Assembly (NCBI GenBank): GCA_016926735.1 | Contig: JAFGOA010000014.1 | Span: 1 to 64,000, forward strand | Source of the DNA: Promethearchaeota archaeon | GTDB lineage: Archaea > Asgardarchaeota > Lokiarchaeia > Sigyniarchaeales > SOKP01 | DNA: 64,000 nt | Direction of reading: 5' to 3' | Shown: one piece after another, positions 1 to 64,000 of the stretch | Layout: each line of letters begins with the position of its first letter | Numbering within the stretch: position 1 is the first letter of the stretch | Made by a program: the position numbers and the translations under genes | The notes under the pieces: model-generated | The model's input: only the letters and a program-made list of their open reading frames with translations | What the model was told of the DNA's origin: nothing | The model's database searches: none

Positions 1-33
<33 letters not shown>

Positions 34-119
34 TTTTCTAAAGATCAAACCACTCTGGATAAATTTTTTGACTAAAAAAAAGGAATCAAAATTTAACAAT
101 ATATTATAGGAGACAAAAA

Positions 120-1124
120 TTGGAGCAAGAAATGATAAATATTGGTATAATTGGAGCAGGATCCATAGGAAGTTTATTTGGAGGATACATTGCAAATATT
201 AAATCAAAAAAAAAAAAAATATCTGTTTATATATTTGGGAGAAAAAGTCATATCGAAATAATTAATTTAAAAGGATTGAAATTAATAATCCCACCTTCTA
301 ATAAAATTACAATAAATAATTTAATTTCTTTTATAAATATAAAAGATTATATGGACCAATATTTAAAATACAACATAAAATTTGATTTTTTAATTCTTTC
401 TACTAAAGCATATGACATTGAAAAAACCCTACAAGAATTTTCAGCTCTATTAAAAAAAACGACTTTTCTTGTTCTATTGCAAAATGGCATTGGTAATGAA
501 ATTATAGCAAAGAAATTTATTTCAGAATCAAAAATAATCAGAATGATCACCTCTCATGGCGCAAATTTAATCCATCCTGGTAAAATTGTACATACAGGTA
601 CAGGATTTACAAAGATAGGATATCCTTTTAAAAAAAAAGTATTTGAAAAATTTGGAGAAGGACAAGCTATATTAAACCTAGAGCGATTTAAAAATTTATT
701 AGATTTAGCAGGGATAAATACAACTATTGTCCCAAATATCAATATAGAATGCTGGGAAAAAGCATTTATCAATATAGGAATAAATAGTATTGGCACTTTA
801 TGTCGATTGAAGAATGGAGCGTTATTAGAAAATCAAAATATAAAAAATCTTATGAAAGAAACAATATTAGAAGCAATAAAAGTTGCTAAATTAAAGAAAA
901 TAAATTTAAGCAATAATGATTTCGTTGAATCATGTTTCAATGTTGCTTTAATGACAAAGGATAACATTAATTCTATGTTACAAGATATTCTAAAAGGAAA
1001 AAAAACAGAAATAGATTTTCTAAATGGAAAAGTAGTACAATATGCAAATGAGTTGAATTTTCAAGTACCTATTAATGAATTATTGACATGGTTAATTAAA
1101 GGATTAGAACAGTCTAAAATTTAA
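120..1124 (+). CDS. panE: 2-dehydropantoate 2-reductase (ketopantoate reductase)
   Basis: GAGSIG Rossmann motif, TKAYD, LQNGIG, WEKAFIN and SMLQD...KTEID..NG motifs of the ApbA/PanE family. The start may be the ATG at 132. Confidence 0.92.
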   Translation: MEQEMINIGIIGAGSIGSLFGGYIANIKSKKKKISVYIFGRKSHIEIINLKGLKLIIPPSNKITINNLISFINIKDYMDQYLKYNIKFDFLILSTKAYDIEKTLQEFSALLKKTTFLVLLQNGIGNEIIAKKFISESKIIRMITSHGANLIHPGKIVHTGTGFTKIGYPFKKKVFEKFGEGQAILNLERFKNLLDLAGINTTIVPNINIECWEKAFINIGINSIGTLCRLKNGALLENQNIKNLMKETILEAIKVAKLKKINLSNNDFVESCFNVALMTKDNINSMLQDILKGKKTEIDFLNGKVVQYANELNFQVPINELLTWLIKGLEQSKI

Positions 1125-1660
1125 ATATTCTTTACTTTTTTTATCATAAAATAAGCATTTTCTCCATCTCTATAATACTTTTTTTTTATAGAATGAACTT
1201 TATAGTTAAATTTCTTATAAAGATTAATCGCTGGATAATTTGATACTCTTACTTCAAGAACATATTCTGAGATATCCTCTTTTAATACTGCGGGCATACT
1301 TTCATTTAAAAGTGCTGTAGATACACCTTTTCGTCTATTATCTTCAGATACAGCAATAGAAACCAGATGTGCTTTATTAATTAATTTTAAATTATTTAAA
1401 GATGGAACTTTTTCTATTCTCCACATTATATATCCTATTATTTTTTTAGGATTATCTTTTTTGCAAGCAACGATAAATGATTCTGGAAAGTTATCTAAAA
1501 TACTTTTATAGAAAAAAAAAGGATAATCTTCTGGTAATTCTCTTTCATTAACCTCAATCACGCCCTCTAAATCCTCCAATGTACATCTTCTTATTAGAAA
1601 ATCAGGTCCTATATCTGATTTCATGTATGTACTTGGTTTTGCTTCTTTATCTGTCCCCAT
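1121..1660 (-). CDS. rimI: N-terminal acetyltransferase, archaeal Ard1/RimI-type GNAT
   Basis: LPEDYPFFFY, HLVSIAV...RRKGVS, LEVRVSN..AI.LY, YYRDGENAY. Confidence 0.88.
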   Translation of the reverse strand: MGTDKEAKPSTYMKSDIGPDFLIRRCTLEDLEGVIEVNERELPEDYPFFFYKSILDNFPESFIVACKKDNPKKIIGYIMWRIEKVPSLNNLKLINKAHLVSIAVSEDNRRKGVSTALLNESMPAVLKEDISEYVLEVRVSNYPAINLYKKFNYKVHSIKKKYYRDGENAYFMIKKVKNI

Positions 1661-1745
1661 CGCAATAAGTATCTTTAATTGAAATATAATAGAATAATAA
1701 TAATAAAAACTTTTAATCTTTTTTAAAAGATCCCATTAATAATGA

Positions 1746-2543
1746 TTAACTTTTGTTTAGGAGCTTTATTTTCTCTTTTTTAATATAATCTATTATCAAA
1801 TCTAAAGTTTTGCTTATATTGTCTTTGTTATTAAATTTATTGACAATTTTTTCAAGTTCTTCCATCTTTAAATTCTTAAGTTCTTGATAGAATTTTATCA
1901 TTAATGGAATTGTTCTTATAATATTGTCAACTATAGTAATATCTGCATTTAATGCTGTCCTGCTAATAGGATTAAGATCAATTGTGATAATTTTTTTCCC
2001 TAATTTTTTTAATGCTTCTGTTCTATCTCCATCTTCTAATGGAACCATTACTATATCGCTTATAAAAATTCCCTCAAGATCTACTTTTCTTCTATTACTT
2101 GATAATTCGTTTATCTCTACCATTTTTAAATCATCTTTTCCGAGTATTTTTAAAGCACCTGATTCTTCGAGTATTTTTGTGATAGCTTCAATTCTTCCTT
2201 CTTTTCTATAGAATAAATTAATTTCTAATGGAATATTCATTAAATTAGATAATTTAGATATCTGATGGGGAACAAGTGCAGCAATATTTCCATTTACACT
2301 TATTATTGGATGTTTGGCAATTAATAGCGCTGCAACCGATGCTTTTATTGCTTGGTATGCGACTTCACTTGTCTTTTCTCCAAGTATATAATCAAAACAT
2401 TCTCCTCTACCATGTGCTATAAGTCCAGCTTCCGCTACAACTAAATCTTTCATCCCTTCAATGATTTTATGTCTAAAATTTAGACTTTGGTATCTTGGAT
2501 GATCTCTTGGTATTTCATCATCATTGTTTTTATAATCAACCAA
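1746..2543 (-). CDS. 4-phosphopantoate--beta-alanine ligase (archaeal phosphopantothenate synthetase)
   Basis: IPRDHPRYQSL, GLIAHGRGECFDYILGE, SVNGN, VPLEDGDR, IDLNPISRT. Confidence 0.92.
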   Translation of the reverse strand: MVDYKNNDDEIPRDHPRYQSLNFRHKIIEGMKDLVVAEAGLIAHGRGECFDYILGEKTSEVAYQAIKASVAALLIAKHPIISVNGNIAALVPHQISKLSNLMNIPLEINLFYRKEGRIEAITKILEESGALKILGKDDLKMVEINELSSNRRKVDLEGIFISDIVMVPLEDGDRTEALKKLGKKIITIDLNPISRTALNADITIVDNIIRTIPLMIKFYQELKNLKMEELEKIVNKFNNKDNISKTLDLIIDYIKKEKIKLLNKS

Positions 2544-2639
2544 TCTGTCTCCCTAATTTCATTAGTATTTCAACTATAATTAGCAAAAATTAAGGAAAAA
2601 CTATTAATCTTTGGTATATTACTAATTTTGTAGATTATT

Positions 2640-3914
2640 ATGAGCCAAAATGTTGTAAAGAAAGGTATCGATTTAAAAAGATATAAAACAAAAAAATTAA
2701 TTGAAACACTAAAAGAAAAAAAAGGATTTCACACAGAATTAATTTCACTTTTTATACCACCTACCAGAAAAGTTTCGGATGTTACTGGTTATTTAAAAAA
2801 TGAAATAAGTGAAAGTCAGAACATTAAATCAAAATTAACAAGAAAAAATGTGTTAGATAGTATTTCTACTTTAATTGGACAATTAAAAAACATTAAAACA
2901 CTTCCTGAAAATGGATTAATTATGTTTTCAGGAGCTATTCCTCAAAATAATACTGCCGGTACTGAAAAAAATGAATTATATATCGTTGATCCTCCCGATG
3001 TTGTCAATACTTTTAAATACCATTGCGCTAGTGAATTTTTATTATGGCCTCTTGAAGATATGTTACAACCAAAAGCTTCTTATGGTTTAATAACCATTGG
3101 AAGACAAAATTCTGCTGTTGGTTATGTAAGAGGAAACAAAGTTGAGGTAGTTAGAGAATTTACTTCTGGTGTTCATAGTAAACATAGAGCTGGGGGGCAA
3201 TCTCAAAGAAGATACGAACGTGATATGGAAGAGAAGGAAAAAAATTTTTATAGAAGAATTTCTGAAGATATTAATAAAATTTTCTTAGATATGGATGATC
3301 TAAAAGGAATTTTTATTGGAGGTCCGGGATTTTCAAAAGAAAAATTTGTTAAAGATGATAATCTTGATTATCGTTTAAAAGATAAAATTATGGATACAAT
3401 AGATCTAGGATATGGTGGTGTTGAAGGAATAAGAGCATTACTGGAGCAAGTAAAAGAAAAAATTAAAGATACAAAATATGTTGAAGAAAAGCAAATTATG
3501 CAAAAATTCATGAAAGAAATCACAAATGATACAGGATTAGCAACATATGGTGTTGAAGAAGTGGAAAAAGCTCTAAATTACAGTGCTGTTGATACATTAA
3601 TTATTTCTGAAAAAATTGATCTTTATCGAACAAAATCAGAATGTTCTAATTGTGGCTATACTGAATATAAAATTGTTAAAGAAAATGAAATATCAAAAAC
3701 AGAGGAAATTATTGAAGAACAAAATTGCCCAAAATGTACTTCAAATACATTTGGAATGACGTCAAATAAATCTCTTATTGAAGAATTTGGAGAGATTGCT
3801 GAAAAAACAGGTTCTGATTTTGAGATTATATCAACAGAAACAGAAGAAGGTGAAACATTATTCAGTACTTTTGGAGGAATTGTGGCAATTTTACGATATA
3901 AATCAAATTATTAA
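2640..3914 (+). CDS. prf1: peptide chain release factor aRF1/eRF1
   Basis: NIKS motif, YHC, AGGQS, C-domain zinc-ribbon insert, FGGIVAILRY terminus. Confidence 0.97.
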   Translation: MSQNVVKKGIDLKRYKTKKLIETLKEKKGFHTELISLFIPPTRKVSDVTGYLKNEISESQNIKSKLTRKNVLDSISTLIGQLKNIKTLPENGLIMFSGAIPQNNTAGTEKNELYIVDPPDVVNTFKYHCASEFLLWPLEDMLQPKASYGLITIGRQNSAVGYVRGNKVEVVREFTSGVHSKHRAGGQSQRRYERDMEEKEKNFYRRISEDINKIFLDMDDLKGIFIGGPGFSKEKFVKDDNLDYRLKDKIMDTIDLGYGGVEGIRALLEQVKEKIKDTKYVEEKQIMQKFMKEITNDTGLATYGVEEVEKALNYSAVDTLIISEKIDLYRTKSECSNCGYTEYKIVKENEISKTEEIIEEQNCPKCTSNTFGMTSNKSLIEEFGEIAEKTGSDFEIISTETEEGETLFSTFGGIVAILRYKSNY

Positions 3915-3994
3915 AAGTAACTAATAAAAAAAATAATTAGTTTTTAAATATTATTTTCGAATATAAAAATAAAAGAATATATGTAGGTTTTTAA

Positions 3995-4975
3995 ATGGAA
4001 CTTAAAGAAGAATTATTGAAACTAAAATTTATTATGTTTGGTGGAAAAGGAGGGGTTGGAAAAACTAGCTGCGCTTCAAGTGCTGCTATCTGGGCCGCAG
4101 AAAATGGTAGAAATACTTTAATAATAAGTACAGACCCTGCACACTCTCTTGGTGATAGTTTAGGATTAGAGCTCCCTCCTGGTATTCCTACACCTGTAGA
4201 TCACATAAAAAATTTAACTGCTTTAGAGATTAATCCTAAAGCGAATATGGCGGATTTTAAAGGATTAACAAATATTAATCCAATGGAAGATCTAGAAATG
4301 GGGGGATTAGATGAAATGGGTATGTTTGGAGAAATTCAAGAATTATCGTCTATGAATCCTCCTGGTATTGATGAAGCTCTAGCATTTGGAAAAATATTAG
4401 AATTTATAGAAACAGAACATAATTTTGATTTAATAGTCTTTGATACAGCCCCTACGGGACATACATTAAGATTTTTATCTCTTCCAGAAACATTATCAGG
4501 ATGGATTGGAAAAATGCTAAAATTAAGAGTTAAATTGGGCAACTTTCTTGGTGTTTTTAAGAATTTTTTTAAGAAAGAAAAATCTGAAAAAGATAACTCA
4601 ATGGAGGTCTTAGAGCGTCTTAATAACTCTATATTAAATGCAAGAGACGATCTTATTAATCCAGAGATCACAAGTTTTGTTATTGTTATGATTCCAGAAG
4701 AAATGGCAATAGCAGAAACTGGGAGATTACTAAATCAGTTGATAAAATATAATATGTCAGTTTCAAATATGGTTATTAATCAAATCTTTCCAAAAAAGGA
4801 AGAATTATGTGATTTTTGTAAAAATCGAAGAAATATGCAAGAAAAACATATCAAAAGAATAATAGAGATATTTAAAGATAAAATGAATAAAAATATTATC
4901 CAAATCCCCTTATTTAATGATGAAGTAAGAAAATATGGAAAATTAAAAGAATTGGCAGATTATTTGATTCAATGA
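3995..4975 (+). CDS. ArsA/Get3 (TRC40)-family ATPase, single domain
   Basis: GGKGGVGKT, STDPAHSLGD, PGIDEA, FDTAPTGHTLRFL, plus the Get3-type CDFCKNRRNMQ zinc/dimer motif. Confidence 0.9.
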   Translation: MELKEELLKLKFIMFGGKGGVGKTSCASSAAIWAAENGRNTLIISTDPAHSLGDSLGLELPPGIPTPVDHIKNLTALEINPKANMADFKGLTNINPMEDLEMGGLDEMGMFGEIQELSSMNPPGIDEALAFGKILEFIETEHNFDLIVFDTAPTGHTLRFLSLPETLSGWIGKMLKLRVKLGNFLGVFKNFFKKEKSEKDNSMEVLERLNNSILNARDDLINPEITSFVIVMIPEEMAIAETGRLLNQLIKYNMSVSNMVINQIFPKKEELCDFCKNRRNMQEKHIKRIIEIFKDKMNKNIIQIPLFNDEVRKYGKLKELADYLIQ

Positions 4976-4977
4976 TA

Positions 4978-5934
4978 TTAATCTATCATATCAATGATTT
5001 TACAGTAATTACATTTTTGATTATTATTTGCTGGATATCCACAAGTTTTACATTTTAATTCATTAGTCTTTTTTTTTCTATTTATTATTTCCAATAATTC
5101 TAAAAAACCATTAAGAAGATTGAATTCTATTTCTGGACTTTTTTTTTTTAGATTATTTATAAAATCGTATACTTTTGCCTTTAGTATAGAGGAATTATTT
5201 AGAAATGGACTTTCCGGTTCATAATATTCCAGATTTAATGACTTTAGATAAATTTCAATTTCTTCATGAGGTATTCTCATTAAAGGTAAAATTATTTTAA
5301 TATATTTATCGTTAAATACTTTATTTTGATAAAGATAATAATTTTCATTTAAATTAGGATTATTATATAGAAAATCTGCTAAATAATTAGCAGCCAAATC
5401 AGTTAAATTATGATTTATTGCTAAAACAGTTCCCTCCAATTTTAATGCTACGTAAATGAGTATTCTTTCTCTTAATATGGGATAAAAATCAAAAATTATA
5501 TTTTTAGATTTTATCGAATTCATTTTATCTACAATTTTTTCCATATTTTTACCTAAGACTTCTTTATAATTAACAATTTCATGCCGAATTTTATGATTTC
5601 TACAGAATTCTGCTGTTGCTTGTATTTTTTTATCATTATACGCATCAAATCCTTCTTCTATTGAAAGTGCTATTAGTGGATTAGAGTTATAAGTTCGTTT
5701 TTGTATTTTTACCAAATTGTATAACAATGCAACTGAATTTTTGTCTCCAGAAAATTCAACAATTATTTTATCTTTTGGATTTAACATATTAAACTTAGAA
5801 ATGGTATTATATATTATTTTCTCTAAGCTATTCTTCAAACAATTATAACATAAAAAATGACCAGAATGTCTTCTTAAATATATAGATATTTCATTTTTAC
5901 ATTGAGTACATTTTTTTTTTTCTATCAGATCCAT
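4978..5934 (-). CDS. TtuA/Ncs6(CTU1)-like tRNA thiolation family protein with degenerate catalytic motifs
   Basis: N- and C-terminal zinc fingers kept; PP-loop reads SGDKNS instead of SGGKDS; central CxxC replaced by DFYP; NHNLTD in place of GHNLDD. Confidence 0.75.
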   Translation of the reverse strand: MDLIEKKKCTQCKNEISIYLRRHSGHFLCYNCLKNSLEKIIYNTISKFNMLNPKDKIIVEFSGDKNSVALLYNLVKIQKRTYNSNPLIALSIEEGFDAYNDKKIQATAEFCRNHKIRHEIVNYKEVLGKNMEKIVDKMNSIKSKNIIFDFYPILRERILIYVALKLEGTVLAINHNLTDLAANYLADFLYNNPNLNENYYLYQNKVFNDKYIKIILPLMRIPHEEIEIYLKSLNLEYYEPESPFLNNSSILKAKVYDFINNLKKKSPEIEFNLLNGFLELLEIINRKKKTNELKCKTCGYPANNNQKCNYCKIIDMID

Positions 5935-5963
5935 AATAAAATTTATATTTCCTCGATTTTCTA

Positions 5964-7748
5964 TTAAATTGAAATTCCAAATAGTTTAAATCCATATTGT
6001 CCAAATAAAAATCCAAAATTTATAACAAAAAGTATTAACGTTATTAACCGTATCGTATTTAGTATCATTAACTTTTTTCTTTTCTTGTTATCATATATAT
6101 ATTCATAATTTATCTCTATCATTGTACCTTCTTTAAGTTGAGATTTTTCAAATATTTTTAATCTAACCGTAGATTTAAAACCATCTCCAATTCTATCGAA
6201 CAAATTATAATTATTTTCTCCTAAAATTATCTCATTTTTCAAATTTGGATTATTAATATCTATTGTCGTTAATTTAATTGAATTTATTTTTTCAATACGA
6301 TATTCTGATAGATCAATATCTTTTTCATCCTTTTTAAGATAAAATTTTTCAATTTTTTCTTTTTTATTCTTATAATCATAGCCTATTTTCGAATTAACAA
6401 GTTCTTTAACCATTCTATCTCCATCTGTAATAAATAGAGGCAAAAGATTAAACATTATTAGACCAATCGTTAGAATAAAAAACCAAGACAATTGTTTAGT
6501 AATTATTTCCGGAAATTCATTAGTAAAAAACATTCCTATGTTATTCTTATACATAAAAGAACCAATACTTTGAATTCCAATAAAAACACCCTCAAGTTTT
6601 AGATTTAAGGTGTAGTTAATTCCATTATTTGACATTAATTGTATTGATTCCAAATTATATTCTGTTAGTTTTTTTTCTAAAGTAATTCCCGCTGATTTAT
6701 TTATACTCAATCCTTCTATTTCAGTTATAATAATATTAATATATTGATTTGATGTATAATTATAAAAAATACTAATAGCAGTATCATTCAAATAACGATA
6801 TTCCACTCCAATATCATATCTTGGTCCTAATGTAATATTTTTTTTTGAATGAGTATTTGAATTTGAATTATATACTTTTAGATTAATTATATCCCCAACA
6901 GAACAATTAATTCCCTCAGTTTTATTTGAGAGAATAGAATTGATTGTTATTCCTTTATATTCATCTATACTGATATACTCATAACTACCTTCCTTTTTTA
7001 TAGCGTAAATATTATCATTATTTGTTAAATTTCCAAAATTAAAACCACCTTCTTCAAGAGTTAATACCTTTGTAATCTTTGAGGTTTTTGCATAGGACGC
7101 AGATATAATTGAAGGCGTGATTATAATACAAAGAAAAATAATAATTGCTGTAATAATATTAATATAGGCTCCTGCCGAACTAATTCTTAATCGAGTATTT
7201 CTAGAATATTTTTCAGAATATAATTCCTTCTCATCAACTTCAACAAAAGCTCCAAAACCAATTAAAAAAATAAATCCAAGTCCTACAACTCCTGTAGATT
7301 TTAAATCTACATTTTCTGCAGTTGCTGCTATTCCATGTGATAATTCATGAGTTGTATAAAGAAAAATAAGAGGTAAAATCCAATATAAAAATTCCATATT
7401 AAGCTCTTGGTTACTATTTGTTCCAATAGAAGGATTTGTAATATCTATAAAATAGGTAATTATATTACTAAACAACATCCAAAAAGAAAAGATCATAAAA
7501 CAAAATGAAAGAAAAACACCAATAGACCAAAAAACTCGCCAAAATCTTGGTGCTTTTTTTCCGATTCTTTGAATATATTTATTTAATCTCTTTGTTTTAA
7601 ATAAAGCTATTAATGGAAAAAACAAATAATAAGATTTTTTTTTATTTTTGAGTAGAATAATTAAAACACAAACAAGTATCCAAAAAAGGAGGGATACTAT
7701 AAACCAAGGACTTAAAATAAAAGCCTTTAATATCTCTAATAAAATCAT
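5964..7748 (-). CDS. site-2 protease (M50 family) intramembrane zinc metalloprotease with large soluble inserts
   Basis: HELSHG, GAFVEVD, SSAG..IN, FNLLP...DG motifs and several TM segments. Confidence 0.88.
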   Translation of the reverse strand: MILLEILKAFILSPWFIVSLLFWILVCVLIILLKNKKKSYYLFFPLIALFKTKRLNKYIQRIGKKAPRFWRVFWSIGVFLSFCFMIFSFWMLFSNIITYFIDITNPSIGTNSNQELNMEFLYWILPLIFLYTTHELSHGIAATAENVDLKSTGVVGLGFIFLIGFGAFVEVDEKELYSEKYSRNTRLRISSAGAYINIITAIIIFLCIIITPSIISASYAKTSKITKVLTLEEGGFNFGNLTNNDNIYAIKKEGSYEYISIDEYKGITINSILSNKTEGINCSVGDIINLKVYNSNSNTHSKKNITLGPRYDIGVEYRYLNDTAISIFYNYTSNQYINIIITEIEGLSINKSAGITLEKKLTEYNLESIQLMSNNGINYTLNLKLEGVFIGIQSIGSFMYKNNIGMFFTNEFPEIITKQLSWFFILTIGLIMFNLLPLFITDGDRMVKELVNSKIGYDYKNKKEKIEKFYLKKDEKDIDLSEYRIEKINSIKLTTIDINNPNLKNEIILGENNYNLFDRIGDGFKSTVRLKIFEKSQLKEGTMIEINYEYIYDNKKRKKLMILNTIRLITLILFVINFGFLFGQYGFKLFGISI

Positions 7749-7847
7749 CTATTCTTATTATATCCTAAAATTCTTAACATTCTAAATAAAGAGTAAAAAT
7801 TAAATTTAATTATTTTAGATATAGAATAATCTCATAGAAATTAATTA

Positions 7848-8276
7848 TTATATCTTACTCTTATTTTTTGATGAAATTGTTGAATATTGTATTTTCTCGT
7901 TTAATATGTGCTCTAAAAGTAATTTTAAAATTTCAGCTTCAGCATAGTTAAGTAGCTTTGAATAGTCTCCTATATTAATCCAGATTTTATTGGGTTTATT
8001 TTCATCCCAATTGAGATTGATTTTAGTCTCTAAACCTTTGTAAAAATGACTTGTTTCCCATTTTTTTTTTTTATGATTTAGAATAGAATTAAAAAAAATC
8101 AATTCTTCTAAAGAAAATTTAATTATTCTTCCTTCTCCATTACTTGGTTTTTCCCATCCTCCATCATATTTTCGTTTGATACATTGGAGATAGATAAAAG
8201 GTTCATATTTTGAACTACTGGTAATGATAATTGCAATGTTCTTTCCAAAAAAACTATATTTGTGAGAATTTGCCAT
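7848..8276 (-). CDS. hypothetical protein (possible PC4/Whirly-like beta-sheet plus helix fold)
   Basis: Clean 142-aa ORF; fold is a guess from the alternating strand/helix pattern only. Confidence 0.55.
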   Translation of the reverse strand: MANSHKYSFFGKNIAIIITSSSKYEPFIYLQCIKRKYDGGWEKPSNGEGRIIKFSLEELIFFNSILNHKKKKWETSHFYKGLETKINLNWDENKPNKIWINIGDYSKLLNYAEAEILKLLLEHILNEKIQYSTISSKNKSKI

Positions 8277-8472
8277 GTTGTTGAAAAGTATATGATTTCT
8301 GATTCTTGAATATTAATCTATTTCTATGTTAAAAAATATCACTATAATTTGAGAAAAGAATAAAAGAAATGTTTAATATAAGATCTTACATATAAAAAAT
8401 AATAGATTTTTGTAGATTATTTTTTAATAGGAAGCGGGGTGGGCTAGCCTGGTTTATGCCGCAGGGCTCATA

Positions 8473-8502
8473 TATTGATAGTCATCCACTATTCTTTAAG
8501 AA
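8473..8502 (+). other. tRNA intron, canonical position 37/38 (30 nt, relaxed BHB)
   Basis: Central helix CTCA/TAAG (one mismatch), bulges TAT and AAA. Confidence 0.85.
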
Positions 8503-8524
8503 ACCCTGAGAACATTGGTTCAAA

Positions 8525-8555
8525 AGTAGTAGACTGGTCTCCAGCAAACTGAAAA
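8525..8555 (+). other. tRNA intron in the T-loop, position 59/60 (31 nt, strict BHB)
   Basis: Outer helix ATTGG/CCAAT, central helix TTCA/TGAA, bulges AAA and AAT, inner GT/AC pairs. Confidence 0.88.
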
Positions 8556-8698
8556 TCCAATCCCCGCTATATTTTTCCTTCTTTTTATATTATTCCAAAT
8601 TAATAAAATTCATAATTTATTTCTAAATTAATAATTATGAATAAAAAATATCTAATAGTATAATATATAAAAAAAAGAAGAATCTAGGAAACGATAGA

Positions 8699-9442
8699 AT
8701 GAATGAATTACAGACTTTTCGAAGGTTACCTTCTATAAAATGTTGGATTACCCATATACTCAATGGAAAATATTCCATTAACAATAGATTTCTCTATACT
8801 ATTTTTGGACAAATTAAGAGAATCAGAATTGTAACAACAATTGTTGATAAGAAAGAGATCCTTAATAATCAACGAATTAATGAAGAAGATTTTCTAGAAG
8901 ATGAAAATCCTTCAAATGTTAGAATTGAATTTTATTTGGATGATGGTACTGGGTTGATCAGAGCAACATTATGGAGCGCAAATCCAGATGATTATAGTGA
9001 ATATAATAAGGGAGATAAAATTGATTTAGTTGGCATGATAAAATATTGGAATGGATTCATATCAATTTCTCCAGAGATTATCAGAAAATTAGAGGATCCG
9101 AATTTCTCTCTATTACATGATCTTGAAATAATTAAAAGAATTAAGAAAGGAGATTTACAAGAAATTCCTGATATTAATGACCTTAATTTTGAATTTGAGA
9201 ATAATATTAATGAAATTGATGTTGATTCTTTATTTAAAGAAGAAAGTTCTGAACACTCAGATTTAAAAGATAAAATATATCTTCTTATTGAAGAGCATAC
9301 ATTGAATGGTGAGGGTATAAGTCTTCAAAATTTACTTGAATTATTAAAAATTTCAGAAAATAATTTAAAAGAGAATTTAAAAAATCTAGAGATCGAATCA
9401 AAGATATATCAATCTGAAGATAATATATATCAATCTTATTGA
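8699..9442 (+). CDS. RPA32/RPA2-like single-stranded DNA-binding protein (OB fold plus C-terminal winged helix)
   Basis: RIRIV..IV...LDDGTGLIRATLW OB fold, acidic linker, C-terminal wHTH ending in KIYQ. Confidence 0.75.
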   Translation: MNELQTFRRLPSIKCWITHILNGKYSINNRFLYTIFGQIKRIRIVTTIVDKKEILNNQRINEEDFLEDENPSNVRIEFYLDDGTGLIRATLWSANPDDYSEYNKGDKIDLVGMIKYWNGFISISPEIIRKLEDPNFSLLHDLEIIKRIKKGDLQEIPDINDLNFEFENNINEIDVDSLFKEESSEHSDLKDKIYLLIEEHTLNGEGISLQNLLELLKISENNLKENLKNLEIESKIYQSEDNIYQSY

Positions 9443-9542
9443 TATATTTTGTTTTATATTATTTTTATTTGGGGAAAATAGCAAAATTATTTTTCAAGAA
9501 TTAATTTATATTTATTAATAATTGTTTTAACCAGGATTAATT

Positions 9543-9956
9543 ATGGATTTAAATAAATATAACGAGCTTTTAGACAAAGCTTATGATAAAATTCCTGATA
9601 ATGTAAAAAAGTCAAGTAGATTTGAGATACCTAAAGTTGAAATACGTTATGAAGGAAAGAATACATATATCTCTAATTTTCAGAAGATCTTAACAACACT
9701 TGATAGAGATAGAAAACATTTTCAAGGTATTTTACAGAAAGCAGCAGGAACAATGGGAGAAATTCGGGGAAATCAACTATTCTTAAAAAGTAGATATACT
9801 GAACAAGTATTAGATAGATTAATAAAACAATATGCTAAGGAATATGTTTTATGTAATATATGCAACAAACCAGATACTACAATACAAAAAGAGGGTAAAA
9901 GACAATTTTTAAAATGTACTGCTTGTGGTGCAAGAATAGAAATTAAAGAAAAATAG
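9543..9956 (+). CDS. eif2b: translation initiation factor aIF2 beta subunit
   Basis: YNELLDKAY, RFEIP, EYVLCNICNKPDT...LKCTACGA. Confidence 0.95.
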   Translation: MDLNKYNELLDKAYDKIPDNVKKSSRFEIPKVEIRYEGKNTYISNFQKILTTLDRDRKHFQGILQKAAGTMGEIRGNQLFLKSRYTEQVLDRLIKQYAKEYVLCNICNKPDTTIQKEGKRQFLKCTACGARIEIKEK

Positions 9957-9976
9957 ATAATTAGTAATAATAAAAC

Positions 9977-10273
9977 ATGAATGTATATATAAAAGTTCAT
10001 TATAAAGATGGTATAGAGACAATTGCTATATGTGATGAAAACCTTTTATGCAAAGTTTTTAAAGAAGGTAATCTAAAGATCGAAATATCCAATCGGTTTT
10101 TTGGAGGAGAACTTATAACTGTAGAAAAAGCAATTGAAATTTTAAAAGATGTTTCCTATTTTAATATTGTTGGAGAATCAATTGTTCAAGAAGCAGTTAA
10201 TAATAAAATATTACCAAAAGAAGGAATACGCCGTATAAATGGCGTTCCAATGGCTTTAAAGATGATGTTTTAG
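9977..10273 (+). CDS. DUF424 family protein
   Basis: AICDENLL...FFGGE...NIVG...INGVP; usual neighbour of aIF2-beta and NMD3. Confidence 0.85.
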   Translation: MNVYIKVHYKDGIETIAICDENLLCKVFKEGNLKIEISNRFFGGELITVEKAIEILKDVSYFNIVGESIVQEAVNNKILPKEGIRRINGVPMALKMMF

Positions 10274-11190
10274 TGCCTAATCGATTTTGTGCTATTTGTG
10301 GGAGAGAAATTAATACTTATTCACCTCATTTTAGTATGTGTTATAAATGTTATTTAAAGGAGCATCCTTTATTTGAGATACCAGATAAAATTTCAATTAA
10401 AGTATGTTTAGATTGTCTTAAATATACTAAAAAAGAAGACTGGATTGATCCACAAATCAAAGATTTAGATTATATTATCAAAGATGCAATAGAAAGATTT
10501 ATTCTTAAAATTTATCTAAAAAAAGCAACTATAGATTTTAATATGGTTTTAGATGAGAGTAGTGCTATTTATTCTTCTAAGGATCTACTTAAATCAATAA
10601 ATGTAAAGATAACAGGAATTTTAAAAGAAAATATAAGTATTGAATCTTCACAATGGATACAAGTAATTATTGAATATGAATTATGTAAAAATTGTGTAAA
10701 TCTAAGGGGAGGCTCTTATTTTCTTTCCATAATTCAACTGCGTATTATTGATGAAAAATATCTATCTATAATTGAAGAAGCATTAGATAAAATTGAAAAT
10801 TATGTAAAAAGTATATTCATAAAGGAACAAAGACATTATATCTCCAAAATTACCAATGAAAAAAATGGGATTGATTTATTTTTGAGTACTAATGAATTAA
10901 TGAATTATATTATATCCTTTCTAAGAGGAAATTACCATTTTATTCTTAAAAGATCAAAAAAATTAGTAGGAAGAGATATTCAAAGAGGTAAAAATTTATA
11001 TCGATTAAAATCACTCATAAAATTTTTACCTTTTGGAAAAAACGATACAATTATAATAAAAAATAAAAAATATCAAATTGATACAATCATAAAAAATAAA
11101 GTCATCCTAAAGGATGAGAATCATATTAAATATACAAAAGATTTTGATTATTTCTTTAATGAACCGATTAAAATAATAAAAGATAAATAA
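10273..11190 (+). CDS. nmd3: NMD3-family ribosome biogenesis protein
   Basis: N-terminal CxxC zinc fingers, C..C...GGSYFLSIIQLR, GIDLFL, KLVGRD...GK..YR. Confidence 0.88.
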   Translation: MPNRFCAICGREINTYSPHFSMCYKCYLKEHPLFEIPDKISIKVCLDCLKYTKKEDWIDPQIKDLDYIIKDAIERFILKIYLKKATIDFNMVLDESSAIYSSKDLLKSINVKITGILKENISIESSQWIQVIIEYELCKNCVNLRGGSYFLSIIQLRIIDEKYLSIIEEALDKIENYVKSIFIKEQRHYISKITNEKNGIDLFLSTNELMNYIISFLRGNYHFILKRSKKLVGRDIQRGKNLYRLKSLIKFLPFGKNDTIIIKNKKYQIDTIIKNKVILKDENHIKYTKDFDYFFNEPIKIIKDK

Positions 11191-11199
11191 GTTGATCAG

Positions 11200-12042
11200 A
11201 TGAATTTTGATGAAGAAGATTTTGAATATGAAAAAAAAGAAATAAATAAGGAATCAGGATTTCTTGAAAAAAATATAGACAATATGATAAAAAAAAAAAT
11301 AGATAATAAAAGAATAAAAAATATTGATAAGACAAAGAAAAGAGCTGTGATTGAAGCAGTTTTTGATGAAAGAACAATCTGGGAATTAGGAAGACTAATA
11401 AAGAATGACATTATTCATCATATTGAAGGAATCATCTCCGCTGGAAAAGAAGCTAATGTATATCTTGGATATGATTGTGATGAGAAAGAAATAGCACTTA
11501 AAATTTATAAAATTGATAATAACATTTCTAAATGGATGAGAAACTATATTATTGGGGATCCCAGATTTAAAAATATTCCTAATAATACATCAAAAATTAT
11601 CTATCTATGGGCAACTAAAGAGTATAAAAACCTTAAAAGGGCATATAAATCAGATCTTAAGGTTCCTAAACCGATATATGTTAAGAAAAATATACTTATT
11701 ATGGAATATATCGGCATTGGACCTAATCCTGCCCCACGATTAAAAGATATTAAGAATCCACCTAATATTGGGAATATTATGGAAAATATTCTTCAATTCA
11801 TAAAAATTCTCTATCAAAAGGCAAATCTAGTTCATGGAGATCTATCTGAATTTAATATTCTTTTTCATAATCAAACTCCAATCATGATTGATATATCTCA
11901 AGGTGTATCTATACATCATCCAAAGGCAGAAATCTTTTTGGTAAGAGATATTAAAAACATTTTTAATTATTTTGAGAAATTTGAGATTGTACTTCCTGAT
12001 CCAGAAACCTTTTACTATGAGATAATTAAGACACAAAAATAA
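11200..12042 (+). CDS. rio1: RIO1 atypical serine kinase
   Basis: ISAGKEANVY, YIIGDPRF, WATKEYKNL, LVHGDLSEFNIL, IDISQGV. Confidence 0.94.
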   Translation: MNFDEEDFEYEKKEINKESGFLEKNIDNMIKKKIDNKRIKNIDKTKKRAVIEAVFDERTIWELGRLIKNDIIHHIEGIISAGKEANVYLGYDCDEKEIALKIYKIDNNISKWMRNYIIGDPRFKNIPNNTSKIIYLWATKEYKNLKRAYKSDLKVPKPIYVKKNILIMEYIGIGPNPAPRLKDIKNPPNIGNIMENILQFIKILYQKANLVHGDLSEFNILFHNQTPIMIDISQGVSIHHPKAEIFLVRDIKNIFNYFEKFEIVLPDPETFYYEIIKTQK

Positions 12043-12166
12043 AATATTTTTATTATAAATTATTCCACTAAACCGTCTAAAATTATCTAATCCATAAAAT
12101 TAAAATTTGATTTAACTTTATAAAATTTGATATAAATTTATTATCTTCATTTGTATTTTTAAAAAT

Positions 12167-12266
12167 GCCAAGGTCGCTTAGCCCGGTTGGATAATAAACT
12201 TTATATTATACCGAAAGCGTCAGCCTGCAGAGTTGATTTGCGGGGGTTCAAATCCCTCCCTTGGCT
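12167..12266 (+). tRNA. tRNA-Cys (GCA) with a D-arm intron
   Basis: GCCAAGG/CCTTGGC-T acceptor stem with U73 discriminator, TCAGC-CTGCAGA-GTTGA anticodon arm, TTCAAAT T-loop; extra hairpin in the D-loop. Confidence 0.92.
12190..12215 (+). other. non-canonical D-arm tRNA intron (about 26 nt; ends uncertain by 1-2 nt)
   Basis: Central helix CGGT/ACCG, bulges TGG and AAA, inner stem ATAATA/TATTAT. Confidence 0.8.
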
Positions 12267-12309
12267 TTTATTTTGATATTAAGAATTTTTAAAATAAATC
12301 CAGTTTTTT

Positions 12310-13650
12310 CTATTTTTGTTTTTCCCATTTTTTTAAATATGTTACTTCTGAAAGGGTTGATCCTCTCTTTATCTCTTCACGGAATCGATTTTCTTTCTCA
12401 TATACATCAATTGCACGATTTGCGATCTCTTGTGCTTTCTTTTGGGGGATTACTACAACACCGGAAACGTCTCCAATAATCCAATCCCCAGGATCAACTT
12501 TTTGACCTGCACAAATAATACTTGTGTTTATCTCTCCGAATCCTCTGGGTTCTCCTGCTGTTGGTGTAAAATATTTAGCATAAATTGGTAATTTAATTTT
12601 TCTTATATCATCTATATCTCTAACTGCTCCATCAATTACCACACCCGCTATTTCTTTAATTTTACAACTCCAAGAAGCAAGTTCTCCCCATACAGCATCT
12701 TTTCCTTCACAAGCATCAATAACTATTACGTCTCCCTTTTTTGCTATCTCTATAGCCTCAACAGGTTTACACCAATCTCCATTATAAGTTCTGACAGTAA
12801 TAGCAGGACCAACAAACTTAAAAGGATGGTCTTCTGTTCCAATCCATACAGGATTTAACCCCTTCATTTCTCCTGAACGATGCATAGCATCCGAAATATT
12901 AGGTGTAGATACAAGCATTAATGCTTTTCTTATTTCATTTTCATTGTATTTTTTAAAAAGTTCTGATTCGATTGGTTTTGCAGTTTCTATTGCTTTTTTT
13001 ATTTTTGCTGCGGTAATTTCTGGATTTTCTGATTTATAAAATGCTCCTCCTACAACTACAATATCTACCCCAATTTCTTTTGCCTTCGCAGCCGTTTCAC
13101 TATTTATCCCTCCTGCTACTGCAATCCAAGTAGAATGATTCAACTTTTCTTTTAGTTTTTTAGCAATTTCAAGTGTTTTTTCGCCACCATATATTGTCTG
13201 TTGATCAATACCAACATGAGAACAAATCATATTGACTCCTAAATTTTCAAGTTCTAATGCTCTTTCTATTAATTTATCCTTAGGGATATCTATCGTATCA
13301 CAGCCTAATAATACACCATATTTACTCGCTGCTTCCACAGCTTCCTTAATTGATGCATCATCACTTCCTCCTAACATTAATACTATATTTGCCCCTGATT
13401 TTGCTGCCATCTCAATCTCAATAGAACCTCCATCTACAGTTTTCATATCAGCAATTATAACTTTATCTGGAAAAGTCTTTCTTAATTCTCTTATAGCATT
13501 CATTCCTTCAGATTTAATTAATGGTGTTCCTGCTTCTATCCATTCAACACCACCTTTAATAGATTCCTCTGCAATCTCTAAAGCTCTCTTTAAATTAATT
13601 ACATCTAGTGCAATTTGGAGAAATGGTTTATTTTCTCTTTTTCTTATCAA
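12310..13650 (-). CDS. hps: 3-hexulose-6-phosphate synthase fused to an RraA/MenG-like domain
   Basis: LQIALD, EAGTPLIKSEG, ADMKTVDGG, HVGIDQQ (HPS); STPNISDAM, AVWGELA, DGAVRD, PGDWIIGD (RraA-like). Confidence 0.9.
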   Translation of the reverse strand: MIRKRENKPFLQIALDVINLKRALEIAEESIKGGVEWIEAGTPLIKSEGMNAIRELRKTFPDKVIIADMKTVDGGSIEIEMAAKSGANIVLMLGGSDDASIKEAVEAASKYGVLLGCDTIDIPKDKLIERALELENLGVNMICSHVGIDQQTIYGGEKTLEIAKKLKEKLNHSTWIAVAGGINSETAAKAKEIGVDIVVVGGAFYKSENPEITAAKIKKAIETAKPIESELFKKYNENEIRKALMLVSTPNISDAMHRSGEMKGLNPVWIGTEDHPFKFVGPAITVRTYNGDWCKPVEAIEIAKKGDVIVIDACEGKDAVWGELASWSCKIKEIAGVVIDGAVRDIDDIRKIKLPIYAKYFTPTAGEPRGFGEINTSIICAGQKVDPGDWIIGDVSGVVVIPQKKAQEIANRAIDVYEKENRFREEIKRGSTLSEVTYLKKWEKQK

Positions 13651-13993
13651 GATTATTTACCTAAATGGTTCTTATTAATAAAATCTTATAGCTCTTTTAT
13701 TATTAATCTTCTAAAAGAAAAAAATTTTACTACTATCACTAAAAAAAATCAAAGTTACTTACAAACAGTAGTTCATTTTTCTCTTTCAATAATTTTTAAT
13801 ACTTAGATTTGTATATTTTAATTAAAAGAATATTGATTTTATAAGAATGATATACTGATCTAAATCGTATTTATCTAAAAATAATAATAAATAATAAACT
13901 TTTAAAAAAGTTATAATATTTATTTAATGGTAATTATAGGATTATATAAAAAAGTAATTTTACATAAGAATAAGTATAAAAGGTTAGCTAAAG

Positions 13994-15706
13994 ATGACTG
14001 AGGATTATGATTATTTATTCAAATCTATTGTTGTAGGAGATGGAGGTGTTGGAAAAACTGCTATGACATTAAGATTTAGCAAGGGATTCTTTACAGAAGA
14101 TTATAAGATGACCATTGGAGTTGACTTTCATGTAAGAACAATAAACGTTGAAACAGATGAAGAAACAATAAGAGCAAAATTACAAATATGGGATACGGGA
14201 GGACAAGAACGATTTAGTTCAATTCGTCCGATGTATTATAGAGGCGCTTTAGGAGCATTATTAATGTTTGATTTAACTAATCTACCCAGTTTTGAACATC
14301 TTCCACAATGGATAGAAGAAGTACGTGCAAATGTACAAAATGAAGTTCCTTTACTTTTAGTAGGAAATAAATGCGATTTAATTGATCAAAGAGCAGTAAC
14401 CTTAGAAGAAATAGATACATTCACACGAGATTTTAATTTATATTATATGGAAGCTTCAGCAAAAACTGGGGATAATGTAGGTGATTGTTTTCAAATTTTA
14501 GCATGTTTAATGATTGGTAATGGTGTACCCGAAAAATTAATAGCTGAAGGAAATGTTTGTGCTCCTGGATATGTTTTATCATCACCTGCTATGGGACAAC
14601 AACCATCTATTGCTTCCAATGAAGTCTATGATCAATACAACAGTCCTGAAACAACAATTCCAATTACTTCAGAATATAACTCTTTTGAACCAGAACCTGA
14701 GACAGAGTATTCTCTTCCTCAAGAACCAAAATATATTTCTTCTCAAGATAATTATATGTTCCCTAAAGAAAAAATAACTTATTCTTCTGATACAGTAGAG
14801 AGTCAATCCTCGATTTCTCAAACTTCCTCCTATAAAACTGAAGCAGAAAAGATAAAGGATGATTTAAGATCTCTTATCAGAGAAGAAAAAGAACCCGATG
14901 TTCCAATTCCCGAAATGCCAAAAGAAGAACCAAAAATTATACCTGATTTCGATTTTAAGACTCCAGATGAAATATTAGCAGAACAATCTCAACCATCTGA
15001 AACTTTTAAACCAAAAGCAATACCATTTTCTTCAAATGCACCTATTCCAACAACTGCTCCTAAAGATTTTATATCCGAAAACACAATTGGTATTAGCGAA
15101 TCATCAATAGAAAAAGCACCTCCATTTGTTTTTGATCAACCAAGTGAATCAGCAGAATCTTTAAAAGAACCATCTAATTCATTATTTGATTATATACCCG
15201 AACCAATTGAAAGTCCTAAAAAAGCAAAGAAGAAAGCTAAGAAGAAAAAGAAAGAAGAAGAAAAGGAAAAGGAAAGAAAAGAAAAGGAAAAGGAAAGAAA
15301 AGAAAAGGAAAGAAAAGAAAAGAAGAAAAAGGAGAAAAAAGAAGCTGTAAAAATGAAACCTTCATTAGAAGAACCAATCCCTAAAGAAATCACAAAGAAG
15401 GAAAACCTACCCTCTTTATTTGAAACATTATATCAAAAAACTGCTACTTATCAAGGAGAAGAGAATGCTCAACATGCTGCGTTTATACCCTTTTCAGGAA
15501 CTAGAGTTACAGATATGTCTTCTGATATAGGAATTATTCCAAATATAGAAGATTTTAATAATACCTCGAATAATTATCCTTCTTATACTGATAATTTAAA
15601 TTCAATTCCTTCCTATAATGAAAAAAAAATAACATGTTCTAATTGCGGCTCTCAAGTATCTCCAGAATATGCTTTTTGTAATAAATGTGGTTCTAAATTA
15701 GGGTAA
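13994..15706 (+). CDS. Rab-like small GTPase with a long low-complexity extension and C-terminal zinc ribbon
   Basis: GDGGVGKT, IGVDF, KLQIWDTGGQERFSSI, YYRGA, GNKCD, EASAK; P/E/S-rich linker, K/E-rich coil, CSNC...CNKC. Confidence 0.9.
   Translation: MTEDYDYLFKSIVVGDGGVGKTAMTLRFSKGFFTEDYKMTIGVDFHVRTINVETDEETIRAKLQIWDTGGQERFSSIRPMYYRGALGALLMFDLTNLPSFEHLPQWIEEVRANVQNEVPLLLVGNKCDLIDQRAVTLEEIDTFTRDFNLYYMEASAKTGDNVGDCFQILACLMIGNGVPEKLIAEGNVCAPGYVLSSPAMGQQPSIASNEVYDQYNSPETTIPITSEYNSFEPEPETEYSLPQEPKYISSQDNYMFPKEKITYSSDTVESQSSISQTSSYKTEAEKIKDDLRSLIREEKEPDVPIPEMPKEEPKIIPDFDFKTPDEILAEQSQPSETFKPKAIPFSSNAPIPTTAPKDFISENTIGISESSIEKAPPFVFDQPSESAESLKEPSNSLFDYIPEPIESPKKAKKKAKKKKKEEEKEKERKEKEKERKEKERKEKKKKEKKEAVKMKPSLEEPIPKEITKKENLPSLFETLYQKTATYQGEENAQHAAFIPFSGTRVTDMSSDIGIIPNIEDFNNTSNNYPSYTDNLNSIPSYNEKKITCSNCGSQVSPEYAFCNKCGSKLG
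15230..15345 (+). repeat. purine-rich low-complexity tandem repeat encoding KEKERKE units
   Basis: Repeated GAAAAGGAAAAGGAAAGAAAA-like units within the Rab-like gene. Confidence 0.75.
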
Positions 15707-15722
15707 TAGATAAAAAAAATAA

Positions 15723-16487
15723 TTATTCAATCCTATGTCCACAAATAGGGCATATATTCCACATTTTTTTAATTTTTGAATAACAATTAGGACAATCTTT
15801 TAGATCTGGATCTTTTTCTGTCTGAGGTAATCCAAATATAGTAAGATCTTTCATATCTTTAAAAAATTCTTTTGGATTTTCAATATATTCGGGAGCAATT
15901 TCATTTTGATTATTTGTTTGATCATTATAAATCACAGGTTGTTCTGATTTTATTTCATTGCTAGGTTTGAAATATTCTTCAGGTCTTTGTGGTATATTTT
16001 TTTCTGGTTCATTAAGTTCCTGTTTTTGTACGTCCTTAGGATCTTCCACAGTTGTACCTACTTTGTATATAAAATAGTTTTCCTCATTATTTTCAATAAT
16101 AATTTCTCCATTTCTAAGAATTACTTCAATATAATATATAATCTTTGCACCAATTGGTACTTCGATAATTTCTGCTAAATAATAATCAGTTTTATATTCC
16201 ATTTTTATCTTATACCATGATTTTCCTTGATCCCCGCTAAAAATTAAATTAACTGTATCAATTGGTTCCTTAAAATCTTCTTCAGTAATTTTTGCAACTA
16301 TTTTTACATTCTTTTTTGTAAATAATTCCTTCTCATGTGTCTCTTTTCCTTCTTCCATATCCCACGCAGTACCACAACTAGGACAAGAAACGAACCAATT
16401 TGGATATTCTTTATTACAATTAGAGCATGTCTTTGTAAAGAATCTTGCAGTCTTTATTCCAAGCTTAGATTTTTTTTCTTTACCCAT
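15723..16487 (-). CDS. protein with N- and C-terminal zinc ribbons flanking a small beta domain
   Basis: CSNC...CPSC at the N-terminus; CPNC...CPIC at the C-terminus. Confidence 0.7.
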   Translation of the reverse strand: MGKEKKSKLGIKTARFFTKTCSNCNKEYPNWFVSCPSCGTAWDMEEGKETHEKELFTKKNVKIVAKITEEDFKEPIDTVNLIFSGDQGKSWYKIKMEYKTDYYLAEIIEVPIGAKIIYYIEVILRNGEIIIENNEENYFIYKVGTTVEDPKDVQKQELNEPEKNIPQRPEEYFKPSNEIKSEQPVIYNDQTNNQNEIAPEYIENPKEFFKDMKDLTIFGLPQTEKDPDLKDCPNCYSKIKKMWNICPICGHRIE

Positions 16488-16631
16488 TATTAATAGCCAT
16501 AAAAAATTTTTAATTAAGATAGAAAATTGATTTATCCATATATATTTTCACAAGATTTTATTAAAATCTTGGGAATTTTAATAAAATTCTTTACATTACT
16601 AATGATAAAGCATTATTGAAATAGATTTATT

Positions 16632-17222
16632 ATGATAATTAAAAAAGAATATATTAAAAATATCTTAGATACGTTTGATGATTTAATTGATATAAAGATT
16701 ATTATAAGAGAAAGTTCACCAGATTATAAGCTGAATGATTTATTACAAAATAAATTTATTTATTCATTAAATTCGATAAAGAATAAGCTTAATCCCATTT
16801 TTTCAACATATTTAAGTAATTTTAATTCAAAAAAATATATAAATAATCAAAGAAACTCACTTGATCAAATAAGAAATATTTTCAAAAAGGGAAATATGGC
16901 TATTATATCCTCAAATTCAGCAAAAAAAATATTGAAAAATTTTGGAATAGATCCAAGACAACTGATTGTAACTGGTGGACCTTTTTTTATGGAAGATTAT
17001 GAAAAAATAAATCCTGGGATTGAAAAAAAATGTAATAGATTGTTAGAAGAAATTAAAAATATAGAATGGTATGATAAAGAACTTTATTTTCTGTGTGAAA
17101 ATCAAAATAAATCTGATAAATTGACTTTGAGAAAATTAGATAAAATTTCTGAGTTAATAAAAAAACCAGTTAAAATAATTGAAATTGAATCATGGAATGA
17201 GTTTAAAGAAGATTTAACCTAA
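16632..17222 (+). CDS. DUF2100-like protein
   Basis: SSNSAKKILK.FGIDP..LIVTGGP...EDYEKINP motif. Confidence 0.65.
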   Translation: MIIKKEYIKNILDTFDDLIDIKIIIRESSPDYKLNDLLQNKFIYSLNSIKNKLNPIFSTYLSNFNSKKYINNQRNSLDQIRNIFKKGNMAIISSNSAKKILKNFGIDPRQLIVTGGPFFMEDYEKINPGIEKKCNRLLEEIKNIEWYDKELYFLCENQNKSDKLTLRKLDKISELIKKPVKIIEIESWNEFKEDLT

Positions 17223-18377
17223 AACTAATTTTAAATCCTCAATAAATTTAGTTATATGAGGCCTTCTTACATGAGGCATAATAACTGCTCTTATAAGATT
17301 AAAATCATCAAATTTTCCTAGCATCCAATTAAGATTTTTCAATTTCTGATCAATCTCGCATAAATTATAGCCTCTTTCAGGCGTCATTCCAACAACATTC
17401 ATAACAGGATTCACAACTGTCTTAATTCCTTCTATCTCATCAATTTTATCCACTAAATATTGTGTATTCTCCATACATGTTTTAACTATCTTAATAAATC
17501 CATTTCTTCCTAAATTTTTTAATATCGCCCAAAAAGCAATAACAGTACCCCCAGTCCGAGTACCCACAATATGAAGATGTTTAAAATTACCCCCTGCTAA
17601 ATAAGGAATTTCAAATCCAGTTCTATGTAATATTTTTTCATTTCTTATGAATATTCCTCCTGAAGGGATAATACCCATTCCCATTTTATGAGGATCTGCT
17701 GTTATTGAATCAACTTCATTTACTGAAAAATCCCATTTAGGATATGAATATCCTAAATCATCTAAAAAAGGAAGTACAAATCCACCAAAAGCAGCATCTA
17801 CATGAAAGAAAATATTTTTATCCTTTATTAGATCTCCAATTGCTTCTATAGGATCAACCAATCCTAAAGAAGTTGTTCCTGCTATTCCAATAACCCCACA
17901 AGTATTTTTATTTATTAGTGATTCAAAATGTTCTAAATCTAATTGAAAATTTTTATTCAATCTTGCCTTTCTTAATCTTATATTCATTAAATCAGCAGCT
18001 TTATCAAAAGATATATGTGCTGTTATTGGAAGTACGATTTCAGGATTTTTTATATCTGGTCTTAATTTTTTTGCAATCCTAACCGCAATAAGATTTGATT
18101 CAGATCCTCCTGTTGTAAATGACCCTATTATATCTTTACCCTTAAATAAGGCTCCTATTTCAGATACTAGTTCTTTTTCTAATTCAGCTGTTCCTGGGAA
18201 GAGTCCAGGATCACCTAAATTTTTATTTAAATATTTATAATAAATTTCTTTACCAAAATCAAAAGCATTGGTACACATTGACCCTAAGATCGATCCAGAA
18301 TCATATTCAAAATCATTTGACAATTTTTTTTCTAATATATCTATTATTTCTTCCTTACTTATCCCTTTTTTTAACAT
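17214..18377 (-). CDS. mfnA: PLP-dependent L-tyrosine/L-aspartate decarboxylase
   Basis: ILGSMCT, NLGDPGLFPGT, GGSESN, HVDAAFGG, DPHKMG, GTRTG. Confidence 0.93.
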   Translation of the reverse strand: MLKKGISKEEIIDILEKKLSNDFEYDSGSILGSMCTNAFDFGKEIYYKYLNKNLGDPGLFPGTAELEKELVSEIGALFKGKDIIGSFTTGGSESNLIAVRIAKKLRPDIKNPEIVLPITAHISFDKAADLMNIRLRKARLNKNFQLDLEHFESLINKNTCGVIGIAGTTSLGLVDPIEAIGDLIKDKNIFFHVDAAFGGFVLPFLDDLGYSYPKWDFSVNEVDSITADPHKMGMGIIPSGGIFIRNEKILHRTGFEIPYLAGGNFKHLHIVGTRTGGTVIAFWAILKNLGRNGFIKIVKTCMENTQYLVDKIDEIEGIKTVVNPVMNVVGMTPERGYNLCEIDQKLKNLNWMLGKFDDFNLIRAVIMPHVRRPHITKFIEDLKLVLG

Positions 18378-18557
18378 TTCTGGAGTTCTATAATATTAAC
18401 TATTTTGTAATTTTTATGTAGATTAGAAGATAATCTAATTTAAATAAAGTAATAAGAAAATAATTAAATCTTATTATCTCATCTATTATATTAAAAGATT
18501 TATTTCTTAAATATTATATTTTAATTTATTTTAAAATTATATTTTAATCCTTAGGAT

Positions 18558-18875
18558 TTATTCAAACCTGTAATTATCTCTTCTATCAAATTTTTCAATC
18601 GATTTAAGGATCTCTTGACTCAAATCTACCTTATAATGATTTGCTATACAAATTAAAGCAAATAATGTATCTGCTAATTCTGATGCAATATTATCCTTTA
18701 ATTCACAATTTTTTTTTGGTTTAAAACCCTCTTTTGAGTTTATTTCCCTGCTTAATTCTCCTAATTCTTCTATTAATGCTGCTAACATTGCTAAAGGATG
18801 CCAATAACCTCCATGGTTGGTTATCCAAAGATCAACAAGTTTTTGAATATCAGATAATGTATTATTTTTATTCAT
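18558..18875 (-). CDS. MazG-like nucleotide pyrophosphohydrolase
   Basis: GYWHPLAMLAALIEELGELSREIN...ELADTLFALICIAN...RD..RF. Confidence 0.88.
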   Translation of the reverse strand: MNKNNTLSDIQKLVDLWITNHGGYWHPLAMLAALIEELGELSREINSKEGFKPKKNCELKDNIASELADTLFALICIANHYKVDLSQEILKSIEKFDRRDNYRFE

Positions 18876-18948
18876 AATTCAAACTAAATATAATTTACAT
18901 ATATTTTTAAACAATTAAATAAGAAATAAAAAAAATATAAATAATAAC

Positions 18949-19308
18949 TTACCAGAGATATACTCCCAACGGAAGAATTGTAAAAAGACCTAATAATAAT
19001 AGTCCTAATAACCAATCATTTACTAATTGTTTCTTTTTTTCTCTGTTATTTTTAATATTCCAAACAACTCCAAATGAAAATGCTGAAGCTGTCCCAGTAA
19101 AAGCAAGATATGTAAGACTATAAACATCTGCTTGGATATCTATATATGGTACATCTAAAATAAAATCAAAAATCAACCAAACACCTAAAAAACCAATTAT
19201 GGCTAATAAATATAACCAACCCATAAAAATAATACTTCTTTCTAATCTTATATCTGTTTCATATGAACCAGGAACATTTTGTAAATTCTTCTTTTTATAT
19301 TTTGACAT
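18949..19308 (-). CDS. small membrane protein (3 TM)
   Basis: Three hydrophobic segments in 119 aa. Confidence 0.65.
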   Translation of the reverse strand: MSKYKKKNLQNVPGSYETDIRLERSIIFMGWLYLLAIIGFLGVWLIFDFILDVPYIDIQADVYSLTYLAFTGTASAFSFGVVWNIKNNREKKKQLVNDWLLGLLLLGLFTILPLGVYLW

Positions 19309-19384
19309 CTGAGATCTTGTTTGTATTGATTAATATAATTTTAAATGTATTATCATTCTTAATCTTTTTTTTTATCAGAAAAAT

Positions 19385-19903
19385 TTATCTATTCTTAAGT
19401 TGAACGATCGCTTTTGCAATATCACCATCACAATCCCTTAATACGGCTTCAGCTTCATCTTTTCCTACATTTGCTTGAGCTGCTACTAACATAATATCAT
19501 CTTCTGTGATTTTTGGGCTTACTTCTTCATTATCTATAATTTCATTGGATTCTTCTTCAATTATCTCTAAATTTTGATTAATATTTACCTCACCAGGAGA
19601 AAATTCTTCAGATTCTCCAATAATCTGAAAAATTGATTGTCCCATCTGTTCCATTTGAATCACTTCAGGTTGATTAATTACTATTGTTTTATTAGGCCCC
19701 TCGATAATAACTCTAGTTGCTTCTATTTGATCCATATCAATTCCTTGTTGTTGCATCTTTCTTCGCATTGCTCTTGAGCCATATTGTTGTCCTGGTTTCT
19801 TCTTAACAGGAGTTGGTCTTTTTGGTTTATTATTCTGTTTTTTTTGCATTTCTTTTGGTAATTTCATATTATCACACTTTATTTTTTTTTTTGGTTTTAT
19901 CAT
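19385..19903 (-). CDS. nac: nascent polypeptide-associated complex protein (aNAC)
   Basis: MRRKMQQQGIDM..I.ATRVII NAC domain and C-terminal UBA (EDDIMLVAAQANV...GDIAKAI); the true start is probably downstream of the ORF start. Confidence 0.92.
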   Translation of the reverse strand: MIKPKKKIKCDNMKLPKEMQKKQNNKPKRPTPVKKKPGQQYGSRAMRRKMQQQGIDMDQIEATRVIIEGPNKTIVINQPEVIQMEQMGQSIFQIIGESEEFSPGEVNINQNLEIIEEESNEIIDNEEVSPKITEDDIMLVAAQANVGKDEAEAVLRDCDGDIAKAIVQLKNR

Positions 19904-20389
19904 TTAAGTATCTTTAATTCCTTTTCTTACATCAATAGCAATTCCTCTTTTAAAATTCTTTATAGAATAAATAGGTAACTTTACTCTTCCTAACGCTAAT
20001 AAATCTCCTTTCTCATTTACAATAATTACTTCATCTTGAGGTCTTAAATTTTCATCGATATCTAATACATGTTTACAAAAAACATTTCTTCCTTTCTTTA
20101 TAAATTCAGATACATCATTTTCCACTATAGCTCTTAATCTAGGATAAGATGTCTTCTCAAGAATTTTCTGTGCTGAAAGAATTGATAAGCTAAAAAATCC
20201 ATTTGTTGGTCTAAGAGATAATAATAATTCTTTATCAAGATAGATATATCGAATCTTATCAGTATTTTTTGATCGTTTAATTTCAATATTCTTTTCATCC
20301 TCAAATAAAATATCTGTAATTTCTGGAGAAAATTGATAATCAGAAATTGCTTTGATTTTTCTAAATGCTAATAATTGTTCTACATCCAT
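19904..20389 (-). CDS. PUA-domain RNA-binding protein (like the archaeosine TGT C-terminus)
   Basis: DYQF, S.NT.KIRYI, LR..NGFFSLS, GRNVFCKHV...LRPQDEV..V. Confidence 0.85.
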   Translation of the reverse strand: MDVEQLLAFRKIKAISDYQFSPEITDILFEDEKNIEIKRSKNTDKIRYIYLDKELLLSLRPTNGFFSLSILSAQKILEKTSYPRLRAIVENDVSEFIKKGRNVFCKHVLDIDENLRPQDEVIIVNEKGDLLALGRVKLPIYSIKNFKRGIAIDVRKGIKDT

Positions 20390-20457
20390 TCTTATGTGAA
20401 ATTAAATATAATAATTAATAAAATAAATTATTGAATAAAAAATGTTCAATTTTAAAA

Positions 20458-21669
20458 TTAGGAATATAGTCTTGATTCAATACAATTATTTTTTACTTTA
20501 TTCATAACCTTATCAATTGCATTGAGGAAATCTTCATCCTTTATTATATCAGAATCTCTTCTAATAGCAAACATACCTGCCTCAGTACATATGGCTTTTA
20601 TATCCGCTCCTGTTGTTCCTTCTGTAATTTTAATATATTTATTAAGATTATCTCTATTTTCAATATTTAATTTCCTTATATGAATTTTAAAAATAGATTC
20701 TCTTTCAACTTCATTTGGTATTTGAAATTCTATCATCCGATCAAATCTTCCGGGACGTAGTAAAGCAGGATCTAAAATATCGACTCTATTTGTAGCACCA
20801 ATAATTTTTACATCTCCTCTAGATTCAAAACCATCAAGTTCACTTAATAATTGCATGAGTGTTCTTTGAACCTCTCTATCTCCAGAAGTAGCAATTTTTA
20901 ATCTTTGAGATCCAATAGCATCTAATTCATCAATAAATAAGATAGTTGGTGCTTTTTCTTTTGCCAAATTAAAAATCTCTCTCACTAAACGTGCTCCTTC
21001 TCCAATAAATTTTTGTACCAATTCAGATCCAATTATTCTAATAAATGATGCTTCTGTTTCATGAGCAACTGCTTTTGCTACTAATGTTTTTCCTGTTCCA
21101 GGAGCGCCATGTAATAAAACACCTTTAGGAGGATCTATTCCGATTTTAGCAAATAATTCTGGTTTTTTTAAAGGTAATTCTACAGTTTCTCTCACTTCTA
21201 ATAATTGTTCTTCAAGTCCACCTATATCATTATAAGTTACATCTGGAACTCCATCTATCACTTCCATACCTTTTACAAATGGATCTAATTTTGTTGGTAG
21301 AATTTCCATTATTGCAAATGTTCTCTGATTAAGAGCAACCCTCATACCTGAATATAATTTATCATTCTTTACTTTTCGACTAGCATTTACCACGAAACTT
21401 GGCCCTGTTGAGCTTTTAACTATTGCTCTTCCTTTATTCTCATCTAAAATATCTATTACAGTAGCAGATACTAATGGAGGTTCTCTTAAACGATCGATTT
21501 CATTTCTTAGACTATGTAATTCCTGTTCTAATCTTAATCTTTCAGCATCTAATAATTGCTTTTCTGTTTCTAAATTTCGAAGTCTTTTTTCCAGATGCCT
21601 CGTATAAGTGATTAGATACTCTCCATCTTTTGTTTCTTTTTCCTTTTTTTTGATCTTTGTTGTTGTCAA
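20458..21669 (-). CDS. pan: proteasome-activating nucleotidase
   Basis: N-terminal coiled coil and OB domain, [35 protein letters not shown]-terminal HbYX motif (LYS); TTG start. Confidence 0.96.
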
Positions 21670-21746
21670 ATAGAATTTACCATATTTATTTTTTATTTTT
21701 TCTCTTATTTTATTAAAGATCCTCTACAAATTTATATTTATTTATA

Positions 21747-21772
21747 TCTCCTTTTGTGTTTAAAAAAGGAGA
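21747..21772. promoter_or_regulatory. 9-bp inverted repeat upstream of pan
   Basis: TCTCCTTTT-N8-AAAAGGAGA; function not established. Confidence 0.4.
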
Positions 21773-22138
21773 GCTATAAAAAATTTTTACTTTATATTAT
21801 ATCAACTGTTTATTAAAAAAACTTATAATTTCCTATATAAATCAAAAATTCTTTCACTCTCTTCTATTTTAAATTGCTATTTTTCTCACTGAAAGATAGT
21901 TGATGAAAGCAATTGTTGGGATAACTCTGTAAATTCAAAGAATGCGTTGTTAAAGATGTAAGTCAAGATTATGAATTATATCATTTTATATCAATTATAT
22001 CTGTTTGAAAGAACGGAGAAAAAAAGAAAAGAAACTAGTCTTTTAAAAAAAAATTTCCTTGAAAGAAGGTGTTTTCTTGAGTAATCATGATAAATTATAA
22101 GAGTTACGAATATAATATTTACATAAATAAAATAAAAA

Positions 22139-22681
22139 TTGAAAATCATGTCTCATAATAAAAAACATGATTTAGATAAAGAATGCCCAATATGTGGAGG
22201 AATTATTTGGGGTAGAGGATATCCTACTCTGATCGAAGGAGCTAAAATTGATGTTTGTCAAAATTGTGCTCAACATGGGAAAAAAATCTATTCTCCTCAA
22301 AAAAAAACCTTTAATAAGATCAATTATTCAAATCAAAAGAAAATACCCTCTAAAAAAGTTCAAGGTTTTTCAGAAAGGACAACAAAACCTGAATTAGAGA
22401 TTGTTGATGACTATTTCGAAAAAATCCGTAAAATAAGACAAAAAAATAACCTAACTCAAGAGCAATTTGCTCAAACTATTCACGAAAAAGAATCATTGAT
22501 AAAAAGAATTGAAGCTAATAAAGTAGTCCCCTCTTTAGAATTAGCAAAAAAAATTGAAAATGAATATCAAATCAAATTGATACATCAAGAAGATGTTGCA
22601 GATGTAAAAACAGATAAATATATGAAAAAAAATAAGGGTTCTACGCTTGGAGATCTTGCGTTTATAAAAAAGAAAAAATAA
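22139..22681 (+). CDS. mbf1: multiprotein bridging factor aMBF1
   Basis: CPICG...IEGAKIDVCQNC zinc ribbon, HTH (LTQEQFA...EKESLIKRIE), TLGDL tail. Confidence 0.92.
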   Translation: MKIMSHNKKHDLDKECPICGGIIWGRGYPTLIEGAKIDVCQNCAQHGKKIYSPQKKTFNKINYSNQKKIPSKKVQGFSERTTKPELEIVDDYFEKIRKIRQKNNLTQEQFAQTIHEKESLIKRIEANKVVPSLELAKKIENEYQIKLIHQEDVADVKTDKYMKKNKGSTLGDLAFIKKKK

Positions 22682-22690
22682 TAAATAATG

Positions 22691-23278
22691 TTAATCAATA
22701 GATAATTTTATTTTTTTATTTTGTACTATTTTTTCCTTTAAGAATTCTTTTATATCTTGATTTTCCTGAGCTACTAATTTGCCTCCACATTCTGGGCAAC
22801 GAAAATTTAACTCAAATGCTTCACTGAAGGGATATTTTATATTATTATCATCACATTCTTCACAAGCAAAAAAATAATTTTCTCTTTCATATTCTAATCT
22901 ATCTCTTAGTTTTTGTCTTAAGAGATTTTTTTTTTCCAATAAGATTTCCTCAATAAGATCAAATTCATGCCACCAGAAATAAATAAACCACCCTGTTGAT
23001 TTATCTCGTATCCGTCGAAATTGTGCTAATTTTTCTGAATATAATTTATATAAGGTTTTGCGAACAGTATTTAACTTTAAAATTTCTTCATCATTTGGCT
23101 CAAAATCTTTTTGACCTTTAATTCTTTCTTTTATATTTTCAGTAATATCCTCATCAGTAATATCTTCATCTACTGAATTTAATAATTCTTTTCCTACTTC
23201 TATTGCAATTTCTCCACCTATGATATATAAAAAAGATTGCAATAAAGGATCAAGTTCAGTCATATTTGGTTTACTCAT
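22691..23278 (-). CDS. tfe: transcription factor E alpha
   Basis: wHTH (ITDEDI...LNTVRKTLYKLY...TGWFIYFW) and C..C...FSEAFELNFRCPECG. Confidence 0.93.
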   Translation of the reverse strand: MSKPNMTELDPLLQSFLYIIGGEIAIEVGKELLNSVDEDITDEDITENIKERIKGQKDFEPNDEEILKLNTVRKTLYKLYSEKLAQFRRIRDKSTGWFIYFWWHEFDLIEEILLEKKNLLRQKLRDRLEYERENYFFACEECDDNNIKYPFSEAFELNFRCPECGGKLVAQENQDIKEFLKEKIVQNKKIKLSID

Positions 23279-23312
23279 ATAAAGTGATATATTATGTTAA
23301 ATCTTTAATATA

Positions 23313-24101
23313 TTATACTATAATAGAATATTGTTTTTCATAAGATTCATCATCAATTGTTACCGTTCGAATGAGTTTGCCTTTTCTTATTGCCATAATT
23401 CTCAGCATCATAGAATTCTTTTCATTTTTTGGTAATTCAAGATCTTCAATTTTATAATTATTCAATATAGTAATTTTTTTCCAATTTTCATTTAATTCCG
23501 ATTTAAAATCCCTTATTAGATTCTCAATAACTTTTTCAAGATTATTTTTAGTATTTGGAATGTCTCCTTTACAAAAGCCTATTCTTTGAGCTATATCATC
23601 TTCTTCAGGTTTCTTTTTTGATGGTTGAGGCAATCTTTTATTAGTCGTAACTTTGCTTGATTTATCTGCGGCAACACATGATAATAATAAATATCCAGAT
23701 TCTCTAATTATTTCTATTGCTTTTAATAATACTGTTTTATCTACTTCTCCTTTTATATCTGCTTTATAATTTTTTGTTTTTCCTGTTGATGCTTTTAATT
23801 TCCAATGGAGACCTATTTCTTTAAGTGTATCATTAATATCTCTTCCTGTAAAAAGAAGCCCCGTTACTGAAATACTGTCGCCAGGTATTGCTTCTACAAC
23901 AAACTCTTGTATAATATCTTCATACTCTAATGATGCTTTGAATGAAATCTTGGATGATGTTCTGCGAATCTCAATTGCTGGTCCAATAAATATTCCTTTT
24001 GAAAAACGATAAAAATGACGATGAACATCCATATGTTCTTTAGCAGGATTTTTTAATATAGGATTTTCTATAATTTGGTTTAAAAAATGCATATTTATCA
24101 A
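23313..24101 (-). CDS. hypothetical protein
   Basis: 262-aa ORF co-oriented with tfe; no family recognised. Confidence 0.65.
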   Translation of the reverse strand: MINMHFLNQIIENPILKNPAKEHMDVHRHFYRFSKGIFIGPAIEIRRTSSKISFKASLEYEDIIQEFVVEAIPGDSISVTGLLFTGRDINDTLKEIGLHWKLKASTGKTKNYKADIKGEVDKTVLLKAIEIIRESGYLLLSCVAADKSSKVTTNKRLPQPSKKKPEEDDIAQRIGFCKGDIPNTKNNLEKVIENLIRDFKSELNENWKKITILNNYKIEDLELPKNEKNSMMLRIMAIRKGKLIRTVTIDDESYEKQYSIIV

Positions 24102-24394
24102 TTCTTTACTATATTCAATATTCTATACTGTTAATATATTAGATAAAGGACTCATAACTTTAAACTTTTATTGTAGTAATTAATTGCTTTTTCCAGTTAA
24201 TATCCTAAAAATCATGATGAAATAGTAGAAGAATTACTCAAGAATTATCTTTTTTTATACTAGTTTCTAGATCTGTTCCAATATTTAACAACAGATAGAT
24301 TATGTTTTTTTTTTATTATAATTATATAACTATTAGTAAATTTAAAATTTAAAAATACATTAATATTGCTGTAAATAATAACTTTAGATTTAGA

Positions 24395-24610
24395 TTGGTT
24401 TTTTACATGTTAAGTCAAATTACAGATCCTTTACTATGGAGTTTAGCTTGGTTATTCATCATCATGGGGATGATTGTTTTTATACTATTACTTGTATATG
24501 TAAAATATGGAAGAGAGTTATCTATTAAATATTCTATAATATTCATTTTAATAGCTTCTGTACTTTTAGCATTTTCAATTCATTTCTTTCTACTAAGCTT
24601 TGGGATATAA
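24395..24610 (+). CDS. small 2-TM membrane protein
   Basis: Two hydrophobic helices; the start is probably the ATG at 24407. Confidence 0.55.
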   Translation: MVFYMLSQITDPLLWSLAWLFIIMGMIVFILLLVYVKYGRELSIKYSIIFILIASVLLAFSIHFFLLSFGI

Positions 24611-24734
24611 TATACTAAATATTACTTTTTCTTCTATTTTTCAAAATATAATTTTTAATGTTAAGGTTTAAAAAAAATGTAATCTGTAACTTTATAATTA
24701 TCTCTAAAAATAATTAACAGGTTAGAAATATAAA

Positions 24735-25187
24735 ATGTTACTTCAAAATAATGATACAATAATTTATGTTCTGGCTATATTAATAGCTACAGTCATTATA
24801 GGACTAATAATATACATTACCGTAATTCTTGTAGAATCAAAACATAAAGCTTCAGATAAAGCTTTATTGATTTTTCTATTAGCTCTTATAATTGTGGTTG
24901 TTATACCGATTCTTTTAGCAGTCATTGCTACAGTTTTAGATGCAATTGGAGACCCTTTAACTCAATTAAGAGATCCCCCCACACATAATTTCTTATTATA
25001 TTTGGTTCCGATTTTTGGATTCTTGTTGATTTTGGTTTGTACCAAATTTTTGATCGATCTTGATTGGAGTTCAGCATTATGGATTGCATTGTTAGCTATA
25101 TTTTTCCTATATATAATATTTACTGTAATTCCTGAATTATATACATTTATATGGGAGTTGGCTGGCCAGGGTCCACCCCCAATATAG
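24735..25187 (+). CDS. 4-TM membrane protein
   Basis: Four hydrophobic helices in 150 aa. Confidence 0.65.
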   Translation: MLLQNNDTIIYVLAILIATVIIGLIIYITVILVESKHKASDKALLIFLLALIIVVVIPILLAVIATVLDAIGDPLTQLRDPPTHNFLLYLVPIFGFLLILVCTKFLIDLDWSSALWIALLAIFFLYIIFTVIPELYTFIWELAGQGPPPI

Positions 25188-25289
25188 TTTAATATTAAAT
25201 TTTTTTTCTTTTTTTCTTAATAAAATTGAATTTACAAATAATTTAAAAAAAGCAAAATAAAAAGATATAAAAAATTTTGACAATTTAAA

Positions 25290-28200
25290 TTATATTTTTT
25301 CTTTTAATTTAAGTCTTGGAGCTAATCCTAATGACATCATTTCTTGAAGAAGTAATTTAAAAGCATAAGAGCAAATTACCTTTGAGATTGTTGTTCCTTC
25401 ACTACACACCGGACAATAGCGTTTATCTCGATTTCGATCATAAACAGCTAAAAGACCACATTTTTCACATACTAATATTATTGTTTTATCTGATTCATCA
25501 AGAAGTCTTTCTTTCAATAATAAAGCAGAACCATGACCAACTAAACAATCTCTTTCCATTTCTCCAAATCTTAACCCTCCTTCTCTGGCTCGACCTTCTG
25601 TTGGTTGTCGAGTTAAAATCTGAACAGGTCCCCTAGCTCTTGCATGGAGTTTATCTGCAACAAGATGATATAACTTTTGATAATAAATTGGAGCGCAATA
25701 AATTCCTGCTTCATATTTTCTTCCTGTAATCCCATTATACATTGTTTCTCTACCATTAAATTCAAACCCTGCTTTAACTAATTGTTCCTGTAATTCTGTT
25801 ATATTTTTCCACTCAAAAGCAGTAGCATCTCCTAATTTACCGGTATTACAAGCTATTTTTCCACTAATACCTTCAAATAATTGTCCTAAGGTCATTCTTG
25901 ATGGCATTGCATGGGGATTAATTATAATATCTGGGATAACTCCTGATGATGTAAAAGGCATATCTGCTTCATCAACCATAAGACCAAGTACTCCTTTTTG
26001 ACCATGTCTTGAGGAAAATTTATCTCCTAATTCAGGAATTCTAAGATCTCTAACTTTTATCTTTACAAGTTTATTTCCATCAACTGTCTCTGATATAAGT
26101 ACTGTATCAACAATTCCTTTTTCATTGTGTCTCATATTTTTCGAAGTTTCACGTCTATTTGGTTGCATTAATTCAAATTCTTCATATGATTTTATGAATC
26201 TAGGTGGTGAAGTTCTTCCAATTAGTACATCTCCTCCATTAACTTTTGTTTCTGGTTCGATTATCCCATCGTTTTCTGATAATAGACGATATGATTCTGC
26301 TGATTTAAATCCTCGAACCCCCCTCTCCGGAATCTCAAATTTATCAACTTCTCCTCCAGGGTATTTTCGTTCTTCTGCATCATACGTTCTGAAAAAATGA
26401 CTTCTAGCAAGCCCTCGCTCTATTGAAGCTTTATTTATTATAATAGCATCTTCAATATTAAAACCTTCAAAACTCATCATAGCGATTAAGAAATTCTGCC
26501 CTGCAGGTCTTTTATTAAATCCTACAATTTCCATTGGACTTGTTTTCACTAATGGTTGTTGTGGATAATGTAATGTGTGCCCCCTTGTATCAAGCCTTAA
26601 ATGCATATTTGCTGCAAATAATCCTAAAGCTTGCTTAACCATACCTGCTTCATAAGTGTTTCTTGGAGATTGATTATGTTCTGGAAAGGGGATAATTGAA
26701 GCGCAAATTCCTAGAATTGCTGCGGGTGATATCTCTAAATGGGTATGTTCTGGTTTTACCTCCTCCTCAAACATTGCTATATATGCATTTTCTTCTTCTT
26801 CAGCATCTAAATACTCTATAATTCCTTTATCAATAAGATCTGACCAACCCAACTTTCCTTGTCCTATTTTTTCAACATAATCGATCGTGATCTGTGATTT
26901 CATATTTCTTAGTATCAATAAAGGTCTTGTAGCTCTCCCAGCATCACAATTAATCTGAATTTCTTTTGAATCACGATAATATCCTATATTAACATATTGT
27001 GCGATTTCTCCTCTTCTACGTTTCTCTCTAATTTCTCTAATAAACGCATTGTATTTCTGGTGGATTCCAACTAATTTTCCATTGAGAAATACTTTAACTT
27101 TTTCTCCCTTTACATTTTTTACTTCATTAATTGGAACTACACCTAAATCAACTAAAATATTTTCAATAATTCTCGCATCAGAACCTACAGAAATAATAGA
27201 TGATAATCCAAGATTTTTTACAAGACCGCAATTTGGACCTTCCGGTGTCTCTGCAGGACAAATTTTACCCCATTGTGTTGGATGAAGATCTCGGGCTTCA
27301 AAATGTGGTTGAGAACGACTTAATGGTGAAATTACTCTTCTGAGGTGACTTAATGTTCCAACATGATTTGTACGATTTAAAAGTTGGCTTACTCCTGCTT
27401 TTCCCCCCACCCAATTTCCTGTTGCTAAAGCATGTCTGATTCTTTCAGTGATAACATCTGCTCTTACTGCAGTTTTTATGTTTGGAGCTCTACCTCTTAC
27501 AGCTGTACGTTCAAGTTGATATTTTATATCTTTTACAAGGTTGAGAAATGCAACCCTAAATAGAGATGTAAATAAATCTCCTGCAAGTTTTAAACGTTTA
27601 TTTGCATAATGATCTTTATCATCTGGTTCTCTAAGGGTTAATGCCAATTCCATTACCTTTTGAGCCATTTGACCTAAATAATAAGATTTCTTAATTCGAT
27701 CTTCTTCATTATTTCCAATATGTGGAAGAAGATATCTATCTAATACTTGTAATGCTCTTCTGATACGATAATCTTTTGTTTGTCCTATAGCTACTCTTTT
27801 TCCAATATAATCAAGAGCGTTTTGTTGAGATTTTTTAGGATCTTTTAAAACCTGTATTTCTGAAGCAACATCTATAACAGGGATTAATTCTTTTTGAATC
27901 TCCTCGTTCTCAGATATGGCTGTAAAGATTTCGCGATCAGAATGAAGTCCTAAAGCTCGCATTAAGATTGCTAATGGAATTTTACCTGGAACAGAGGGAA
28001 ATGAAACCCTTAAATTACCATCTTTTTTTCTTTCAATTGTAACTGGTGCTCTGAAACCACTTCTTGTAGAAAATACCTTAGCTTGATGAGTTGCACTTGA
28101 ACTCCTACTTGCCTCCTCTGCAAGAATCCGATTGGGAGCTAAATCTTCTTGAGTTACTAAAACTCGTTCTGTTCCATTTATTATAAAATATCCACCAGGA

Positions 28201-28693
28201 TCTAAAGGATCTTCTCCTTTATTTATTAATTCTTGTTCTGAAATATGTTCTAATGGACATCGACAACTTTTCAACATTATTGGAATTTTACCAATATATA
28301 TTTCAAGAGTCTCTTCAGGTTCTTCTCTTTGAGTTCTTTCATCGATAGTAATTGGAGTCATTTCTAAAGTTATGTCTGCAGCATAACTTAGTTCTCGAAT
28401 TCTAGCTTCAATTGGAGTTATCTCCATTGTAGCGCCGTCAGCTTCTCGAACTTTTGGTTTTCCTACATTTATTTTACCGAATTTGATTTTAAAGCCGGGT
28501 ATTTCCTGTAAAATCATGAAATATGATTTAATATATCAGGTACAACTTCCCCGCTTTCATCAACTATTTGTTGCATTTCATTTTCGATAAAATCATTATA
28601 TGAATCCAAATGTTGTCGAACTAAGCCTTTTTCATCAAATAGACTCTTAAGTACTACCCATTTATCCTCATTAGATAATTTTTCAATGCTCAT
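25290..28693 (-). CDS. rpoB: DNA-directed RNA polymerase subunit B (fused B''/B' type), two exons: 28693-28535 and 28502-25290, 1123 aa after splicing
   Basis: The track ORF 25290..28517 has GGYFIINGTERV, GDKFSSRHGQKG and GGLRFGEMERD but lacks the N-terminus. The conserved N-terminus (MSIEK...GLVRQHLDSYNDFI...GEVVPD) lies in another frame at 28693-28535. Confidence 0.95.
28503..28534 (-). other. candidate 32-nt bulge-helix-bulge mRNA intron in rpoB
   Basis: mRNA reads GTA-CCTG-AT^A-TA-TT-AAATCAT-ATTTC-ATGATTT-TA-CAGG-AA^A-TAC: outer helix, 4-bp central helix, two 3-nt bulges and an inner hairpin. Excision gives in-frame V-P-D-I-P-G. Confidence 0.85.
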
Positions 28694-28736
28694 AGTATTA
28701 TCCTAATTAGATTAAATTAATTAAAAAGAAAAGTCT

Positions 28737-28994
28737 TTAAACCTTTTCTTTAATGACAAATCTGTAATAATATATTTGAGAGACTGTTGTATCAGAATCT
28801 CTTATAATTTTAATAACATCTCCTTCTTTTGCTCCAATTGCAATCGCAACTGGATCTTTCTCAAATATTTGGGGAAGATCTGTTAATTGAATTTTATATT
28901 TTGCTAACAGATCTTCAGTCTCAGATTTAGTTAAAAGAATATGCTTCGGTACTAATTTATGAAGAAGCACATCCACTCTTTTTTTCTTAGTCAA
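28737..28994 (-). CDS. rpoH: RNA polymerase subunit H (Rpo5)
   Basis: HKLVPKH..L...LPQI...DPVA..IGAK.GDVIKI.R...YYRFV; directly upstream of rpoB. Confidence 0.96.
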   Translation of the reverse strand: MTKKKRVDVLLHKLVPKHILLTKSETEDLLAKYKIQLTDLPQIFEKDPVAIAIGAKEGDVIKIIRDSDTTVSQIYYYRFVIKEKV

Positions 28995-29296
28995 GGAAAT
29001 ATCCTCATTTTAAAATTAATATTAATAAGAATGTATTTCTAAAAAGTTTTTTTATTTTATTTATTTCGAGGTTTTTTTTTAACTTATTTAATTCTAAAAT
29101 TCTTGGTGGAAAAAATCTTTATTTTCTGTAATTGGTATAAAAATTAAGAAGAGATATATTTTATAATATTAAGCTATACTATTAATCAATTGATTTCAGA
29201 GAATAAATAGATTCCAAATAGTATCGAAATCTTATCAGATATAAAAAAAAAAAAAAATATAAAAAAAAATATACAAATCTAGTTTGTAAAATTACC

Positions 29297-30223
29297 TTAG
29301 TTTTGAATATCTCTGTTCTTAAAATATAAAAATCCTGAAAATAGAATGCATAATCCCATTGTAAGCACTATTATAAAAGAGATTATTGGATGGACATAAT
29401 TGGTTTCAACTGGAACTGATCCTGAATATTTCGCTATTCCCATTGTCATAACATGTTGAAGTAGATCAGGTGAAAGATTGAGTACTCCCTTTAACATGGA
29501 GTAAAGGAGATTTACAAAATGATAATGAATATCAACCCAATATAAATAAAATTGTTCATAAGGGGGATTCCCATCGGATGAGACTAAAAGGAACATTTTC
29601 ATAAATGGAAATATGAGAAAAAATACCATTAAAATCATCAATGGGATGAAAAGAGCATTTCTAGGTTTAGACACTAAGCACGAGATACCTATAGTAACAC
29701 TTTGAAATATAAAGAGTACCAGTGTCCAATTCAAAAGATTTATTATATAAAAGAGAAAGATATCTTGGAATGGAAATCTCAAATATATGCTTATACATAT
29801 AATACTTAGAGATGATGATATTATTATTAATCCAAATATAAGACTCGCAAAAAACTTAGATAGAAATATATTCCTTCTTGAAATGGGATAGCTTACTAAG
29901 GTGAGCATTGTACCTTGGTTAACTTCCGCAGAGATTAAAGGAGCACTATTTAAAGATATAATAATCAGTAATGTAGGCATATAGATAAGATAAAAAACGA
30001 GGAAAAATGTTCCTTCCATAATCGAGGAATTAGTAGTCAATCCATTAGTATCGATACTAAAAGCTAATATTATAGGAATAAATAAGAGTACTAGTATTCC
30101 CCCTATTAATCTTGGAAGTGTGCCTATATCCCCAAATAATGTCTTCTTAAAAATTTCAATTGTAGGATTCGATTTTCCCCTATTGGTTAGCTCGAATTGT
30201 TCTGTGTTTGTATTTTCTGTCAT
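29297..30223 (-). CDS. ABC-2 type transporter permease
   Basis: About 6 TM segments; ISAEVNQGTM..LVSYPISR..IFLSKF motif. Confidence 0.85.
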   Translation of the reverse strand: MTENTNTEQFELTNRGKSNPTIEIFKKTLFGDIGTLPRLIGGILVLLFIPIILAFSIDTNGLTTNSSIMEGTFFLVFYLIYMPTLLIIISLNSAPLISAEVNQGTMLTLVSYPISRRNIFLSKFFASLIFGLIIISSSLSIICISIYLRFPFQDIFLFYIINLLNWTLVLFIFQSVTIGISCLVSKPRNALFIPLMILMVFFLIFPFMKMFLLVSSDGNPPYEQFYLYWVDIHYHFVNLLYSMLKGVLNLSPDLLQHVMTMGIAKYSGSVPVETNYVHPIISFIIVLTMGLCILFSGFLYFKNRDIQN

Positions 30224-30225
30224 AA

Positions 30226-31206
30226 TTATATCCCCCTAAAATTATCATTCATCATTTCTAAAAATATATCTTCTAAAGTGAACTCCTCTTGGGAAAATTT
30301 CTCTAATAAGATGTTATTATTAATGAGGATTTTCGGTACTTTTTGCTTTAGTGTATGAGTATCGCTAGGGATAATATGAATATTTAGACCTCGAGCATCA
30401 ATCCATACTTTTTCAATAAACTCCTGATTTTCTAAGAGCTTTAACGCTTCTTTGTTTGAGTTAGTATTTAATATATATACATTATTTGCTTTTGAGTGCG
30501 TTTCTTTAATATTTTCAATTTTATTTGTAAGCACAATTTTCCCTTTATTGATAATCGTGATATAATCGCACATTTGCTCAATCTCAGATAATACATGGCT
30601 TGACACAAAAACACAAATATTTTTTGATAGTGCTCGAATTTCTTTAATAATCTCAGCACGACCTACGGGATCTAGATTTGAAGTAGGCTCATCTAAAATA
30701 AGCACGTGTGGTTCTTTTATTAACGCCGAAGCTAAAGCTATTTTCTGCTTCATCCCTCTGGAATAGGTTTTTATCTTTCTATTTTTTGCTTCTGTTAAAT
30801 TAAACTGCTTTAACAACTCTTTGGTCTTTTCTATTGCTTTTTCTTTACCAAATCCGCTAACTCTCCCAAAATATTGTAGATATTGCTCTCCTGTCATTCT
30901 ACCATAAAGTGCTGGATCTTGAGGGAGAAATCCTATGAACTTTTTTGCATCTTGAGATCCTGCATTATTTCCTTTTATCTTAGCTTGTCCATTTGTAATG
31001 GAAATCGCCCCAACTAGCATATTAATTGTTGATGATTTACCTGCTCCATTAGGTCCTAAAAATCCATGAACACCTTTTTTAACAAATAAATTTATCTCAT
31101 CAACCGCAGTTATTTTTTGTTCTCCTTTACCATATATTTTTGTTAGCTCTTTACTCCAAATTTCCAATGAATTTGGATTAATATTCATACTTTTTACTTT
31201 AAGCAT
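30226..31206 (-). CDS. ABC transporter ATP-binding protein
   Basis: GPNGAGKS, YSRGMKQK, ILDEPT, SSH. Confidence 0.93.
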   Translation of the reverse strand: MLKVKSMNINPNSLEIWSKELTKIYGKGEQKITAVDEINLFVKKGVHGFLGPNGAGKSSTINMLVGAISITNGQAKIKGNNAGSQDAKKFIGFLPQDPALYGRMTGEQYLQYFGRVSGFGKEKAIEKTKELLKQFNLTEAKNRKIKTYSRGMKQKIALASALIKEPHVLILDEPTSNLDPVGRAEIIKEIRALSKNICVFVSSHVLSEIEQMCDYITIINKGKIVLTNKIENIKETHSKANNVYILNTNSNKEALKLLENQEFIEKVWIDARGLNIHIIPSDTHTLKQKVPKILINNNILLEKFSQEEFTLEDIFLEMMNDNFRGI

Positions 31207-31361
31207 AATCTTATCATGAATTTTTTTCTTTTCTTTATATTTAGTCTACAATATTATTTAAATATATAAAGAACAAAAAGTAATTTCAAATATACTCTTG
31301 TTCTTTTCTAACACACATCATAAATGTATATTACATTACCTATATTGAAATAATTATAGCA

Positions 31362-31655
31362 TTAGACAATCAAATCTTTTATAATTTTACTAAAGATTTT
31401 CCTCTCCTTTTGAGAAATTTCCCTACTATTCGTACTAAAATTACAGTAAATATTATAATCCTCTTCCTTTGAATCCTTTAATATCCATAAGTTATCTTTT
31501 ATAATTTTATTTTGTTTTGCTTCAAGAATATTTAGTAATTGATTTAACGTGTCAGGTATTTTTCTTTCATATTCCTTTTTAAAATATATCTCAGAGAAAA
31601 TACCTTTAATTAATTGTATGTAAATTAATTTTTCATTTGGAATTTTAATATTCAT
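31362..31655 (-). CDS. hypothetical protein
   Basis: 97-aa ORF with a 4-nt overlap with the upstream ORF. Confidence 0.5.
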   Translation of the reverse strand: MNIKIPNEKLIYIQLIKGIFSEIYFKKEYERKIPDTLNQLLNILEAKQNKIIKDNLWILKDSKEEDYNIYCNFSTNSREISQKERKIFSKIIKDLIV

Positions 31656-31966
31656 AAATTCTCATCTATTTTAGTAATATTTTCAGCATTTTTCTTATCT
31701 TCCATTATATTTCTGTAATAAATTAGAAGTTCACCCATGAGACTTAGTTTACCTTCAAGTATTTCAGGACAATGTTTTTCAACGATTCTAAATGTAGTTG
31801 TAAGTGTTCTTAATATAATTTCACTAAGATCAAAAAACTTTTTGATTGTTTGTACACATAATTTTCTAATCTTAACGGGATAACTTTTCTCCTTTATTTG
31901 ATAAATTCGACATCCCTTATCTATTAAATCCAAAGTTATCGCATCTAATTCAATTTTTGCCTTCAT
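31652..31966 (-). CDS. hypothetical protein
   Basis: 104-aa ORF translationally coupled to 31362..31655. Confidence 0.5.
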   Translation of the reverse strand: MKAKIELDAITLDLIDKGCRIYQIKEKSYPVKIRKLCVQTIKKFFDLSEIILRTLTTTFRIVEKHCPEILEGKLSLMGELLIYYRNIMEDKKNAENITKIDENL

Positions 31967-32189
31967 AATTTAGTCTTTTGTATTTTGGTATAATATTATG
32001 ATAATTCATAATTCGAAATATCTGATCATATAAATAGAAATACTCCTATTTAAATATTATACTTTCTCATAAATCGTATTATTGGTCTTCATAATACGTA
32101 AATATATTGAAAAGAAAAATAGAGTATTTAAATCATTAAAATTATATATTTTTTGAGAACGAATTTTAAAAATCGAGATTATAACAATA

Positions 32190-32450
32190 ATGAAGATTAA
32201 AAAACTCCTGAAATACATTGATATACTATTATTCCTCTCTAACATCGATAAGGTTGAGCTAAGGATCATTTCTGAGAAGTTCGACATCAGTTATCAAACA
32301 ATCCATAGTTTAATCGAGAAATGGAAAGATGAGGGATATGTTGAGAGGAAAAGAAAGGAAATCTTAATTCTTGGTGGCGATAAGTATGAATATAAAATAA
32401 CTGAGAAAGGAAAAAAGACAATTCAATTATTAAAAAGAAAATTGAACTAA
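32190..32450 (+). CDS. small winged-helix DNA-binding protein (MarR/PadR-like)
   Basis: ISEKFDISYQTIHSLIEKWKDEGYVER...YKITEKGK. Confidence 0.75.
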   Translation: MKIKKLLKYIDILLFLSNIDKVELRIISEKFDISYQTIHSLIEKWKDEGYVERKRKEILILGGDKYEYKITEKGKKTIQLLKRKLN

Positions 32451-32594
32451 TCTTTCTTATATCTAATATTTAAAATTAATAAGCAAACCACATTGAAAAA
32501 AAAGCTAATAATGCTTAATTCTCATATAAAGTTATTCTTGTCATGATTGAAAAAAATTAAATCAGCTTCAAAAAAGTTATGAAATTTAAATAGA

Positions 32595-32792
32595 CTACTT
32601 TTTTTCTTCAAATTTTGGAACAAACCATAATTCATATGCTTTTTTTATGCATAAACGTGCAACTTCAGTATTTTGCTTGATTCCCAGATTTTTCTTAATT
32701 TTATGAAAAAAATCATATAATGGTTGATCATCCTTCTCTGAGAGGTTAAGTCTAATCATTATATCTGGACTTTTTTCTTTTTTTTTAGCCAT
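32595..32792 (-). CDS. small ribbon-helix-helix-like DNA-binding protein
   Basis: IMIRLNL strand, then two helices (FFHKIKKNLGI..NTEVARLCIKKAY). Confidence 0.6.
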   Translation of the reverse strand: MAKKKEKSPDIMIRLNLSEKDDQPLYDFFHKIKKNLGIKQNTEVARLCIKKAYELWFVPKFEEKK

Positions 32793-32840
32793 AATTATTG
32801 AATTGTTTTTTATTATAATAAATTTTTTGTTAATTTAGGA

Positions 32841-32970
32841 TGGTTTATTCATTTCTGTCCATTTTTATCCATTTTTATCCAAAGACTTATAAATGAAAAA
32901 ATCATAGTAATCTTAGCACGATTTTGTATAAATTATAATAATTATTAGAGAAAAGGACAGAAAGGAATAA
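32841..32970. promoter_or_regulatory. putative operator array between divergent regulators
   Basis: Tandem 10-mers ATTTCTGTCC/ATTTTTATCC/ATTTTTATCC (32851-32880); 15/16 inverted repeat TTATTCATTTCTGTCC (32845-32860) vs GGACAGAAAGGAATAA (32955-32970). Confidence 0.55.
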
Positions 32971-33035
32971 TCAAAGATTCTAAAAATACAGTATTGCAGT
33001 ATACTCTATTCTCAATCTTAATTCAAGATTAATAG

Positions 33036-33563
33036 GTGAAAAATATGAATTTGGAATCATTTCTTGTAAAAATTAAAAGAGATTTAGACATACTAAAGAT
33101 AATTAGCTTAATATGTAATTCTAAGCAAATTACTCTTTCAGATTTAAAAAGTCAAGTCAATATTCCATATTCAACAATTTATCGATTTTTAGAATTGATG
33201 GTAAAAAATAATTATCTTGTAAAGACTAAAAGAAGAGACAATGAAAATCCATCTAATATTTATATAATTGATACAAAATTAGAGATTTATAAAGATATAG
33301 TTGCAGAACTATTTCATAAGAACTTATCTGGAAAATCCTCTTTTCTGGGGTATTCAATAATCAAAAAAAAGATTTTCCTTAGCCAAATTTTAGAGGAAAT
33401 AAATAGTTGTCTAAAAGAATGGGTAGATAGAGTAAATAAAGAAATTGAACTTGGTAATTTAAATCATCTTTCAGTTTTAAATCACTATGCTATTATTCCC
33501 TATAATAGACTATGGGACTATTTTGAAGAGATTGAATTCCTGAGAAAAGTAGATGGTCTCTAA
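33036..33563 (+). CDS. winged-helix transcriptional regulator
   Basis: ITLSDLKSQVNIPYSTIYRFLELMVKNNYL HTH. Confidence 0.7.
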   Translation: MKNMNLESFLVKIKRDLDILKIISLICNSKQITLSDLKSQVNIPYSTIYRFLELMVKNNYLVKTKRRDNENPSNIYIIDTKLEIYKDIVAELFHKNLSGKSSFLGYSIIKKKIFLSQILEEINSCLKEWVDRVNKEIELGNLNHLSVLNHYAIIPYNRLWDYFEEIEFLRKVDGL

Positions 33564-34023
33564 TAAAAAAAGAGGAATTTTGTGTGATAAATTCGTAAAA
33601 AAATCTCTTTTTTACATAAGCATAACTGATCTTTTACACACTAATAGATTTTTTTTTATAACAGTATTCTCACTAATGGAAATTAAAATTAGTATCATTT
33701 AAATAAAATAATATCAAAGATATATTAAAAACTGACAAAAATATTGAGAATTTCCGTACTCTTATTCTTTATAGTTATTTGAATTATGCTAGCTAATGAT
33801 TATAGGCGTGATAATTGGTACTCTATAAAATTATGTCTAATGGGAATTTATCTTATTTCTCAATGCACCTATCGAAAAAATAACGAAAATAAATTAATTA
33901 ATTCCCTCTCAATTAGTCAGCTTATCTATTTAAAAGTCATAATTATTTTATTTTTTCTTTTAAATACTACGAAATGTTATTTATTAAAAATTTAGACCAA
34001 AAATAAAAAAATAGGTTATTGAC

Positions 34024-37000
34024 ATGGAAAAATATAGTGATAAATCAATTGTCTATAATAGGGTATCCTATCTATTTGAAAAAGAAGATAAGAAAAATTT
34101 AGAAGATCTTTCAATAGATCTAAGATTTAAAAACTCTCATCTCTCAATATATATGAATGAATTAAAGGATTCTGAAATTGATCTTAGACCATTTACAAAT
34201 AAACGTCAAATTAAGAATAATCCTATAACAATTTCCTTAGATATTAATCCTCATAAAATAAAGGAATTGCACTCAATTAAAGTTGAATTATTCGATCTTT
34301 ATGATATTATCTCAGGTTATTCAATAACTATCCCTGCAACAGAATTCGCACCCTTTAAAAAATCAATTGAAATCAATATTCCAAGTATCCAACAATATCT
34401 CGACAAAATAAAATTAATTCCTATTTTTAAAAATCCAAATCCAAAGTATAAATTATATTATGATGGATATTATGGTTCTTCTCAATCTAAAAAACAAAAA
34501 CAAAAACAAAAACAAGATCAAACATCTGATATAAGTAGTGATTCTTCTAATGTTTATACTTGGTCTTCAATTTTCTTATTATTAATTCTGAGTGTTATTT
34601 TATTATTTATCAATACACCATATTATCCAATTCCCATTTTATCCATGATTTTACCAATAATTCTATTTTCAAAGAGAGACAACCATCGTAAGTATTTTAT
34701 AACTGCTGTACTTATTTTACTATTTTTAGTCTGCTTTCCAGTAATTTTTACAATAACCCCTCTAACAAATGTAAATTCCCAGAAACCTCATTTTGCAAAA
34801 GTATCATATTCATCAGGACAAAATACTGATGATTTGAATTTTGATACATTACAATATTATAATGAACTTGAGGATCTGGGAAAAATAACGATTAATGATA
34901 TAATCATTTTAAAATCTGAAACCTCCTTATCTCTTGCTCAGAGTTCCCAACAGATAGTAATTCTAATAGCACAAAATAATACAATTATTAATCCAAAATA
35001 TTATGAAAAATCATTTAATTTTAGATCTAATTACATTCAAGGTCCTAAAAAAAAAACAGATATATTAACTATAATAGATCTTAAGGATTATGATTTATTA
35101 CCTGGGGAATATAGACTTACAACATTTCTTTCTGTAAATAATTTCTACGGAGTTCAAAGGTCTGAACTTCTAACCTATAATATCTCCCTTGGAAGAGACG
35201 TATTACATATTGTTGGATCTGATCGATATAAAGAATTAGGGAAATATGGCTCTGTATATACAATTGATAATCAAGATTCTTTTACTACTTTCTATGAAGG
35301 AAGAATCTTAAATTCAGCTGGAATTGGTGTTCAATTAGATAATATGGAATTATATTTAGAAAAGAACAATAGATATCAGAAAATTGCAACAATATCAACT
35401 AATAATCAAGGATATTTTATTTATAATTACACTACAAAAGGATACTTTGAAGTTAATTCTCTTGCGAAAATAGAATTTGGGGGAAATGAGCTATATAATT
35501 CGTTAACACAAGAAGAATATGCTGGTCTTGAACAAAGTATTAGAGGGAAAAGGATCTTCTCTGATTTAAATGGAGATGGATATCCTGAATTTCCATATAC
35601 ATTAGAGGAATTAATAAATGCATTAAACAATGCAAATCCCATAGAAATTCTATCCTTTTTCACAGAATTCAACGAGATGAGTGGAGCTTATGTGTATGAT
35701 TCAATATTAAATTATCAAGGAGAAGTATTTGGAAATGTTAATTTAAATATAGAGGGAATTCGAGATAGTGGAGCACGATTTGATGGTCTAGGAGATAAGA
35801 TCTATACAAATTCAGAATTTAAAATGGGTGATGTTAATCATGATGGGAAAATTGATATTCTCGACGCTCTTATTACCGCCCAAAATTATGTGGGGCTAAA
35901 TCCAGAACCATTTTATCCAGAACAAGCAGATGTAAACGGAGATAATAATATAGATATTCTTGATTCATTGCAAATTGCTCAATATTATGTAGGACTAATA
36001 ACTGAATTTCCTAATTCAGATCCTTCAGAAATTACCTATGATAATTATGATTATATTAATTTCGGTGATATTCTCAGTAGTGATTTAGCTTATAATGATG
36101 AATTTGGACTCTCATTATGGATAAATCCAAGCAAATTTTCTTCTAATTTAAGCGAACATGGGGTAAAGAATTGTTTCTTCTCCAAAGGTGAAAATCTAGA
36201 GATTGGATTTAACGAAAGTGGGTATTTAATGGTCTATTTGAATACAAATAATATCGAAACCATTACATATTTTGGTCAGGAAAACTCAATTCAAAAGAAT
36301 TTATGGAATTATATAGCAATTCGCTTTGAAATGGGAGATGTTGATGCTCTTATCCAAGATTCTTGGTATTTAACTGATATATACGATTCTGAGCCTTGGA
36401 TAAATTATGTATCATTAGATTTGAGTGGGGATCTTATTATAGGGGCAGAAATCAATACTTTCAGCTGTTTTGGAGGAATTATAGATGAGCTAAAGATTTA
36501 TCGAGAAGCACCTTTACATTCAGAATTAGAGGAGACCATTTATTCTATATTGAGAATTGATAGTGCGACAGCATATAACTTTCAAGATAACAATTGGCAA
36601 GATATAACTAATGGTGAAATAATTGATGAATATATTCTATTTGAATGTAATAAAAGCAGAGATTCACTTGCTATTATAGAAAAAGTAGAATTCTATCTTT
36701 CAAATACTCCTTTAGATTATAATAATATCATAATTGATCAATGGAAACTCATAAAAGAATTTCATTATGACGCAAATAACTATAAATATATGTTGGATAT
36801 AAGAGATATTCCTGATGGTGACTGGTATTTTATAATAAAAGCAATAGATAATAGAAATAATGAGATTTTTAAAACATGTGAAGTATTAGAAAATGATATT
36901 TATTTTACAATTAGCAATTTTCAAGATAATATAAATTTCATATATCTAGGATATAATGACAAGATTAATTATAATTCACAAATAGGTTTAACAATAGATC

Positions 37001-40000
37001 CTTTATTTGAAAATTATGTTGAATCACTTGATTTATTTATCAATTTTTCTGGATCTGTAGAAAAAATAAATCTAAATCCAATATCCTTTGATAAAATTAT
37101 ACAAAATAATTATCTAATTAGTTTAAATGATATTTCAGATTGGATTGAACAGATGAGCTTACTTCCTAATGAATATGATGTGTCATTTATCGTTAAAGGG
37201 TATTTTGATTTCAACCAATTTGGAGAATATGAATATACATATAACCTCAGCTCAACGATATTAGATATAAAATCCCCTGTAATATCAATTATAGAGAGTG
37301 GGTATAGTCTTGAGTTTGGAAAGACCTATACTGCTACAGACAATAATCAAATTACATTTGGAATCACATCTCTTGAGGATGATTTTAAAAAAGTAGAAAT
37401 TTATTATCGTTATGATAAAACGTCTCAGCAGGATGAGTGGATATTTTATAAAACAATTATTCCTCAGCAAATCCCTTTTGATATATCCTTTAATATAGCT
37501 AATCTCAAGGATGATAAAATATATCTACGCTTTAAAATTATCGATAACTTGGGAAATTCAAGAGATCTAATCAATGAAAATAATTGGATAGAGAAAGATC
37601 AAAACAACCATGATTTTATAGTGAATGGATTAGATGAAAATGCAATATATTCACTTGATTCAGGTAATATGATAGATATTGCTCCAGTAATACATCCCTA
37701 CGATAATGATATAACAAAAGTAATTATTACAACAGAATATGAATCATTTAGCTTAAACAATGTGTATATTGATCATAATAGCATCTATTTTTCAGACATT
37801 AATGAAGATATTAAACTAAATGCTGTTTTCTATACAATTTTTGGAAATAAAATCACTTCAATTCCAATAAAAGTACAACTTTTCCAAAATAATAATCTTA
37901 TTTCGTCAAAAATATTTTCCATAATCGCTACAGGAATGTATTTTTCAGAAATTATATCGATTTCAGATGTGATTATTAATCCTGAAGTCAATATTCCCAA
38001 TAATAATATAAATATGAGATTTACTACTTCAAAGAAGACATATAATAATTCATATGGAATTCCCTATATTGTAGGTTCTACTTCTCCCAATTTGCAGATA
38101 TATAATGATAATAATGAATTAGTTGATATTATAGATTTAAATCCAAATATTGATGGATATAGAAGTGCTTCCTACTCAAATATTAATATTAGAAATAATT
38201 ATTTTGAAATTTCATACCCAACAAATCTATTATATGAAGAGGACATATGTTCAATAGATAAGCTAATTATTGGTGGTATTGAATATGACTTCTCGCAATA
38301 CTTTAATAATGAAAATATCATTATAAAATTAGAGTCTCAAACTATATTAGATGGATTTTATGATAATGCTAATCCAATAAAGATTATATATAGTTATGTA
38401 TCATCTAATAAATTGAATCAATATGATGGTAGCTATGATTTTAAGACGATACCACAAGGAAACTACACATTCATTGGAGAGTTTTTAGATTTATCAGGAA
38501 AGCGCTCATATTATAAAATTGATAATTATAAGATTGATTTCCAAGAACCTCAAATCTATAGACAATTTAGAAACGGAATCTCAATAAATCCAAAATCACA
38601 TCCAAGTTTATCATTTATAATTTTGGATGCCTCAGAGATTATTAATTATTCATTTAACCAATCTCTAGAAGGATATTGGATAAAAGAAGGTAGTCTCTAT
38701 ACTTTTTATATAGATGAAAATATAAATCTCCCTGATGGGTATTATAATATTGAACTGAGTTTCGAAGATGCTAATAATTTCCTAAGTTCAATTGTATTTA
38801 GCATATTTATCGATACTCAAGCTCCTAAACCTAAGATTATAAAAAATGATTATGAGTACTTCAAGGGGCTCTATCACGTATATCTTGAGATTGAAGATGA
38901 TTCTATTTGTGAGCTTTATTTAGATAAAGTAGTTGATTCTCAAGGAATAATATTTGATAAGATTATACAATCAGTAATAAAGAAAAATGATACTGCTTGG
39001 GATTTAGTATTTGATACTTCACAACTCCCTGATGGCGTTTACAATCTAACATTTATCGTAATTGATCAAGCTGGAAATATGCTGAATTTTAATATAAACG
39101 ACAGAGTTTTTGATAACACTTCCCCTCAAGTTGAATCTATCTATAGAGAATGTGAAATCGAAAATCTACTTTATTTCTCAGAAGAATTAAGTGATACTAA
39201 TTACTTAAGTGAGCAAGAATATATTTTCATAAAGTCAGTGGATAAAATCTTCGGAAAAACTAATATTGTGGAACTATATTATACGGACCCTCTAGAAGAG
39301 CATAATTTAACAATAGCGGAAGATCTTAATCTTGAAACATTACTATATAAGGTAATAGGATATTCAAATCCAATTATCTATGATGTAGGAGATATATATA
39401 ACATCCAGAAAATAACGATTGGAGGGATAGAAGTTAATGATTTTTCAATTATACAAAAAGAGGGAGAGCTATTTTTAAAAATAGGAGAAGAATATCGCTA
39501 CTTATTAACATCAAGTAATGCAAATAAAATAACAGCTCAATTATACACTATAAATTCCAATAAATTAGAGCTTGTTTATAATAATTTAGACCAAATTTGG
39601 CAATTAAAATCACCTAATTCTGATTATTTTAATATATCTTCACATATTTTAATATCAGAAGGACAGACCTTTCTTTTCTGGTTTGAATTACAAGATAATT
39701 TAACAAACACTTTTATCACTAAAAAATATAAAGGTATTTTAGATAATGAATTAGAATTAACAGAAGAAAAGAGCCTTTTTGAATGGAATTTCAGAACTAA
39801 TCCTGATAATCAGGGAATAATGATCTTAGGTTCACCAGATCCAATGTATAGTATAATTAATATCAATCACACACTAATAGAACATGATGTATTTAAAGTC
39901 TATATCTATGGATCTGAAAATAATATAGACTTTTCCTTATTAGGAAGAGCATATTTTAACGGAGATAATATTTGGACTCTTTACTGGGATTATACACATA

Positions 40001-43000
40001 ATTCCATTATCCATACATTACCAAAAGATTATTATATTCAAGTAGTTGTACTTGATAGAGCGTATAATTCAATATCTCAAATAGAGTCTATAAAAATCTT
40101 AGATTATCAAAAGCTTGAACTTGTCGCAGAAATGACTTTTGGAGATATTTTAGAGTATAATCCGTCTATTCCACATAGTATTGAAGAATTTTCGACTAAA
40201 ATAAAGGAATTTTTTGGAACAGCTGATTTATGGACTATTATATCTGAGTATTATGATACTGAATATGAAGAATGGATACCATTAGCAACAGAGACAACCC
40301 AAATTAATATTCAAGGAGAGTATGCGGATTATTCTATAACATGGGATATCTCTGAGGACATAAAATTCCTTGATTCAATGGGATCACTAAACTATGAGTA
40401 TCTACCCATGCAAATAACAGACATCAAAGCAACAGAAATTTGGGGCTCTTGGGGTGTATTTAATTCATTTAACCAATGGCAACCATTATTATTGAAAAAT
40501 AACAGTGATTACTTAGATATCAATATTTATAGTTTTGATAAATCCTTGGGATGGATATTAAATACATCGTTAAGCACAGAGATCCAAATTCCTTATGTTG
40601 ATAATTCTACATTCAAGCTATTTGATATTGATAATGATGGTATTTGGGAAATAATTCGATTTACAAAGACAAGTTTAGATATTATCTACTTAAATAATAG
40701 TGTCTGGAATATAAAAGAAAATGTCCTAGACAATCAAAATAATGTTTATTTAACATTTGATATAATATATGATAAGATATGTCAAAGCTCTACTCTTTTA
40801 TTAGTTCAACAGGAAGGATCTTTCTATACTTTATATAAATATAATCTCAACTCATCTTTCTCAATAATAAGTCAATCAACTACTCAAATAATTGGAAATT
40901 TTATCCCAACATCCATAAATATTGTTGAAAATTTTGTCTTTACAGACAGAAAAGAAATAATTGTAGGGGGATTTTACTCTCATAATTTCAGTTCAAATCT
41001 TTATATTTATAACAATGAGAACTTAGAGTTCAAAAACTGTATTTTTGAAAATATCTTAGGAGTAATTGATATCATTGAGTATATGATGATAAATGGAATT
41101 CCTACTATAATTCTAGGGATTAATCAAATATCAATTGGTAATAAAGATTTAGTAATTTCACTACAATATAATTATCAATTAGATGATTGGATCAAATATG
41201 AGCTGTCCGAAATTGATGAAATCTCATTTAAAATATTTGATCTAATGTCAATAAATAATAATATTATTATTTCTGCTAATTCAGGAATTTTTAAGGCAAA
41301 AATCGAGAATAATATTGATAATAAGATTGTTTACAATCCAAGTCTGATAGCTACAGAGACTTTTACTAAAAGTGATCTTGCTCCTGAATTTAATCCAATA
41401 ATTGAGGTTAATCATTCTCCAATATCAGAAATAACAAAAGTATTGTATAAAATAAATGATACATGGAATATCCTTGAAAAAGAAAAATATTATTATTCAC
41501 CTTTTGAAGTAAAATTGCTCTTATCTGATATTTGGGAGTTTTTAGGAGAAATAAAGATTATATATAAGTATGATTCAAAATCTGATGAACAAAAGCAAAA
41601 GCTTGATACTACCTTTGAAATATTACATGGATCTTCCAATAAAGAGCAAATATCTGCGTCAAGCACTTTTATAAATGAGTATCCTCAACCCTTACTCTAT
41701 TTAAATCCTACTACAGATTATAGTTCTGATAATGCTGATTGGATAGAATTAAGACACGAGTGGAATGAAAGGGGAATAAATTATAGATATACCCCTATTC
41801 AATCAGAGTACAATGTAGCTAATTTTGCTCAGGTATATACCCCATTTTCAAAAAATACAATTCTTAGTATTGATGAGAATTTTCAAATAGATCTTAGTTC
41901 AAATGATGATATTGGAGAAATTATTGCTGTAAAAGGTATATATTATGGAGGTGAAAATCAAGCATATCACTATCCAATATTTGATTATGAACTCTTAGGT
42001 AATGATATATTATCACTTAAAAAGTGTAATACACGATCATTATATAAAAAAATATCAATAGACTATATTCCTCAAATAGAGTTAGTACAATTACCTCAAT
42101 TTAATGAATTTTGGTTTTTACCAAACACTTCTAGAAGTCTTGAAGAGCCTTACTATGTATGTAATGTTATGGATGATGTAAATGTTTATAAAGACTTTAT
42201 TCATCAAAAAGGAGATAATGATTATATAATTGGATATAATGAATATGGAATGTATATTAATTTTACAAATGAGATTAATCCTATAGGAATCCCAAAGGGA
42301 TCAGTATATTATGCAAAAAATAATACTAATTATTCAACAAAAATCTCAATGAAAGATTATGCGATTTATCCATATGAAATTATAGACAAGAAGGATGAGT
42401 TAATTGGAGGAAAATTAATTATAACCCTTAAAGCAGGATTAAATGATATTTTATATGCTGAATTATCCCAGATGATACATGATTCATTTGATATAACAAT
42501 TAGTCTTTATCTATTGGACTCTAATAAACAAAGAACCTTTATTCATTCAATTAAAAAGACTTTAGGCTCTAATATTGGATTCTTATTGCGAAATATAGAA
42601 ATATCTCTCAATGAAAATACCCTTTCAAATGGAGAATTAGAGTTATTAAAACAGTCTGTAGCTATTGATTCTGAAAATGATCTATTAGTCTCTTTTGAAA
42701 CTTCATTGGATAATCTAAAGGTTAATGCTGAAATAATCAAAGGTCATTATGCACAGGAAATAATTGATATTTCCTTTGAACCAAAAATACTTAGCTCTGC
42801 TCAGATTTATAATGGAATACCAATCAATCAAACTTATGTAAACGTACCTCAAGACAATATACAATTAGAATTGATAAATAGATCTCTATACCAATTTAAT
42901 TCTGAAAGTCTAAATTATGATTATGAAATTACCATTCAATCATTAAAGGCTGAAAATCTTAAAATTGATGAAAATGATTACGAATTTAATGAAGATGAGA

Positions 43001-46000
43001 AGACTATAAGACTTCAGAATGAGTGGACGGGATATAGTGGATTAATAACCGCAAATATTACATATAAAGCGTTTAATTGGGATAGAAATAAGATATCAAC
43101 AGAACCAATTATATTTAATTTTAATGGAAATTTCATCAATAAAACTACGCAATTTTTAGAACTTGAGGTATCATTTGATAATAAGGGAGTACCTGGATTT
43201 GAATCATATGCTTTTGATTCAGAAGGTAGATTGTCTTTAAATGCTGAGTCAAAAGATCCAAATCTCATAAAAAGTTATTTTTATAATTTTAGATTGAAAA
43301 AGTGGGAGAAAACTGAATTTATTGTATATACAAAAATTTCAGGTAAAGAAGGTAATAGCTTACCAATATATTCTTATGTCTTTGATAGGACTGCTATAAC
43401 ATTTGAGGATTATTTCAATCAAGTTAATGAAAATAATTTTGAATTACAAGTAATATTTATTGTAGAATGTGAAATAGAAGCGTTCTATCTATCGAGAATT
43501 TCATATAATATTCAATCTATAAATCCAAAAGTATATTATAGCCCTCCTCAGAATGAAGTAGAAAATACACTTGAAGTTCAATTTGATGTAGATTTAACTA
43601 ATTATTTTAATAATCCAGATATTTATATCAATCAAATAAAGATCACTTTAGATTATTTAGCATCGCTAAATTTGGATAATTCAGAAGACTTTATTCAAAA
43701 TGCATTAGTTCAAGAAACACATGGAGTATATGTTCTAAATAAATATCTTGAGTATCAAGAGACTAATCTTGAACAAAATCATCTCTTTCTCTCTAAAGAT
43801 GATCTAAAAGATATAATTATCTATAATTCAGAAGCAAACCTTTATTATCTTAGAATAAAAGTTAGCTATAGTTATTCTCTACTTCTTTATATGAATTTAG
43901 GAGATATTTTAGGAGAAATTAGATCTTCTCTTCAATTATTGAAATATGACTTGTCTCTTTCATTTACTCATTTCAAAATGGAAAGAATCTCAGCATTTAA
44001 TAATAATATACCTTTTGAATTACAAGAAATTATTATTCCAGATTATATCCAATCAGGCAGTCAAATATTCACTCAAAATAATTATCTTAATAATTGTATT
44101 GGAATTTTTAACGGTTTTCTCAAGAAAAGTAAAACAAAACAACGATTAATGCTTAGACAAAATCTTTATTATAGAGTAAAGGATTTTGGTATCGATCACC
44201 AAATACTATTAGATCAAAGATATAATGATTTTCAATTCCAAATCACAAAACCAGTTGGAGCTTTATTGTCACCCTCAGAGATATATATTTCAAATGAAGA
44301 ATTATTTAGAGTAATAACATCCTCAGACATATCAAAAGCAGAATTATATGTTATAAATGATCAAGAACAGGATGAATATATTGGAGAATTGACTCCTTCT
44401 GAATCGGAAGAAAATATCTATGAATATAATTGGCAATCAATACAGCAAGATACTAATTCCCAAACAGGAGATAATATCAAAATAAAGATAATTCTTACAG
44501 ATCTTTTGCAAAATACAAATAGCTATGGATATAGTCTTCTTGCAAAATATGAACTTGATAAGCCTGAAATATTAATTTGTAATGGGACTGAGAATTATGA
44601 ATACACATTAACAAATCCATTTACAGAAATTCGATTCAAAAATTCAGAAAATAAGCTTTTAGCTTATTGGAATTTTGAGGAAGGGTGGGGAAATATGGTA
44701 TATGATGCTCTTGAAGGCACAGACGGAACTTTAATTAATATGGAAAATGTTAATTGGGCTACAGGTATAATCGGTAATTATAGTTTATATTTTGATGGAA
44801 TTAATGATTACATTAGAACAAATGTAAATCCAAATATCAATTTTAGAACTAGCGATTTCTCGATTAGTCTATGGGTAAATCCTGAAAACGTTCAATCCTC
44901 AACATTATTCTCGAGTATGGGAGATGTAAATATCTCGCTTCAATTAATAAACAATCAACCTTATTTCGAAATTATAGATAATGATGGAGACTTCCTTTCC
45001 AGAAGTATAGATATTCAATTAGAAATTAATCAGTGGTATCATCTTATTTTTACTTGGAATGGAGAGGAAATAACAGCATACATAGATAGAGCAATAAATC
45101 AAACAGCTCAATTAGGAGATGGTAATTTAATAGGCGATCTAAGTACCAATGCTCCTATTTATATTGGAGGTAATGAGAATCCAATAAATCAATATCAAGG
45201 ACTTATGGATGAAATAATGCTGTTTGATTTTGAGCTAAATACAGATGAAATTGATTACTTATTTTATAGGAATGAATTTCAGGAGGTTATTTCTGAATCT
45301 AAATGGTGGGAAATAGAAAATGATAATATAGAAGGTGGAGTAATTACAGGAGAGAATTGGCAAGAGGGAAAAGTAGGAGAACAATCATTTCAGTTTAATT
45401 CCCATTCAAATTCTCCTGAAATCAACGATTTTAATATATTTGATGGACAATCAACTCAAACAGGAAACTTAGAGAGCACTAAAGATAATAAAGGTATAGA
45501 TTTAACATCTACAGAAACATCATTTAATTATGATTTCTCAGATAATAGAAGAATTTGGGAATATGATCAAATACTATGGGATGAGGACTTTACAGTATTT
45601 GACTCCTCTTATATGAATTATATCTCAAATCCTAATTATGGAAGCTTATTTGAAATAACCAACAACTTAAATATGTTTAATAGATTTCCAACAGCTTCAA
45701 CTAATATAAACTGGAATGATTGGACCGATTTTAACTATAATAATTATTATACAACTTCAAATTGGGATCAAAATGGAGCTTTATCTTCTGAATTAAGACA
45801 ATTTAATTATGATTCAGCACAAGGAAATGATTTAATATTTACTCAGAATAAGGGTATGTGGGATAATCAATGTGGTCTAGAAGATGTTGGAGGAGATAAA
45901 GCAACCTTTTCCTCAACAGACTTAGATTTACAGGATGTAGAACGGTTTTCTCAAGATTTTGAGAATGGGGATTTTACAAATATTTCATATCCAGATTTTT

Positions 46001-49000
46001 ACAATAAAAATTTTGCTTATGATACTAATAGAATTTATTTAGAAAATCAATATCCTGAAATTCATTCTCAAGAGGATTGGATAGATTGGAGTCTAGATAG
46101 TAATTCACAATTTTCAACTTCCTCATGGAATCCAAGCACCCAAAAATTAAATTCTGATTTAAGATTACGACCAAGTCTAAGTAATCCTATTTATGCATCA
46201 TCAACTAATATCAATAAAGCAACAGATGCATTTGTACATTGGGATTTTGCTCATCAACCTGGTACTGGATGGTGGCAAAATGGATTTCTTTTTTATAATC
46301 AAATTGCTAAAGGACTCCATCCTAAAGCAAATTATGATGCTCTAGCTGTATATCCAGATCAACCGAATTTAGAAGAGCCAAAACATGGTTATACAAGGAA
46401 ATTTGAGTATAGTTTAGAATTTGAAGGGGATCTTTATGATGACCATGTAAAAACGGGAATGTCGATAAAGGATTTTGCAATAGGTCCTTTTTCTATATGT
46501 TCTTGGGTATATTCTAATGTACCTTATAACGATCATCGTTGGAATACTATTATTGGTGAAGATTCTGGAGGAGATTTCAATTTGGCTCAAATAGATCGTG
46601 AAGGAGATGGAACTTTCCGTGTACATATAGATGGTATTATTGAATCTACTGAGATTCCATGTCCACGACTTCCAGGATGGCATTTGATCAGTTTAGTTTT
46701 TGATGGGAATAATATAAAACTTTATACAAATAATGTACTTCGAGGAACACTTCCAACCTCATTCTCTCCTGAGAATTTATCAAAAGGGAAAATAAGAATA
46801 GGTGGAAGAAGTGTCTTGGGTGAGAGCTGGGACGGGTATATTGATGAGGTAATGATTTTCAGACACGCTCTTTCTGATTATGATATTAATTGGTTATATA
46901 CATATCCAACGTGGGAATCCATCATTTATCAAGATAAATCTAAAATAAATGAAAAAGATGGAATTGGTCTGATCTTAGAAAAGACCTTGGATGTTCAAAA
47001 ACTTATTCCAAATGGATCAAGAGTATTTGAATATCAAGGAGAATCAGGTCATACCTATGATACTCAAGCAGACAATTGGTGGGAAGATGTAGATGCTTTA
47101 TATAATCAATATGGAACATGGGCGGGTTCATCAGGACCTGCAACAGTTTGGACAAATGAATATGTGACTGCTCAAATAGAATCTGGAAATATTAATCAAT
47201 ATTGGGAAAGAACAGATATTCTATTAGATATAAGTGCTCTATTAACACCCGCAGATGAAGTGGGCTATTTTGCGATTTATGATTATAGTGATTCAACTTA
47301 TAAACAGATTTTTCGAATTACAAGTAATGATGGTTATGATATCTATTGGGACAAGTTTAACAGAATTCAAATAAATTCCCATGATAATTCTGTTATTGAT
47401 CCAATAAATTCGAATGGAGATATGGAATTTTATTTCCATAATAAAGCTTGGGATTTTTGGAGTTTAGATTCAACTGTAAGAGTCCTAATGAATCAATTTC
47501 TCATTTTTAACTATGTTCGACAAATTGAAAGTGAGATTAATTTTAATTTTGGAGATGCTTTAGATGGCGAAAACGATTATTTCTTATCTTTTGCTGGAAA
47601 ATGTGATGCAGGAACAGCCTCTTTACAAGTTAATGATAATAATGTACTAAATATAGGTTCTGGGAGTTGGACCGAAGAGACAGATATTTACTTAGAGAAT
47701 CCAACCTCCATATCTATCAATTTGGATTCATATGAAACAAATAATATAGAAATAGATTACATTTTTCTTAAGAAAGCTGTCCCTACTGATGATTATTTTG
47801 CAGAATTAAAAAAAGAAACTGATTTTAAAGGATTCTTAAATAGATATGATGATTATGATATTTATGATAAAAATTTTGAAATGAATGTTGAATTTGAATA
47901 TAGATTTAATGTTAATGATGAATTATGGTCAGAAGCAAGTATAGCCGAATTTTATCTATATGATAATTATTATAATATTTTTATAAATGATAATCAATGG
48001 CACACCTTAAATGATCATATTATATTTAATTCTGATTCCCAACCATATCTTAACATGACTTTTATTATTGCTAACGGATTGTTAGAACTTAGAAATATGA
48101 AATATCATGTAAGATTTCTATGTAAAGAATCATTTCAAGAAAATTGTATCCTACAACAATCATATATTATATCTGAACAAGTTTCAGACTATTTGCCCCC
48201 AGACACTTATGCAACGTATCGTCAGGATTATGGTTATTTTTTTATAGAAATAGATTATGATTTCAAAACACTCGATGATGGAAATAATTATAGACTCTAT
48301 AATACATCTAATATATACAAGTTTGGAATTGGAATTGATATCCTCAGTGATGGTGTCTGGTTAGATACACAATGGAAGCATCTTAGTAATAACAATTATA
48401 CAGGAATGCTCTCCTTTGATGTAAGGTCATTTTTGAATAATAATTCTTATCTTACTTTTGAAGCATTTAATATTACAATTGCTTTAGCAGGTCTGAGTTC
48501 TTGCGAGATAAACAGAATTTCTCTAATAGAAAGAGCAGATGAAGTGCATCAAAAATCAGAAGTTGATTATTATATGACTCTCTCTCTTTTTGAACATAAT
48601 TATAATAATATATATGATACTTTAGAGCATTTAAATATTACATTTAATGCATATTCTAATGTAACCTTTTCTGATGGCTATTCAGATGCATTTAAGTTTG
48701 ACTTATTGGTTTACAATGTCAGACATTCTCAATGGGAATCAATAGTAGATGTGGTAAAATTACTTCCTAAAGACGGATTCTGGGAAGCAATAGATGCTGA
48801 AGAATATATTAACTCAACAGGACATATCTCGTTTCAAATAAAAGCTCATATATTATATTATTTTGAATATGAGATTTATTTAGATCAATTCCGTATTGAA
48901 TGTGAATGGATAAGAAATGGAGGGTTCAATTACTCAACTCTTTCATGTGAATTTACGGATACTTTTCTGAATATTTTTGATAATGAAGAAGGATTTGATA

Positions 49001-52000
49001 AATTATACAATATTTCAATTAATTTTGATTATAATTTCTCAATTCTTAATACTCAATATGATGCATATGCGAAAGTAATCATAGATGGAAATGAAATAAT
49101 GTTATCCAGCACCGAAGAATTAAATAAACAATTTATGTATTCATTTATATTTGATTCAACAAATCATAATTCTTTTGATATTATATTTAATATCTCAAAT
49201 GGAAGATTATCTATACCTCTTCTTACAGATGGTGGTGATTTTAATTTTGACATAAATATGAGATTTGAATGCATTCAAGAGACCTCAGGAAATAGAAAAT
49301 TACAACAGATCTTTGATATTTCCCTTCCAGATCAATTAAATAATTTTAAAGAATTTATAAGAGAAAATGGTTACCTCAACGTCTCATTAGATTATGATTT
49401 GATTATACTTGAAGATGGGATTCAATTTTACAATTTATATGGTAGAATAAATAATTTAGAAATTATTTTCTGGGTAAAAGCTGATGGTGTTTGGCATAAT
49501 GATACTGTAATTCAAGCAGACTCTAATATAACAAATGATTTAATAAATTACGATATTAGAGCATTTTTAAATGCGAATAATTTACAGAAATTTGAAGATT
49601 TAAATATAACAATCGTCTCAAGTGGACAGAATAACCTAACTATTCATGATATAAAATTCTTTGATCATAGACACAGATTACCAGCAAATATAGTGACTAC
49701 TATAGAATTTCCAGTAGAATTACTATATGTAGATTATGAATTTGAATTGATCTATGAATATGATATATCAAATGGTTTAGATGGTGTCTTTACAAAAGAA
49801 GAAATCTCAATATATAATTTTATAACAACCCAATATGAGATATTGACTTCTACTGATGATTTTACACCTCTTTCCTTTAAATTAGACAATAATTACATTG
49901 ATCCCATATATAATGCTATTAGGATAAATATAAGCTACGAATATTATGGAAATGAGCAAGAACAATTTAATTTAGACTTAGATGTTTTACAAGCAGTTCA
50001 ATATAATCATATCACTTTTGATATTCCTACTGTCTTTGAAAATCCTATGGGAGATGTGTCATTTGCAGGATGGGTAAAATTAGATTCACTTTCTGAATTA
50101 TCTACTCTCTATGGAGAATTCAAAGAAAATGGAGATGTCATGAATTATTTTGGAATTACTGGAAATGGTGAATTATTTTTTGATAAAATAGGGCTTTATG
50201 ATAATAATAATGTTACTAGTGTTCCAAATATTATAAATTTAGGAGAATGGACTCATATTGCTATAATCCAACAGGGAGATTATATCTCTTTCTATAAAAA
50301 TGGTCTTAAAATGGGAGATACACAAATCTATATGAAGACATACTCTAATTTTATTCCTGAGATAATAAGTATAGGATCAGGGTATCAATTGAATTCTTAT
50401 TTCCATAATAGATTTCATGGTTGTATTGATGATATTAGATTATATAATTTTCCACTTACATCTACAGAGATAAACTTCTTATATAATATGGGAAATGGTC
50501 AATTTGGATCTCTTTCAAGGAGGGTTGCACAACCTCGGAATTTTATTCCTTCTGAACAATATAGAATAATAGATCTAAAAACAGGGGACGAATCTGAATG
50601 GATTGATTTTCATTCTCAATCAATTAGGAATTTGCATGATCTAGGCTCCTTACCAAATGAATTTCAAATCGAGTATATGCTTATAGATTATGCTGGAAAT
50701 ACTGCAATTACGGATGTATATAATAGAAATTATAAGACAATACATCATTCAAGAAATTCGTCTATAACTTGGATTGATGAGACTCTTGATCTTAATAGTG
50801 GGAATCCAGATGAAAGGGAGTTGATATTTGAAGGATCATTTGGAGGAGCTAATTTAGACGTTTTAATTAATGGTTTTAGATATGGAACAGCAAGTTATAA
50901 TCCTATATTGGATCAATATTCAATAACTTTTGGTATAGAAAATGATAAATCTACTTTAGTTGCTTATTCAGATCCGATAATGAGTCCAAGCATCTATTCA
51001 AATGTAAATCCCCTTAATAGAATATCTTGGAATGTTAATAGAGAAGATCTATTTGGAGTAATAAAACATATTTTAGTCGATCAAGATGTTAAGATTACAA
51101 ATCCCTTAACTACTAAGGCTACTCAAAAACTATATTTAGCTCATTTATATGATAGAGGGGTTATCTTAGATGATTATATGAGAATACGGGATGTATATTA
51201 TATCAATAGTACTACGAATGTCTCTGAACATCTCTTATATGGAGAATATCTAATTAATGATCTGGGAGTTGTATCTTTTCCAGAATATTCTAAAGTTTAT
51301 GATCTTTATAATAAAATTGATGAAATTAAAGGAAAAGTACTATATTTTGAATATGATACATCTCAATTTTCCAACATGCTTCATCAAGATAATGCAGATG
51401 GTTTTTATATTGAATTATCTATACCAGATCTTTATTATAGACATACAACAATCGAGCAACTAAATATAAAATTCAATGATGCTTTAGGCAAATGTTTTGC
51501 TAAGACTTACTATGATCTTGATTTAAGGAAATATTTCATTGGACCAGATAAGGATAACTATGAAGAAGTAATATTTGGATTTGGGAAAATGCGTACAATT
51601 CCTCTTTATATTGACTTGCAAGAAATCTCATTTTCCAATCCTTATGCTAAATTTGATTTGAGTATGCTTGAATCCATTTCAATAGAAATTATTGATAATA
51701 AGCAATTTCCAAGTTCTTTAATGCAATATGAAGAAGGAATTTCCCTTCTAAATCTTCCATATCAAAAAATTGCCATAAAAACTATTAAGCTTTATAATTC
51801 AATTTCAGATGACTTAATTGAAGATGATCAAGGATTTATCCACTCACAAATAAGATTACAAGCTCCGAATTATTTCAATGTATTTGTAGATGATGACTTT
51901 AAAATTAAACGAGAAGAGATTAATCTTACAGACATAAGTATTTATGCTAACCAAGAAAAGATTGTAGATTTTGTTGATATCGAATATTCAGATAATATTG

Positions 52001-55000
52001 AGGTGTATTTAAGGTATAACAAGTCGCTATCTCCAATTCCCTTAGAAGATATTTATTATATCCCCTTATCTTTATGTAATGCCTCATCTAATGAAATTTT
52101 GAGATTTTCAACTATACGTTGGATCTCCTCAGTAGATTATTTACCTGCATCTGAATTTGCATCTAAATATTATTATACGAGTTTTAAAGTGCCAGATTGT
52201 CTGGGGACGCATAATATTAGCTTCATCTCCTCTGGAACATCATTATATAAGATAAATATTGATAATGCTCCAATAATAGCACTCAATGTTACTCAAGAAG
52301 GACTTTCTGAGTCTGAACCTCTATATCTAGAAGAAGATCAATATGAAGTAAAATATAGAGAGGACTTCATGCTTAAGGGGTGCATTTTAGATAATGATGA
52401 TGTTATTGTAAAAGATGAGGTATATGATTATTGGTATCAGACGGCATACGATGGAGAAACCACTCATAAGCTAGATATTATATCTCCTTATGGAGATAAA
52501 AATTTTATCGATACAACACAGGTTGCTGTGTATTATATAAATGAGGATTCTGAAAAAGCTCCACTTTATATTAATATGGATAATATATATTATTTAGATA
52601 ATACAATAATCAATTCAGATAAAGTTCCTGAAATTCGATACAGTAATAATCAATTTAATCTAAATATATACTGGAATACCTCTTCCATTAATTTTATAGA
52701 TTATGATACTACTTTACTCGTCTCATATAAAATAATAAAAGGACAACCAATATCTCCCCTTTCTTACAGTAAAATAGATGATTTAGGACACAATATGTAT
52801 TCAAATTTAATCGAAATACCTTTTGTAGAATATGATCTTATAAATAAAGAGTGGATCACCAAAAAGTCTATAACAGACAGATTCTCAATTGATAAGAACT
52901 TGCTGTATTATGAGACCTATCAAAAAAATACCAATATTGAAGGACCAAGTTATTTAGTAAATGGAGAGAGAATTAATCTAGATATTCTTTCTTTTGAACA
53001 TGCTTATGTAAATAAATCCAATACCCTAATTCCAATAGAATTGTTACCTGAAAATTATACATATTCCATTATAGATGGAACACTTCATTTTGAATATTTA
53101 GATTTTAAACAAGGAGATATTGTTACAATTGGATACTATGCATATCATCCAATTATGTTGGATTATTCCCTAGAAGAGCAAAATCTCGAATATATTCGTC
53201 TTATCTCTCAATCAAATTACTCTAACTATTATGAATTTACCCAATCTAAATATAAAATTTCTGAAGATGGATTCACTTTATTTTTACAAAGTTTAGGAGA
53301 TATCGATTTTGAGACATCTGAATTTGATATTTATGATCTTATTGAAGTAAAATATCATGCATCCTTAACAAGAAGAGTTGATCTATCTAGTAGTATTCTA
53401 CTATTGGTTCAAGATGAGACGGGTAATTACCTACCAGTTGATACAATTCCTATTGATAGTTTAGGATTATTTGAATATCAAAAGACATTTTCAATTGATA
53501 GTCTTCCATTACCTATGAATTATGGAAAGACTCTTGTAAATATGAGAATAGATTATTTACCAATTAATATTTATGACAAAACTAAAGAATCCATCCAACA
53601 AATTGATTATGAATTTGAGGGTAAGAAAAGATATTCAATAAAAGAATCTAATGATTGGAATAAGGAATTTCGAATCTATACTATTCCAAGAAAAGTTAAG
53701 CTGGAAATGATAGAAGATCCAACTCAACAAATGGTGGTAAGTCAGACATTTAAGGAAAATAGAGAATATCAATTAAATCAAAATCCATTAGAGACAATTG
53801 AACAAGGAGAAGAATATTCATCTCTGCAAATTGATGCTTTAGTAAAGCAAGATTATGATTTTACCTTTAAACTTACAGATTTTAGTGAGAACAATCCTAT
53901 TGAAAATTCAATTGTTTGGGCTCATATCGGATTAATACCAAAAAGCGAGACGCAATTTCTAAATCCTAAAGCTATAACTGACAGTGGATTACCGATTTAT
54001 TATGAATCTTTAGGAACTGAGCTATTTAGCTCAAGAGGTCCAGGCGAAGGACCGAATAAGATGTATGGATGCCCTCTTATCTATGATAATGATAATACAT
54101 TTTTCTCATATGGACCATATTATTGGGATTATCGAATCACTAATGAACTGGGAGAGGTATCATTCAATATCTCTTTAGATCAAGATTATCTTGAAGATTT
54201 CAAACAGAATTTTGGGGATTCAGAAGATATTACTTCAATTGAAGATGTTGTCCTTTATATTAGAGTCTTTTCCTCATATTTTAATTGGCAGGATATGAGT
54301 ATTGATCATCCAGAACATTATATATGCTCAAAGCAGGGAGATATATTTGATGGTCAATCCATTCTTGAAAATTATGATTTCACTGATTTATCCCTTCAAG
54401 ATTCTACTTATGCTGAAGGGATTATAAGATTACATAAAAAAGATATTGCATTGGGGATTGTTGATAGACTATCATATCAATTAAGAGAAAATATTCCTGA
54501 ATATGATGATTTTTCATTTAATATATATTGTACTGAAGCAGAACCCATTCCAAGTTCTTCTTCTCTCTCTCTGTCCTCTCTTCTTCAAGTCTATGAATCA
54601 AAAGATTTAGAAGCTACAATGACGAGTATTCTAAATGAAAATCATTCATATATTTTAAAAGCGAAATTCATTGATCCTCAAGGGAATGCTGTAAGGAATC
54701 CTTATATCACAGAAGAAAAATCCTATGACTTTTTCTTTTCAATAAAAAATGGATTTAATAGTGGAAAGATCACAATTCCAAATGATACAATAGCATACAT
54801 CATAAATGCTTTAGGTCTTGGAATGTCCACTATTCAAATTCAAGTATTAGAATCAGCATATTATAAATTTTCTCCAATTATCACAGTACCTTTTGATATC
54901 CAATCTGAAAATTATCTAAGGTTCGGAGAAAAAAATCTAAAATTAGATTTGATTGAGCCATATATCTCAGCATGGGGAAATGCCTATAGTAATAATGAGG

Positions 55001-58000
55001 AAATGCCATTTGAATCTAATTACCCCTATTTAATTGGAACTCTATGGGTAGAACCTGAAATTGATGGAGGAAATGATCTATCGATTCAGGACTATATTGA
55101 AATGAACATAGATTGTACTATTTACAATGATGATGGTACAACAAGCACATTTCCTCTACGAGAGGGAGTAATGATACGCCCCGGTAATCATGATGGAATC
55201 ATGACATTTTCCATTGGATTAGGACCTGAAGATGCTTTCCTAATGGGACTGGAATGTGATATAAATTTACGTTTCAATATAGATTATACTAAAGATCAAA
55301 TTTATCAAGATCAAAGGGATATAGAGATCTATTTACTTGATCTTAGACTTGAATCCAATCCAACAAGTAATAATCCAACTATTTATTGGTCTATTTACAA
55401 TGATAAATTTAGTTCAGAGAATATAGACATTGATATAACAAATGGAATTAGCGAGGCATCAGGATTATTAACATTACGAGATCAAGAAATCTTTTTTATA
55501 TATTCAAATGATACTAAAAGATATGGATTACCTTCTGAAAATGAATTACTTTCCTTAAAATCTCAAGAGAATATAATCCCTATTACTGTGAAAGGCGTAA
55601 AAGACGGATCTGAATATGAATTTAGAAGAGATATTGATTATATTATACCCTATATTCATTCGGAAAATCTTGAAAATGCATCTATCATAGAGTTTATAGA
55701 ATATCCAGATGAAGAAACAGAATTTAGTATAACCTATATGTTTGATTTTAATTATGATTCTAATTATTATGGTCTTATTTCACTAGGATACTCAAATACC
55801 CTTAATCAAAGCTCAATAAATTTAAAAATACCCAAATCTCTTCTTCCAGAATCTAGTAAGGCTAAATCACCAATGTTTACAAGATTTACTGATAGGTTTA
55901 TTGGAACAGGAATACAAAGTGAATTTATTTTAGATTATTCGCTTGATGACACCCCTATTTGGAATGATGATAATTTTATTATTTATAATTCCCGAGAAAT
56001 TGAAAGTCAAAATGGAAATTTCAATGTAGATTTATATCAAGGGTATCCAAGATTAATCTTCGAAAATGCTCCACCTTCTGATTTAGAATTTAAAGTTATG
56101 TATGGTATTAAATCTGGATATAATCTTGGTTATGGATTTCAAAAAATAGATAAATCATACAGTGATTCCATTAGGTTACTATATTATGGTGAGACTCCTT
56201 CTTCTCAAATAATAGATGAGATGAGAAAGCCTCTCACTTCTTACAATCCTAATAATAATTCCCTTTATATTGCTTTAGATAATTCAGAAAAGACAAGATT
56301 AGAATTACTGAGTTTACCATTGTTATATGCACCTGAGATCAGCCTATATTTTGTGTTTGATGAGATTATATTGGATTTAATAGAAAAGTATAATGAATTG
56401 GATAAAAACAACTTAAAAATCGAATTTAAATATACAACTAATGATGGATTTTATGAATTTTACTCTGATCCTATTTTTATAGATTTGGATTATAATGAGC
56501 TATATTTTGATATAGAAAACAATGCTTATACCTTTAGTTATCAAAAAGATTTGCAACCAATTTATGATATGGTTGGAACAAATAATCTTGATATAGAAAT
56601 TAAAATTTCCGAATTGGGCGATAATGTTCATATTCCATATCTTATTTTAGATTCCTTTGAATATCTAACGGATGAAAGAATCATTGAGACTTATAATAAT
56701 ATACCTCTAGACAACAAAGGAGATATGGATATAGATTCAATTATTAATACTAATCACTATTATCAAATATTTAGTACAGATTTAATCACAGAATATAATC
56801 TATTGAGCAATTCTGAAGTTACAGTAGGACTTAAAGACCTTCAAGACACAGAATTAGTATCCCTTCAAAAAACTGAGAATGAAGAATTTAATTTCCTATA
56901 TTATGGAGATGAGAGGACAATATCGCTTGATGATTCAAGCTATATTCCAAATTTAGGGATGTTCATTAATACTTATGAATCTAATGAAATTGGGTATCAA
57001 GATGGCTTTCTCGATCTCTATTATGGTTCTGGGACTGAAATAGATGGGGAAAAGTATTACGATAAGGATATTTATATGGAATATGGTACTTATGCGGTTG
57101 CTGATTATTATTCTAGAGTTGTTGATTATACCTCTATTTCGTGGGAAGATTGTTACGAGTTTACTGATAAATTCCTAACAACAGACAATATAGACGTATC
57201 AGGGGAAGTTTTCTATCATCAATTATTTAGTTTAAATTCTGATATAAACAATTCTGCTGTAATGAATTCTATTTTCCCAGAATATGATAACATTTATTTT
57301 GGTATTGAACTAGCAAGGGATCTTGATATCTCAAGGATAGGAGCTGTTGGGAAGCCCTATTATTACGCTATAGGGGCACAAGGATTTCCAATTGGGGAAT
57401 ATCGAGAATTATACTGTAATGTTATAGCAAATGGAGATCAGATATATAATCCTACTCCTTCACAATTTGTCATAGAAAAAGAGAGTGAGTATCGGTTAGC
57501 GTATGATGAAAATAATACGGCATACCTACTTTTCTTCATTCCTTTATATGAATTAAGCACATTTACAGATATAAATGATTATATTATGGTGGATTTCTGG
57601 GCAAATGCAGAATTTACTTATGGAAAAGATTATTATATACATGAAAATCCAGAAAACTCATATATCTCGGAATTAGAATTCGATTTTAGTTATAGTAGTG
57701 TATATTCATATAATGTACATCCAGATTTTAAAAACAATAATCATTTCAATATTAAATATTATGCCTTGGAGTGGGAAAATGCTAATGAACATTATATTAT
57801 GGATTCTTCAGATTCATTTACATTCCAAGAAAAAGAAAAATATAATATCTCCATTTTATATTCAAATGCTAAAAATTCAGATAAATTCAGTGTTCAATAT
57901 CTTGTTCCAGAAGGACAATACATGAAAGGTTCAGAGCTTTTTACAACTATATATACTTTAATGCAAAATAGCAACAATGAAGAAAAATTAATACAAATTA

Positions 58001-61000
58001 ATATAGGCGACAATAATAATCTAATTTTACAGGAAGCACCAAATTCATATAATTATACAATTAATATTGATGAGATTGAAAGTTATGTGAACCTTATATA
58101 TGGAATTCCTTATAGAATTATAGAAGATTCCTATGTGTATGTTCTAGCAGAATTTAATTCAACTATGCTAAAATATAGTATGAGTCATACACCATTTAAT
58201 TATAAATATGTAGATCCATCAAAAGGAGATTATCATATTGAATTAATTATTGATGGTGAGTCTATTGCATTTTCAAATCAGATCCTTTTCCATGAGTATA
58301 TAAAAGAAATTAAAGAAAATTATATTTATTTTAATAATAAAGAAAGAGGACAAATAGGATATATTTCTCCTCAGAGTGAGATTACTTTAAAATACAAATT
58401 CAAACTTCAACCAGGTATTCTGGAAAGAAAGCATTTTTTGATACTTAGCTATCCCTATTCAAATATATTTAATACGGAAATGGGACTAACCACTTCAAGT
58501 GATACTAAATATAGAGAGACGTATAGAAAATTATCGGGAGGCTCAATTATATCTCCATTTGATTATAGTATCTCTATAGATGATACCTATAGTCTTTATT
58601 TGAGTTATAGATTAAATCAAAGGGATTATTATGAGCAAAAATTTACGATTCAGGCTCAAAATTATGTATCATGGGAAAATGGCTATATTTACAAATTTAT
58701 CCCTGATGACTTAAGAGAAAATGGATATATTGAAGTTTTAAAGACTGATGATAATATAAATTCTGTTAATGTGTATTATTTTGATAATTTTGGACATATG
58801 AAATTCCTCGATAAGACACATTATAATCTTGATTTTAGCACAGGTAGAATCTTAATTGAAAATGATGGAAATGAACTTGTAGGACCTAGTTTATTGAAAA
58901 AAGAATTTTATGTATCTTTCCTTTCTAATCCCAATGATAAGGAACTAGCAAGTTATCAATTCTCCTATGATTCTACAAAAGATATAGTGGAGACCTTAGA
59001 TGTTAATTATTGGGATATAATTGGAATAGACGATATTGATATAATCCCAAATTTAGATGCATATTATTATATCAATGAACAAAAATCAACCTTAACCAAT
59101 ACTGTATGTCTTGCATCCCAAATATCTACTTATTTAAAGGATGGAACTGAATTAGAATTTGATATTTCAGCTGAATTGGAGCAATCTAATAGTGAACTAC
59201 TTAGTGCGATTCATGAAGGCAAATATTCAGTTCTACACGTAGATGCACATATTGATAATTTAGAAAGTGTTAAGAAATTAATAATCGAATTGTATGATAA
59301 TTTTGGTAGTGTAATTCATACTCATTCTATAGTAAAAGAAGAAATTGAAATGTATGATAATGATCTTAGAATAGAATTACCAGACGGTCCTAATTCCCTT
59401 CAGACCATTAGAATAATACCCATATTTAGAGATGATAATGAATATTCTAGTAATAATGATATTGGAATTTCTCAAATTCAAGCAACAAAATGGGATAATG
59501 CGTTAGTCTCTATTAATGAAGATGGAATTGAATATATGGATGTTACATTACAATATGATCTAAAGACAGACCTATCTACATCTGGATATGAACTTGCCTA
59601 TATTTTCAATGATAAACTAGAATACCTAGAGCTTCCTGAAAATATATCTATTGCTTATGACACTTTAACTGATGAGAATGGAAATATATTATCATATCAT
59701 TTAAAAATCCCAAGTGTCTATATTCATCCCAAAACTAAAGAAACAACTAAGTTTCATCATGATGATATAATTGTAATTCGTTATAATTCTCCAATTAAGC
59801 GTGGAATTACTCTAACTGTTGGGAAAATGTACTTTGAAAATAATATCCATCAAGATTTAGAGAAAGCAGAGATTATGTTTGTGAATGCTGATTCCCAAAA
59901 TTCCTATTCTCAATTTACAGAAGATTATTATTATTCAGTTCCTCTTCAGGTAACTCCCTTTGAAACTGAATATTCTGGTAGATTTAAAGCTATAAAGATA
60001 GAATTAAATTTCTCTGATTTATTTAAACAACAAAATGCAAATACATTAGATTTTAGTGATATTGTGGTATCTGTGCCTCATCCAAATTACGAGCTGACTA
60101 TAAACGAAATTGTACTTTTGAAAGACTCCCAAATAACCGCCGAAAGTGGAGATGTCGATAGTAGGGTATGGCAATATTGTGAAATTGAGATGTTTGAGGC
60201 AAGTGAGACGCCTGAAAATGACGTTTACCAATTACAATTAGATGAGTTACCTCTGTTCTATCCTAATACTGAGTGGATTGAATATTTAAGTATTTATGAT
60301 GAGAACGGTAATTATTATACAGCAGGATTAACAGGAGATCAATATCAGCTTCATTATGATGGAACTTCAAATGAATTTAGGTGGAATCCTTCATTTAATC
60401 AATACCCTTCCTACTTTGGAATGGAATTTGAAGAAACTCTGATAATTGAGCCTAATACAACTCTTTATTTCCAATATTGTACTAATGATTCTTGGAATAC
60501 ACCTATTAGAATAGAACAGGAAAATATTGCTCTCAATTCTATTCGAGTTGTGTATGATTATAACTATTTGTTAAAACCTGAATATTACGAGTGGTATAGA
60601 GATTATTTTAATCCAACTCATTCATATGAAAATATTGCATATTCATTTCAAGATTCAGTAGAATATGAGGTAGTACAGTATTATCATGAGTCATTTACTA
60701 TCTATGAGGGTGTTAATCAATATGAATATCAATTTGATACAGATGATTATAATTTTCAGGATGATTTTATTGATTGTAATTTATATCAAGTAATTGGATT
60801 AACCCCTACTTTTGAATCAGAAGTACTAACTGATAATCCAGATTATCTTATTGAATTTTATCCCTCTAACAATTCAGTCTTAATCTTAAATATCAATAAT
60901 GAAAATTTAAATAAATTTGATTTAATTACAATAGTTTTAAATTACAAATATGGACCTATTTCTTCCTATACAGAAATACATCTATTAGATGTCTTTAATC

Positions 61001-64000
61001 AGACATATTTAGAAAATCCGAGAGATAGTTTTGATAATCATTTAAGCATAGATTTTAGTTTTATAAGTACTTCTGGAAATATTATATTTACCCAAAGTGC
61101 CAATGTAATTACAAGTGATATAACTTCATTTATTCCTATATCTTACACTACTAATTTAGATATATGTGACGATAATAATCATCTTCTTAACTATAATTCT
61201 GAATTATATGATCATTTTGAATTGTACACTGATCAAAGCTCTATTATTTATGAAGCAGATGTAGATCTCAATGGTGAACCTGAATACAAGCATATAATAG
61301 ATATTGATAAAGATGGTATAATAGATGTTATAAAATATGGAATACAAGATGCTGAAAATGCAGGACAGATACTTTGGCATACTGTAATTCAAAATTATAA
61401 TGGATTTGAGACGAAAATCACCAGAGAAAAAGGAGATGATCTAGAGACTAAATGGTTTGATGTAGATGACAAAGCATTTTCTCATTATGATTTTAATATA
61501 TGGAAACTAGTTGGGATGGTTTTATTTATGCCTCTATTACTCCAAGGATTGTTTAGTATGATCTCTCCTTCAAGTGATTATTGGGCTCAGAAAAAAGAGC
61601 AAACGATGATTACAAAGGAAGAGGCTGTAAATCATAAATTTTATAGTATAACCTTAGATAAAGATTATGATGGTTTAGCCGATCAGCAGATTGTATATGA
61701 AAGAAATGAAGCAATACTATCCTATAAAGTCGAGACGTTTGAGAAAACCTTACTTGTAGCAAAAAACAAAGGCAATGGTCTTATCCATCAACCATTAGAG
61801 AATATTTCTATTAATAAATATAATGATTTAGTATTTAATGATGAGCTAACCGAAGATTTACTTGATTCTGGTGATTTTACAAATTCTAATCATTATATTT
61901 TAGCAAATGAAGATATTCTTAGAGCTTCTTATAGGAAATTTACAGAAAATAGTTCTACATTTTATCAAGATAGTTATTCACAGGAAAAGATCACAATTAC
62001 AGATTACAGAGACGGTGAGATTTCCGAGCAGAGAATTTATCTTGATGATTTTAGAAGTAATGAAATTGATGAAATTGAACCTTATTTTACTTCCTTTATT
62101 CAAAGTCAACAAATAACTAACATCGAGACTGGAGAGCAGACAACGATAAGCTTTGATCCTCAACTTCCATTCACAGATCCTATAGATATCTCTTGGGAAG
62201 GTGAGACATGGGGGATTGATAATGTTCCTATTAAATTGGATTCTCTTCAGGTATTAGGAGAGAATTCCTACTCTTCAAATAGATTTGAAAAAGATATTTA
62301 TCTTACGATACCAAATCGATTTTCTTTATATAATGATTATGGTAAAATATCTAAGGATAGTGTTGTAAATAATGGCTATGCTCAATTTAAAGCTAGTGGT
62401 GTATTAATAACTACAACTGATGATAAAGTCTATTATACAGGAGATATTGATTCCTTCATTGATGGAAGTGCTAAGACCGAAGGCAAGTATTTTTATCATG
62501 ATAGTAATCAAGATGGATTTTATGAAACAGTCTATATCTTAAGTGCTAATCCAACAGAAGCAGAAGATGGACTTCCTATATATGATGTTATTTCAATTGC
62601 GTTTAATTATGATGGAGTCCATGATGTAGCTCCATACGGACAGATATATAAAAGTGAAATTACAAAGACAGATCTTAATGATTTAAGCTCAGATAAATTA
62701 AAAATGGGAGACTGGATTTATAGCTATGGTAATATTAGATCTGAAAAATTGTTATTCCCAGAAGAAAATGAGATTTGGGAGAAATATAAACCGAAGGATC
62801 ATATTTTTGAACTATATAAACTTGTAGATATTTCACAAAATCCAAAATTCTCAGAGCTTTTCTATGAAATTCGACATAAGACATATTCAGATGCATGGGA
62901 AATTTATAAAGACCAATTGTCAGCAGATATAATAGAACAGGTATTTACAACCACAACAGCTTCTGTTATTGCTGGAATTGTAGAAGCAATAATGACCGCA
63001 AGTATTATTTTAGCCCCTTTTGCACATGGGGCTGGAATCCTCACCTATTTTGGTGTATATACATTAATGACAAAGTATTTTATCGATCTAAAAGTTCATC
63101 GGTCAAATTCAATTTTGAAATCTCAGACGTTCTATCCCACAGATAAAGACAAGAAGACTCCTACATCTCTAAATGAGAGGATGTGGATGGATCGAATTCT
63201 AAAAGATTCTATGGCATCTGCTCTGATAGGTCATCCTGGGGGGTATTATAGAACTCTATCAGGGGGTATCTCAGGAGAAAAATATACAGCAGAGATTTTA
63301 GTTTCACCGCCAAATGGCGATAGGATCTTTAACTCTATGTCAGGATTTCTTGATTTGTTATGGGAGAATTTTTGGGATATGGGAGAATCTAATCCAGATG
63401 TCTATACTGCTCTTGATTTTGATGATCTTAATTTAGATTATTTCTTGCTAACAAACGATTTATTTGCTCTTAATGGAAGGACTGATAAAAAAGAATATTC
63501 ATTTAGCCTTCAAAATTATAATAATGGAATCTATAATGAATATCGGCAGACTACGCTTGGAGCTCTTCAAAATATGGTATCTATTGAATCTCAGAATGGT
63601 TTAAACACGATAAGAGCAACTTGTGTTAATGGAAGACCTGAATATGAGTTTATAAATAAAGATTCCATTCAATTTAATTCTATTTTACCGTTATCTGCAT
63701 TATCTAAGCCAATAATTCTAAGTAAGGAACGCTACTTACAAATTAATCCATTAAAAGGACATTTAACAATTGATGTTCAATGTGTAGGTGATCCGAATAC
63801 ATTAGGAATTTGTGCTTATGATATGAATTCAATAGAAAATCAATTCTATAAATCTAAAATATGCATTAATGAAGAGAGTTTCGATTATCCAATTTCAACC
63901 ATCTATATTGATATTATTCAGGAAGATGTGGAAAATGGAGTTCAATATCTTGCTCAAGGAATTGATATTAATAGCTCTGAATTTCTATTAGATGATGGAA
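34024..64000 (+). CDS. giant (at least 9,992 aa, 3'-partial) membrane-anchored surface protein with Ig-like, LamG, dockerin and Ca-binding motifs
   Basis: ATG at 34024 after an in-frame TAG. Frame +1 was open at every position translated by hand (MEKYSDKSIV... to ...SSEFLLDDG at the window edge). Its absence from the ORF track, with no long + strand ORF listed, fits an ORF with no stop in the window. Confidence 0.92.
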   Translation, partial: MEKYSDKSIVYNRVSYLFEKEDKKNLEDLSIDLRFKNSHLSIYMNELKDSEIDLRPFTNKRQIKNNPITISLDINPHKIKELHSIKVELFDLYDIISGYSITIPATEFAPFKKSIEINIPSIQQYLDKIKLIPIFKNPNPKYKLYYDGYYGSSQSKKQKQKQKQDQTSDISSDSSNVYTWSSIFLLLILSVILLFINTPYYPIPILSMILPIILFSKRDNHRKYFITAVLILLFLVCFPVIFTITPLTNVNSQKPHFAKVSYSSGQNTDDLNFDTLQYYNELEDLGKITINDIIILKSETSLSLAQSSQQIVILIAQNNTIINPKYYEKSFNFRSNYIQGPKKKTDILTIIDLKDYDLLPGEYRLTTFLSVNNFYGVQRSELLTYNISLGRDVLHIVGSDRYKELGKYGSVYTIDNQDSFTTFYEGRILNSAGIGVQLDNMELYLEKNNRYQKIATISTNNQGYFIYNYTTKGYFEVNSLAKIEFGGNELYNSLTQEEYAGLEQSIRGKRIFSDLNGDGYPEFPYTLEELINALNNANPIEILSFFTEFNEMSGAYVYDSILNYQGEVFGNVNLNIEGIRDSGARFDGLGDKIYTNSEFKMGDVNHDGKIDILDALITAQNYVGLNPEPFYPEQADVNGDNNIDILDSLQIAQYYVGLITEFPNSDPSEITYDNYDYINFGDILSSDLAYNDEFGLSLWINPSKFSSNLSEHGVKNCFFSKGENLEIGFNESGYLMVYLNTNNIETITYFGQENSIQKNLWNYIAIRFEMGDVDALIQDSWYLTDIYDSEPWINYVSLDLSGDLIIGAEINTFSCFGGIIDELKIYREAPLHSELEETIYSILRIDSATAYNFQDNNWQDITNGEIIDEYILFECNKSRDSLAIIEKVEFYLSNTPLDYNNIIIDQWKLIKEFHYDANNYKYMLDIRDIPDGDWYFIIKAIDNRNNEIFKTCEVLENDIYFTISNFQDNINFIYLGYNDKINYNSQIGLTIDPLFENYVESLDLFINFSGSVEKINLNPISFDKIIQNNYLISLNDISDWIEQMSLLPNEYDVSFIVKGYFDFNQFGEYEYTYNLSSTILDIKSPVISIIESGYSLEFGKTYTATDNNQITFGITSLEDDFKKVEIYYRYDKTSQQDEWIFYKTIIPQQIPFDISFNIANLKDDKIYLRFKIIDNLGNSRDLINENNWIEKDQNNHDFIVNGLDENAIYSLDSGNMIDIAPVIHPYDNDITKVIITTEYESFSLNNVYIDHNSIYFSDINEDIKLNAVFYTIFGNKITSIPIKVQLFQNNNLISSKIFSIIATGMYFSEIISISDVIINPEVNIPNNNINMRFTTSKKTYNNSYGIPYIVGSTSPNLQIYNDNNELVDIIDLNPNIDGYRSASYSNINIRNNYFEISYPTNLLYEEDICSIDKLIIGGIEYDFSQYFNNENIIIKLESQTILDGFYDNANPIKIIYSYVSSNKLNQYDGSYDFKTIPQGNYTFIGEFLDLSGKRSYYKIDNYKIDFQEPQIYRQFRNGISINPKSHPSLSFIILDASEIINYSFNQSLEGYWIKEGSLYTFYIDENINLPDGYYNIELSFEDANNFLSSIVFSIFIDTQAPKPKIIKNDYEYFKGLYHVYLEIEDDSICELYLDKVVDSQGIIFDKIIQSVIKKNDTAWDLVFDTSQLPDGVYNLTFIVIDQAGNMLNFNINDRVFDNTSPQVESIYRECEIENLLYFSEELSDTNYLSEQEYIFIKSVDKIFGKTNIVELYYTDPLEEHNLTIAEDLNLETLLYKVIGYSNPIIYDVGDIYNIQKITIGGIEVNDFSIIQKEGELFLKIGEEYRYLLTSSNANKITAQLYTINSNKLELVYNNLDQIWQLKSPNSDYFNISSHILISEGQTFLFWFELQDNLTNTFITKKYKGILDNELELTEEKSLFEWNFRTNPDNQGIMILGSPDPMYSIININHTLIEHDVFKVYIYGSENNIDFSLLGRAYFNGDNIWTLYWDYTHNSIIHTLPKDYYIQVVVLDRAYNSISQIESIKILDYQKLELVAEMTFGDILEYNPSIPHSIEEFSTKIKEFFGTADLWTIISEYYDTEYEEWIPLATETTQINIQGEYADYSITWDISEDIKFLDSMGSLNYEYLPMQITDIKATEIWGSWGVFNSFNQWQPLLLKNNSDYLDINIYSFDKSLGWILNTSLSTEIQIPYVDNSTFKLFDIDNDGIWEIIRFTKTSLDIIYLNNSVWNIKENVLDNQNNVYLTFDIIYDKICQSSTLLLVQQEGSFYTLYKYNLNSSFSIISQSTTQIIGNFIPTSINIVENFVFTDRKEIIVGGFYSHNFSSNLYIYNNENLEFKNCIFENILGVIDIIEYMMINGIPTIILGINQISIGNKDLVISLQYNYQLDDWIKYELSEIDEISFKIFDLMSINNNIIISANSGIFKAKIENNIDNKIVYNPSLIATETFTKSDLAPEFNPIIEVNHSPISEITKVLYKINDTWNILEKEKYYYSPFEVKLLLSDIWEFLGEIKIIYKYDSKSDEQKQKLDTTFEILHGSSNKEQISASSTFINEYPQPLLYLNPTTDYSSDNADWIELRHEWNERGINYRYTPIQSEYNVANFAQVYTPFSKNTILSIDENFQIDLSSNDDIGEIIAVKGIYYGGENQAYHYPIFDYELLGNDILSLKKCNTRSLYKKISIDYIPQIELVQLPQFNEFWFLPNTSRSLEEPYYVCNVMDDVNVYKDFIHQKGDNDYIIGYNEYGMYINFTNEINPIGIPKGSVYYAKNNTNYSTKISMKDYAIYPYEIIDKKDELIGGKLIITLKAGLNDILYAELSQMIHDSFDITISLYLLDSNKQRTFIHSIKKTLGSNIGFLLRNIEISLNENTLSNGELELLKQSVAIDSENDLLVSFETSLDNLKVNAEIIKGHYAQEIIDISFEPKILSSAQIYNGIPINQTYVNVPQDNIQLELINRSLYQFNSESLNYDYEITIQSLKAENLKIDENDYEFNEDEKTIRLQNEWTGYSGLITANITYKAFNWDRNKISTEPIIFNFNGNFINKTTQFLELEVSFDNKGVPGFESYAFDSEGRLSLNAESKDPNLIKSYFYNFRLKKWEKTEFIVYTKISGKEGNSLPIYSYVFDRTAITFEDYFNQVNENNFELQVIFIVECEIEAFYLSRISYNIQSINPKVYYSPPQNEVENTLEVQFDVDLTNYFNNPDIYINQIKITLDYLASLNLDNSEDFIQNALVQETHGVYVLNKYLEYQETNLEQNHLFLSKDDLKDIIIYNSEANLYYLRIKVSYSYSLLLYMNLGDILGEIRSSLQLLKYDLSLSFTHFKMERISAFNNNIPFELQEIIIPDYIQSGSQIFTQNNYLNNCIGIFNGFLKKSKTKQRLMLRQNLYYRVKDFGIDHQILLDQRYNDFQFQITKPVGALLSPSEIYISNEELFRVITSSDISKAELYVINDQEQDEYIGELTPSESEENIYEYNWQSIQQDTNSQTGDNIKIKIILTDLLQNTNSYGYSLLAKYELDKPEILICNGTENYEYTLTNPFTEIRFKNSENKLLAYWNFEEGWGNMVYDALEGTDGTLINMENVNWATGIIGNYSLYFDGINDYIRTNVNPNINFRTSDFSISLWVNPENVQSSTLFSSMGDVNISLQLINNQPYFEIIDNDGDFLSRSIDIQLEINQWYHLIFTWNGEEITAYIDRAINQTAQLGDGNLIGDLSTNAPIYIGGNENPINQYQGLMDEIMLFDFELNTDEIDYLFYRNEFQEVISESKWWEIENDNIEGGVITGENWQEGKVGEQSFQFNSHSNSPEINDFNIFDGQSTQTGNLESTKDNKGIDLTSTETSFNYDFSDNRRIWEYDQILWDEDFTVFDSSYMNYISNPNYGSLFEITNNLNMFNRFPTASTNINWNDWTDFNYNNYYTTSNWDQNGALSSELRQFNYDSAQGNDLIFTQNKGMWDNQCGLEDVGGDKATFSSTDLDLQDVERFSQDFENGDFTNISYPDFYNKNFAYDTNRIYLENQYPEIHSQEDWIDWSLDSNSQFSTSSWNPSTQKLNSDLRLRPSLSNPIYASSTNINKATDAFVHWDFAHQPGTGWWQNGFLFYNQIAKGLHPKANYDALAVYPDQPNLEEPKHGYTRKFEYSLEFEGDLYDDHVKTGMSIKDFAIGPFSICSWVYSNVPYNDHRWNTIIGEDSGGDFNLAQIDREGDGTFRVHIDGIIESTEIPCPRLPGWHLISLVFDGNNIKLYTNNVLRGTLPTSFSPENLSKGKIRIGGRSVLGESWDGYIDEVMIFRHALSDYDINWLYTYPTWESIIYQDKSKINEKDGIGLILEKTLDVQKLIPNGSRVFEYQGESGHTYDTQADNWWEDVDALYNQYGTWAGSSGPATVWTNEYVTAQIESGNINQYWERTDILLDISALLTPADEVGYFAIYDYSDSTYKQIFRITSNDGYDIYWDKFNRIQINSHDNSVIDPINSNGDMEFYFHNKAWDFWSLDSTVRVLMNQFLIFNYVRQIESEINFNFGDALDGENDYFLSFAGKCDAGTASLQVNDNNVLNIGSGSWTEETDIYLENPTSISINLDSYETNNIEIDYIFLKKAVPTDDYFAELKKETDFKGFLNRYDDYDIYDKNFEMNVEFEYRFNVNDELWSEASIAEFYLYDNYYNIFINDNQWHTLNDHIIFNSDSQPYLNMTFIIANGLLELRNMKYHVRFLCKESFQENCILQQSYIISEQVSDYLPPDTYATYRQDYGYFFIEIDYDFKTLDDGNNYRLYNTSNIYKFGIGIDILSDGVWLDTQWKHLSNNNYTGMLSFDVRSFLNNNSYLTFEAFNITIALAGLSSCEINRISLIERADEVHQKSEVDYYMTLSLFEHNYNNIYDTLEHLNITFNAYSNVTFSDGYSDAFKFDLLVYNVRHSQWESIVDVVKLLPKDGFWEAIDAEEYINSTGHISFQIKAHILYYFEYEIYLDQFRIECEWIRNGGFNYSTLSCEFTDTFLNIFDNEEGFDKLYNISINFDYNFSILNTQYDAYAKVIIDGNEIMLSSTEELNKQFMYSFIFDSTNHNSFDIIFNISNGRLSIPLLTDGGDFNFDINMRFECIQETSGNRKLQQIFDISLPDQLNNFKEFIRENGYLNVSLDYDLIILEDGIQFYNLYGRINNLEIIFWVKADGVWHNDTVIQADSNITNDLINYDIRAFLNANNLQKFEDLNITIVSSGQNNLTIHDIKFFDHRHRLPANIVTTIEFPVELLYVDYEFELIYEYDISNGLDGVFTKEEISIYNFITTQYEILTSTDDFTPLSFKLDNNYIDPIYNAIRINISYEYYGNEQEQFNLDLDVLQAVQYNHITFDIPTVFENPMGDVSFAGWVKLDSLSELSTLYGEFKENGDVMNYFGITGNGELFFDKIGLYDNNNVTSVPNIINLGEWTHIAIIQQGDYISFYKNGLKMGDTQIYMKTYSNFIPEIISIGSGYQLNSYFHNRFHGCIDDIRLYNFPLTSTEINFLYNMGNGQFGSLSRRVAQPRNFIPSEQYRIIDLKTGDESEWIDFHSQSIRNLHDLGSLPNEFQIEYMLIDYAGNTAITDVYNRNYKTIHHSRNSSITWIDETLDLNSGNPDERELIFEGSFGGANLDVLINGFRYGTASYNPILDQYSITFGIENDKSTLVAYSDPIMSPSIYSNVNPLNRISWNVNREDLFGVIKHILVDQDVKITNPLTTKATQKLYLAHLYDRGVILDDYMRIRDVYYINSTTNVSEHLLYGEYLINDLGVVSFPEYSKVYDLYNKIDEIKGKVLYFEYDTSQFSNMLHQDNADGFYIELSIPDLYYRHTTIEQLNIKFNDALGKCFAKTYYDLDLRKYFIGPDKDNYEEVIFGFGKMRTIPLYIDLQEISFSNPYAKFDLSMLESISIEIIDNKQFPSSLMQYEEGISLLNLPYQKIAIKTIKLYNSISDDLIEDDQGFIHSQIRLQAPNYFNVFVDDDFKIKREEINLTDISIYANQEKIVDFVDIEYSDNIEVYLRYNKSLSPIPLEDIYYIPLSLCNASSNEILRFSTIRWISSVDYLPASEFASKYYYTSFKVPDCLGTHNISFISSGTSLYKINIDNAPIIALNVTQEGLSESEPLYLEEDQYEVKYREDFMLKGCILDNDDVIVKDEVYDYWYQTAYDGETTHKLDIISPYGDKNFIDTTQVAVYYINEDSEKAPLYINMDNIYYLDNTIINSDKVPEIRYSNNQFNLNIYWNTSSINFIDYDTTLLVSYKIIKGQPISPLSYSKIDDLGHNMYSNLIEIPFVEYDLINKEWITKKSITDRFSIDKNLLYYETYQKNTNIEGPSYLVNGERINLDILSFEHAYVNKSNTLIPIELLPENYTYSIIDGTLHFEYLDFKQGDIVTIGYYAYHPIMLDYSLEEQNLEYIRLISQSNYSNYYEFTQSKYKISEDGFTLFLQSLGDIDFETSEFDIYDLIEVKYHASLTRRVDLSSSILLLVQDETGNYLPVDTIPIDSLGLFEYQKTFSIDSLPLPMNYGKTLVNMRIDYLPINIYDKTKESIQQIDYEFEGKKRYSIKESNDWNKEFRIYTIPRKVKLEMIEDPTQQMVVSQTFKENREYQLNQNPLETIEQGEEYSSLQIDALVKQDYDFTFKLTDFSENNPIENSIVWAHIGLIPKSETQFLNPKAITDSGLPIYYESLGTELFSSRGPGEGPNKMYGCPLIYDNDNTFFSYGPYYWDYRITNELGEVSFNISLDQDYLEDFKQNFGDSEDITSIEDVVLYIRVFSSYFNWQDMSIDHPEHYICSKQGDIFDGQSILENYDFTDLSLQDSTYAEGIIRLHKKDIALGIVDRLSYQLRENIPEYDDFSFNIYCTEAEPIPSSSSLSLSSLLQVYESKDLEATMTSILNENHSYILKAKFIDPQGNAVRNPYITEEKSYDFFFSIKNGFNSGKITIPNDTIAYIINALGLGMSTIQIQVLESAYYKFSPIITVPFDIQSENYLRFGEKNLKLDLIEPYISAWGNAYSNNEEMPFESNYPYLIGTLWVEPEIDGGNDLSIQDYIEMNIDCTIYNDDGTTSTFPLREGVMIRPGNHDGIMTFSIGLGPEDAFLMGLECDINLRFNIDYTKDQIYQDQRDIEIYLLDLRLESNPTSNNPTIYWSIYNDKFSSENIDIDITNGISEASGLLTLRDQEIFFIYSNDTKRYGLPSENELLSLKSQENIIPITVKGVKDGSEYEFRRDIDYIIPYIHSENLENASIIEFIEYPDEETEFSITYMFDFNYDSNYYGLISLGYSNTLNQSSINLKIPKSLLPESSKAKSPMFTRFTDRFIGTGIQSEFILDYSLDDTPIWNDDNFIIYNSREIESQNGNFNVDLYQGYPRLIFENAPPSDLEFKVMYGIKSGYNLGYGFQKIDKSYSDSIRLLYYGETPSSQIIDEMRKPLTSYNPNNNSLYIALDNSEKTRLELLSLPLLYAPEISLYFVFDEIILDLIEKYNELDKNNLKIEFKYTTNDGFYEFYSDPIFIDLDYNELYFDIENNAYTFSYQKDLQPIYDMVGTNNLDIEIKISELGDNVHIPYLILDSFEYLTDERIIETYNNIPLDNKGDMDIDSIINTNHYYQIFSTDLITEYNLLSNSEVTVGLKDLQDTELVSLQKTENEEFNFLYYGDERTISLDDSSYIPNLGMFINTYESNEIGYQDGFLDLYYGSGTEIDGEKYYDKDIYMEYGTYAVADYYSRVVDYTSISWEDCYEFTDKFLTTDNIDVSGEVFYHQLFSLNSDINNSAVMNSIFPEYDNIYFGIELARDLDISRIGAVGKPYYYAIGAQGFPIGEYRELYCNVIANGDQIYNPTPSQFVIEKESEYRLAYDENNTAYLLFFIPLYELSTFTDINDYIMVDFWANAEFTYGKDYYIHENPENSYISELEFDFSYSSVYSYNVHPDFKNNNHFNIKYYALEWENANEHYIMDSSDSFTFQEKEKYNISILYSNAKNSDKFSVQYLVPEGQYMKGSELFTTIYTLMQNSNNEEKLIQINIGDNNNLILQEAPNSYNYTINIDEIESYVNLIYGIPYRIIEDSYVYVLAEFNSTMLKYSMSHTPFNYKYVDPSKGDYHIELIIDGESIAFSNQILFHEYIKEIKENYIYFNNKERGQIGYISPQSEITLKYKFKLQPGILERKHFLILSYPYSNIFNTEMGLTTSSDTKYRETYRKLSGGSIISPFDYSISIDDTYSLYLSYRLNQRDYYEQKFTIQAQNYVSWENGYIYKFIPDDLRENGYIEVLKTDDNINSVNVYYFDNFGHMKFLDKTHYNLDFSTGRILIENDGNELVGPSLLKKEFYVSFLSNPNDKELASYQFSYDSTKDIVETLDVNYWDIIGIDDIDIIPNLDAYYYINEQKSTLTNTVCLASQISTYLKDGTELEFDISAELEQSNSELLSAIHEGKYSVLHVDAHIDNLESVKKLIIELYDNFGSVIHTHSIVKEEIEMYDNDLRIELPDGPNSLQTIRIIPIFRDDNEYSSNNDIGISQIQATKWDNALVSINEDGIEYMDVTLQYDLKTDLSTSGYELAYIFNDKLEYLELPENISIAYDTLTDENGNILSYHLKIPSVYIHPKTKETTKFHHDDIIVIRYNSPIKRGITLTVGKMYFENNIHQDLEKAEIMFVNADSQNSYSQFTEDYYYSVPLQVTPFETEYSGRFKAIKIELNFSDLFKQQNANTLDFSDIVVSVPHPNYELTINEIVLLKDSQITAESGDVDSRVWQYCEIEMFEASETPENDVYQLQLDELPLFYPNTEWIEYLSIYDENGNYYTAGLTGDQYQLHYDGTSNEFRWNPSFNQYPSYFGMEFEETLIIEPNTTLYFQYCTNDSWNTPIRIEQENIALNSIRVVYDYNYLLKPEYYEWYRDYFNPTHSYENIAYSFQDSVEYEVVQYYHESFTIYEGVNQYEYQFDTDDYNFQDDFIDCNLYQVIGLTPTFESEVLTDNPDYLIEFYPSNNSVLILNINNENLNKFDLITIVLNYKYGPISSYTEIHLLDVFNQTYLENPRDSFDNHLSIDFSFISTSGNIIFTQSANVITSDITSFIPISYTTNLDICDDNNHLLNYNSELYDHFELYTDQSSIIYEADVDLNGEPEYKHIIDIDKDGIIDVIKYGIQDAENAGQILWHTVIQNYNGFETKITREKGDDLETKWFDVDDKAFSHYDFNIWKLVGMVLFMPLLLQGLFSMISPSSDYWAQKKEQTMITKEEAVNHKFYSITLDKDYDGLADQQIVYERNEAILSYKVETFEKTLLVAKNKGNGLIHQPLENISINKYNDLVFNDELTEDLLDSGDFTNSNHYILANEDILRASYRKFTENSSTFYQDSYSQEKITITDYRDGEISEQRIYLDDFRSNEIDEIEPYFTSFIQSQQITNIETGEQTTISFDPQLPFTDPIDISWEGETWGIDNVPIKLDSLQVLGENSYSSNRFEKDIYLTIPNRFSLYNDYGKISKDSVVNNGYAQFKASGVLITTTDDKVYYTGDIDSFIDGSAKTEGKYFYHDSNQDGFYETVYILSANPTEAEDGLPIYDVISIAFNYDGVHDVAPYGQIYKSEITKTDLNDLSSDKLKMGDWIYSYGNIRSEKLLFPEENEIWEKYKPKDHIFELYKLVDISQNPKFSELFYEIRHKTYSDAWEIYKDQLSADIIEQVFTTTTASVIAGIVEAIMTASIILAPFAHGAGILTYFGVYTLMTKYFIDLKVHRSNSILKSQTFYPTDKDKKTPTSLNERMWMDRILKDSMASALIGHPGGYYRTLSGGISGEKYTAEILVSPPNGDRIFNSMSGFLDLLWENFWDMGESNPDVYTALDFDDLNLDYFLLTNDLFALNGRTDKKEYSFSLQNYNNGIYNEYRQTTLGALQNMVSIESQNGLNTIRATCVNGRPEYEFINKDSIQFNSILPLSALSKPIILSKERYLQINPLKGHLTIDVQCVGDPNTLGICAYDMNSIENQFYKSKICINEESFDYPISTIYIDIIQEDVENGVQYLAQGIDINSSEFLLDDG
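34561..34755 (+). other. three N-proximal transmembrane segments of the giant protein
   Basis: WSSIFLLLILSVILLFI / PIPILSMILPIILF / YFITAVLILLFLVCFPVIF. Confidence 0.75.
35641..36540 (+). other. LamG/concanavalin A-like domain 1 (interrupted by a dockerin)
   Basis: EFNEMSG..VYDS...ARFDG [insert] YINFG...FGLSLWINP...WNYIAIRF...LIIGA...FGGIIDELKIY. Confidence 0.75.
35827..36012 (+). other. type I dockerin domain
   Basis: GDVNHDGKIDILDALITAQNYVGL...ADVNGDNNIDILDSLQIAQYYVGLITEFP (duplicated Ca-binding F-hand motif). Confidence 0.9.
44656..45270 (+). other. LamG domain 2 (intact)
   Basis: LLAYWNFEEGWG..VYD...SLYFDGINDYI...FSISLWVNP...WYHLIFTWNG...YQGLMDEIMLF. Confidence 0.85.
46230..46900 (+). 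other. LamG domain (nested inside the large insertion)
   Basis: VHWDF...SLEFEG...FSICSWV...WHLISLVFDG..IKLY...IRIGGR...WDGYIDEVMIFRHALS. Confidence 0.8.
47800..50000 (+). repeat. two diverged tandem protein repeats of about 380 aa in the giant ORF
   Basis: IEIDYDFKTLDDG vs VSLDYDLIILEDG and RSFLNNNSYLTFEAFNITI vs RAFLNANNLQKFEDLNITI, about 1,140 nt apart. Confidence 0.75.
50000..50495 (+). other. C-terminal part of a split LamG domain
   Basis: YNHITF...VSFAGWVKL...GEWTHIAII...FYKNG...SIGS...FHGCIDDIRLYNFPLT..EI..LY. Confidence 0.75.

What the first reader, a model, noticed from the sequence alone, without database searches (positions are those of the whole stretch)
28503..28534. Candidate bulge-helix-bulge (tRNA-type) intron inside the rpoB mRNA
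Seen: the conserved RpoB N-terminus (53 codons, 28693-28535) is out of frame with the rest of the gene and runs into TGA. The 32 nt in between (ATATTAAATCATATTTCATGATTTTACAGGAA) form a strict BHB: outer GTA/TAC (extended by AAAGC/GCTTT), central CCTG/CAGG, 3-nt bulges ATA and AAA, and an inner TA/TA plus 7-bp AAATCAT/ATGATTT hairpin. Cutting after the second base of each bulge, which is the EndA rule, joins CCT GAT|ATA CCC GGC (P-D-I-P-G). This restores a 1123-aa RpoB with no extra residues. Established: archaeal protein-coding introns are very rare, the classic case being the BHB intron in crenarchaeal cbf5. Inference: this archaeon splices the mRNA of an essential RNA polymerase subunit with its tRNA splicing machinery, and gene callers would miss it as a truncated gene or frameshift.
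Basis: partly seen in the sequence, partly recalled or inferred. Interest (0 to 1): 0.95.

Follow-up and report, generated by a model that had tools for sequence, protein, structure and literature searches.

The report
tRNA-type mini-intron splitting archaeal rpoB
A 32-base insert breaks the gene for the RNA polymerase B subunit of an Asgard (Loki-type) archaeon and folds into the shape cut by the tRNA-splicing enzyme, so the messenger RNA is very probably spliced, a process known so far from only one archaeal coding gene.

Summary
On the minus strand, rpoB is broken into a 53-codon head (28693-28535) and a 1070-codon body (28502-25290) by 32 nt (28534-28503). The insert shifts the frame and holds a stop.

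The insert is real DNA. It occurs in three species genomes of one genus, in three metagenome contigs and in an independent run's contig. All 21 other-genus genomes of the same family that had a match read straight through ...EVVPDIPGFK....

The insert meets the strict bulge-helix-bulge (BHB) motif. Cutting after the second base of each bulge restores PDIPG exactly, also in variants where no other cut would. A 31-nt variant keeps the motif and hairpin but changes the frame, which argues against a programmed frameshift or a translated insert. Matching hop codons are lost in two of three variants.

The genome encodes two EndA-type subunits. My genome-wide scan found two more such inserts. One is in nadE, where the downstream part has no usable start codon. 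The other is in an AIR-synthase-family gene, with 7 copies in 5 genera, a textbook BHB and compensatory changes.

No RNA data exist, so splicing is inferred (about 0.85). The main rival is a split gene restarted at a conserved ATG. This scan earlier flagged similar inserts on other DNA (DPANN rtcB, Thorarchaeota, archaeal viruses).

The parts
28737..28994 (-). rpoH (RNA polymerase subunit H, Rpb5 C-terminal domain), the gene just upstream of rpoB
   Evidence: ORF. Pfam PF01191 E = 3e-26.
28535..28693 (-). rpoB exon 1: 53 codons, from the start ATG to ...GEVVPD
   Evidence: Rpb2_1 profile positions 1-28. The protein sequence is conserved in the intron-bearing lineages, including L035, while the DNA differs.
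28503..28534 (-). 32-nt insert, the proposed BHB intron. It shifts the frame and carries TGA (28516-28514) in the exon-1 frame.
   Evidence: Clean 32-nt indel against 9 aligned intronless relatives. Strict BHB. Present in G001, G002, L036, L037 and, as 31 nt, in L035. An independent contig of run X2 spans it without gaps.
25290..28502 (-). rpoB exon 2: 1070 codons plus stop, starting IPGFKIKFGK
   Evidence: Rpb2 domains 1-7; 1070 open codons after the junction.
28541..28543 (-). Outer helix h, 5' strand (GTA), in exon 1
   Evidence: Pairs with TAC at 28501-28499. One of the three pairs is a mismatch in L035.
28537..28540 (-). Central 4-bp helix H, 5' strand (CCTG), in exon 1
   Evidence: Pairs with CAGG at 28508-28505. 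All 4 pairs are invariant in the 3 variants.
28534..28536 (-). 5' bulge ATA; predicted cut between 28535 and 28534
   Evidence: Cut rule from the PMC2738675 passage.
28509..28533 (-). Inner helix h' and hairpin: TA/TA, a 2-nt bulge TT, the 7-bp stem AAATCAT/ATGATTT and the loop ATTTC
   Evidence: Folds. The three variants keep the hairpin through a compensatory pair and re-pairing.
28505..28508 (-). Central helix H, 3' strand (CAGG), in the intron
28502..28504 (-). 3' bulge AAA; predicted cut between 28503 and 28502
28499..28501 (-). Outer helix h, 3' strand (TAC), in exon 2
28515..28517 (-). ATG in the exon-2 frame inside the hairpin's 3' arm, overlapping the exon-1-frame TGA (ATGA). This is the start codon that the split-gene rival would need.
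   Evidence: The ATG is present in all three variants. The ATGA overlap is lost in the 31-nt variant.

Best explanation
The 32 nt at 28534-28503 (minus strand) are a bulge-helix-bulge (BHB) intron in the rpoB pre-mRNA.

Proposed mechanism:
1. In the transcript, exon bases GUA-CCUG pair with CAGG inside the intron and with UAC in exon 2.
2. A short inner helix and hairpin close the other side.
3. This leaves two 3-nt bulges, AUA and AAA, 4 bp apart on opposite strands.
4. The archaeal splicing endonuclease cuts after the second base of each bulge. Here it is probably a heteromer of the two EndA-family proteins encoded on contigs C33 and C100.
5. An RtcB-type ligase joins ...CCU GAU to AUA CCC..., giving an mRNA for a 1123-aa subunit B with the conserved PDIPGF motif, plus a 32-nt linear or circular intron.

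Shown: the anatomy, the indel, its conservation, the machinery genes, and sister cases in the same genome. Inferred: that cleavage and ligation really happen on this mRNA.
For: 1. Real DNA, not an artefact. The insert is in three congeneric species genomes: G000, G001 and G002 have an open frame of 1081 aa, against 1120-1145 aa in 20 of the 21 other-genus family genomes with a match (the 21st locus is cut short at 578 aa). All 21 read through the site. It is also in metagenome loci L035-L037. A contig of an independent run (X2) spans 27746-28886 with 0 gaps.

2. rpoB is single-copy in G000 (1 match). Exon 1 is conserved as protein in intron bearers.

3. A strict hBHBh' sits exactly on the indel boundaries. 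The chance rate is 3.0e-4 per site; 709 of 1e6 random inserts pass.

4. The published cut rule (PMC2738675 passage) restores PDIPG. This motif is present in all 40 homologues printed. In the G001-type and L035 variants the cut placement is unambiguous (my reading of the letters).

5. The L035 variant is 31 nt, not 32. It keeps CCTG/CAGG, both bulges and the hairpin, so the insert's reading frame is not conserved.

6. Hairpin pairs are kept through one double change and re-pairing: 91.7% of cells are paired, against 27-44% in the slid controls.

7. Two EndA-family ORFs are present (203 and 202 aa; PF01974 and PF02778; one matches the N half and one the C half of fused EndA). This fits the (alpha-beta)2 type reported for Asgard archaea (PMC5829648 passages). 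RtcB is found in 3 of 3 congeners.

8. The same genome has two more BHB inserts in coding genes.
- nadE: Pfam NAD_synthase profile 2-143 | 144-242 across a 30-nt insert. The same insert is in G011. No start codon occurs before codon 65 of the downstream part.
- An AIR-synthase-family gene: a 29-30-nt insert in 7 of 30 loci over 5 genera. Its alignment fold is an exact hBHBh' with 3 doubly changed pairs.

Against: - There is no RNA evidence. The two metatranscriptome runs of the source study hold none of the locus, so splicing is unobserved.
- The unconstrained MFE of the G000 sequence is not the exact BHB. The BHB fold costs +1.5 to +4.8 kcal/mol.
- The outer helix is only 3 bp and has a U-C mismatch in L035.
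- With only 3 distinct variants, covariation is not significant: 1 doubly changed pair, and 320 of 500 shuffles score as high.
- An in-frame ATG five codons before exon 2 is present in all variants. In the 32-nt forms it overlaps the upstream stop as ATGA, which is what a translationally coupled split gene would look like.
- RtcB (PF01139) was not found in the G000 assembly of 238 contigs, by hmm search or by tblastn with a relative's RtcB.
Confidence: 0.85

Rival explanations
1. Split gene. The insert has cut rpoB into two genes. A 59-aa N-terminal polypeptide ends at TGA 28516-28514. A 1075-aa polypeptide is re-initiated at the overlapping ATG 28517-28515. The two assemble non-covalently, as the B'/B'' and A'/A'' split subunits of other archaea do (that such splits exist is my recall, not a call).
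For: ATG in the exon-2 frame lies 5 codons before exon 2. The ATGA stop/start overlap occurs in the G000 and G001 types. The ATG is present in all 3 variants.
Against: - In the 31-nt variant the upstream frame runs on to a stop 13 nt into exon 2, so the ATGA coupling is lost (reading of the letters).
- I see no purine-rich ribosome-binding motif in the 20 nt before the ATG (by eye).
- The break lies inside the PDIPGF motif that is unbroken in all 40 homologues listed.
- This reading does not explain why the BHB geometry and hairpin are kept by compensatory changes, nor why the BHB cut sites coincide with the indel boundaries.
- The sister insert in nadE has no start codon before codon 65, so at least there a split gene cannot work.
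Confidence: 0.08
2. Recoding by the ribosome. Either a programmed -1 frameshift occurs within the insert, or there is a gene-60-like hop from the ATA codon at 28534-28532 to the ATA at 28502-28500 over the hairpin.
For: In G000 the three bases after each junction are both ATA, so a hop would give the same PDIPG. A hairpin lies in the gap.
Against: - In the G001 type the codon after GAC is TTA, and in L035 it is TTA against ATC. Matching take-off and landing codons are therefore lost in 2 of 3 variants.
- The 32-nt and 31-nt variants would need shifts in opposite directions (-1 against +1), with no shared slippery site.
- Read-through would add about 10 residues inside an invariant motif.
Confidence: 0.03
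3. Assembly error or decaying pseudogene. The 32 nt are an artefact, or rpoB is inactivated here.
For: The window comes from a metagenome-assembled genome of 238 contigs.
Against: - The same insert is found in three species genomes, three metagenome contigs and an independent run's contig.
- rpoB gives a single match in the genome.
- Both exons stay open and conserved as protein across the diverged lineages.
Confidence: 0.02

Closest known systems
BHB intron in the cbf5 pre-mRNA of Crenarchaeota (Desulfurococcales, Sulfolobales; Watanabe 2002, Yoshinari 2006, Yokobori 2009 = PMC2738675, passages read)
   Same: A short intron inside a protein-coding sequence, defined by a BHB or BHB-like fold. 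The cuts are predicted between the 2nd and 3rd bulge bases. It is linked to a hetero-oligomeric EndA. Its distribution is patchy, with gain and loss among related lineages.
   Different: The gene differs (RNA polymerase subunit B, not a pseudouridine synthase) and so does the lineage (Asgard, Loki-type, 26% G+C, not hyperthermophilic Crenarchaeota). Here the motif is the strict hBHBh' form, whereas most cbf5 introns were described as 'unconventional' BHB. The same genome holds at least two further coding-gene introns (nadE and an AIRS-family gene). cbf5 splicing is shown by cDNA; this one is not.
BHB intron in the 5' UTR of HVO_1309 mRNA, Haloferax volcanii (PMC7714728, passages read)
   Same: An mRNA substrate of the tRNA splicing endonuclease outside tRNA and rRNA.
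   Different: It lies in the untranslated leader, so it does not interrupt a reading frame. It is validated in vivo and in vitro.
Non-canonical and multiple BHB introns of Asgard tRNA genes (bioRxiv 10.64898/2026.10.13.758758, abstract and one passage seen; earlier scan note e1-2073658 on this genome)
   Same: The same presumed machinery and motif. Short inserts are gained repeatedly in related Asgard genomes.
   Different: Those interrupt tRNA genes. That preprint's text has no occurrence of 'mRNA', 'cbf5' or 'polymerase'.
Translational bypassing elements (phage T4 gene 60; mitochondrial 'byps' of Magnusiomyces) - recalled, no call
   Same: A short untranslated gap with a hairpin inside a coding sequence, removable without trace at the protein level.
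   Different: These need matched take-off and landing codons, which 2 of 3 variants here lack. They have no BHB geometry.

Membership tests
Archaeal BHB (EndA-dependent) intron | Two 3-nt bulges on opposite strands separated by a 4-bp helix and flanked by helices (hBHBh') | tested here: met
   The motif checker hits exactly at 28535 | 28534-28503. All 4 central pairs are invariant in 3 variants. The L035 variant has one mismatch in the 3-bp outer helix, a relaxed form.
Archaeal BHB (EndA-dependent) intron | Cuts between the 2nd and 3rd bulge base give a functional, colinear product | tested here: met
   The rule comes from the PMC2738675 passage. The product ...GEVVPD|IPGFK... is identical to the uninterrupted relatives, and this holds for the 32-nt and 31-nt variants.
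Archaeal BHB (EndA-dependent) intron | Splicing endonuclease encoded by the organism | tested here: met
   Two PF01974 and PF02778 ORFs are present, on C33 (203 aa) and C100 (202 aa).
Archaeal BHB (EndA-dependent) intron | RNA ligase (RtcB) to join the exons | tested here: inconclusive
   Not found in the G000 assembly (238 contigs, 99.3% complete). Found in 3 of 3 same-genus genomes and in 11 of 13 genomes searched.
Archaeal BHB (EndA-dependent) intron | Structure kept by compensatory substitutions | tested here: inconclusive
   For rpoB: 3 variants, 1 doubly changed pair, no better than shuffles. Re-pairing is seen in the single-sequence folds. For the sister AIRS-gene intron the feature is met: 7 sequences, 3 doubly changed pairs, consensus fold hBHBh'.
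Archaeal BHB (EndA-dependent) intron | Spliced RNA and excised or circular intron observed | not testable with these tools
   No RNA run holds the locus. The two metatranscriptome runs laid gave 0 records.
Programmed translational bypass (gene-60 type) | Matched take-off and landing codons flanking the gap | tested here: not met
   ATA/ATA occurs only in the G000 type. The G001 type has TTA/ATA and L035 has TTA/ATC.
Programmed ribosomal frameshift | A conserved shift site and one shift direction across homologues | tested here: not met
   Insert lengths of 32 and 31 nt require opposite shifts.
Split subunit gene with coupled re-initiation | A start codon for the downstream part, overlapping or near the upstream stop | tested here: inconclusive
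   ATG at -5 codons is present in all variants. The ATGA overlap occurs only in the 32-nt forms. No ribosome-binding motif is seen by eye.

The most novel reading that the evidence does not exclude
This family of Loki-type Asgard archaea may carry a small population of about 30-nt BHB mini-introns that come and go in protein-coding genes: rpoB, nadE and an AIRS-family gene in this one genome. Each sits at one fixed site but is scattered patchily over genera.

On this reading, EndA/RtcB splicing of mRNA is a routine part of gene expression in close prokaryotic relatives of eukaryotes. The introns would spread or be lost by a still unknown route, such as reverse splicing with recombination, or gene conversion between lineages.
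Probability: 0.4. Interest if true: 0.9.

Novelty: new member of a known kind. Interest (0 to 1): 0.8.

Why it matters
By 2020 the only BHB intron reported inside an archaeal coding sequence was that of crenarchaeal cbf5. One more was reported in a haloarchaeal 5' UTR (PMC7714728 passage). My six literature searches found no report of one in rpoB or in any Asgard protein gene.

What this case adds:
- An essential, single-copy core gene depends on the tRNA-splicing machinery.
- The organism belongs to the archaeal group closest to eukaryotes.
- The same genome holds at least two further cases, so the phenomenon can be studied comparatively through gain and loss at fixed sites.

There are practical consequences too. 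Gene callers split or truncate these genes: here rpoB is called as 59 aa plus 1075 aa. That affects marker-gene phylogenies and completeness estimates that use RpoB. The 76-nt substrate and the two small EndA subunits make a direct in vitro test feasible.

Tried and rejected
- RNA evidence. The look-up of sequencing runs listed no RNA holder. The two metatranscriptome runs of the source study (X21, X22) gave 0 laid records. This is no evidence either way.
- Repeated or mobile element. A blastn-short search of the 32 nt against the whole genome found only the insert itself and one 19-nt partial match (C4:68551-68569). That match lacks the second hairpin arm and lies in an open frame on the other strand, so I treat it as chance.
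- tRNA genes. ARAGORN found none in the window. My parse of ARAGORN's whole-genome output was unreliable and is not used.
- Timeout. The first genome-wide motif scan timed out and was rewritten.
- Genome-wide scan. It required a strict motif and at least 40 open codons on both sides, and gave 2237 loose candidates. Of the 16 top-ranked pairs sent to Pfam (16 of the 243 short-insert loci listed), 1 was a clear split domain (nadE) and 1 was probable (AIRS family, later confirmed in relatives). The other 14 either carried two unrelated families (eRF1/radical SAM, CbiZ/CobS, Ras/racemase, LigT/HAD and others) or had no family match on one or both sides, so none showed a split domain. Introns with relaxed motifs, near gene ends, or longer than 110 nt would be missed.
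- Single origin of the rpoB intron. By blastn, L035's exon 2 is nearest to intronless genera (83% to G022, against 79% to G000). The 477-nt tree is unresolved. The AU test neither rejects nor supports one clade of intron bearers (p = 0.059).
- Covariation on the rpoB intron alone is not significant with 3 variants.

Full report
**What is in the sequence.** All features lie on the minus strand.
- A 59-codon ORF (28693-28514) reads MSIEKLSNEDKW...ESGEVVPDILNHIS*.
- A 1075-codon ORF in another frame (28517-25290) begins MILQEIPGFKIKFGK.
- Pfam places RNA_pol_Rpb2_1 profile positions 1-28 in the first ORF and 41-203 in the second. The second also carries Rpb2 domains 2-7.
- The gene upstream is rpoH (Rpb5_C).
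- Downstream lie unrelated genes: TFE-alpha-like, a PAN-type AAA ATPase, a PUA-domain protein and NAC. No rpoA is adjacent.
- The genome is a 3.88-Mb, 238-contig assembly with 26% G+C. Its closest named relatives are Promethearchaeota, i.e. Loki-type Asgard archaea (source names).

**The interruption is a clean, lineage-restricted 32-nt insert.**
- I searched 41 related genomes with the first 400 residues of the long ORF. G000 and two same-genus genomes (G001, G002) have an open frame of 1081 aa. Of the 21 other-genus genomes of the same family that had a match, 20 have 1120-1145 aa and one locus is cut short at 578 aa; all 21 read through the site. The third congener, G003, gave no match (89% complete).
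- Translating the junction region of all 30 loci shows ...E(V/I)(V/I)PDIPGFK... uninterrupted in every other-genus family member.
- All 40 database homologues whose N-termini I printed keep PDIP(G/D/Q).
- A DNA alignment of the 3 interrupted genes and 9 intronless genes shows one gap of exactly 32 columns, between ...CCTGAT and ATACCC....
- Removing the 32 nt gives 53 + 1070 = 1123 residues, the length of the 95%-identical homologue P0001.

**It is not an assembly artefact or a dead gene.**
- A degenerate pattern of the flanking codons with a 14-44-nt gap found the insert in G001 and G002 (genome contigs, 2 loci) and in 3 metagenome contigs.
- Contigs of an unrelated salt-marsh run (X2) cover 27746-28886 with 21 substitutions and no gap. 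The likely source run covers the region with no difference.
- rpoB gives a single match in G000.
- Exon 1 is conserved as protein in all bearers while its DNA has diverged.

**The BHB.**
- My checker required a 4-bp central helix, a 3-bp outer helix, a 2-bp inner helix and 3-nt bulges, with G-U pairs allowed. It hits with exon 1 ending at 28535 and the intron at 28534-28503.
- The 5' part reads GTA-CCTG-[ATA]-TA-(TT)-AAATCAT-loop ATTTC. The 3' part reads ATGATTT-TA-CAGG-[AAA]-TAC.
[quoted passage not shown] It joins CCT GAT | ATA CCC.
- In this AT-rich genome the strict motif is common: 245,282 hits over lengths 12-110, and 3.0e-4 per position and strand at length 32. The motif alone therefore proves little.
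- What carries weight is that it sits exactly on boundaries fixed independently by homology. With the exons held fixed, 709 of 1,000,000 random 32-mers of genome composition pass, and 59 of 200,000 shuffles of the insert pass.
- The unconstrained fold is stable (-17.9 kcal/mol, z = -2.95) but shifts the outer pairs. The BHB lies 1.5 kcal/mol above the MFE, or 4.8 kcal/mol with all helices forced.

**Variants discriminate between mechanisms.** Three distinct forms exist.
- The G000 type also occurs in G002 and L036.
- The G001 type also occurs in L037. It has 4 changes within the insert and a synonymous GAT>GAC in the last exon-1 base.
- L035 is a 31-nt form with about 6 changes and a 1-nt deletion.

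All three keep CCTG/CAGG, both 3-nt bulges and a 9-bp inner helix and hairpin. One A-U>U-A double change and re-pairing around the internal bulge maintain the hairpin. In L035 the MFE itself shows the central helix with 3 unpaired bases on each side, but one outer pair is a U-C mismatch.

Consequences for the rival mechanisms:
- (a) The insert's frame is not conserved (32 against 31 nt). A programmed frameshift would need opposite directions in the two forms, and no conserved peptide is encoded.
- (b) The ATA/ATA match that could serve a ribosomal hop in G000 is absent in the other two forms.
- (c) In the G001 and L035 forms, only the BHB-rule cut gives PDIPG. A shift of one base in either direction gives PDLPG or PEIPG (read from the letters).
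- Formal covariation on three sequences is weak. 91.7% of cells are paired against 27-44% in the slid controls, but 320 of 500 shuffles reach the observed score.

**Machinery.**
- G000 encodes two EndA-family proteins (C33, 203 aa; C100, 202 aa). Each has the N-terminal and the catalytic-type C-terminal domain.
- One aligns to the C-terminal half and the other to the N-terminal half of fused EndA models, with a weak hit to 'subunit beta'. This fits the (alpha-beta)2 type with the L1 loop that PMC5829648 assigns to Asgard archaea. [quoted passage not shown]
- RtcB was not found in the G000 assembly. It is present in all 3 congeners and in 11 of 13 genomes searched, so this is most likely an assembly gap.

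**rpoB is not alone.** I scanned the whole genome for strict BHBs whose removal joins two open frames of at least 40 codons that are otherwise broken. This gave 2237 loose candidates, which I ranked by constrained folding energy per base. Among inserts of 18-48 nt whose bulges begin with A, the top three stand apart from the rest. They are an AIR-synthase-family gene (C62), rpoB and nadE (C143).

- **Pfam check.** I sent 16 top pairs to Pfam. nadE is a perfect split: NAD_synthase profile 2-143 ends at the last residue of the upstream piece, and 144-242 begins at the first residue of the downstream piece...GYFTKYGD | GGVDLEP.... The AIRS-gene downstream piece starts at AIRS profile position 43. 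None of the other 14 pairs showed a split domain: they either carry two unrelated families or have no family match on one or both sides.
- **AIRS gene in relatives.** It has a 29-30-nt insert at the same site in 7 of 30 loci: G000, G002 and G003 of this genus, but not G001, and one of two or three genomes in each of four other genera. Uninterrupted orthologues have open frames of 456-508 aa in nearly all other loci. RNAalifold on the 7 copies returns an exact hBHBh': a 10-bp outer helix, a 4-bp central helix, 3-nt bulges and a hairpin, with 3 doubly changed pairs. In 5 of the 6 copies folded singly, the MFE is that structure.
- **nadE in relatives.** The insert recurs in G011, another genus, with compensatory changes in the hairpin. 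The downstream nadE part has no ATG, GTG or TTG before its codon 65, so a split gene cannot rescue it.

These sister cases make mRNA splicing by the BHB route the economical reading for rpoB too.

**History.**
- By blastn, L035's exon 2 is closest to intronless genera (83% to G022, 79% to G000).
- A 477-nt tree does not place L035 with the g1 genus but is largely unresolved.
- The AU test for one clade of the four intron bearers gives p = 0.059.
- Vertical descent with losses and lateral spread are therefore both open. The same patchiness is seen for the AIRS-gene and nadE introns.
- The 32 nt are not a repeat in this genome.

**Comparison with what is known.**
- The closest system is the cbf5 pre-mRNA intron of Desulfurococcales and Sulfolobales. 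It has the same motif, cut rule and link to hetero-oligomeric EndA, and it is also gained and lost (PMC2738675 passages).
- PMC7714728 states that cbf5 was the only additional BHB intron reported, and adds one in a Haloferax 5' UTR (passages).
- A 2026 preprint on Asgard tRNA introns does not mention mRNA, cbf5 or polymerase.
- Six full-text searches gave no paper on a BHB intron in rpoB or in an Asgard protein gene. Subscription journals outside the library were not searched.
- Earlier notes of this scan flag similar inserts elsewhere: rtcB in DPANN, a Thorarchaeota gene whose insert encodes a conserved tail, and archaeal viruses. Some were later weakened. The Thorarchaeota note prompted my check that the rpoB insert encodes no conserved peptide.

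**Verdict.** The 32 nt are very probably (about 0.85) a BHB intron, removed from the rpoB mRNA by EndA and an RtcB-type ligase. The main rival is a split gene re-initiated at the conserved ATG (about 0.08). Recoding and artefact are unlikely. The finding is a new member of a known but very rare kind, in an essential gene of an Asgard archaeon, and part of a set of at least three coding-gene introns in this genome. Splicing itself still needs RNA or biochemical proof.

Noticed in passing
G000 contig C143:3079-3050 (minus); outside the window: The NAD synthase gene (nadE) is interrupted by a 30-nt strict-BHB insert inside the TKYGD|GG motif. Pfam profile coordinates run 2-143 | 144-242 across it. 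The same insert is in G011, another genus. The downstream part has no start codon before codon 65.
   Followed up: partly
G000 contig C62:12420-12448 (plus); outside the window: A roughly 470-aa AIR-synthase-family gene (weak thiL/hypE/selD-like matches, all below the curated cut-offs) is interrupted by a 29-nt insert whose minimum-energy fold is a textbook hBHBh'. The same site holds a 29-30-nt insert in 7 of 30 related loci across 5 genera, with compensatory changes. Congeners of each bearer lack it.
   Followed up: partly
G000 contig C143: about 4010-3588 (minus), just upstream of the interrupted nadE: A second, truncated nadE N-terminal half (about 55% identical to the first) ends at ...GYFTKY and then hits a stop, with no C-terminal half of its own. 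G003 has the same tandem arrangement. G001 and G002 have a single uninterrupted nadE. This may be a remnant of gene replacement or partial duplication.
   Followed up: partly
G000 whole assembly: Canonical RtcB (PF01139) was not found in this 99%-complete assembly by hmm search or tblastn, although 3 of 3 congeners have it. In several relatives rtcB lies 17-24 kb from rpoB on the same contig (G004, G006, G025). An earlier scan note describes a very divergent RtcB-like gene in this genome.
   Followed up: partly
window 14000-34000: rpoH and rpoB are not followed by rpoA. Downstream of rpoB lie a small membrane-like ORF on the other strand, a TFIIE-alpha-like gene, a PAN-type proteasomal ATPase, a TGT_C2/PUA protein and NAC. 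Upstream is an ABC-2 transporter pair.
   Followed up: no
L035 (metagenome contig), the rpoB junction: A 31-nt version of the rpoB insert sits in a lineage whose exon sequence is closer to intronless genera than to the window's genus. The intron's history (losses or lateral spread) is therefore unresolved (AU p = 0.059).
   Followed up: partly

Follow-up and report, generated by a model that had tools for sequence, protein, structure and literature searches.

Giant surface proteins of a Promethearchaeota family with sequon-depleted C-terminal tails and a conserved 3' neighbour gene

The window, the 64,000-nucleotide stretch of Promethearchaeota DNA analysed here, ends within a single giant gene. 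The gene extends from 34024 to 68145 of the contig on the forward strand and is complete at 11,373 codons, of which codons 1–9,992 lie inside the window (34024..64000). A preliminary description had claimed an open reading frame of at least 9,992 codons, and frame +1 is indeed open for 9,992 codons from the ATG at 34024 through the window's end; the full translation, checked for in-frame stops, stays open to 68145, with the stop beyond the window. An in-frame stop lies 9 nt upstream of the ATG, the contig (92,111 bp) contains no N, and a stop-free run of 11,373 codons at 27.9% GC has a chance probability of about 1e-429. GC content is even, no DNA repeats were found in the gene, and a tandem-repeat search of the DNA returned four trivial arrays. 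We note that two candidate upstream signals were read from the sequence as consensus matches only: a TATA-like box (TTTAAATA, 33959..33966, forward strand) 65 nt upstream of the start codon, and AGGT 8–11 nt upstream of the ATG. Housekeeping genes (RpoB, Cbf5, PolD) flank the gene, and genes for a winged-helix protein and an ABC-2 transporter lie upstream. The window has no tRNA gene, and neither integrase nor ParA was found near the giant gene. A search for conserved upstream genes yielded one weak match only, to an ABC-2 permease preceding the relative on G001:C5 (26% identity, E 2e-5). The giant gene is genuine, complete and under selection.

The encoded protein begins with a predicted cytoplasmic head (residues 1–175, 34024..34548, forward strand) that precedes the first hydrophobic helix and contains 16.0% K+R and 13.7% D+E. 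This head is not conserved in paralogues, whose heads span 124–523 residues up to the first hydrophobic window. A hydrophobic cluster follows at residues 176–250 (34549..34773, forward strand), with a mean Kyte-Doolittle hydropathy of 2.4–2.9 in windows 176–203 and 222–250, and we read it as a membrane anchor of three helices with a KRDNHRK loop. This arrangement agrees with the N-terminal domain of about 180 residues and three transmembrane helices described previously, and composition likewise confirmed the acidic Asn/Tyr/Ile-rich region said to follow them. The whole protein contains 1704 D+E compared with 867 K+R, with 11.0% I, 8.7% N and 7.4% Y; the body has a net charge of -768, and the ectodomain is acidic and non-repetitive over about 9,800 residues.

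Domain searches recovered the dockerin and the four LamG units that had been proposed from the letters. The dockerin, one type I unit on the forward strand at residues 602–654 (35827..35985; PF00404, E 4.8e-10, 39.9 bits compared with a cut-off of 22.9), has both Ca-loop segments as two DxNxDGxIDxxD motifs, and PDB dockerins match its region at E 1.3e-3. The same genome contains 19 dockerin matches and seven cohesin matches, six of these cohesins above cut-off. The LamG units (PF13385, Laminin_G_3, all on the forward strand) scored from 39.6 to 77.4 bits relative to a curated cut-off of 27.6. Unit 1 (residues 674–831, 36043..36516; E 7.3e-10, 39.6 bits) is kept in the paralogues on C95 and G001:C5. 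Units 2 (residues 3592–3743), 3 (4139–4288) and 4 (5341–5484) lie in a variable cassette (residues 3543–5510, 44650..50553, forward strand) that is absent from the relatives on G001:C21 and G001:C63. This cassette also contains the sole internal duplication of the protein (4604–4837 and 4981–5215), as self-BLAST of 300-residue pieces detected a single repeat pair (four HSPs at 26–30% identity). A PDB sequence search with the giant protein gave matches limited to dockerins and one LamG-type chain, 4qvs, which matches residues 5344–5488 (E 5.4e-9); the PDB protein matched at this LamG-type unit is an 'S-layer domain-containing protein'.

Evidence for beta-sandwich domains came from a profile match and from one structural model, and both support the Ig-like signatures reported earlier. 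A bacterial Ig-like domain (Big_3_3, PF13750, E 1.1e-6) was found on the forward strand at residues 1658–1713 (38995..39162), with 28.8 bits compared with a cut-off of 27, and the three peptide strings quoted as signatures were located at residues 929, 1668 and 5549. The best-conserved core (residues 5701–6900, 51124..54723, forward strand), the one ectodomain segment modelled, is mostly beta and is predicted to form a chain of beta-sandwich domains (AlphaFold2 on 48 rows; pLDDT 78.7, pTM 0.65). Foldseek related this model to MG/Ig arrays at E 5.5e-9 with TM-scores of only 0.06–0.10, and single domains reached Z 6.7–7.5 at an rmsd of 2.5–2.7 Å over 90–109 residues. The DxDxDG motifs mentioned previously are present as three exact copies, and the relaxed form D.[DN].DG occurs six times compared with 0.53 expected. 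Across the whole protein, the Pfam matches at E 0.01 or better included no RTX-type family and no glycosyl hydrolase, peptidase or transferase, and an NCBIfam search gave nothing but sub-threshold TafC matches at the LamG sites. Residues 9159–9181 were dropped as a candidate membrane helix, since the family consensus is not hydrophobic there. The preliminary description had interpreted the protein as a giant adhesin or surface scaffold. Its anchor, acidic ectodomain, LamG units, dockerin and predicted beta-sandwich array support a giant membrane-anchored surface protein, whereas adhesion and partner-cell contact are functions that we infer.

A C-terminal membrane module and tail, mostly beyond the window, were missed in the preliminary description, which thereby omitted, together with the 3' gene, the parts of the locus that speak most to mechanism. 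The module consists of conserved long hydrophobic and amphipathic helices. It includes a conserved hydrophobic helical hairpin on the forward strand (residues 9640–9690, 62941..63093; family-consensus window 9640–9667), modelled as helices 9611–9659 and 9664–9701 (pLDDT 70–84). A conserved alpha/beta domain on the same strand (residues 9720–10040, 63181..64000 and a further 143 nt beyond the window; model pLDDT 70–87) has near-invariant polar residues that include H9737, N9764, R9767, D9800 and D9805, and it gave no fold or family match in fold, PDB-profile and ESM Atlas searches. Beyond the window, also on the forward strand, are long helices (residues 10045–10173), a predicted transmembrane helix (10262–10287, contig 64807–64884) and a sequon-free tail of 1,086 residues (10288–11373, contig 64885–68142). 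Within this helix, residues 10262–10284 form the strongest hydrophobic window of the family consensus, and K/R-rich sequence follows the helix. The tail is cytoplasm-like in composition, with 13.1% K+R and 14.3% D+E compared with a proteome background of 12.4/12.4, and with 6.7% K+R in the ectodomain.

Structural comparison of the C-terminal region gave no match to a known translocation fold in Foldseek and VIA-wide searches, and the model is moderate overall (pLDDT 61.1). Two resemblances were set aside: that to MACPF-type pores (Foldseek best E 0.024) rests on low-confidence long hairpins, and that to helical membrane proteins (VIA-wide best Z 6.5) is below noise level. When profiles of the C-terminal module and proximal tail were run against the PDB, the best E was no lower than 0.6, and neither the tail nor the alpha/beta domain drew a usable match from the ESM Atlas.

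The gene belongs to a family of giant surface proteins restricted to one clade of Promethearchaeota (Asgard). Found in 46 out of 400 genomes of the phylum, this protein family is conserved across a single Promethearchaeota family and nearly absent outside it, and its members are annotated merely as 'hypothetical protein'. Three copies occur in this genome, each about 0.9% of it. A search for homologues in Asgard genomes, suggested in the preliminary description, found the protein to be colinear, at 30–58% identity, with uninterrupted 11–20 thousand-residue frames of independent assemblies. Homology to the relative on G001:C5, which carries one in-frame TGA, is colinear across residues 184–10193, and residues 6801–10193 are 48–50% identical in a single frame at seven loci. 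At least 12 other genomes contain open frames of 11,241 to 14,833 residues, plus one of 20,619, and the protein, called exceptionally large for an archaeon, is so relative to archaea generally but not within its own family. A protein search with residues 1–5000 among proteins of 5,495–17,486 residues returned one weak LamG match; we note that this word-based search overlooked relatives later found in genomes and is not proof of uniqueness. A literature search of article text found no description of the family, its tail or its neighbour gene.

The predicted C-terminal tails proved to be modular, and their relationships differ from those of the stalk. By stalk, the closest relative is that at locus L108, with 58% identity in the module but merely 25% in the distal tail. 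By tail, it is L128, whose tail is 45% identical over its full length (compared with 52% in the adjoining module) and sits on a short form of 1,403 residues. Beyond the ...SARE junction, tails of at least three classes occur, and family tails span 600–1,900 residues. Frames beginning inside the C-terminal region were found at seven out of 20 loci; at one of these, L116, the short form is encoded some 8 kb downstream of a full giant of 12,291 residues. An early idea that the tail is unique to this protein was ruled out by comparison with tails from other genomes. None of the 20 tails scanned contained a known toxin family; one LAGLIDADG_3 match (L124, 28.9 bits) and one ubiquitin-family match (L125, 32.1 bits) were detected.

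Next to the 3' end of the giant gene is a conserved gene whose product looks cytoplasmic. Here it is an LRR gene (contig 68222–69901, forward strand, co-oriented with the giant gene; 559 residues). Among the 30 loci with a visible 3' end, an LRR protein gene adjoins the giant in 19 (17 above the Pfam cut-off) and a zinc-ribbon gene in five, giving one or the other in 24 and other genes in six; at L121, neighbour genes occur in tandem. The genome studied here contains only about 23 LRR ORFs, and the observed LRR adjacency far exceeds the roughly 0.7% expected from that number. The 3'-flanking genes encode no signal peptides and in many loci start 57–82 nt downstream in the same direction, and many LRR neighbours are convergent, not operonic. 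We found no zinc-ribbon gene anywhere in this genome. Our protein and L128 share a tail type (45% identity) but have different neighbours, that of our protein being the LRR gene.

N-glycosylation sequons were distributed unevenly, and in the opposite direction to that assumed. The preliminary description had pointed to many N-x-S/T sequons, but the giant protein has 94 compared with 128.3 ± 9.9 expected from 500 shuffles, a depletion rather than an enrichment. In family tails the loss is near-complete, with two sequons compared with 252 expected across 29 tails (two compared with 176.6 in 22 tails, and zero compared with 75.7 in seven further tails). The tail studied here has zero compared with 7.3 expected, a value reached in none of 2000 shuffles. 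The loss appears to follow the rules of oligosaccharyltransferase. Among the 22 tails, the reversed control S/T-x-N is present at 164 compared with 176.6 and Q-x-S/T at 104 compared with 96; in tails N-P-S/T is tolerated (14 occurrences), and N-x-C is absent (4.7 expected). Sequon numbers were close to expectation in the proteome (ratio 1.03, 1,668 ORFs), in family heads before the first helix (13 compared with 12.9) and in LRR neighbour proteins (18 compared with 15.8), and relatives' ectodomains had ratios of 0.95–1.6. Sequons at 9309, 9388, 9878 and 9983 are positionally conserved in 7–11 of 16–20 sequences, including the two in the alpha/beta domain (9878 in seven out of 20 sequences, 9983 in 11 out of 20).

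Because sequons are lost near-completely and rule-specifically in every one of the 29 tails, the tail would appear to pass the glycosylation machinery and yet stay bare. Since oligosaccharyltransferase faces outward, only protein that encounters it can be under selection against sequons, and the last 1,200–1,300 residues would on this view be exported. As far as can be read from sequence, this suggests that the tail may first leave the cell and then be driven through a further membrane. An early reading in which both termini are cytoplasmic was demoted in light of the tail sequon loss.

We tentatively favour, as a plausible though not yet probable explanation, an N-terminally anchored surface stalk with an exported, glycan-free tail that crosses a second membrane, with the neighbour gene products acting in the receiving cytoplasm. 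The stalk would be held in the producer's membrane via its N-terminus and project outward, and contact would be made by the LamG units, the dockerin and the variable cassettes. After export, the hydrophobic helices would insert into a second membrane, belonging to another cell or to a different protrusion, and bring the tail into the cytoplasm behind it; for this reason the tail would have to remain glycan-free. There it would work and meet the 3'-flanking products (LRR, zinc-ribbon or small-GTPase-like), which could act as neutralisers or adaptors, and the outcome could be antagonistic, as with a toxin and its immunity protein, or cooperative, as with a tether or signal among kin. The fuller version of this idea is possible but doubtful: a contact-dependent Asgard device for cell-to-cell delivery or tethering, in which a stalk of more than 10,000 residues places its C-terminal helices into a second membrane and threads a glycan-free, cytoplasm-adapted tail inside, to be bound there by LRR, zinc-ribbon or small-GTPase-like proteins. 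Several observations weigh against delivery. No recognised toxin domain occurs in 20 tails, the one LAGLIDADG_3 match aside, and tails of 600–1,900 residues far exceed known delivered toxin domains. Neighbour type does not track tail type, as our protein and L128 illustrate, the tail is not hypervariable relative to the adjoining module (45% compared with 52%), the C-terminal model is moderate and resembles no known translocation fold, and six of the 30 loci have other genes at the 3' end. The basic residues after 10262–10287 would equally fit a stop-transfer helix, after which the tail would stay in the cytoplasm of the producing cell. We know of no demonstrated case of protein passing from one archaeal cell to another.

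Retention of the tail in the producer's cytoplasm is the basis of the main rival, a doubly anchored adhesion receptor, which we consider rather unlikely. Both the N-terminal helices and 10262–10287 would sit in the producer's membrane, making the ectodomain a giant extracellular loop, and the tail, bound by an operonic LRR (or zinc-ribbon or GTPase-like) protein, would couple contact to signalling or the cytoskeleton. The strong consensus helix with its K/R-rich flank, the cytoplasm-like tail composition, the ubiquitin-like and LAGLIDADG domains in tails, and the closely spaced, co-directional 3' genes without signal peptides all fit such a receptor, and Asgard cells are described as crawling when adhered, with the adhesion molecules unnamed in that account (PMC13716822). 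However, a receptor offers no reason for the rule-specific sequon loss in tails, given that the cytoplasmic heads of the same proteins and the proteome are normal in sequons, and many LRR neighbours are not operonic. Exposure to the outside, and with it the sequon loss, would be accommodated by a structural or matrix protein that is wholly extracellular (for instance an envelope scaffold or fibre), with the tail as a glycan-intolerant assembly domain and the neighbours unrelated. Loki-type cells are described as having complex surface proteins and no S-layer (PMC9834061), and the dockerin and genome cohesins suggest docking into extracellular assemblies. We nevertheless regard this as improbable, as tail composition differs from that of the acidic ectodomain (K+R 13.1% compared with 6.7%), tails contain ubiquitin-like and LAGLIDADG domains, and 19 of 30 loci have an LRR gene at the 3' end, where roughly 0.7% would be expected. 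Last, the draft genome of 238 contigs, the in-frame TGA in the G001:C5 relative and published Asgard mobile elements with giant genes (PMC8813620) might point to an assembly chimera, a pseudogene or mobile-element cargo (e.g. an aloposon-like giant gene). This is extremely improbable, with no mis-joinable repeats, even GC, independent assemblies colinear over the full length including the tail, housekeeping flanks, neither integrase nor ParA close by, and a window free of tRNA genes.

Returning to the favoured reading of an exported tail, the sequon loss turns a 'giant adhesin' into a concrete question, namely the tail's destination and what the LRR and zinc-ribbon neighbours do to it. Loki-type Asgard cells are wall-less and depend on intimate contact with partner cells, and such contacts are central to models of eukaryote origin. 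Some of their complex surface proteins are described as linking protrusions (PMC9834061). A delivery device, if real, would offer a direct molecular route for intercellular exchange or conflict in the lineage closest to eukaryotes, and the delivered tails would in some members carry ubiquitin-like or nuclease-like modules.

Giant bacterial Ig-like adhesins of the RTX/BIg type contain many near-identical tandem repeats and exit by type I secretion. They share with our protein a very long beta-sandwich stalk, here found for 5701–6900 only plus Big_3_3 at 1658–1713, as well as Ca-binding motifs and lectin-like modules. In contrast, our protein has just one detectable internal duplication and no RTX match, and it ends in a 1,086-residue helical tail, not a type I secretion signal. 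Fat-type protocadherins of animals join a huge beta-sandwich ectodomain carrying LamG modules to a membrane helix and a cytoplasmic tail, to which an LRR-containing protein binds. Under the receptor reading they would be analogous in working, with no homology, and we know of no sequon-free tail in animal receptors.

Among giant proteins, archaeal 'huge proteins' of 5,000 residues or more with Laminin_G_3, whose function is described as 'not understood' (PMC11573180), are similar in being archaeal, far above 5,000 residues, and in having LamG near the N-terminus with further copies; compared by description, that survey's account includes no C-terminal membrane module, tail or conserved neighbour. 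Archaeal proteins above 10,000 residues are reported as commonest in Asgard (bioRxiv 10.1101/2023.11.21.568195). Giant Omnitrophota proteins in the same account, with a proposed role in cell-to-cell contact, also exceed 10,000 residues and are non-repetitive and multidomain, some with a dockerin, but by that description they differ from our protein, in which no glycosyl hydrolase, peptidase or transferase domain was found. The aloposon giants Otus and Ephialtes of Heimdallarchaeum are likewise giant Asgard genes, described as tandem pairs of 3,000–6,000 residues with ParA-like genes upstream and a tRNA integration site alongside (PMC8813620); compared with that description, our window has no tRNA, and winged-helix and ABC-2 genes lie upstream.

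Polymorphic toxin and contact-dependent inhibition systems, described as generally absent from most archaeal lineages (PMC3482391), differ in several respects: our tails are 600–1,900 residues long and not hypervariable, a recognisable C-terminal toxin domain was found in none of 20, neighbour type is not strictly matched to tail, and N-terminal membrane helices, not a bacterial secretion system, provide the anchor. The likeness lies in architecture. As in those systems, a long conserved stalk and a conserved module precede a modular C-terminus, with alternative C-termini after a fixed junction (at least three classes after ...SARE), stand-alone C-terminal cassettes (L128, 1,403 residues; seven of 20 loci) and a small cytoplasmic-protein gene at the 3' end, sometimes in tandem (PMC3482391). 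The same survey lists LRR immunity proteins, a predicted precedent for the LRR neighbours seen here (PMC3482391).

The frame +1 open reading frame beginning at ATG 34024 runs without a stop for 9,992 codons to the end of the window, as the preliminary description had claimed, and continues on the contig to 11,373 codons (34024–68145), where it is terminated by a stop. Full translation gave no in-frame stop before 68145, and an in-frame stop lies 9 nt 5′ of the ATG. At 27.9% GC, a run of 11,373 codons free of stops has a probability of about 1e-429. The 92,111-bp contig, whose first 64 kb form the window, contains no N, and GC is even between the giant gene and its flanks. A tandem-repeat search returned no meaningful DNA repeats, only four trivial arrays, and self-BLAST of 300-residue pieces found only one internal duplication (residues 4604–4837 versus 4981–5215, 26%–30% identity). 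Mis-joined repeats, the usual origin of chimeric giant frames, therefore do not apply here.

The flanks carry archaeal housekeeping genes (unsplit RpoB, TFE, PAN, Cbf5, and PolD DP2 with an intein), with Ras/Roc GTPases and LRR proteins also nearby, and the relatives of RpoB are in Promethearchaeota (Asgard) genomes. The window is free of tRNA genes, neither an integrase nor a ParA-like gene lies near the giant, and the locus appears not to be mobile. The 1,719-residue DP2 large subunit (contig C69, 86338–91497, minus strand; L002:8338–13497) has Intein_splicing and Hint matches inside it, and a 667-residue protein (C69, 72113–74116, minus strand; L001:9113–11116) has six DUF285 repeats (E 1.3e-204) and a weak PKD match.

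Most of the domain features proposed in the preliminary description were recovered. The N-terminal domain of about 180 residues with membrane helices corresponds to a 175-residue head and a hydrophobic cluster at 176–250, and the acidic, Asn/Tyr/Ile-rich composition was borne out, with 6.7% K+R, 15.4% D+E, and a net charge of −768 over residues 251–9158. The three quoted Ig-like strings are present at residues 929, 1668, and 5549, the four LamG units are Laminin_G_3 matches (674–831, 3592–3743, 4139–4288, and 5341–5484), the dockerin is of type I with both Ca-loop segments (602–654), and DxDxDG-type loops number 6 versus 0.5 expected. The claim of many N-x-[S/T] sequons (x not Pro, the N-glycosylation acceptor motif) did not hold as an enrichment, with 94 present versus 128.3 ± 9.9 in shuffles. 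Reading the product as a giant surface protein was sound but incomplete.

In the ectodomain, Pfam, NCBIfam, and PDB sequence searches matched nothing but LamG, the dockerin, and a single Big_3_3 segment. An AlphaFold2 model of residues 5701–6900 (48-row alignment, pLDDT 78.7, pTM 0.65) was almost all beta. Its best Foldseek matches were MG/Ig-type arrays (alpha-2-macroglobulin, complement C3/C5, and titin; E 5.5e-9) with TM-scores of just 0.06–0.10, and single domains superposed with Z 6.7–7.5 and rmsd 2.5–2.7 Å over 90–109 residues. On this modeled evidence, the segment, and this segment only, is predicted to be a chain of beta-sandwich domains diverged past sequence recognition. Dockerin matches number 19 and cohesin matches 7 in the same genome, which therefore has a cohesin–dockerin docking system. 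Contigs C147, C154, C55, and others carry these matches, including one 2,040-residue frame on C147 with three cohesins and its own dockerin.

Residues 184–10193 are colinear, at 30%–53% identity, with a 14,266-residue relative in the same genus (G001:C5, 25824–68621, minus strand; loci L091–L093). This relative consists of 1,540 + 12,725 residues around a single in-frame TGA inside a conserved region; sequencing error, pseudogenization, or a genuine split could each explain the TGA. Upstream of the query giant is an ABC-2 transporter pair (window 29297–31206, minus strand), and a 26% identical ABC-2 permease is also upstream of the G001:C5 relative (L093:14628–14996), a resemblance that may be due to chance or to a weakly conserved link. 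Colinearity extends to partial giants that are truncated at contig boundaries, among them an own-genome paralogue on C95, and the genome holds two more C-terminal ends (C27 and C8). Contig C95 also carries, 12 kb upstream of the paralogue, a distinct frame of 3,998 residues (C95:69342–81335, plus strand; L103:3342–15335), in which PKD domains, CBM96, and a bacterial TSP3 repeat were matched.

Residues 5701–6900 returned only 78 hits, mostly fragments, against 1.84 billion cluster representatives, and the hits looked up were named "hypothetical protein" or not at all. The preliminary description had suggested seeking homologues in Asgard genomes, and with a profile of the C-terminal module, 46 of 400 phylum genomes proved to carry the family, 43 of them within the query's taxonomic family (43 of its 134 genomes). 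Intact frames measure 11,241–14,833 residues, except for a single frame of 20,619 (L135; G216:C13, around 141159–148305) that may rank with the largest in archaea. Residues 6801–10193 align in a single frame at 48%–50% identity across seven loci. A block with three LamG units (3543–5510) is absent from two relatives, and three relatives have 1,700–2,300 extra residues at query junction 2594/2614. The family thus has a conserved backbone with swap-in cassettes.

The most widely conserved part of the protein is a C-terminal module at residues ~9100 to 10193. A model of residues 9101–10300 (20 rows, pLDDT 61.1 overall, 70–87 over 9610–10200) predicts a long helical hairpin (9611–9659 and 9664–9701) tipped by a hydrophobic stretch (9640–9690), an alpha/beta domain (about 9720–10040), long Ala/Ser/Thr/Gly/Ile-rich helices of 71 and 55 residues (10045–10115 and 10119–10173), and further helices including 10262–10287. 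Hydropathy of the family consensus picks out 9640–9667 and 10262–10284. Fold and profile searches with the module gave no significant match. Near-invariant polar residues at 9715–9812 (window 63166–63459; S9715, N9717, D9723, D9728, H9737, N9764, R9767, D9800, N9803, D9805, and E9812), in the alpha/beta domain, look like a putative active or metal-binding site, and the cluster matched no known family.

After a conserved SARE junction at 10193 come a linker, the helix at 10262–10287, and a 1,086-residue tail (10288–11373) of proteome-like composition (13.1% K+R and 14.3% D+E versus background 12.4/12.4). The family has at least three tail classes. Over its whole length, the query tail shares 45% identity with the tail of L128, a 1,403-residue stand-alone short form comprising module end, helix, and tail. 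L108, the query's nearest relative by stalk, shares 58% in the module and just 25% in the distal tail. Frames starting inside the C-terminal region occur in 7 of 20 loci, and one of these frames sits some 8 kb downstream from a giant of 12,291 residues. A Pfam scan of 20 tails found no known toxin family, a ubiquitin-family domain in one (L125, tail residues 330–389, 32.1 bits), and LAGLIDADG_3 in one (L124, tail residues 600–678, 28.9 bits). A weak ThiS-like match was seen in the L108 tail (259–311), and a weak ubiquitin match in the gene after L123.

Tails of all classes are nearly devoid of sequons, with 2 observed versus 176.6 expected in 22 tails and 0 versus 75.7 in seven further independent tails (reversed-motif control, 66). 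The query tail has 0 versus 7.3 expected, a zero reached in 0 of 2,000 shuffles. The loss follows the rules of N-glycosylation: tails contain reversed [S/T]-x-N (164 versus 176.6 expected), Q-x-[S/T] (104 versus 96), N-[S/T] (170), and N-x-x-[S/T] (185), and tolerate the non-acceptor N-P-[S/T] (14), while the rare acceptor N-x-C is absent (0 versus 4.7). Controls were near expectation across the proteome (observed/expected 1.03 in 1,668 own-genome ORFs), LRR neighbors (18 versus 15.8), and the heads that five family members carry ahead of their first membrane helix (13 versus 12.9); ratios in relatives' ectodomains were 0.95–1.6, and just 0.36% of 279 ORFs expecting 5 or more sequons had zero. 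The module retains sequons until about residue 10100, and the family is sequon-free from about 10200 to the C-terminus. Positionally conserved sequons at 9309 (9/16 sequences), 9388 (11/16), 9878 (7/20), and 9983 (11/20) look like retained glycosylation sites, which would place the alpha/beta domain outside the cell.

We considered the gene by the giant's 3′ end in 30 distinct loci where that end is visible (3 in the own genome, 20 of 24 loci, and 7 of 10 further loci, leaving out four without a stop in the available DNA, one cut by a contig end, and two duplicates). In 19, a gene for an LRR protein is found no more than about 700 nt from the stop. It either points the same way as the giant, 57–91 nt downstream, or abuts it in convergent orientation; L126 differs in having it as the second gene, at 663 nt. 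Seventeen of these proteins exceed Pfam's cut-off, and two (C27 and L137) fall below it but have the partners' N-terminal domain. With only about 23 LRR ORFs in the own genome, such frequent adjacency far exceeds chance. In the query, the LRR gene starts 76 nt past the stop and encodes 559 residues. In another five loci, the gene encodes a small zinc-ribbon protein whose N-terminal helix is basic and whose C-terminus carries CxxC...CxxC; L121 has such genes in tandem. The 20,619-residue giant has, 61 nt beyond its stop, a gene for a protein of 285 residues that includes an Arf-family GTPase domain (E 1.4e-12), and the last five loci have other or unassigned genes. By eye, neighbor proteins showed no signal peptide or membrane helix. 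Beside the C8 giant's LRR neighbor is an IS-type transposase (HTH_32/HTH_33 and DDE_3 in two frames; C8:2998–4112, minus strand; L101).

Archaeal N-glycosylation acts at the outer face of the membrane, so selection would remove sequons only from protein arriving there, and a tail kept in the cytoplasm should resemble heads and proteome in sequon content. Given the loss in tails and the normal heads and proteome, the tail is most likely exported and required to stay bare. A purely extracellular scaffold would also account for this loss, but we consider it improbable, as it leaves the composition, tail domains, and neighbors unexplained. Tail composition and the occasional ubiquitin-like or nuclease-like domains point to work in a cytoplasm. 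The main rival is a doubly anchored receptor that keeps its tail in the cytoplasm of the producing cell, where the LRR protein would bind it; this accounts for the operon and tail composition but not for the sequon loss, and we judge it unlikely.

We tentatively favor a model, held at somewhat below an even chance, in which the stalk would be anchored by its N-terminus and its C-terminal helices would enter a second membrane, carrying the unglycosylated tail across to meet the neighbor-gene products on the far side. This is the simplest model covering the sequon loss, the composition and occasional domains of the tails, the hydrophobic long-helix module immediately before the tail, the modular tails with their separate cassettes, and the 3′ genes for cytoplasmic-looking proteins. 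However, there is no toxin domain, the tails are very large and not hypervariable, tail type and neighbor type track each other imperfectly (the query and L128 differ), and the basic residues after helix 10262–10287 fit a plain stop-transfer helix too. We also know of no precedent for such delivery between archaea, which counts against the model.

Asgard archaea have "many unrelated giant genes" longer than 3,000 residues (PMC8813620), few archaeal proteins exceed 10,000 residues and Asgard has the most of them (bioRxiv 10.1101/2023.11.21.568195), and Laminin_G_3, its function "not understood", is the domain most often found in archaeal proteins of at least 5,000 residues (PMC11573180). Literature searches gave no account of the giant family, C-terminal module, sequon-free tail, or neighbor gene, although figures or supplements may list members. 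What is new is the conserved architecture of stalk, module, tail, and neighboring gene, with its striking signature of glycosylation avoidance. In design, the proposed second-membrane device resembles polymorphic toxin systems that have a stalk, where LRR proteins appear among the listed immunity proteins (PMC3482391). It could equally be a kin tether, and in Ca. Lokiarchaeum ossiferum, parts of the protrusion network are linked by surface densities (PMC9834061).
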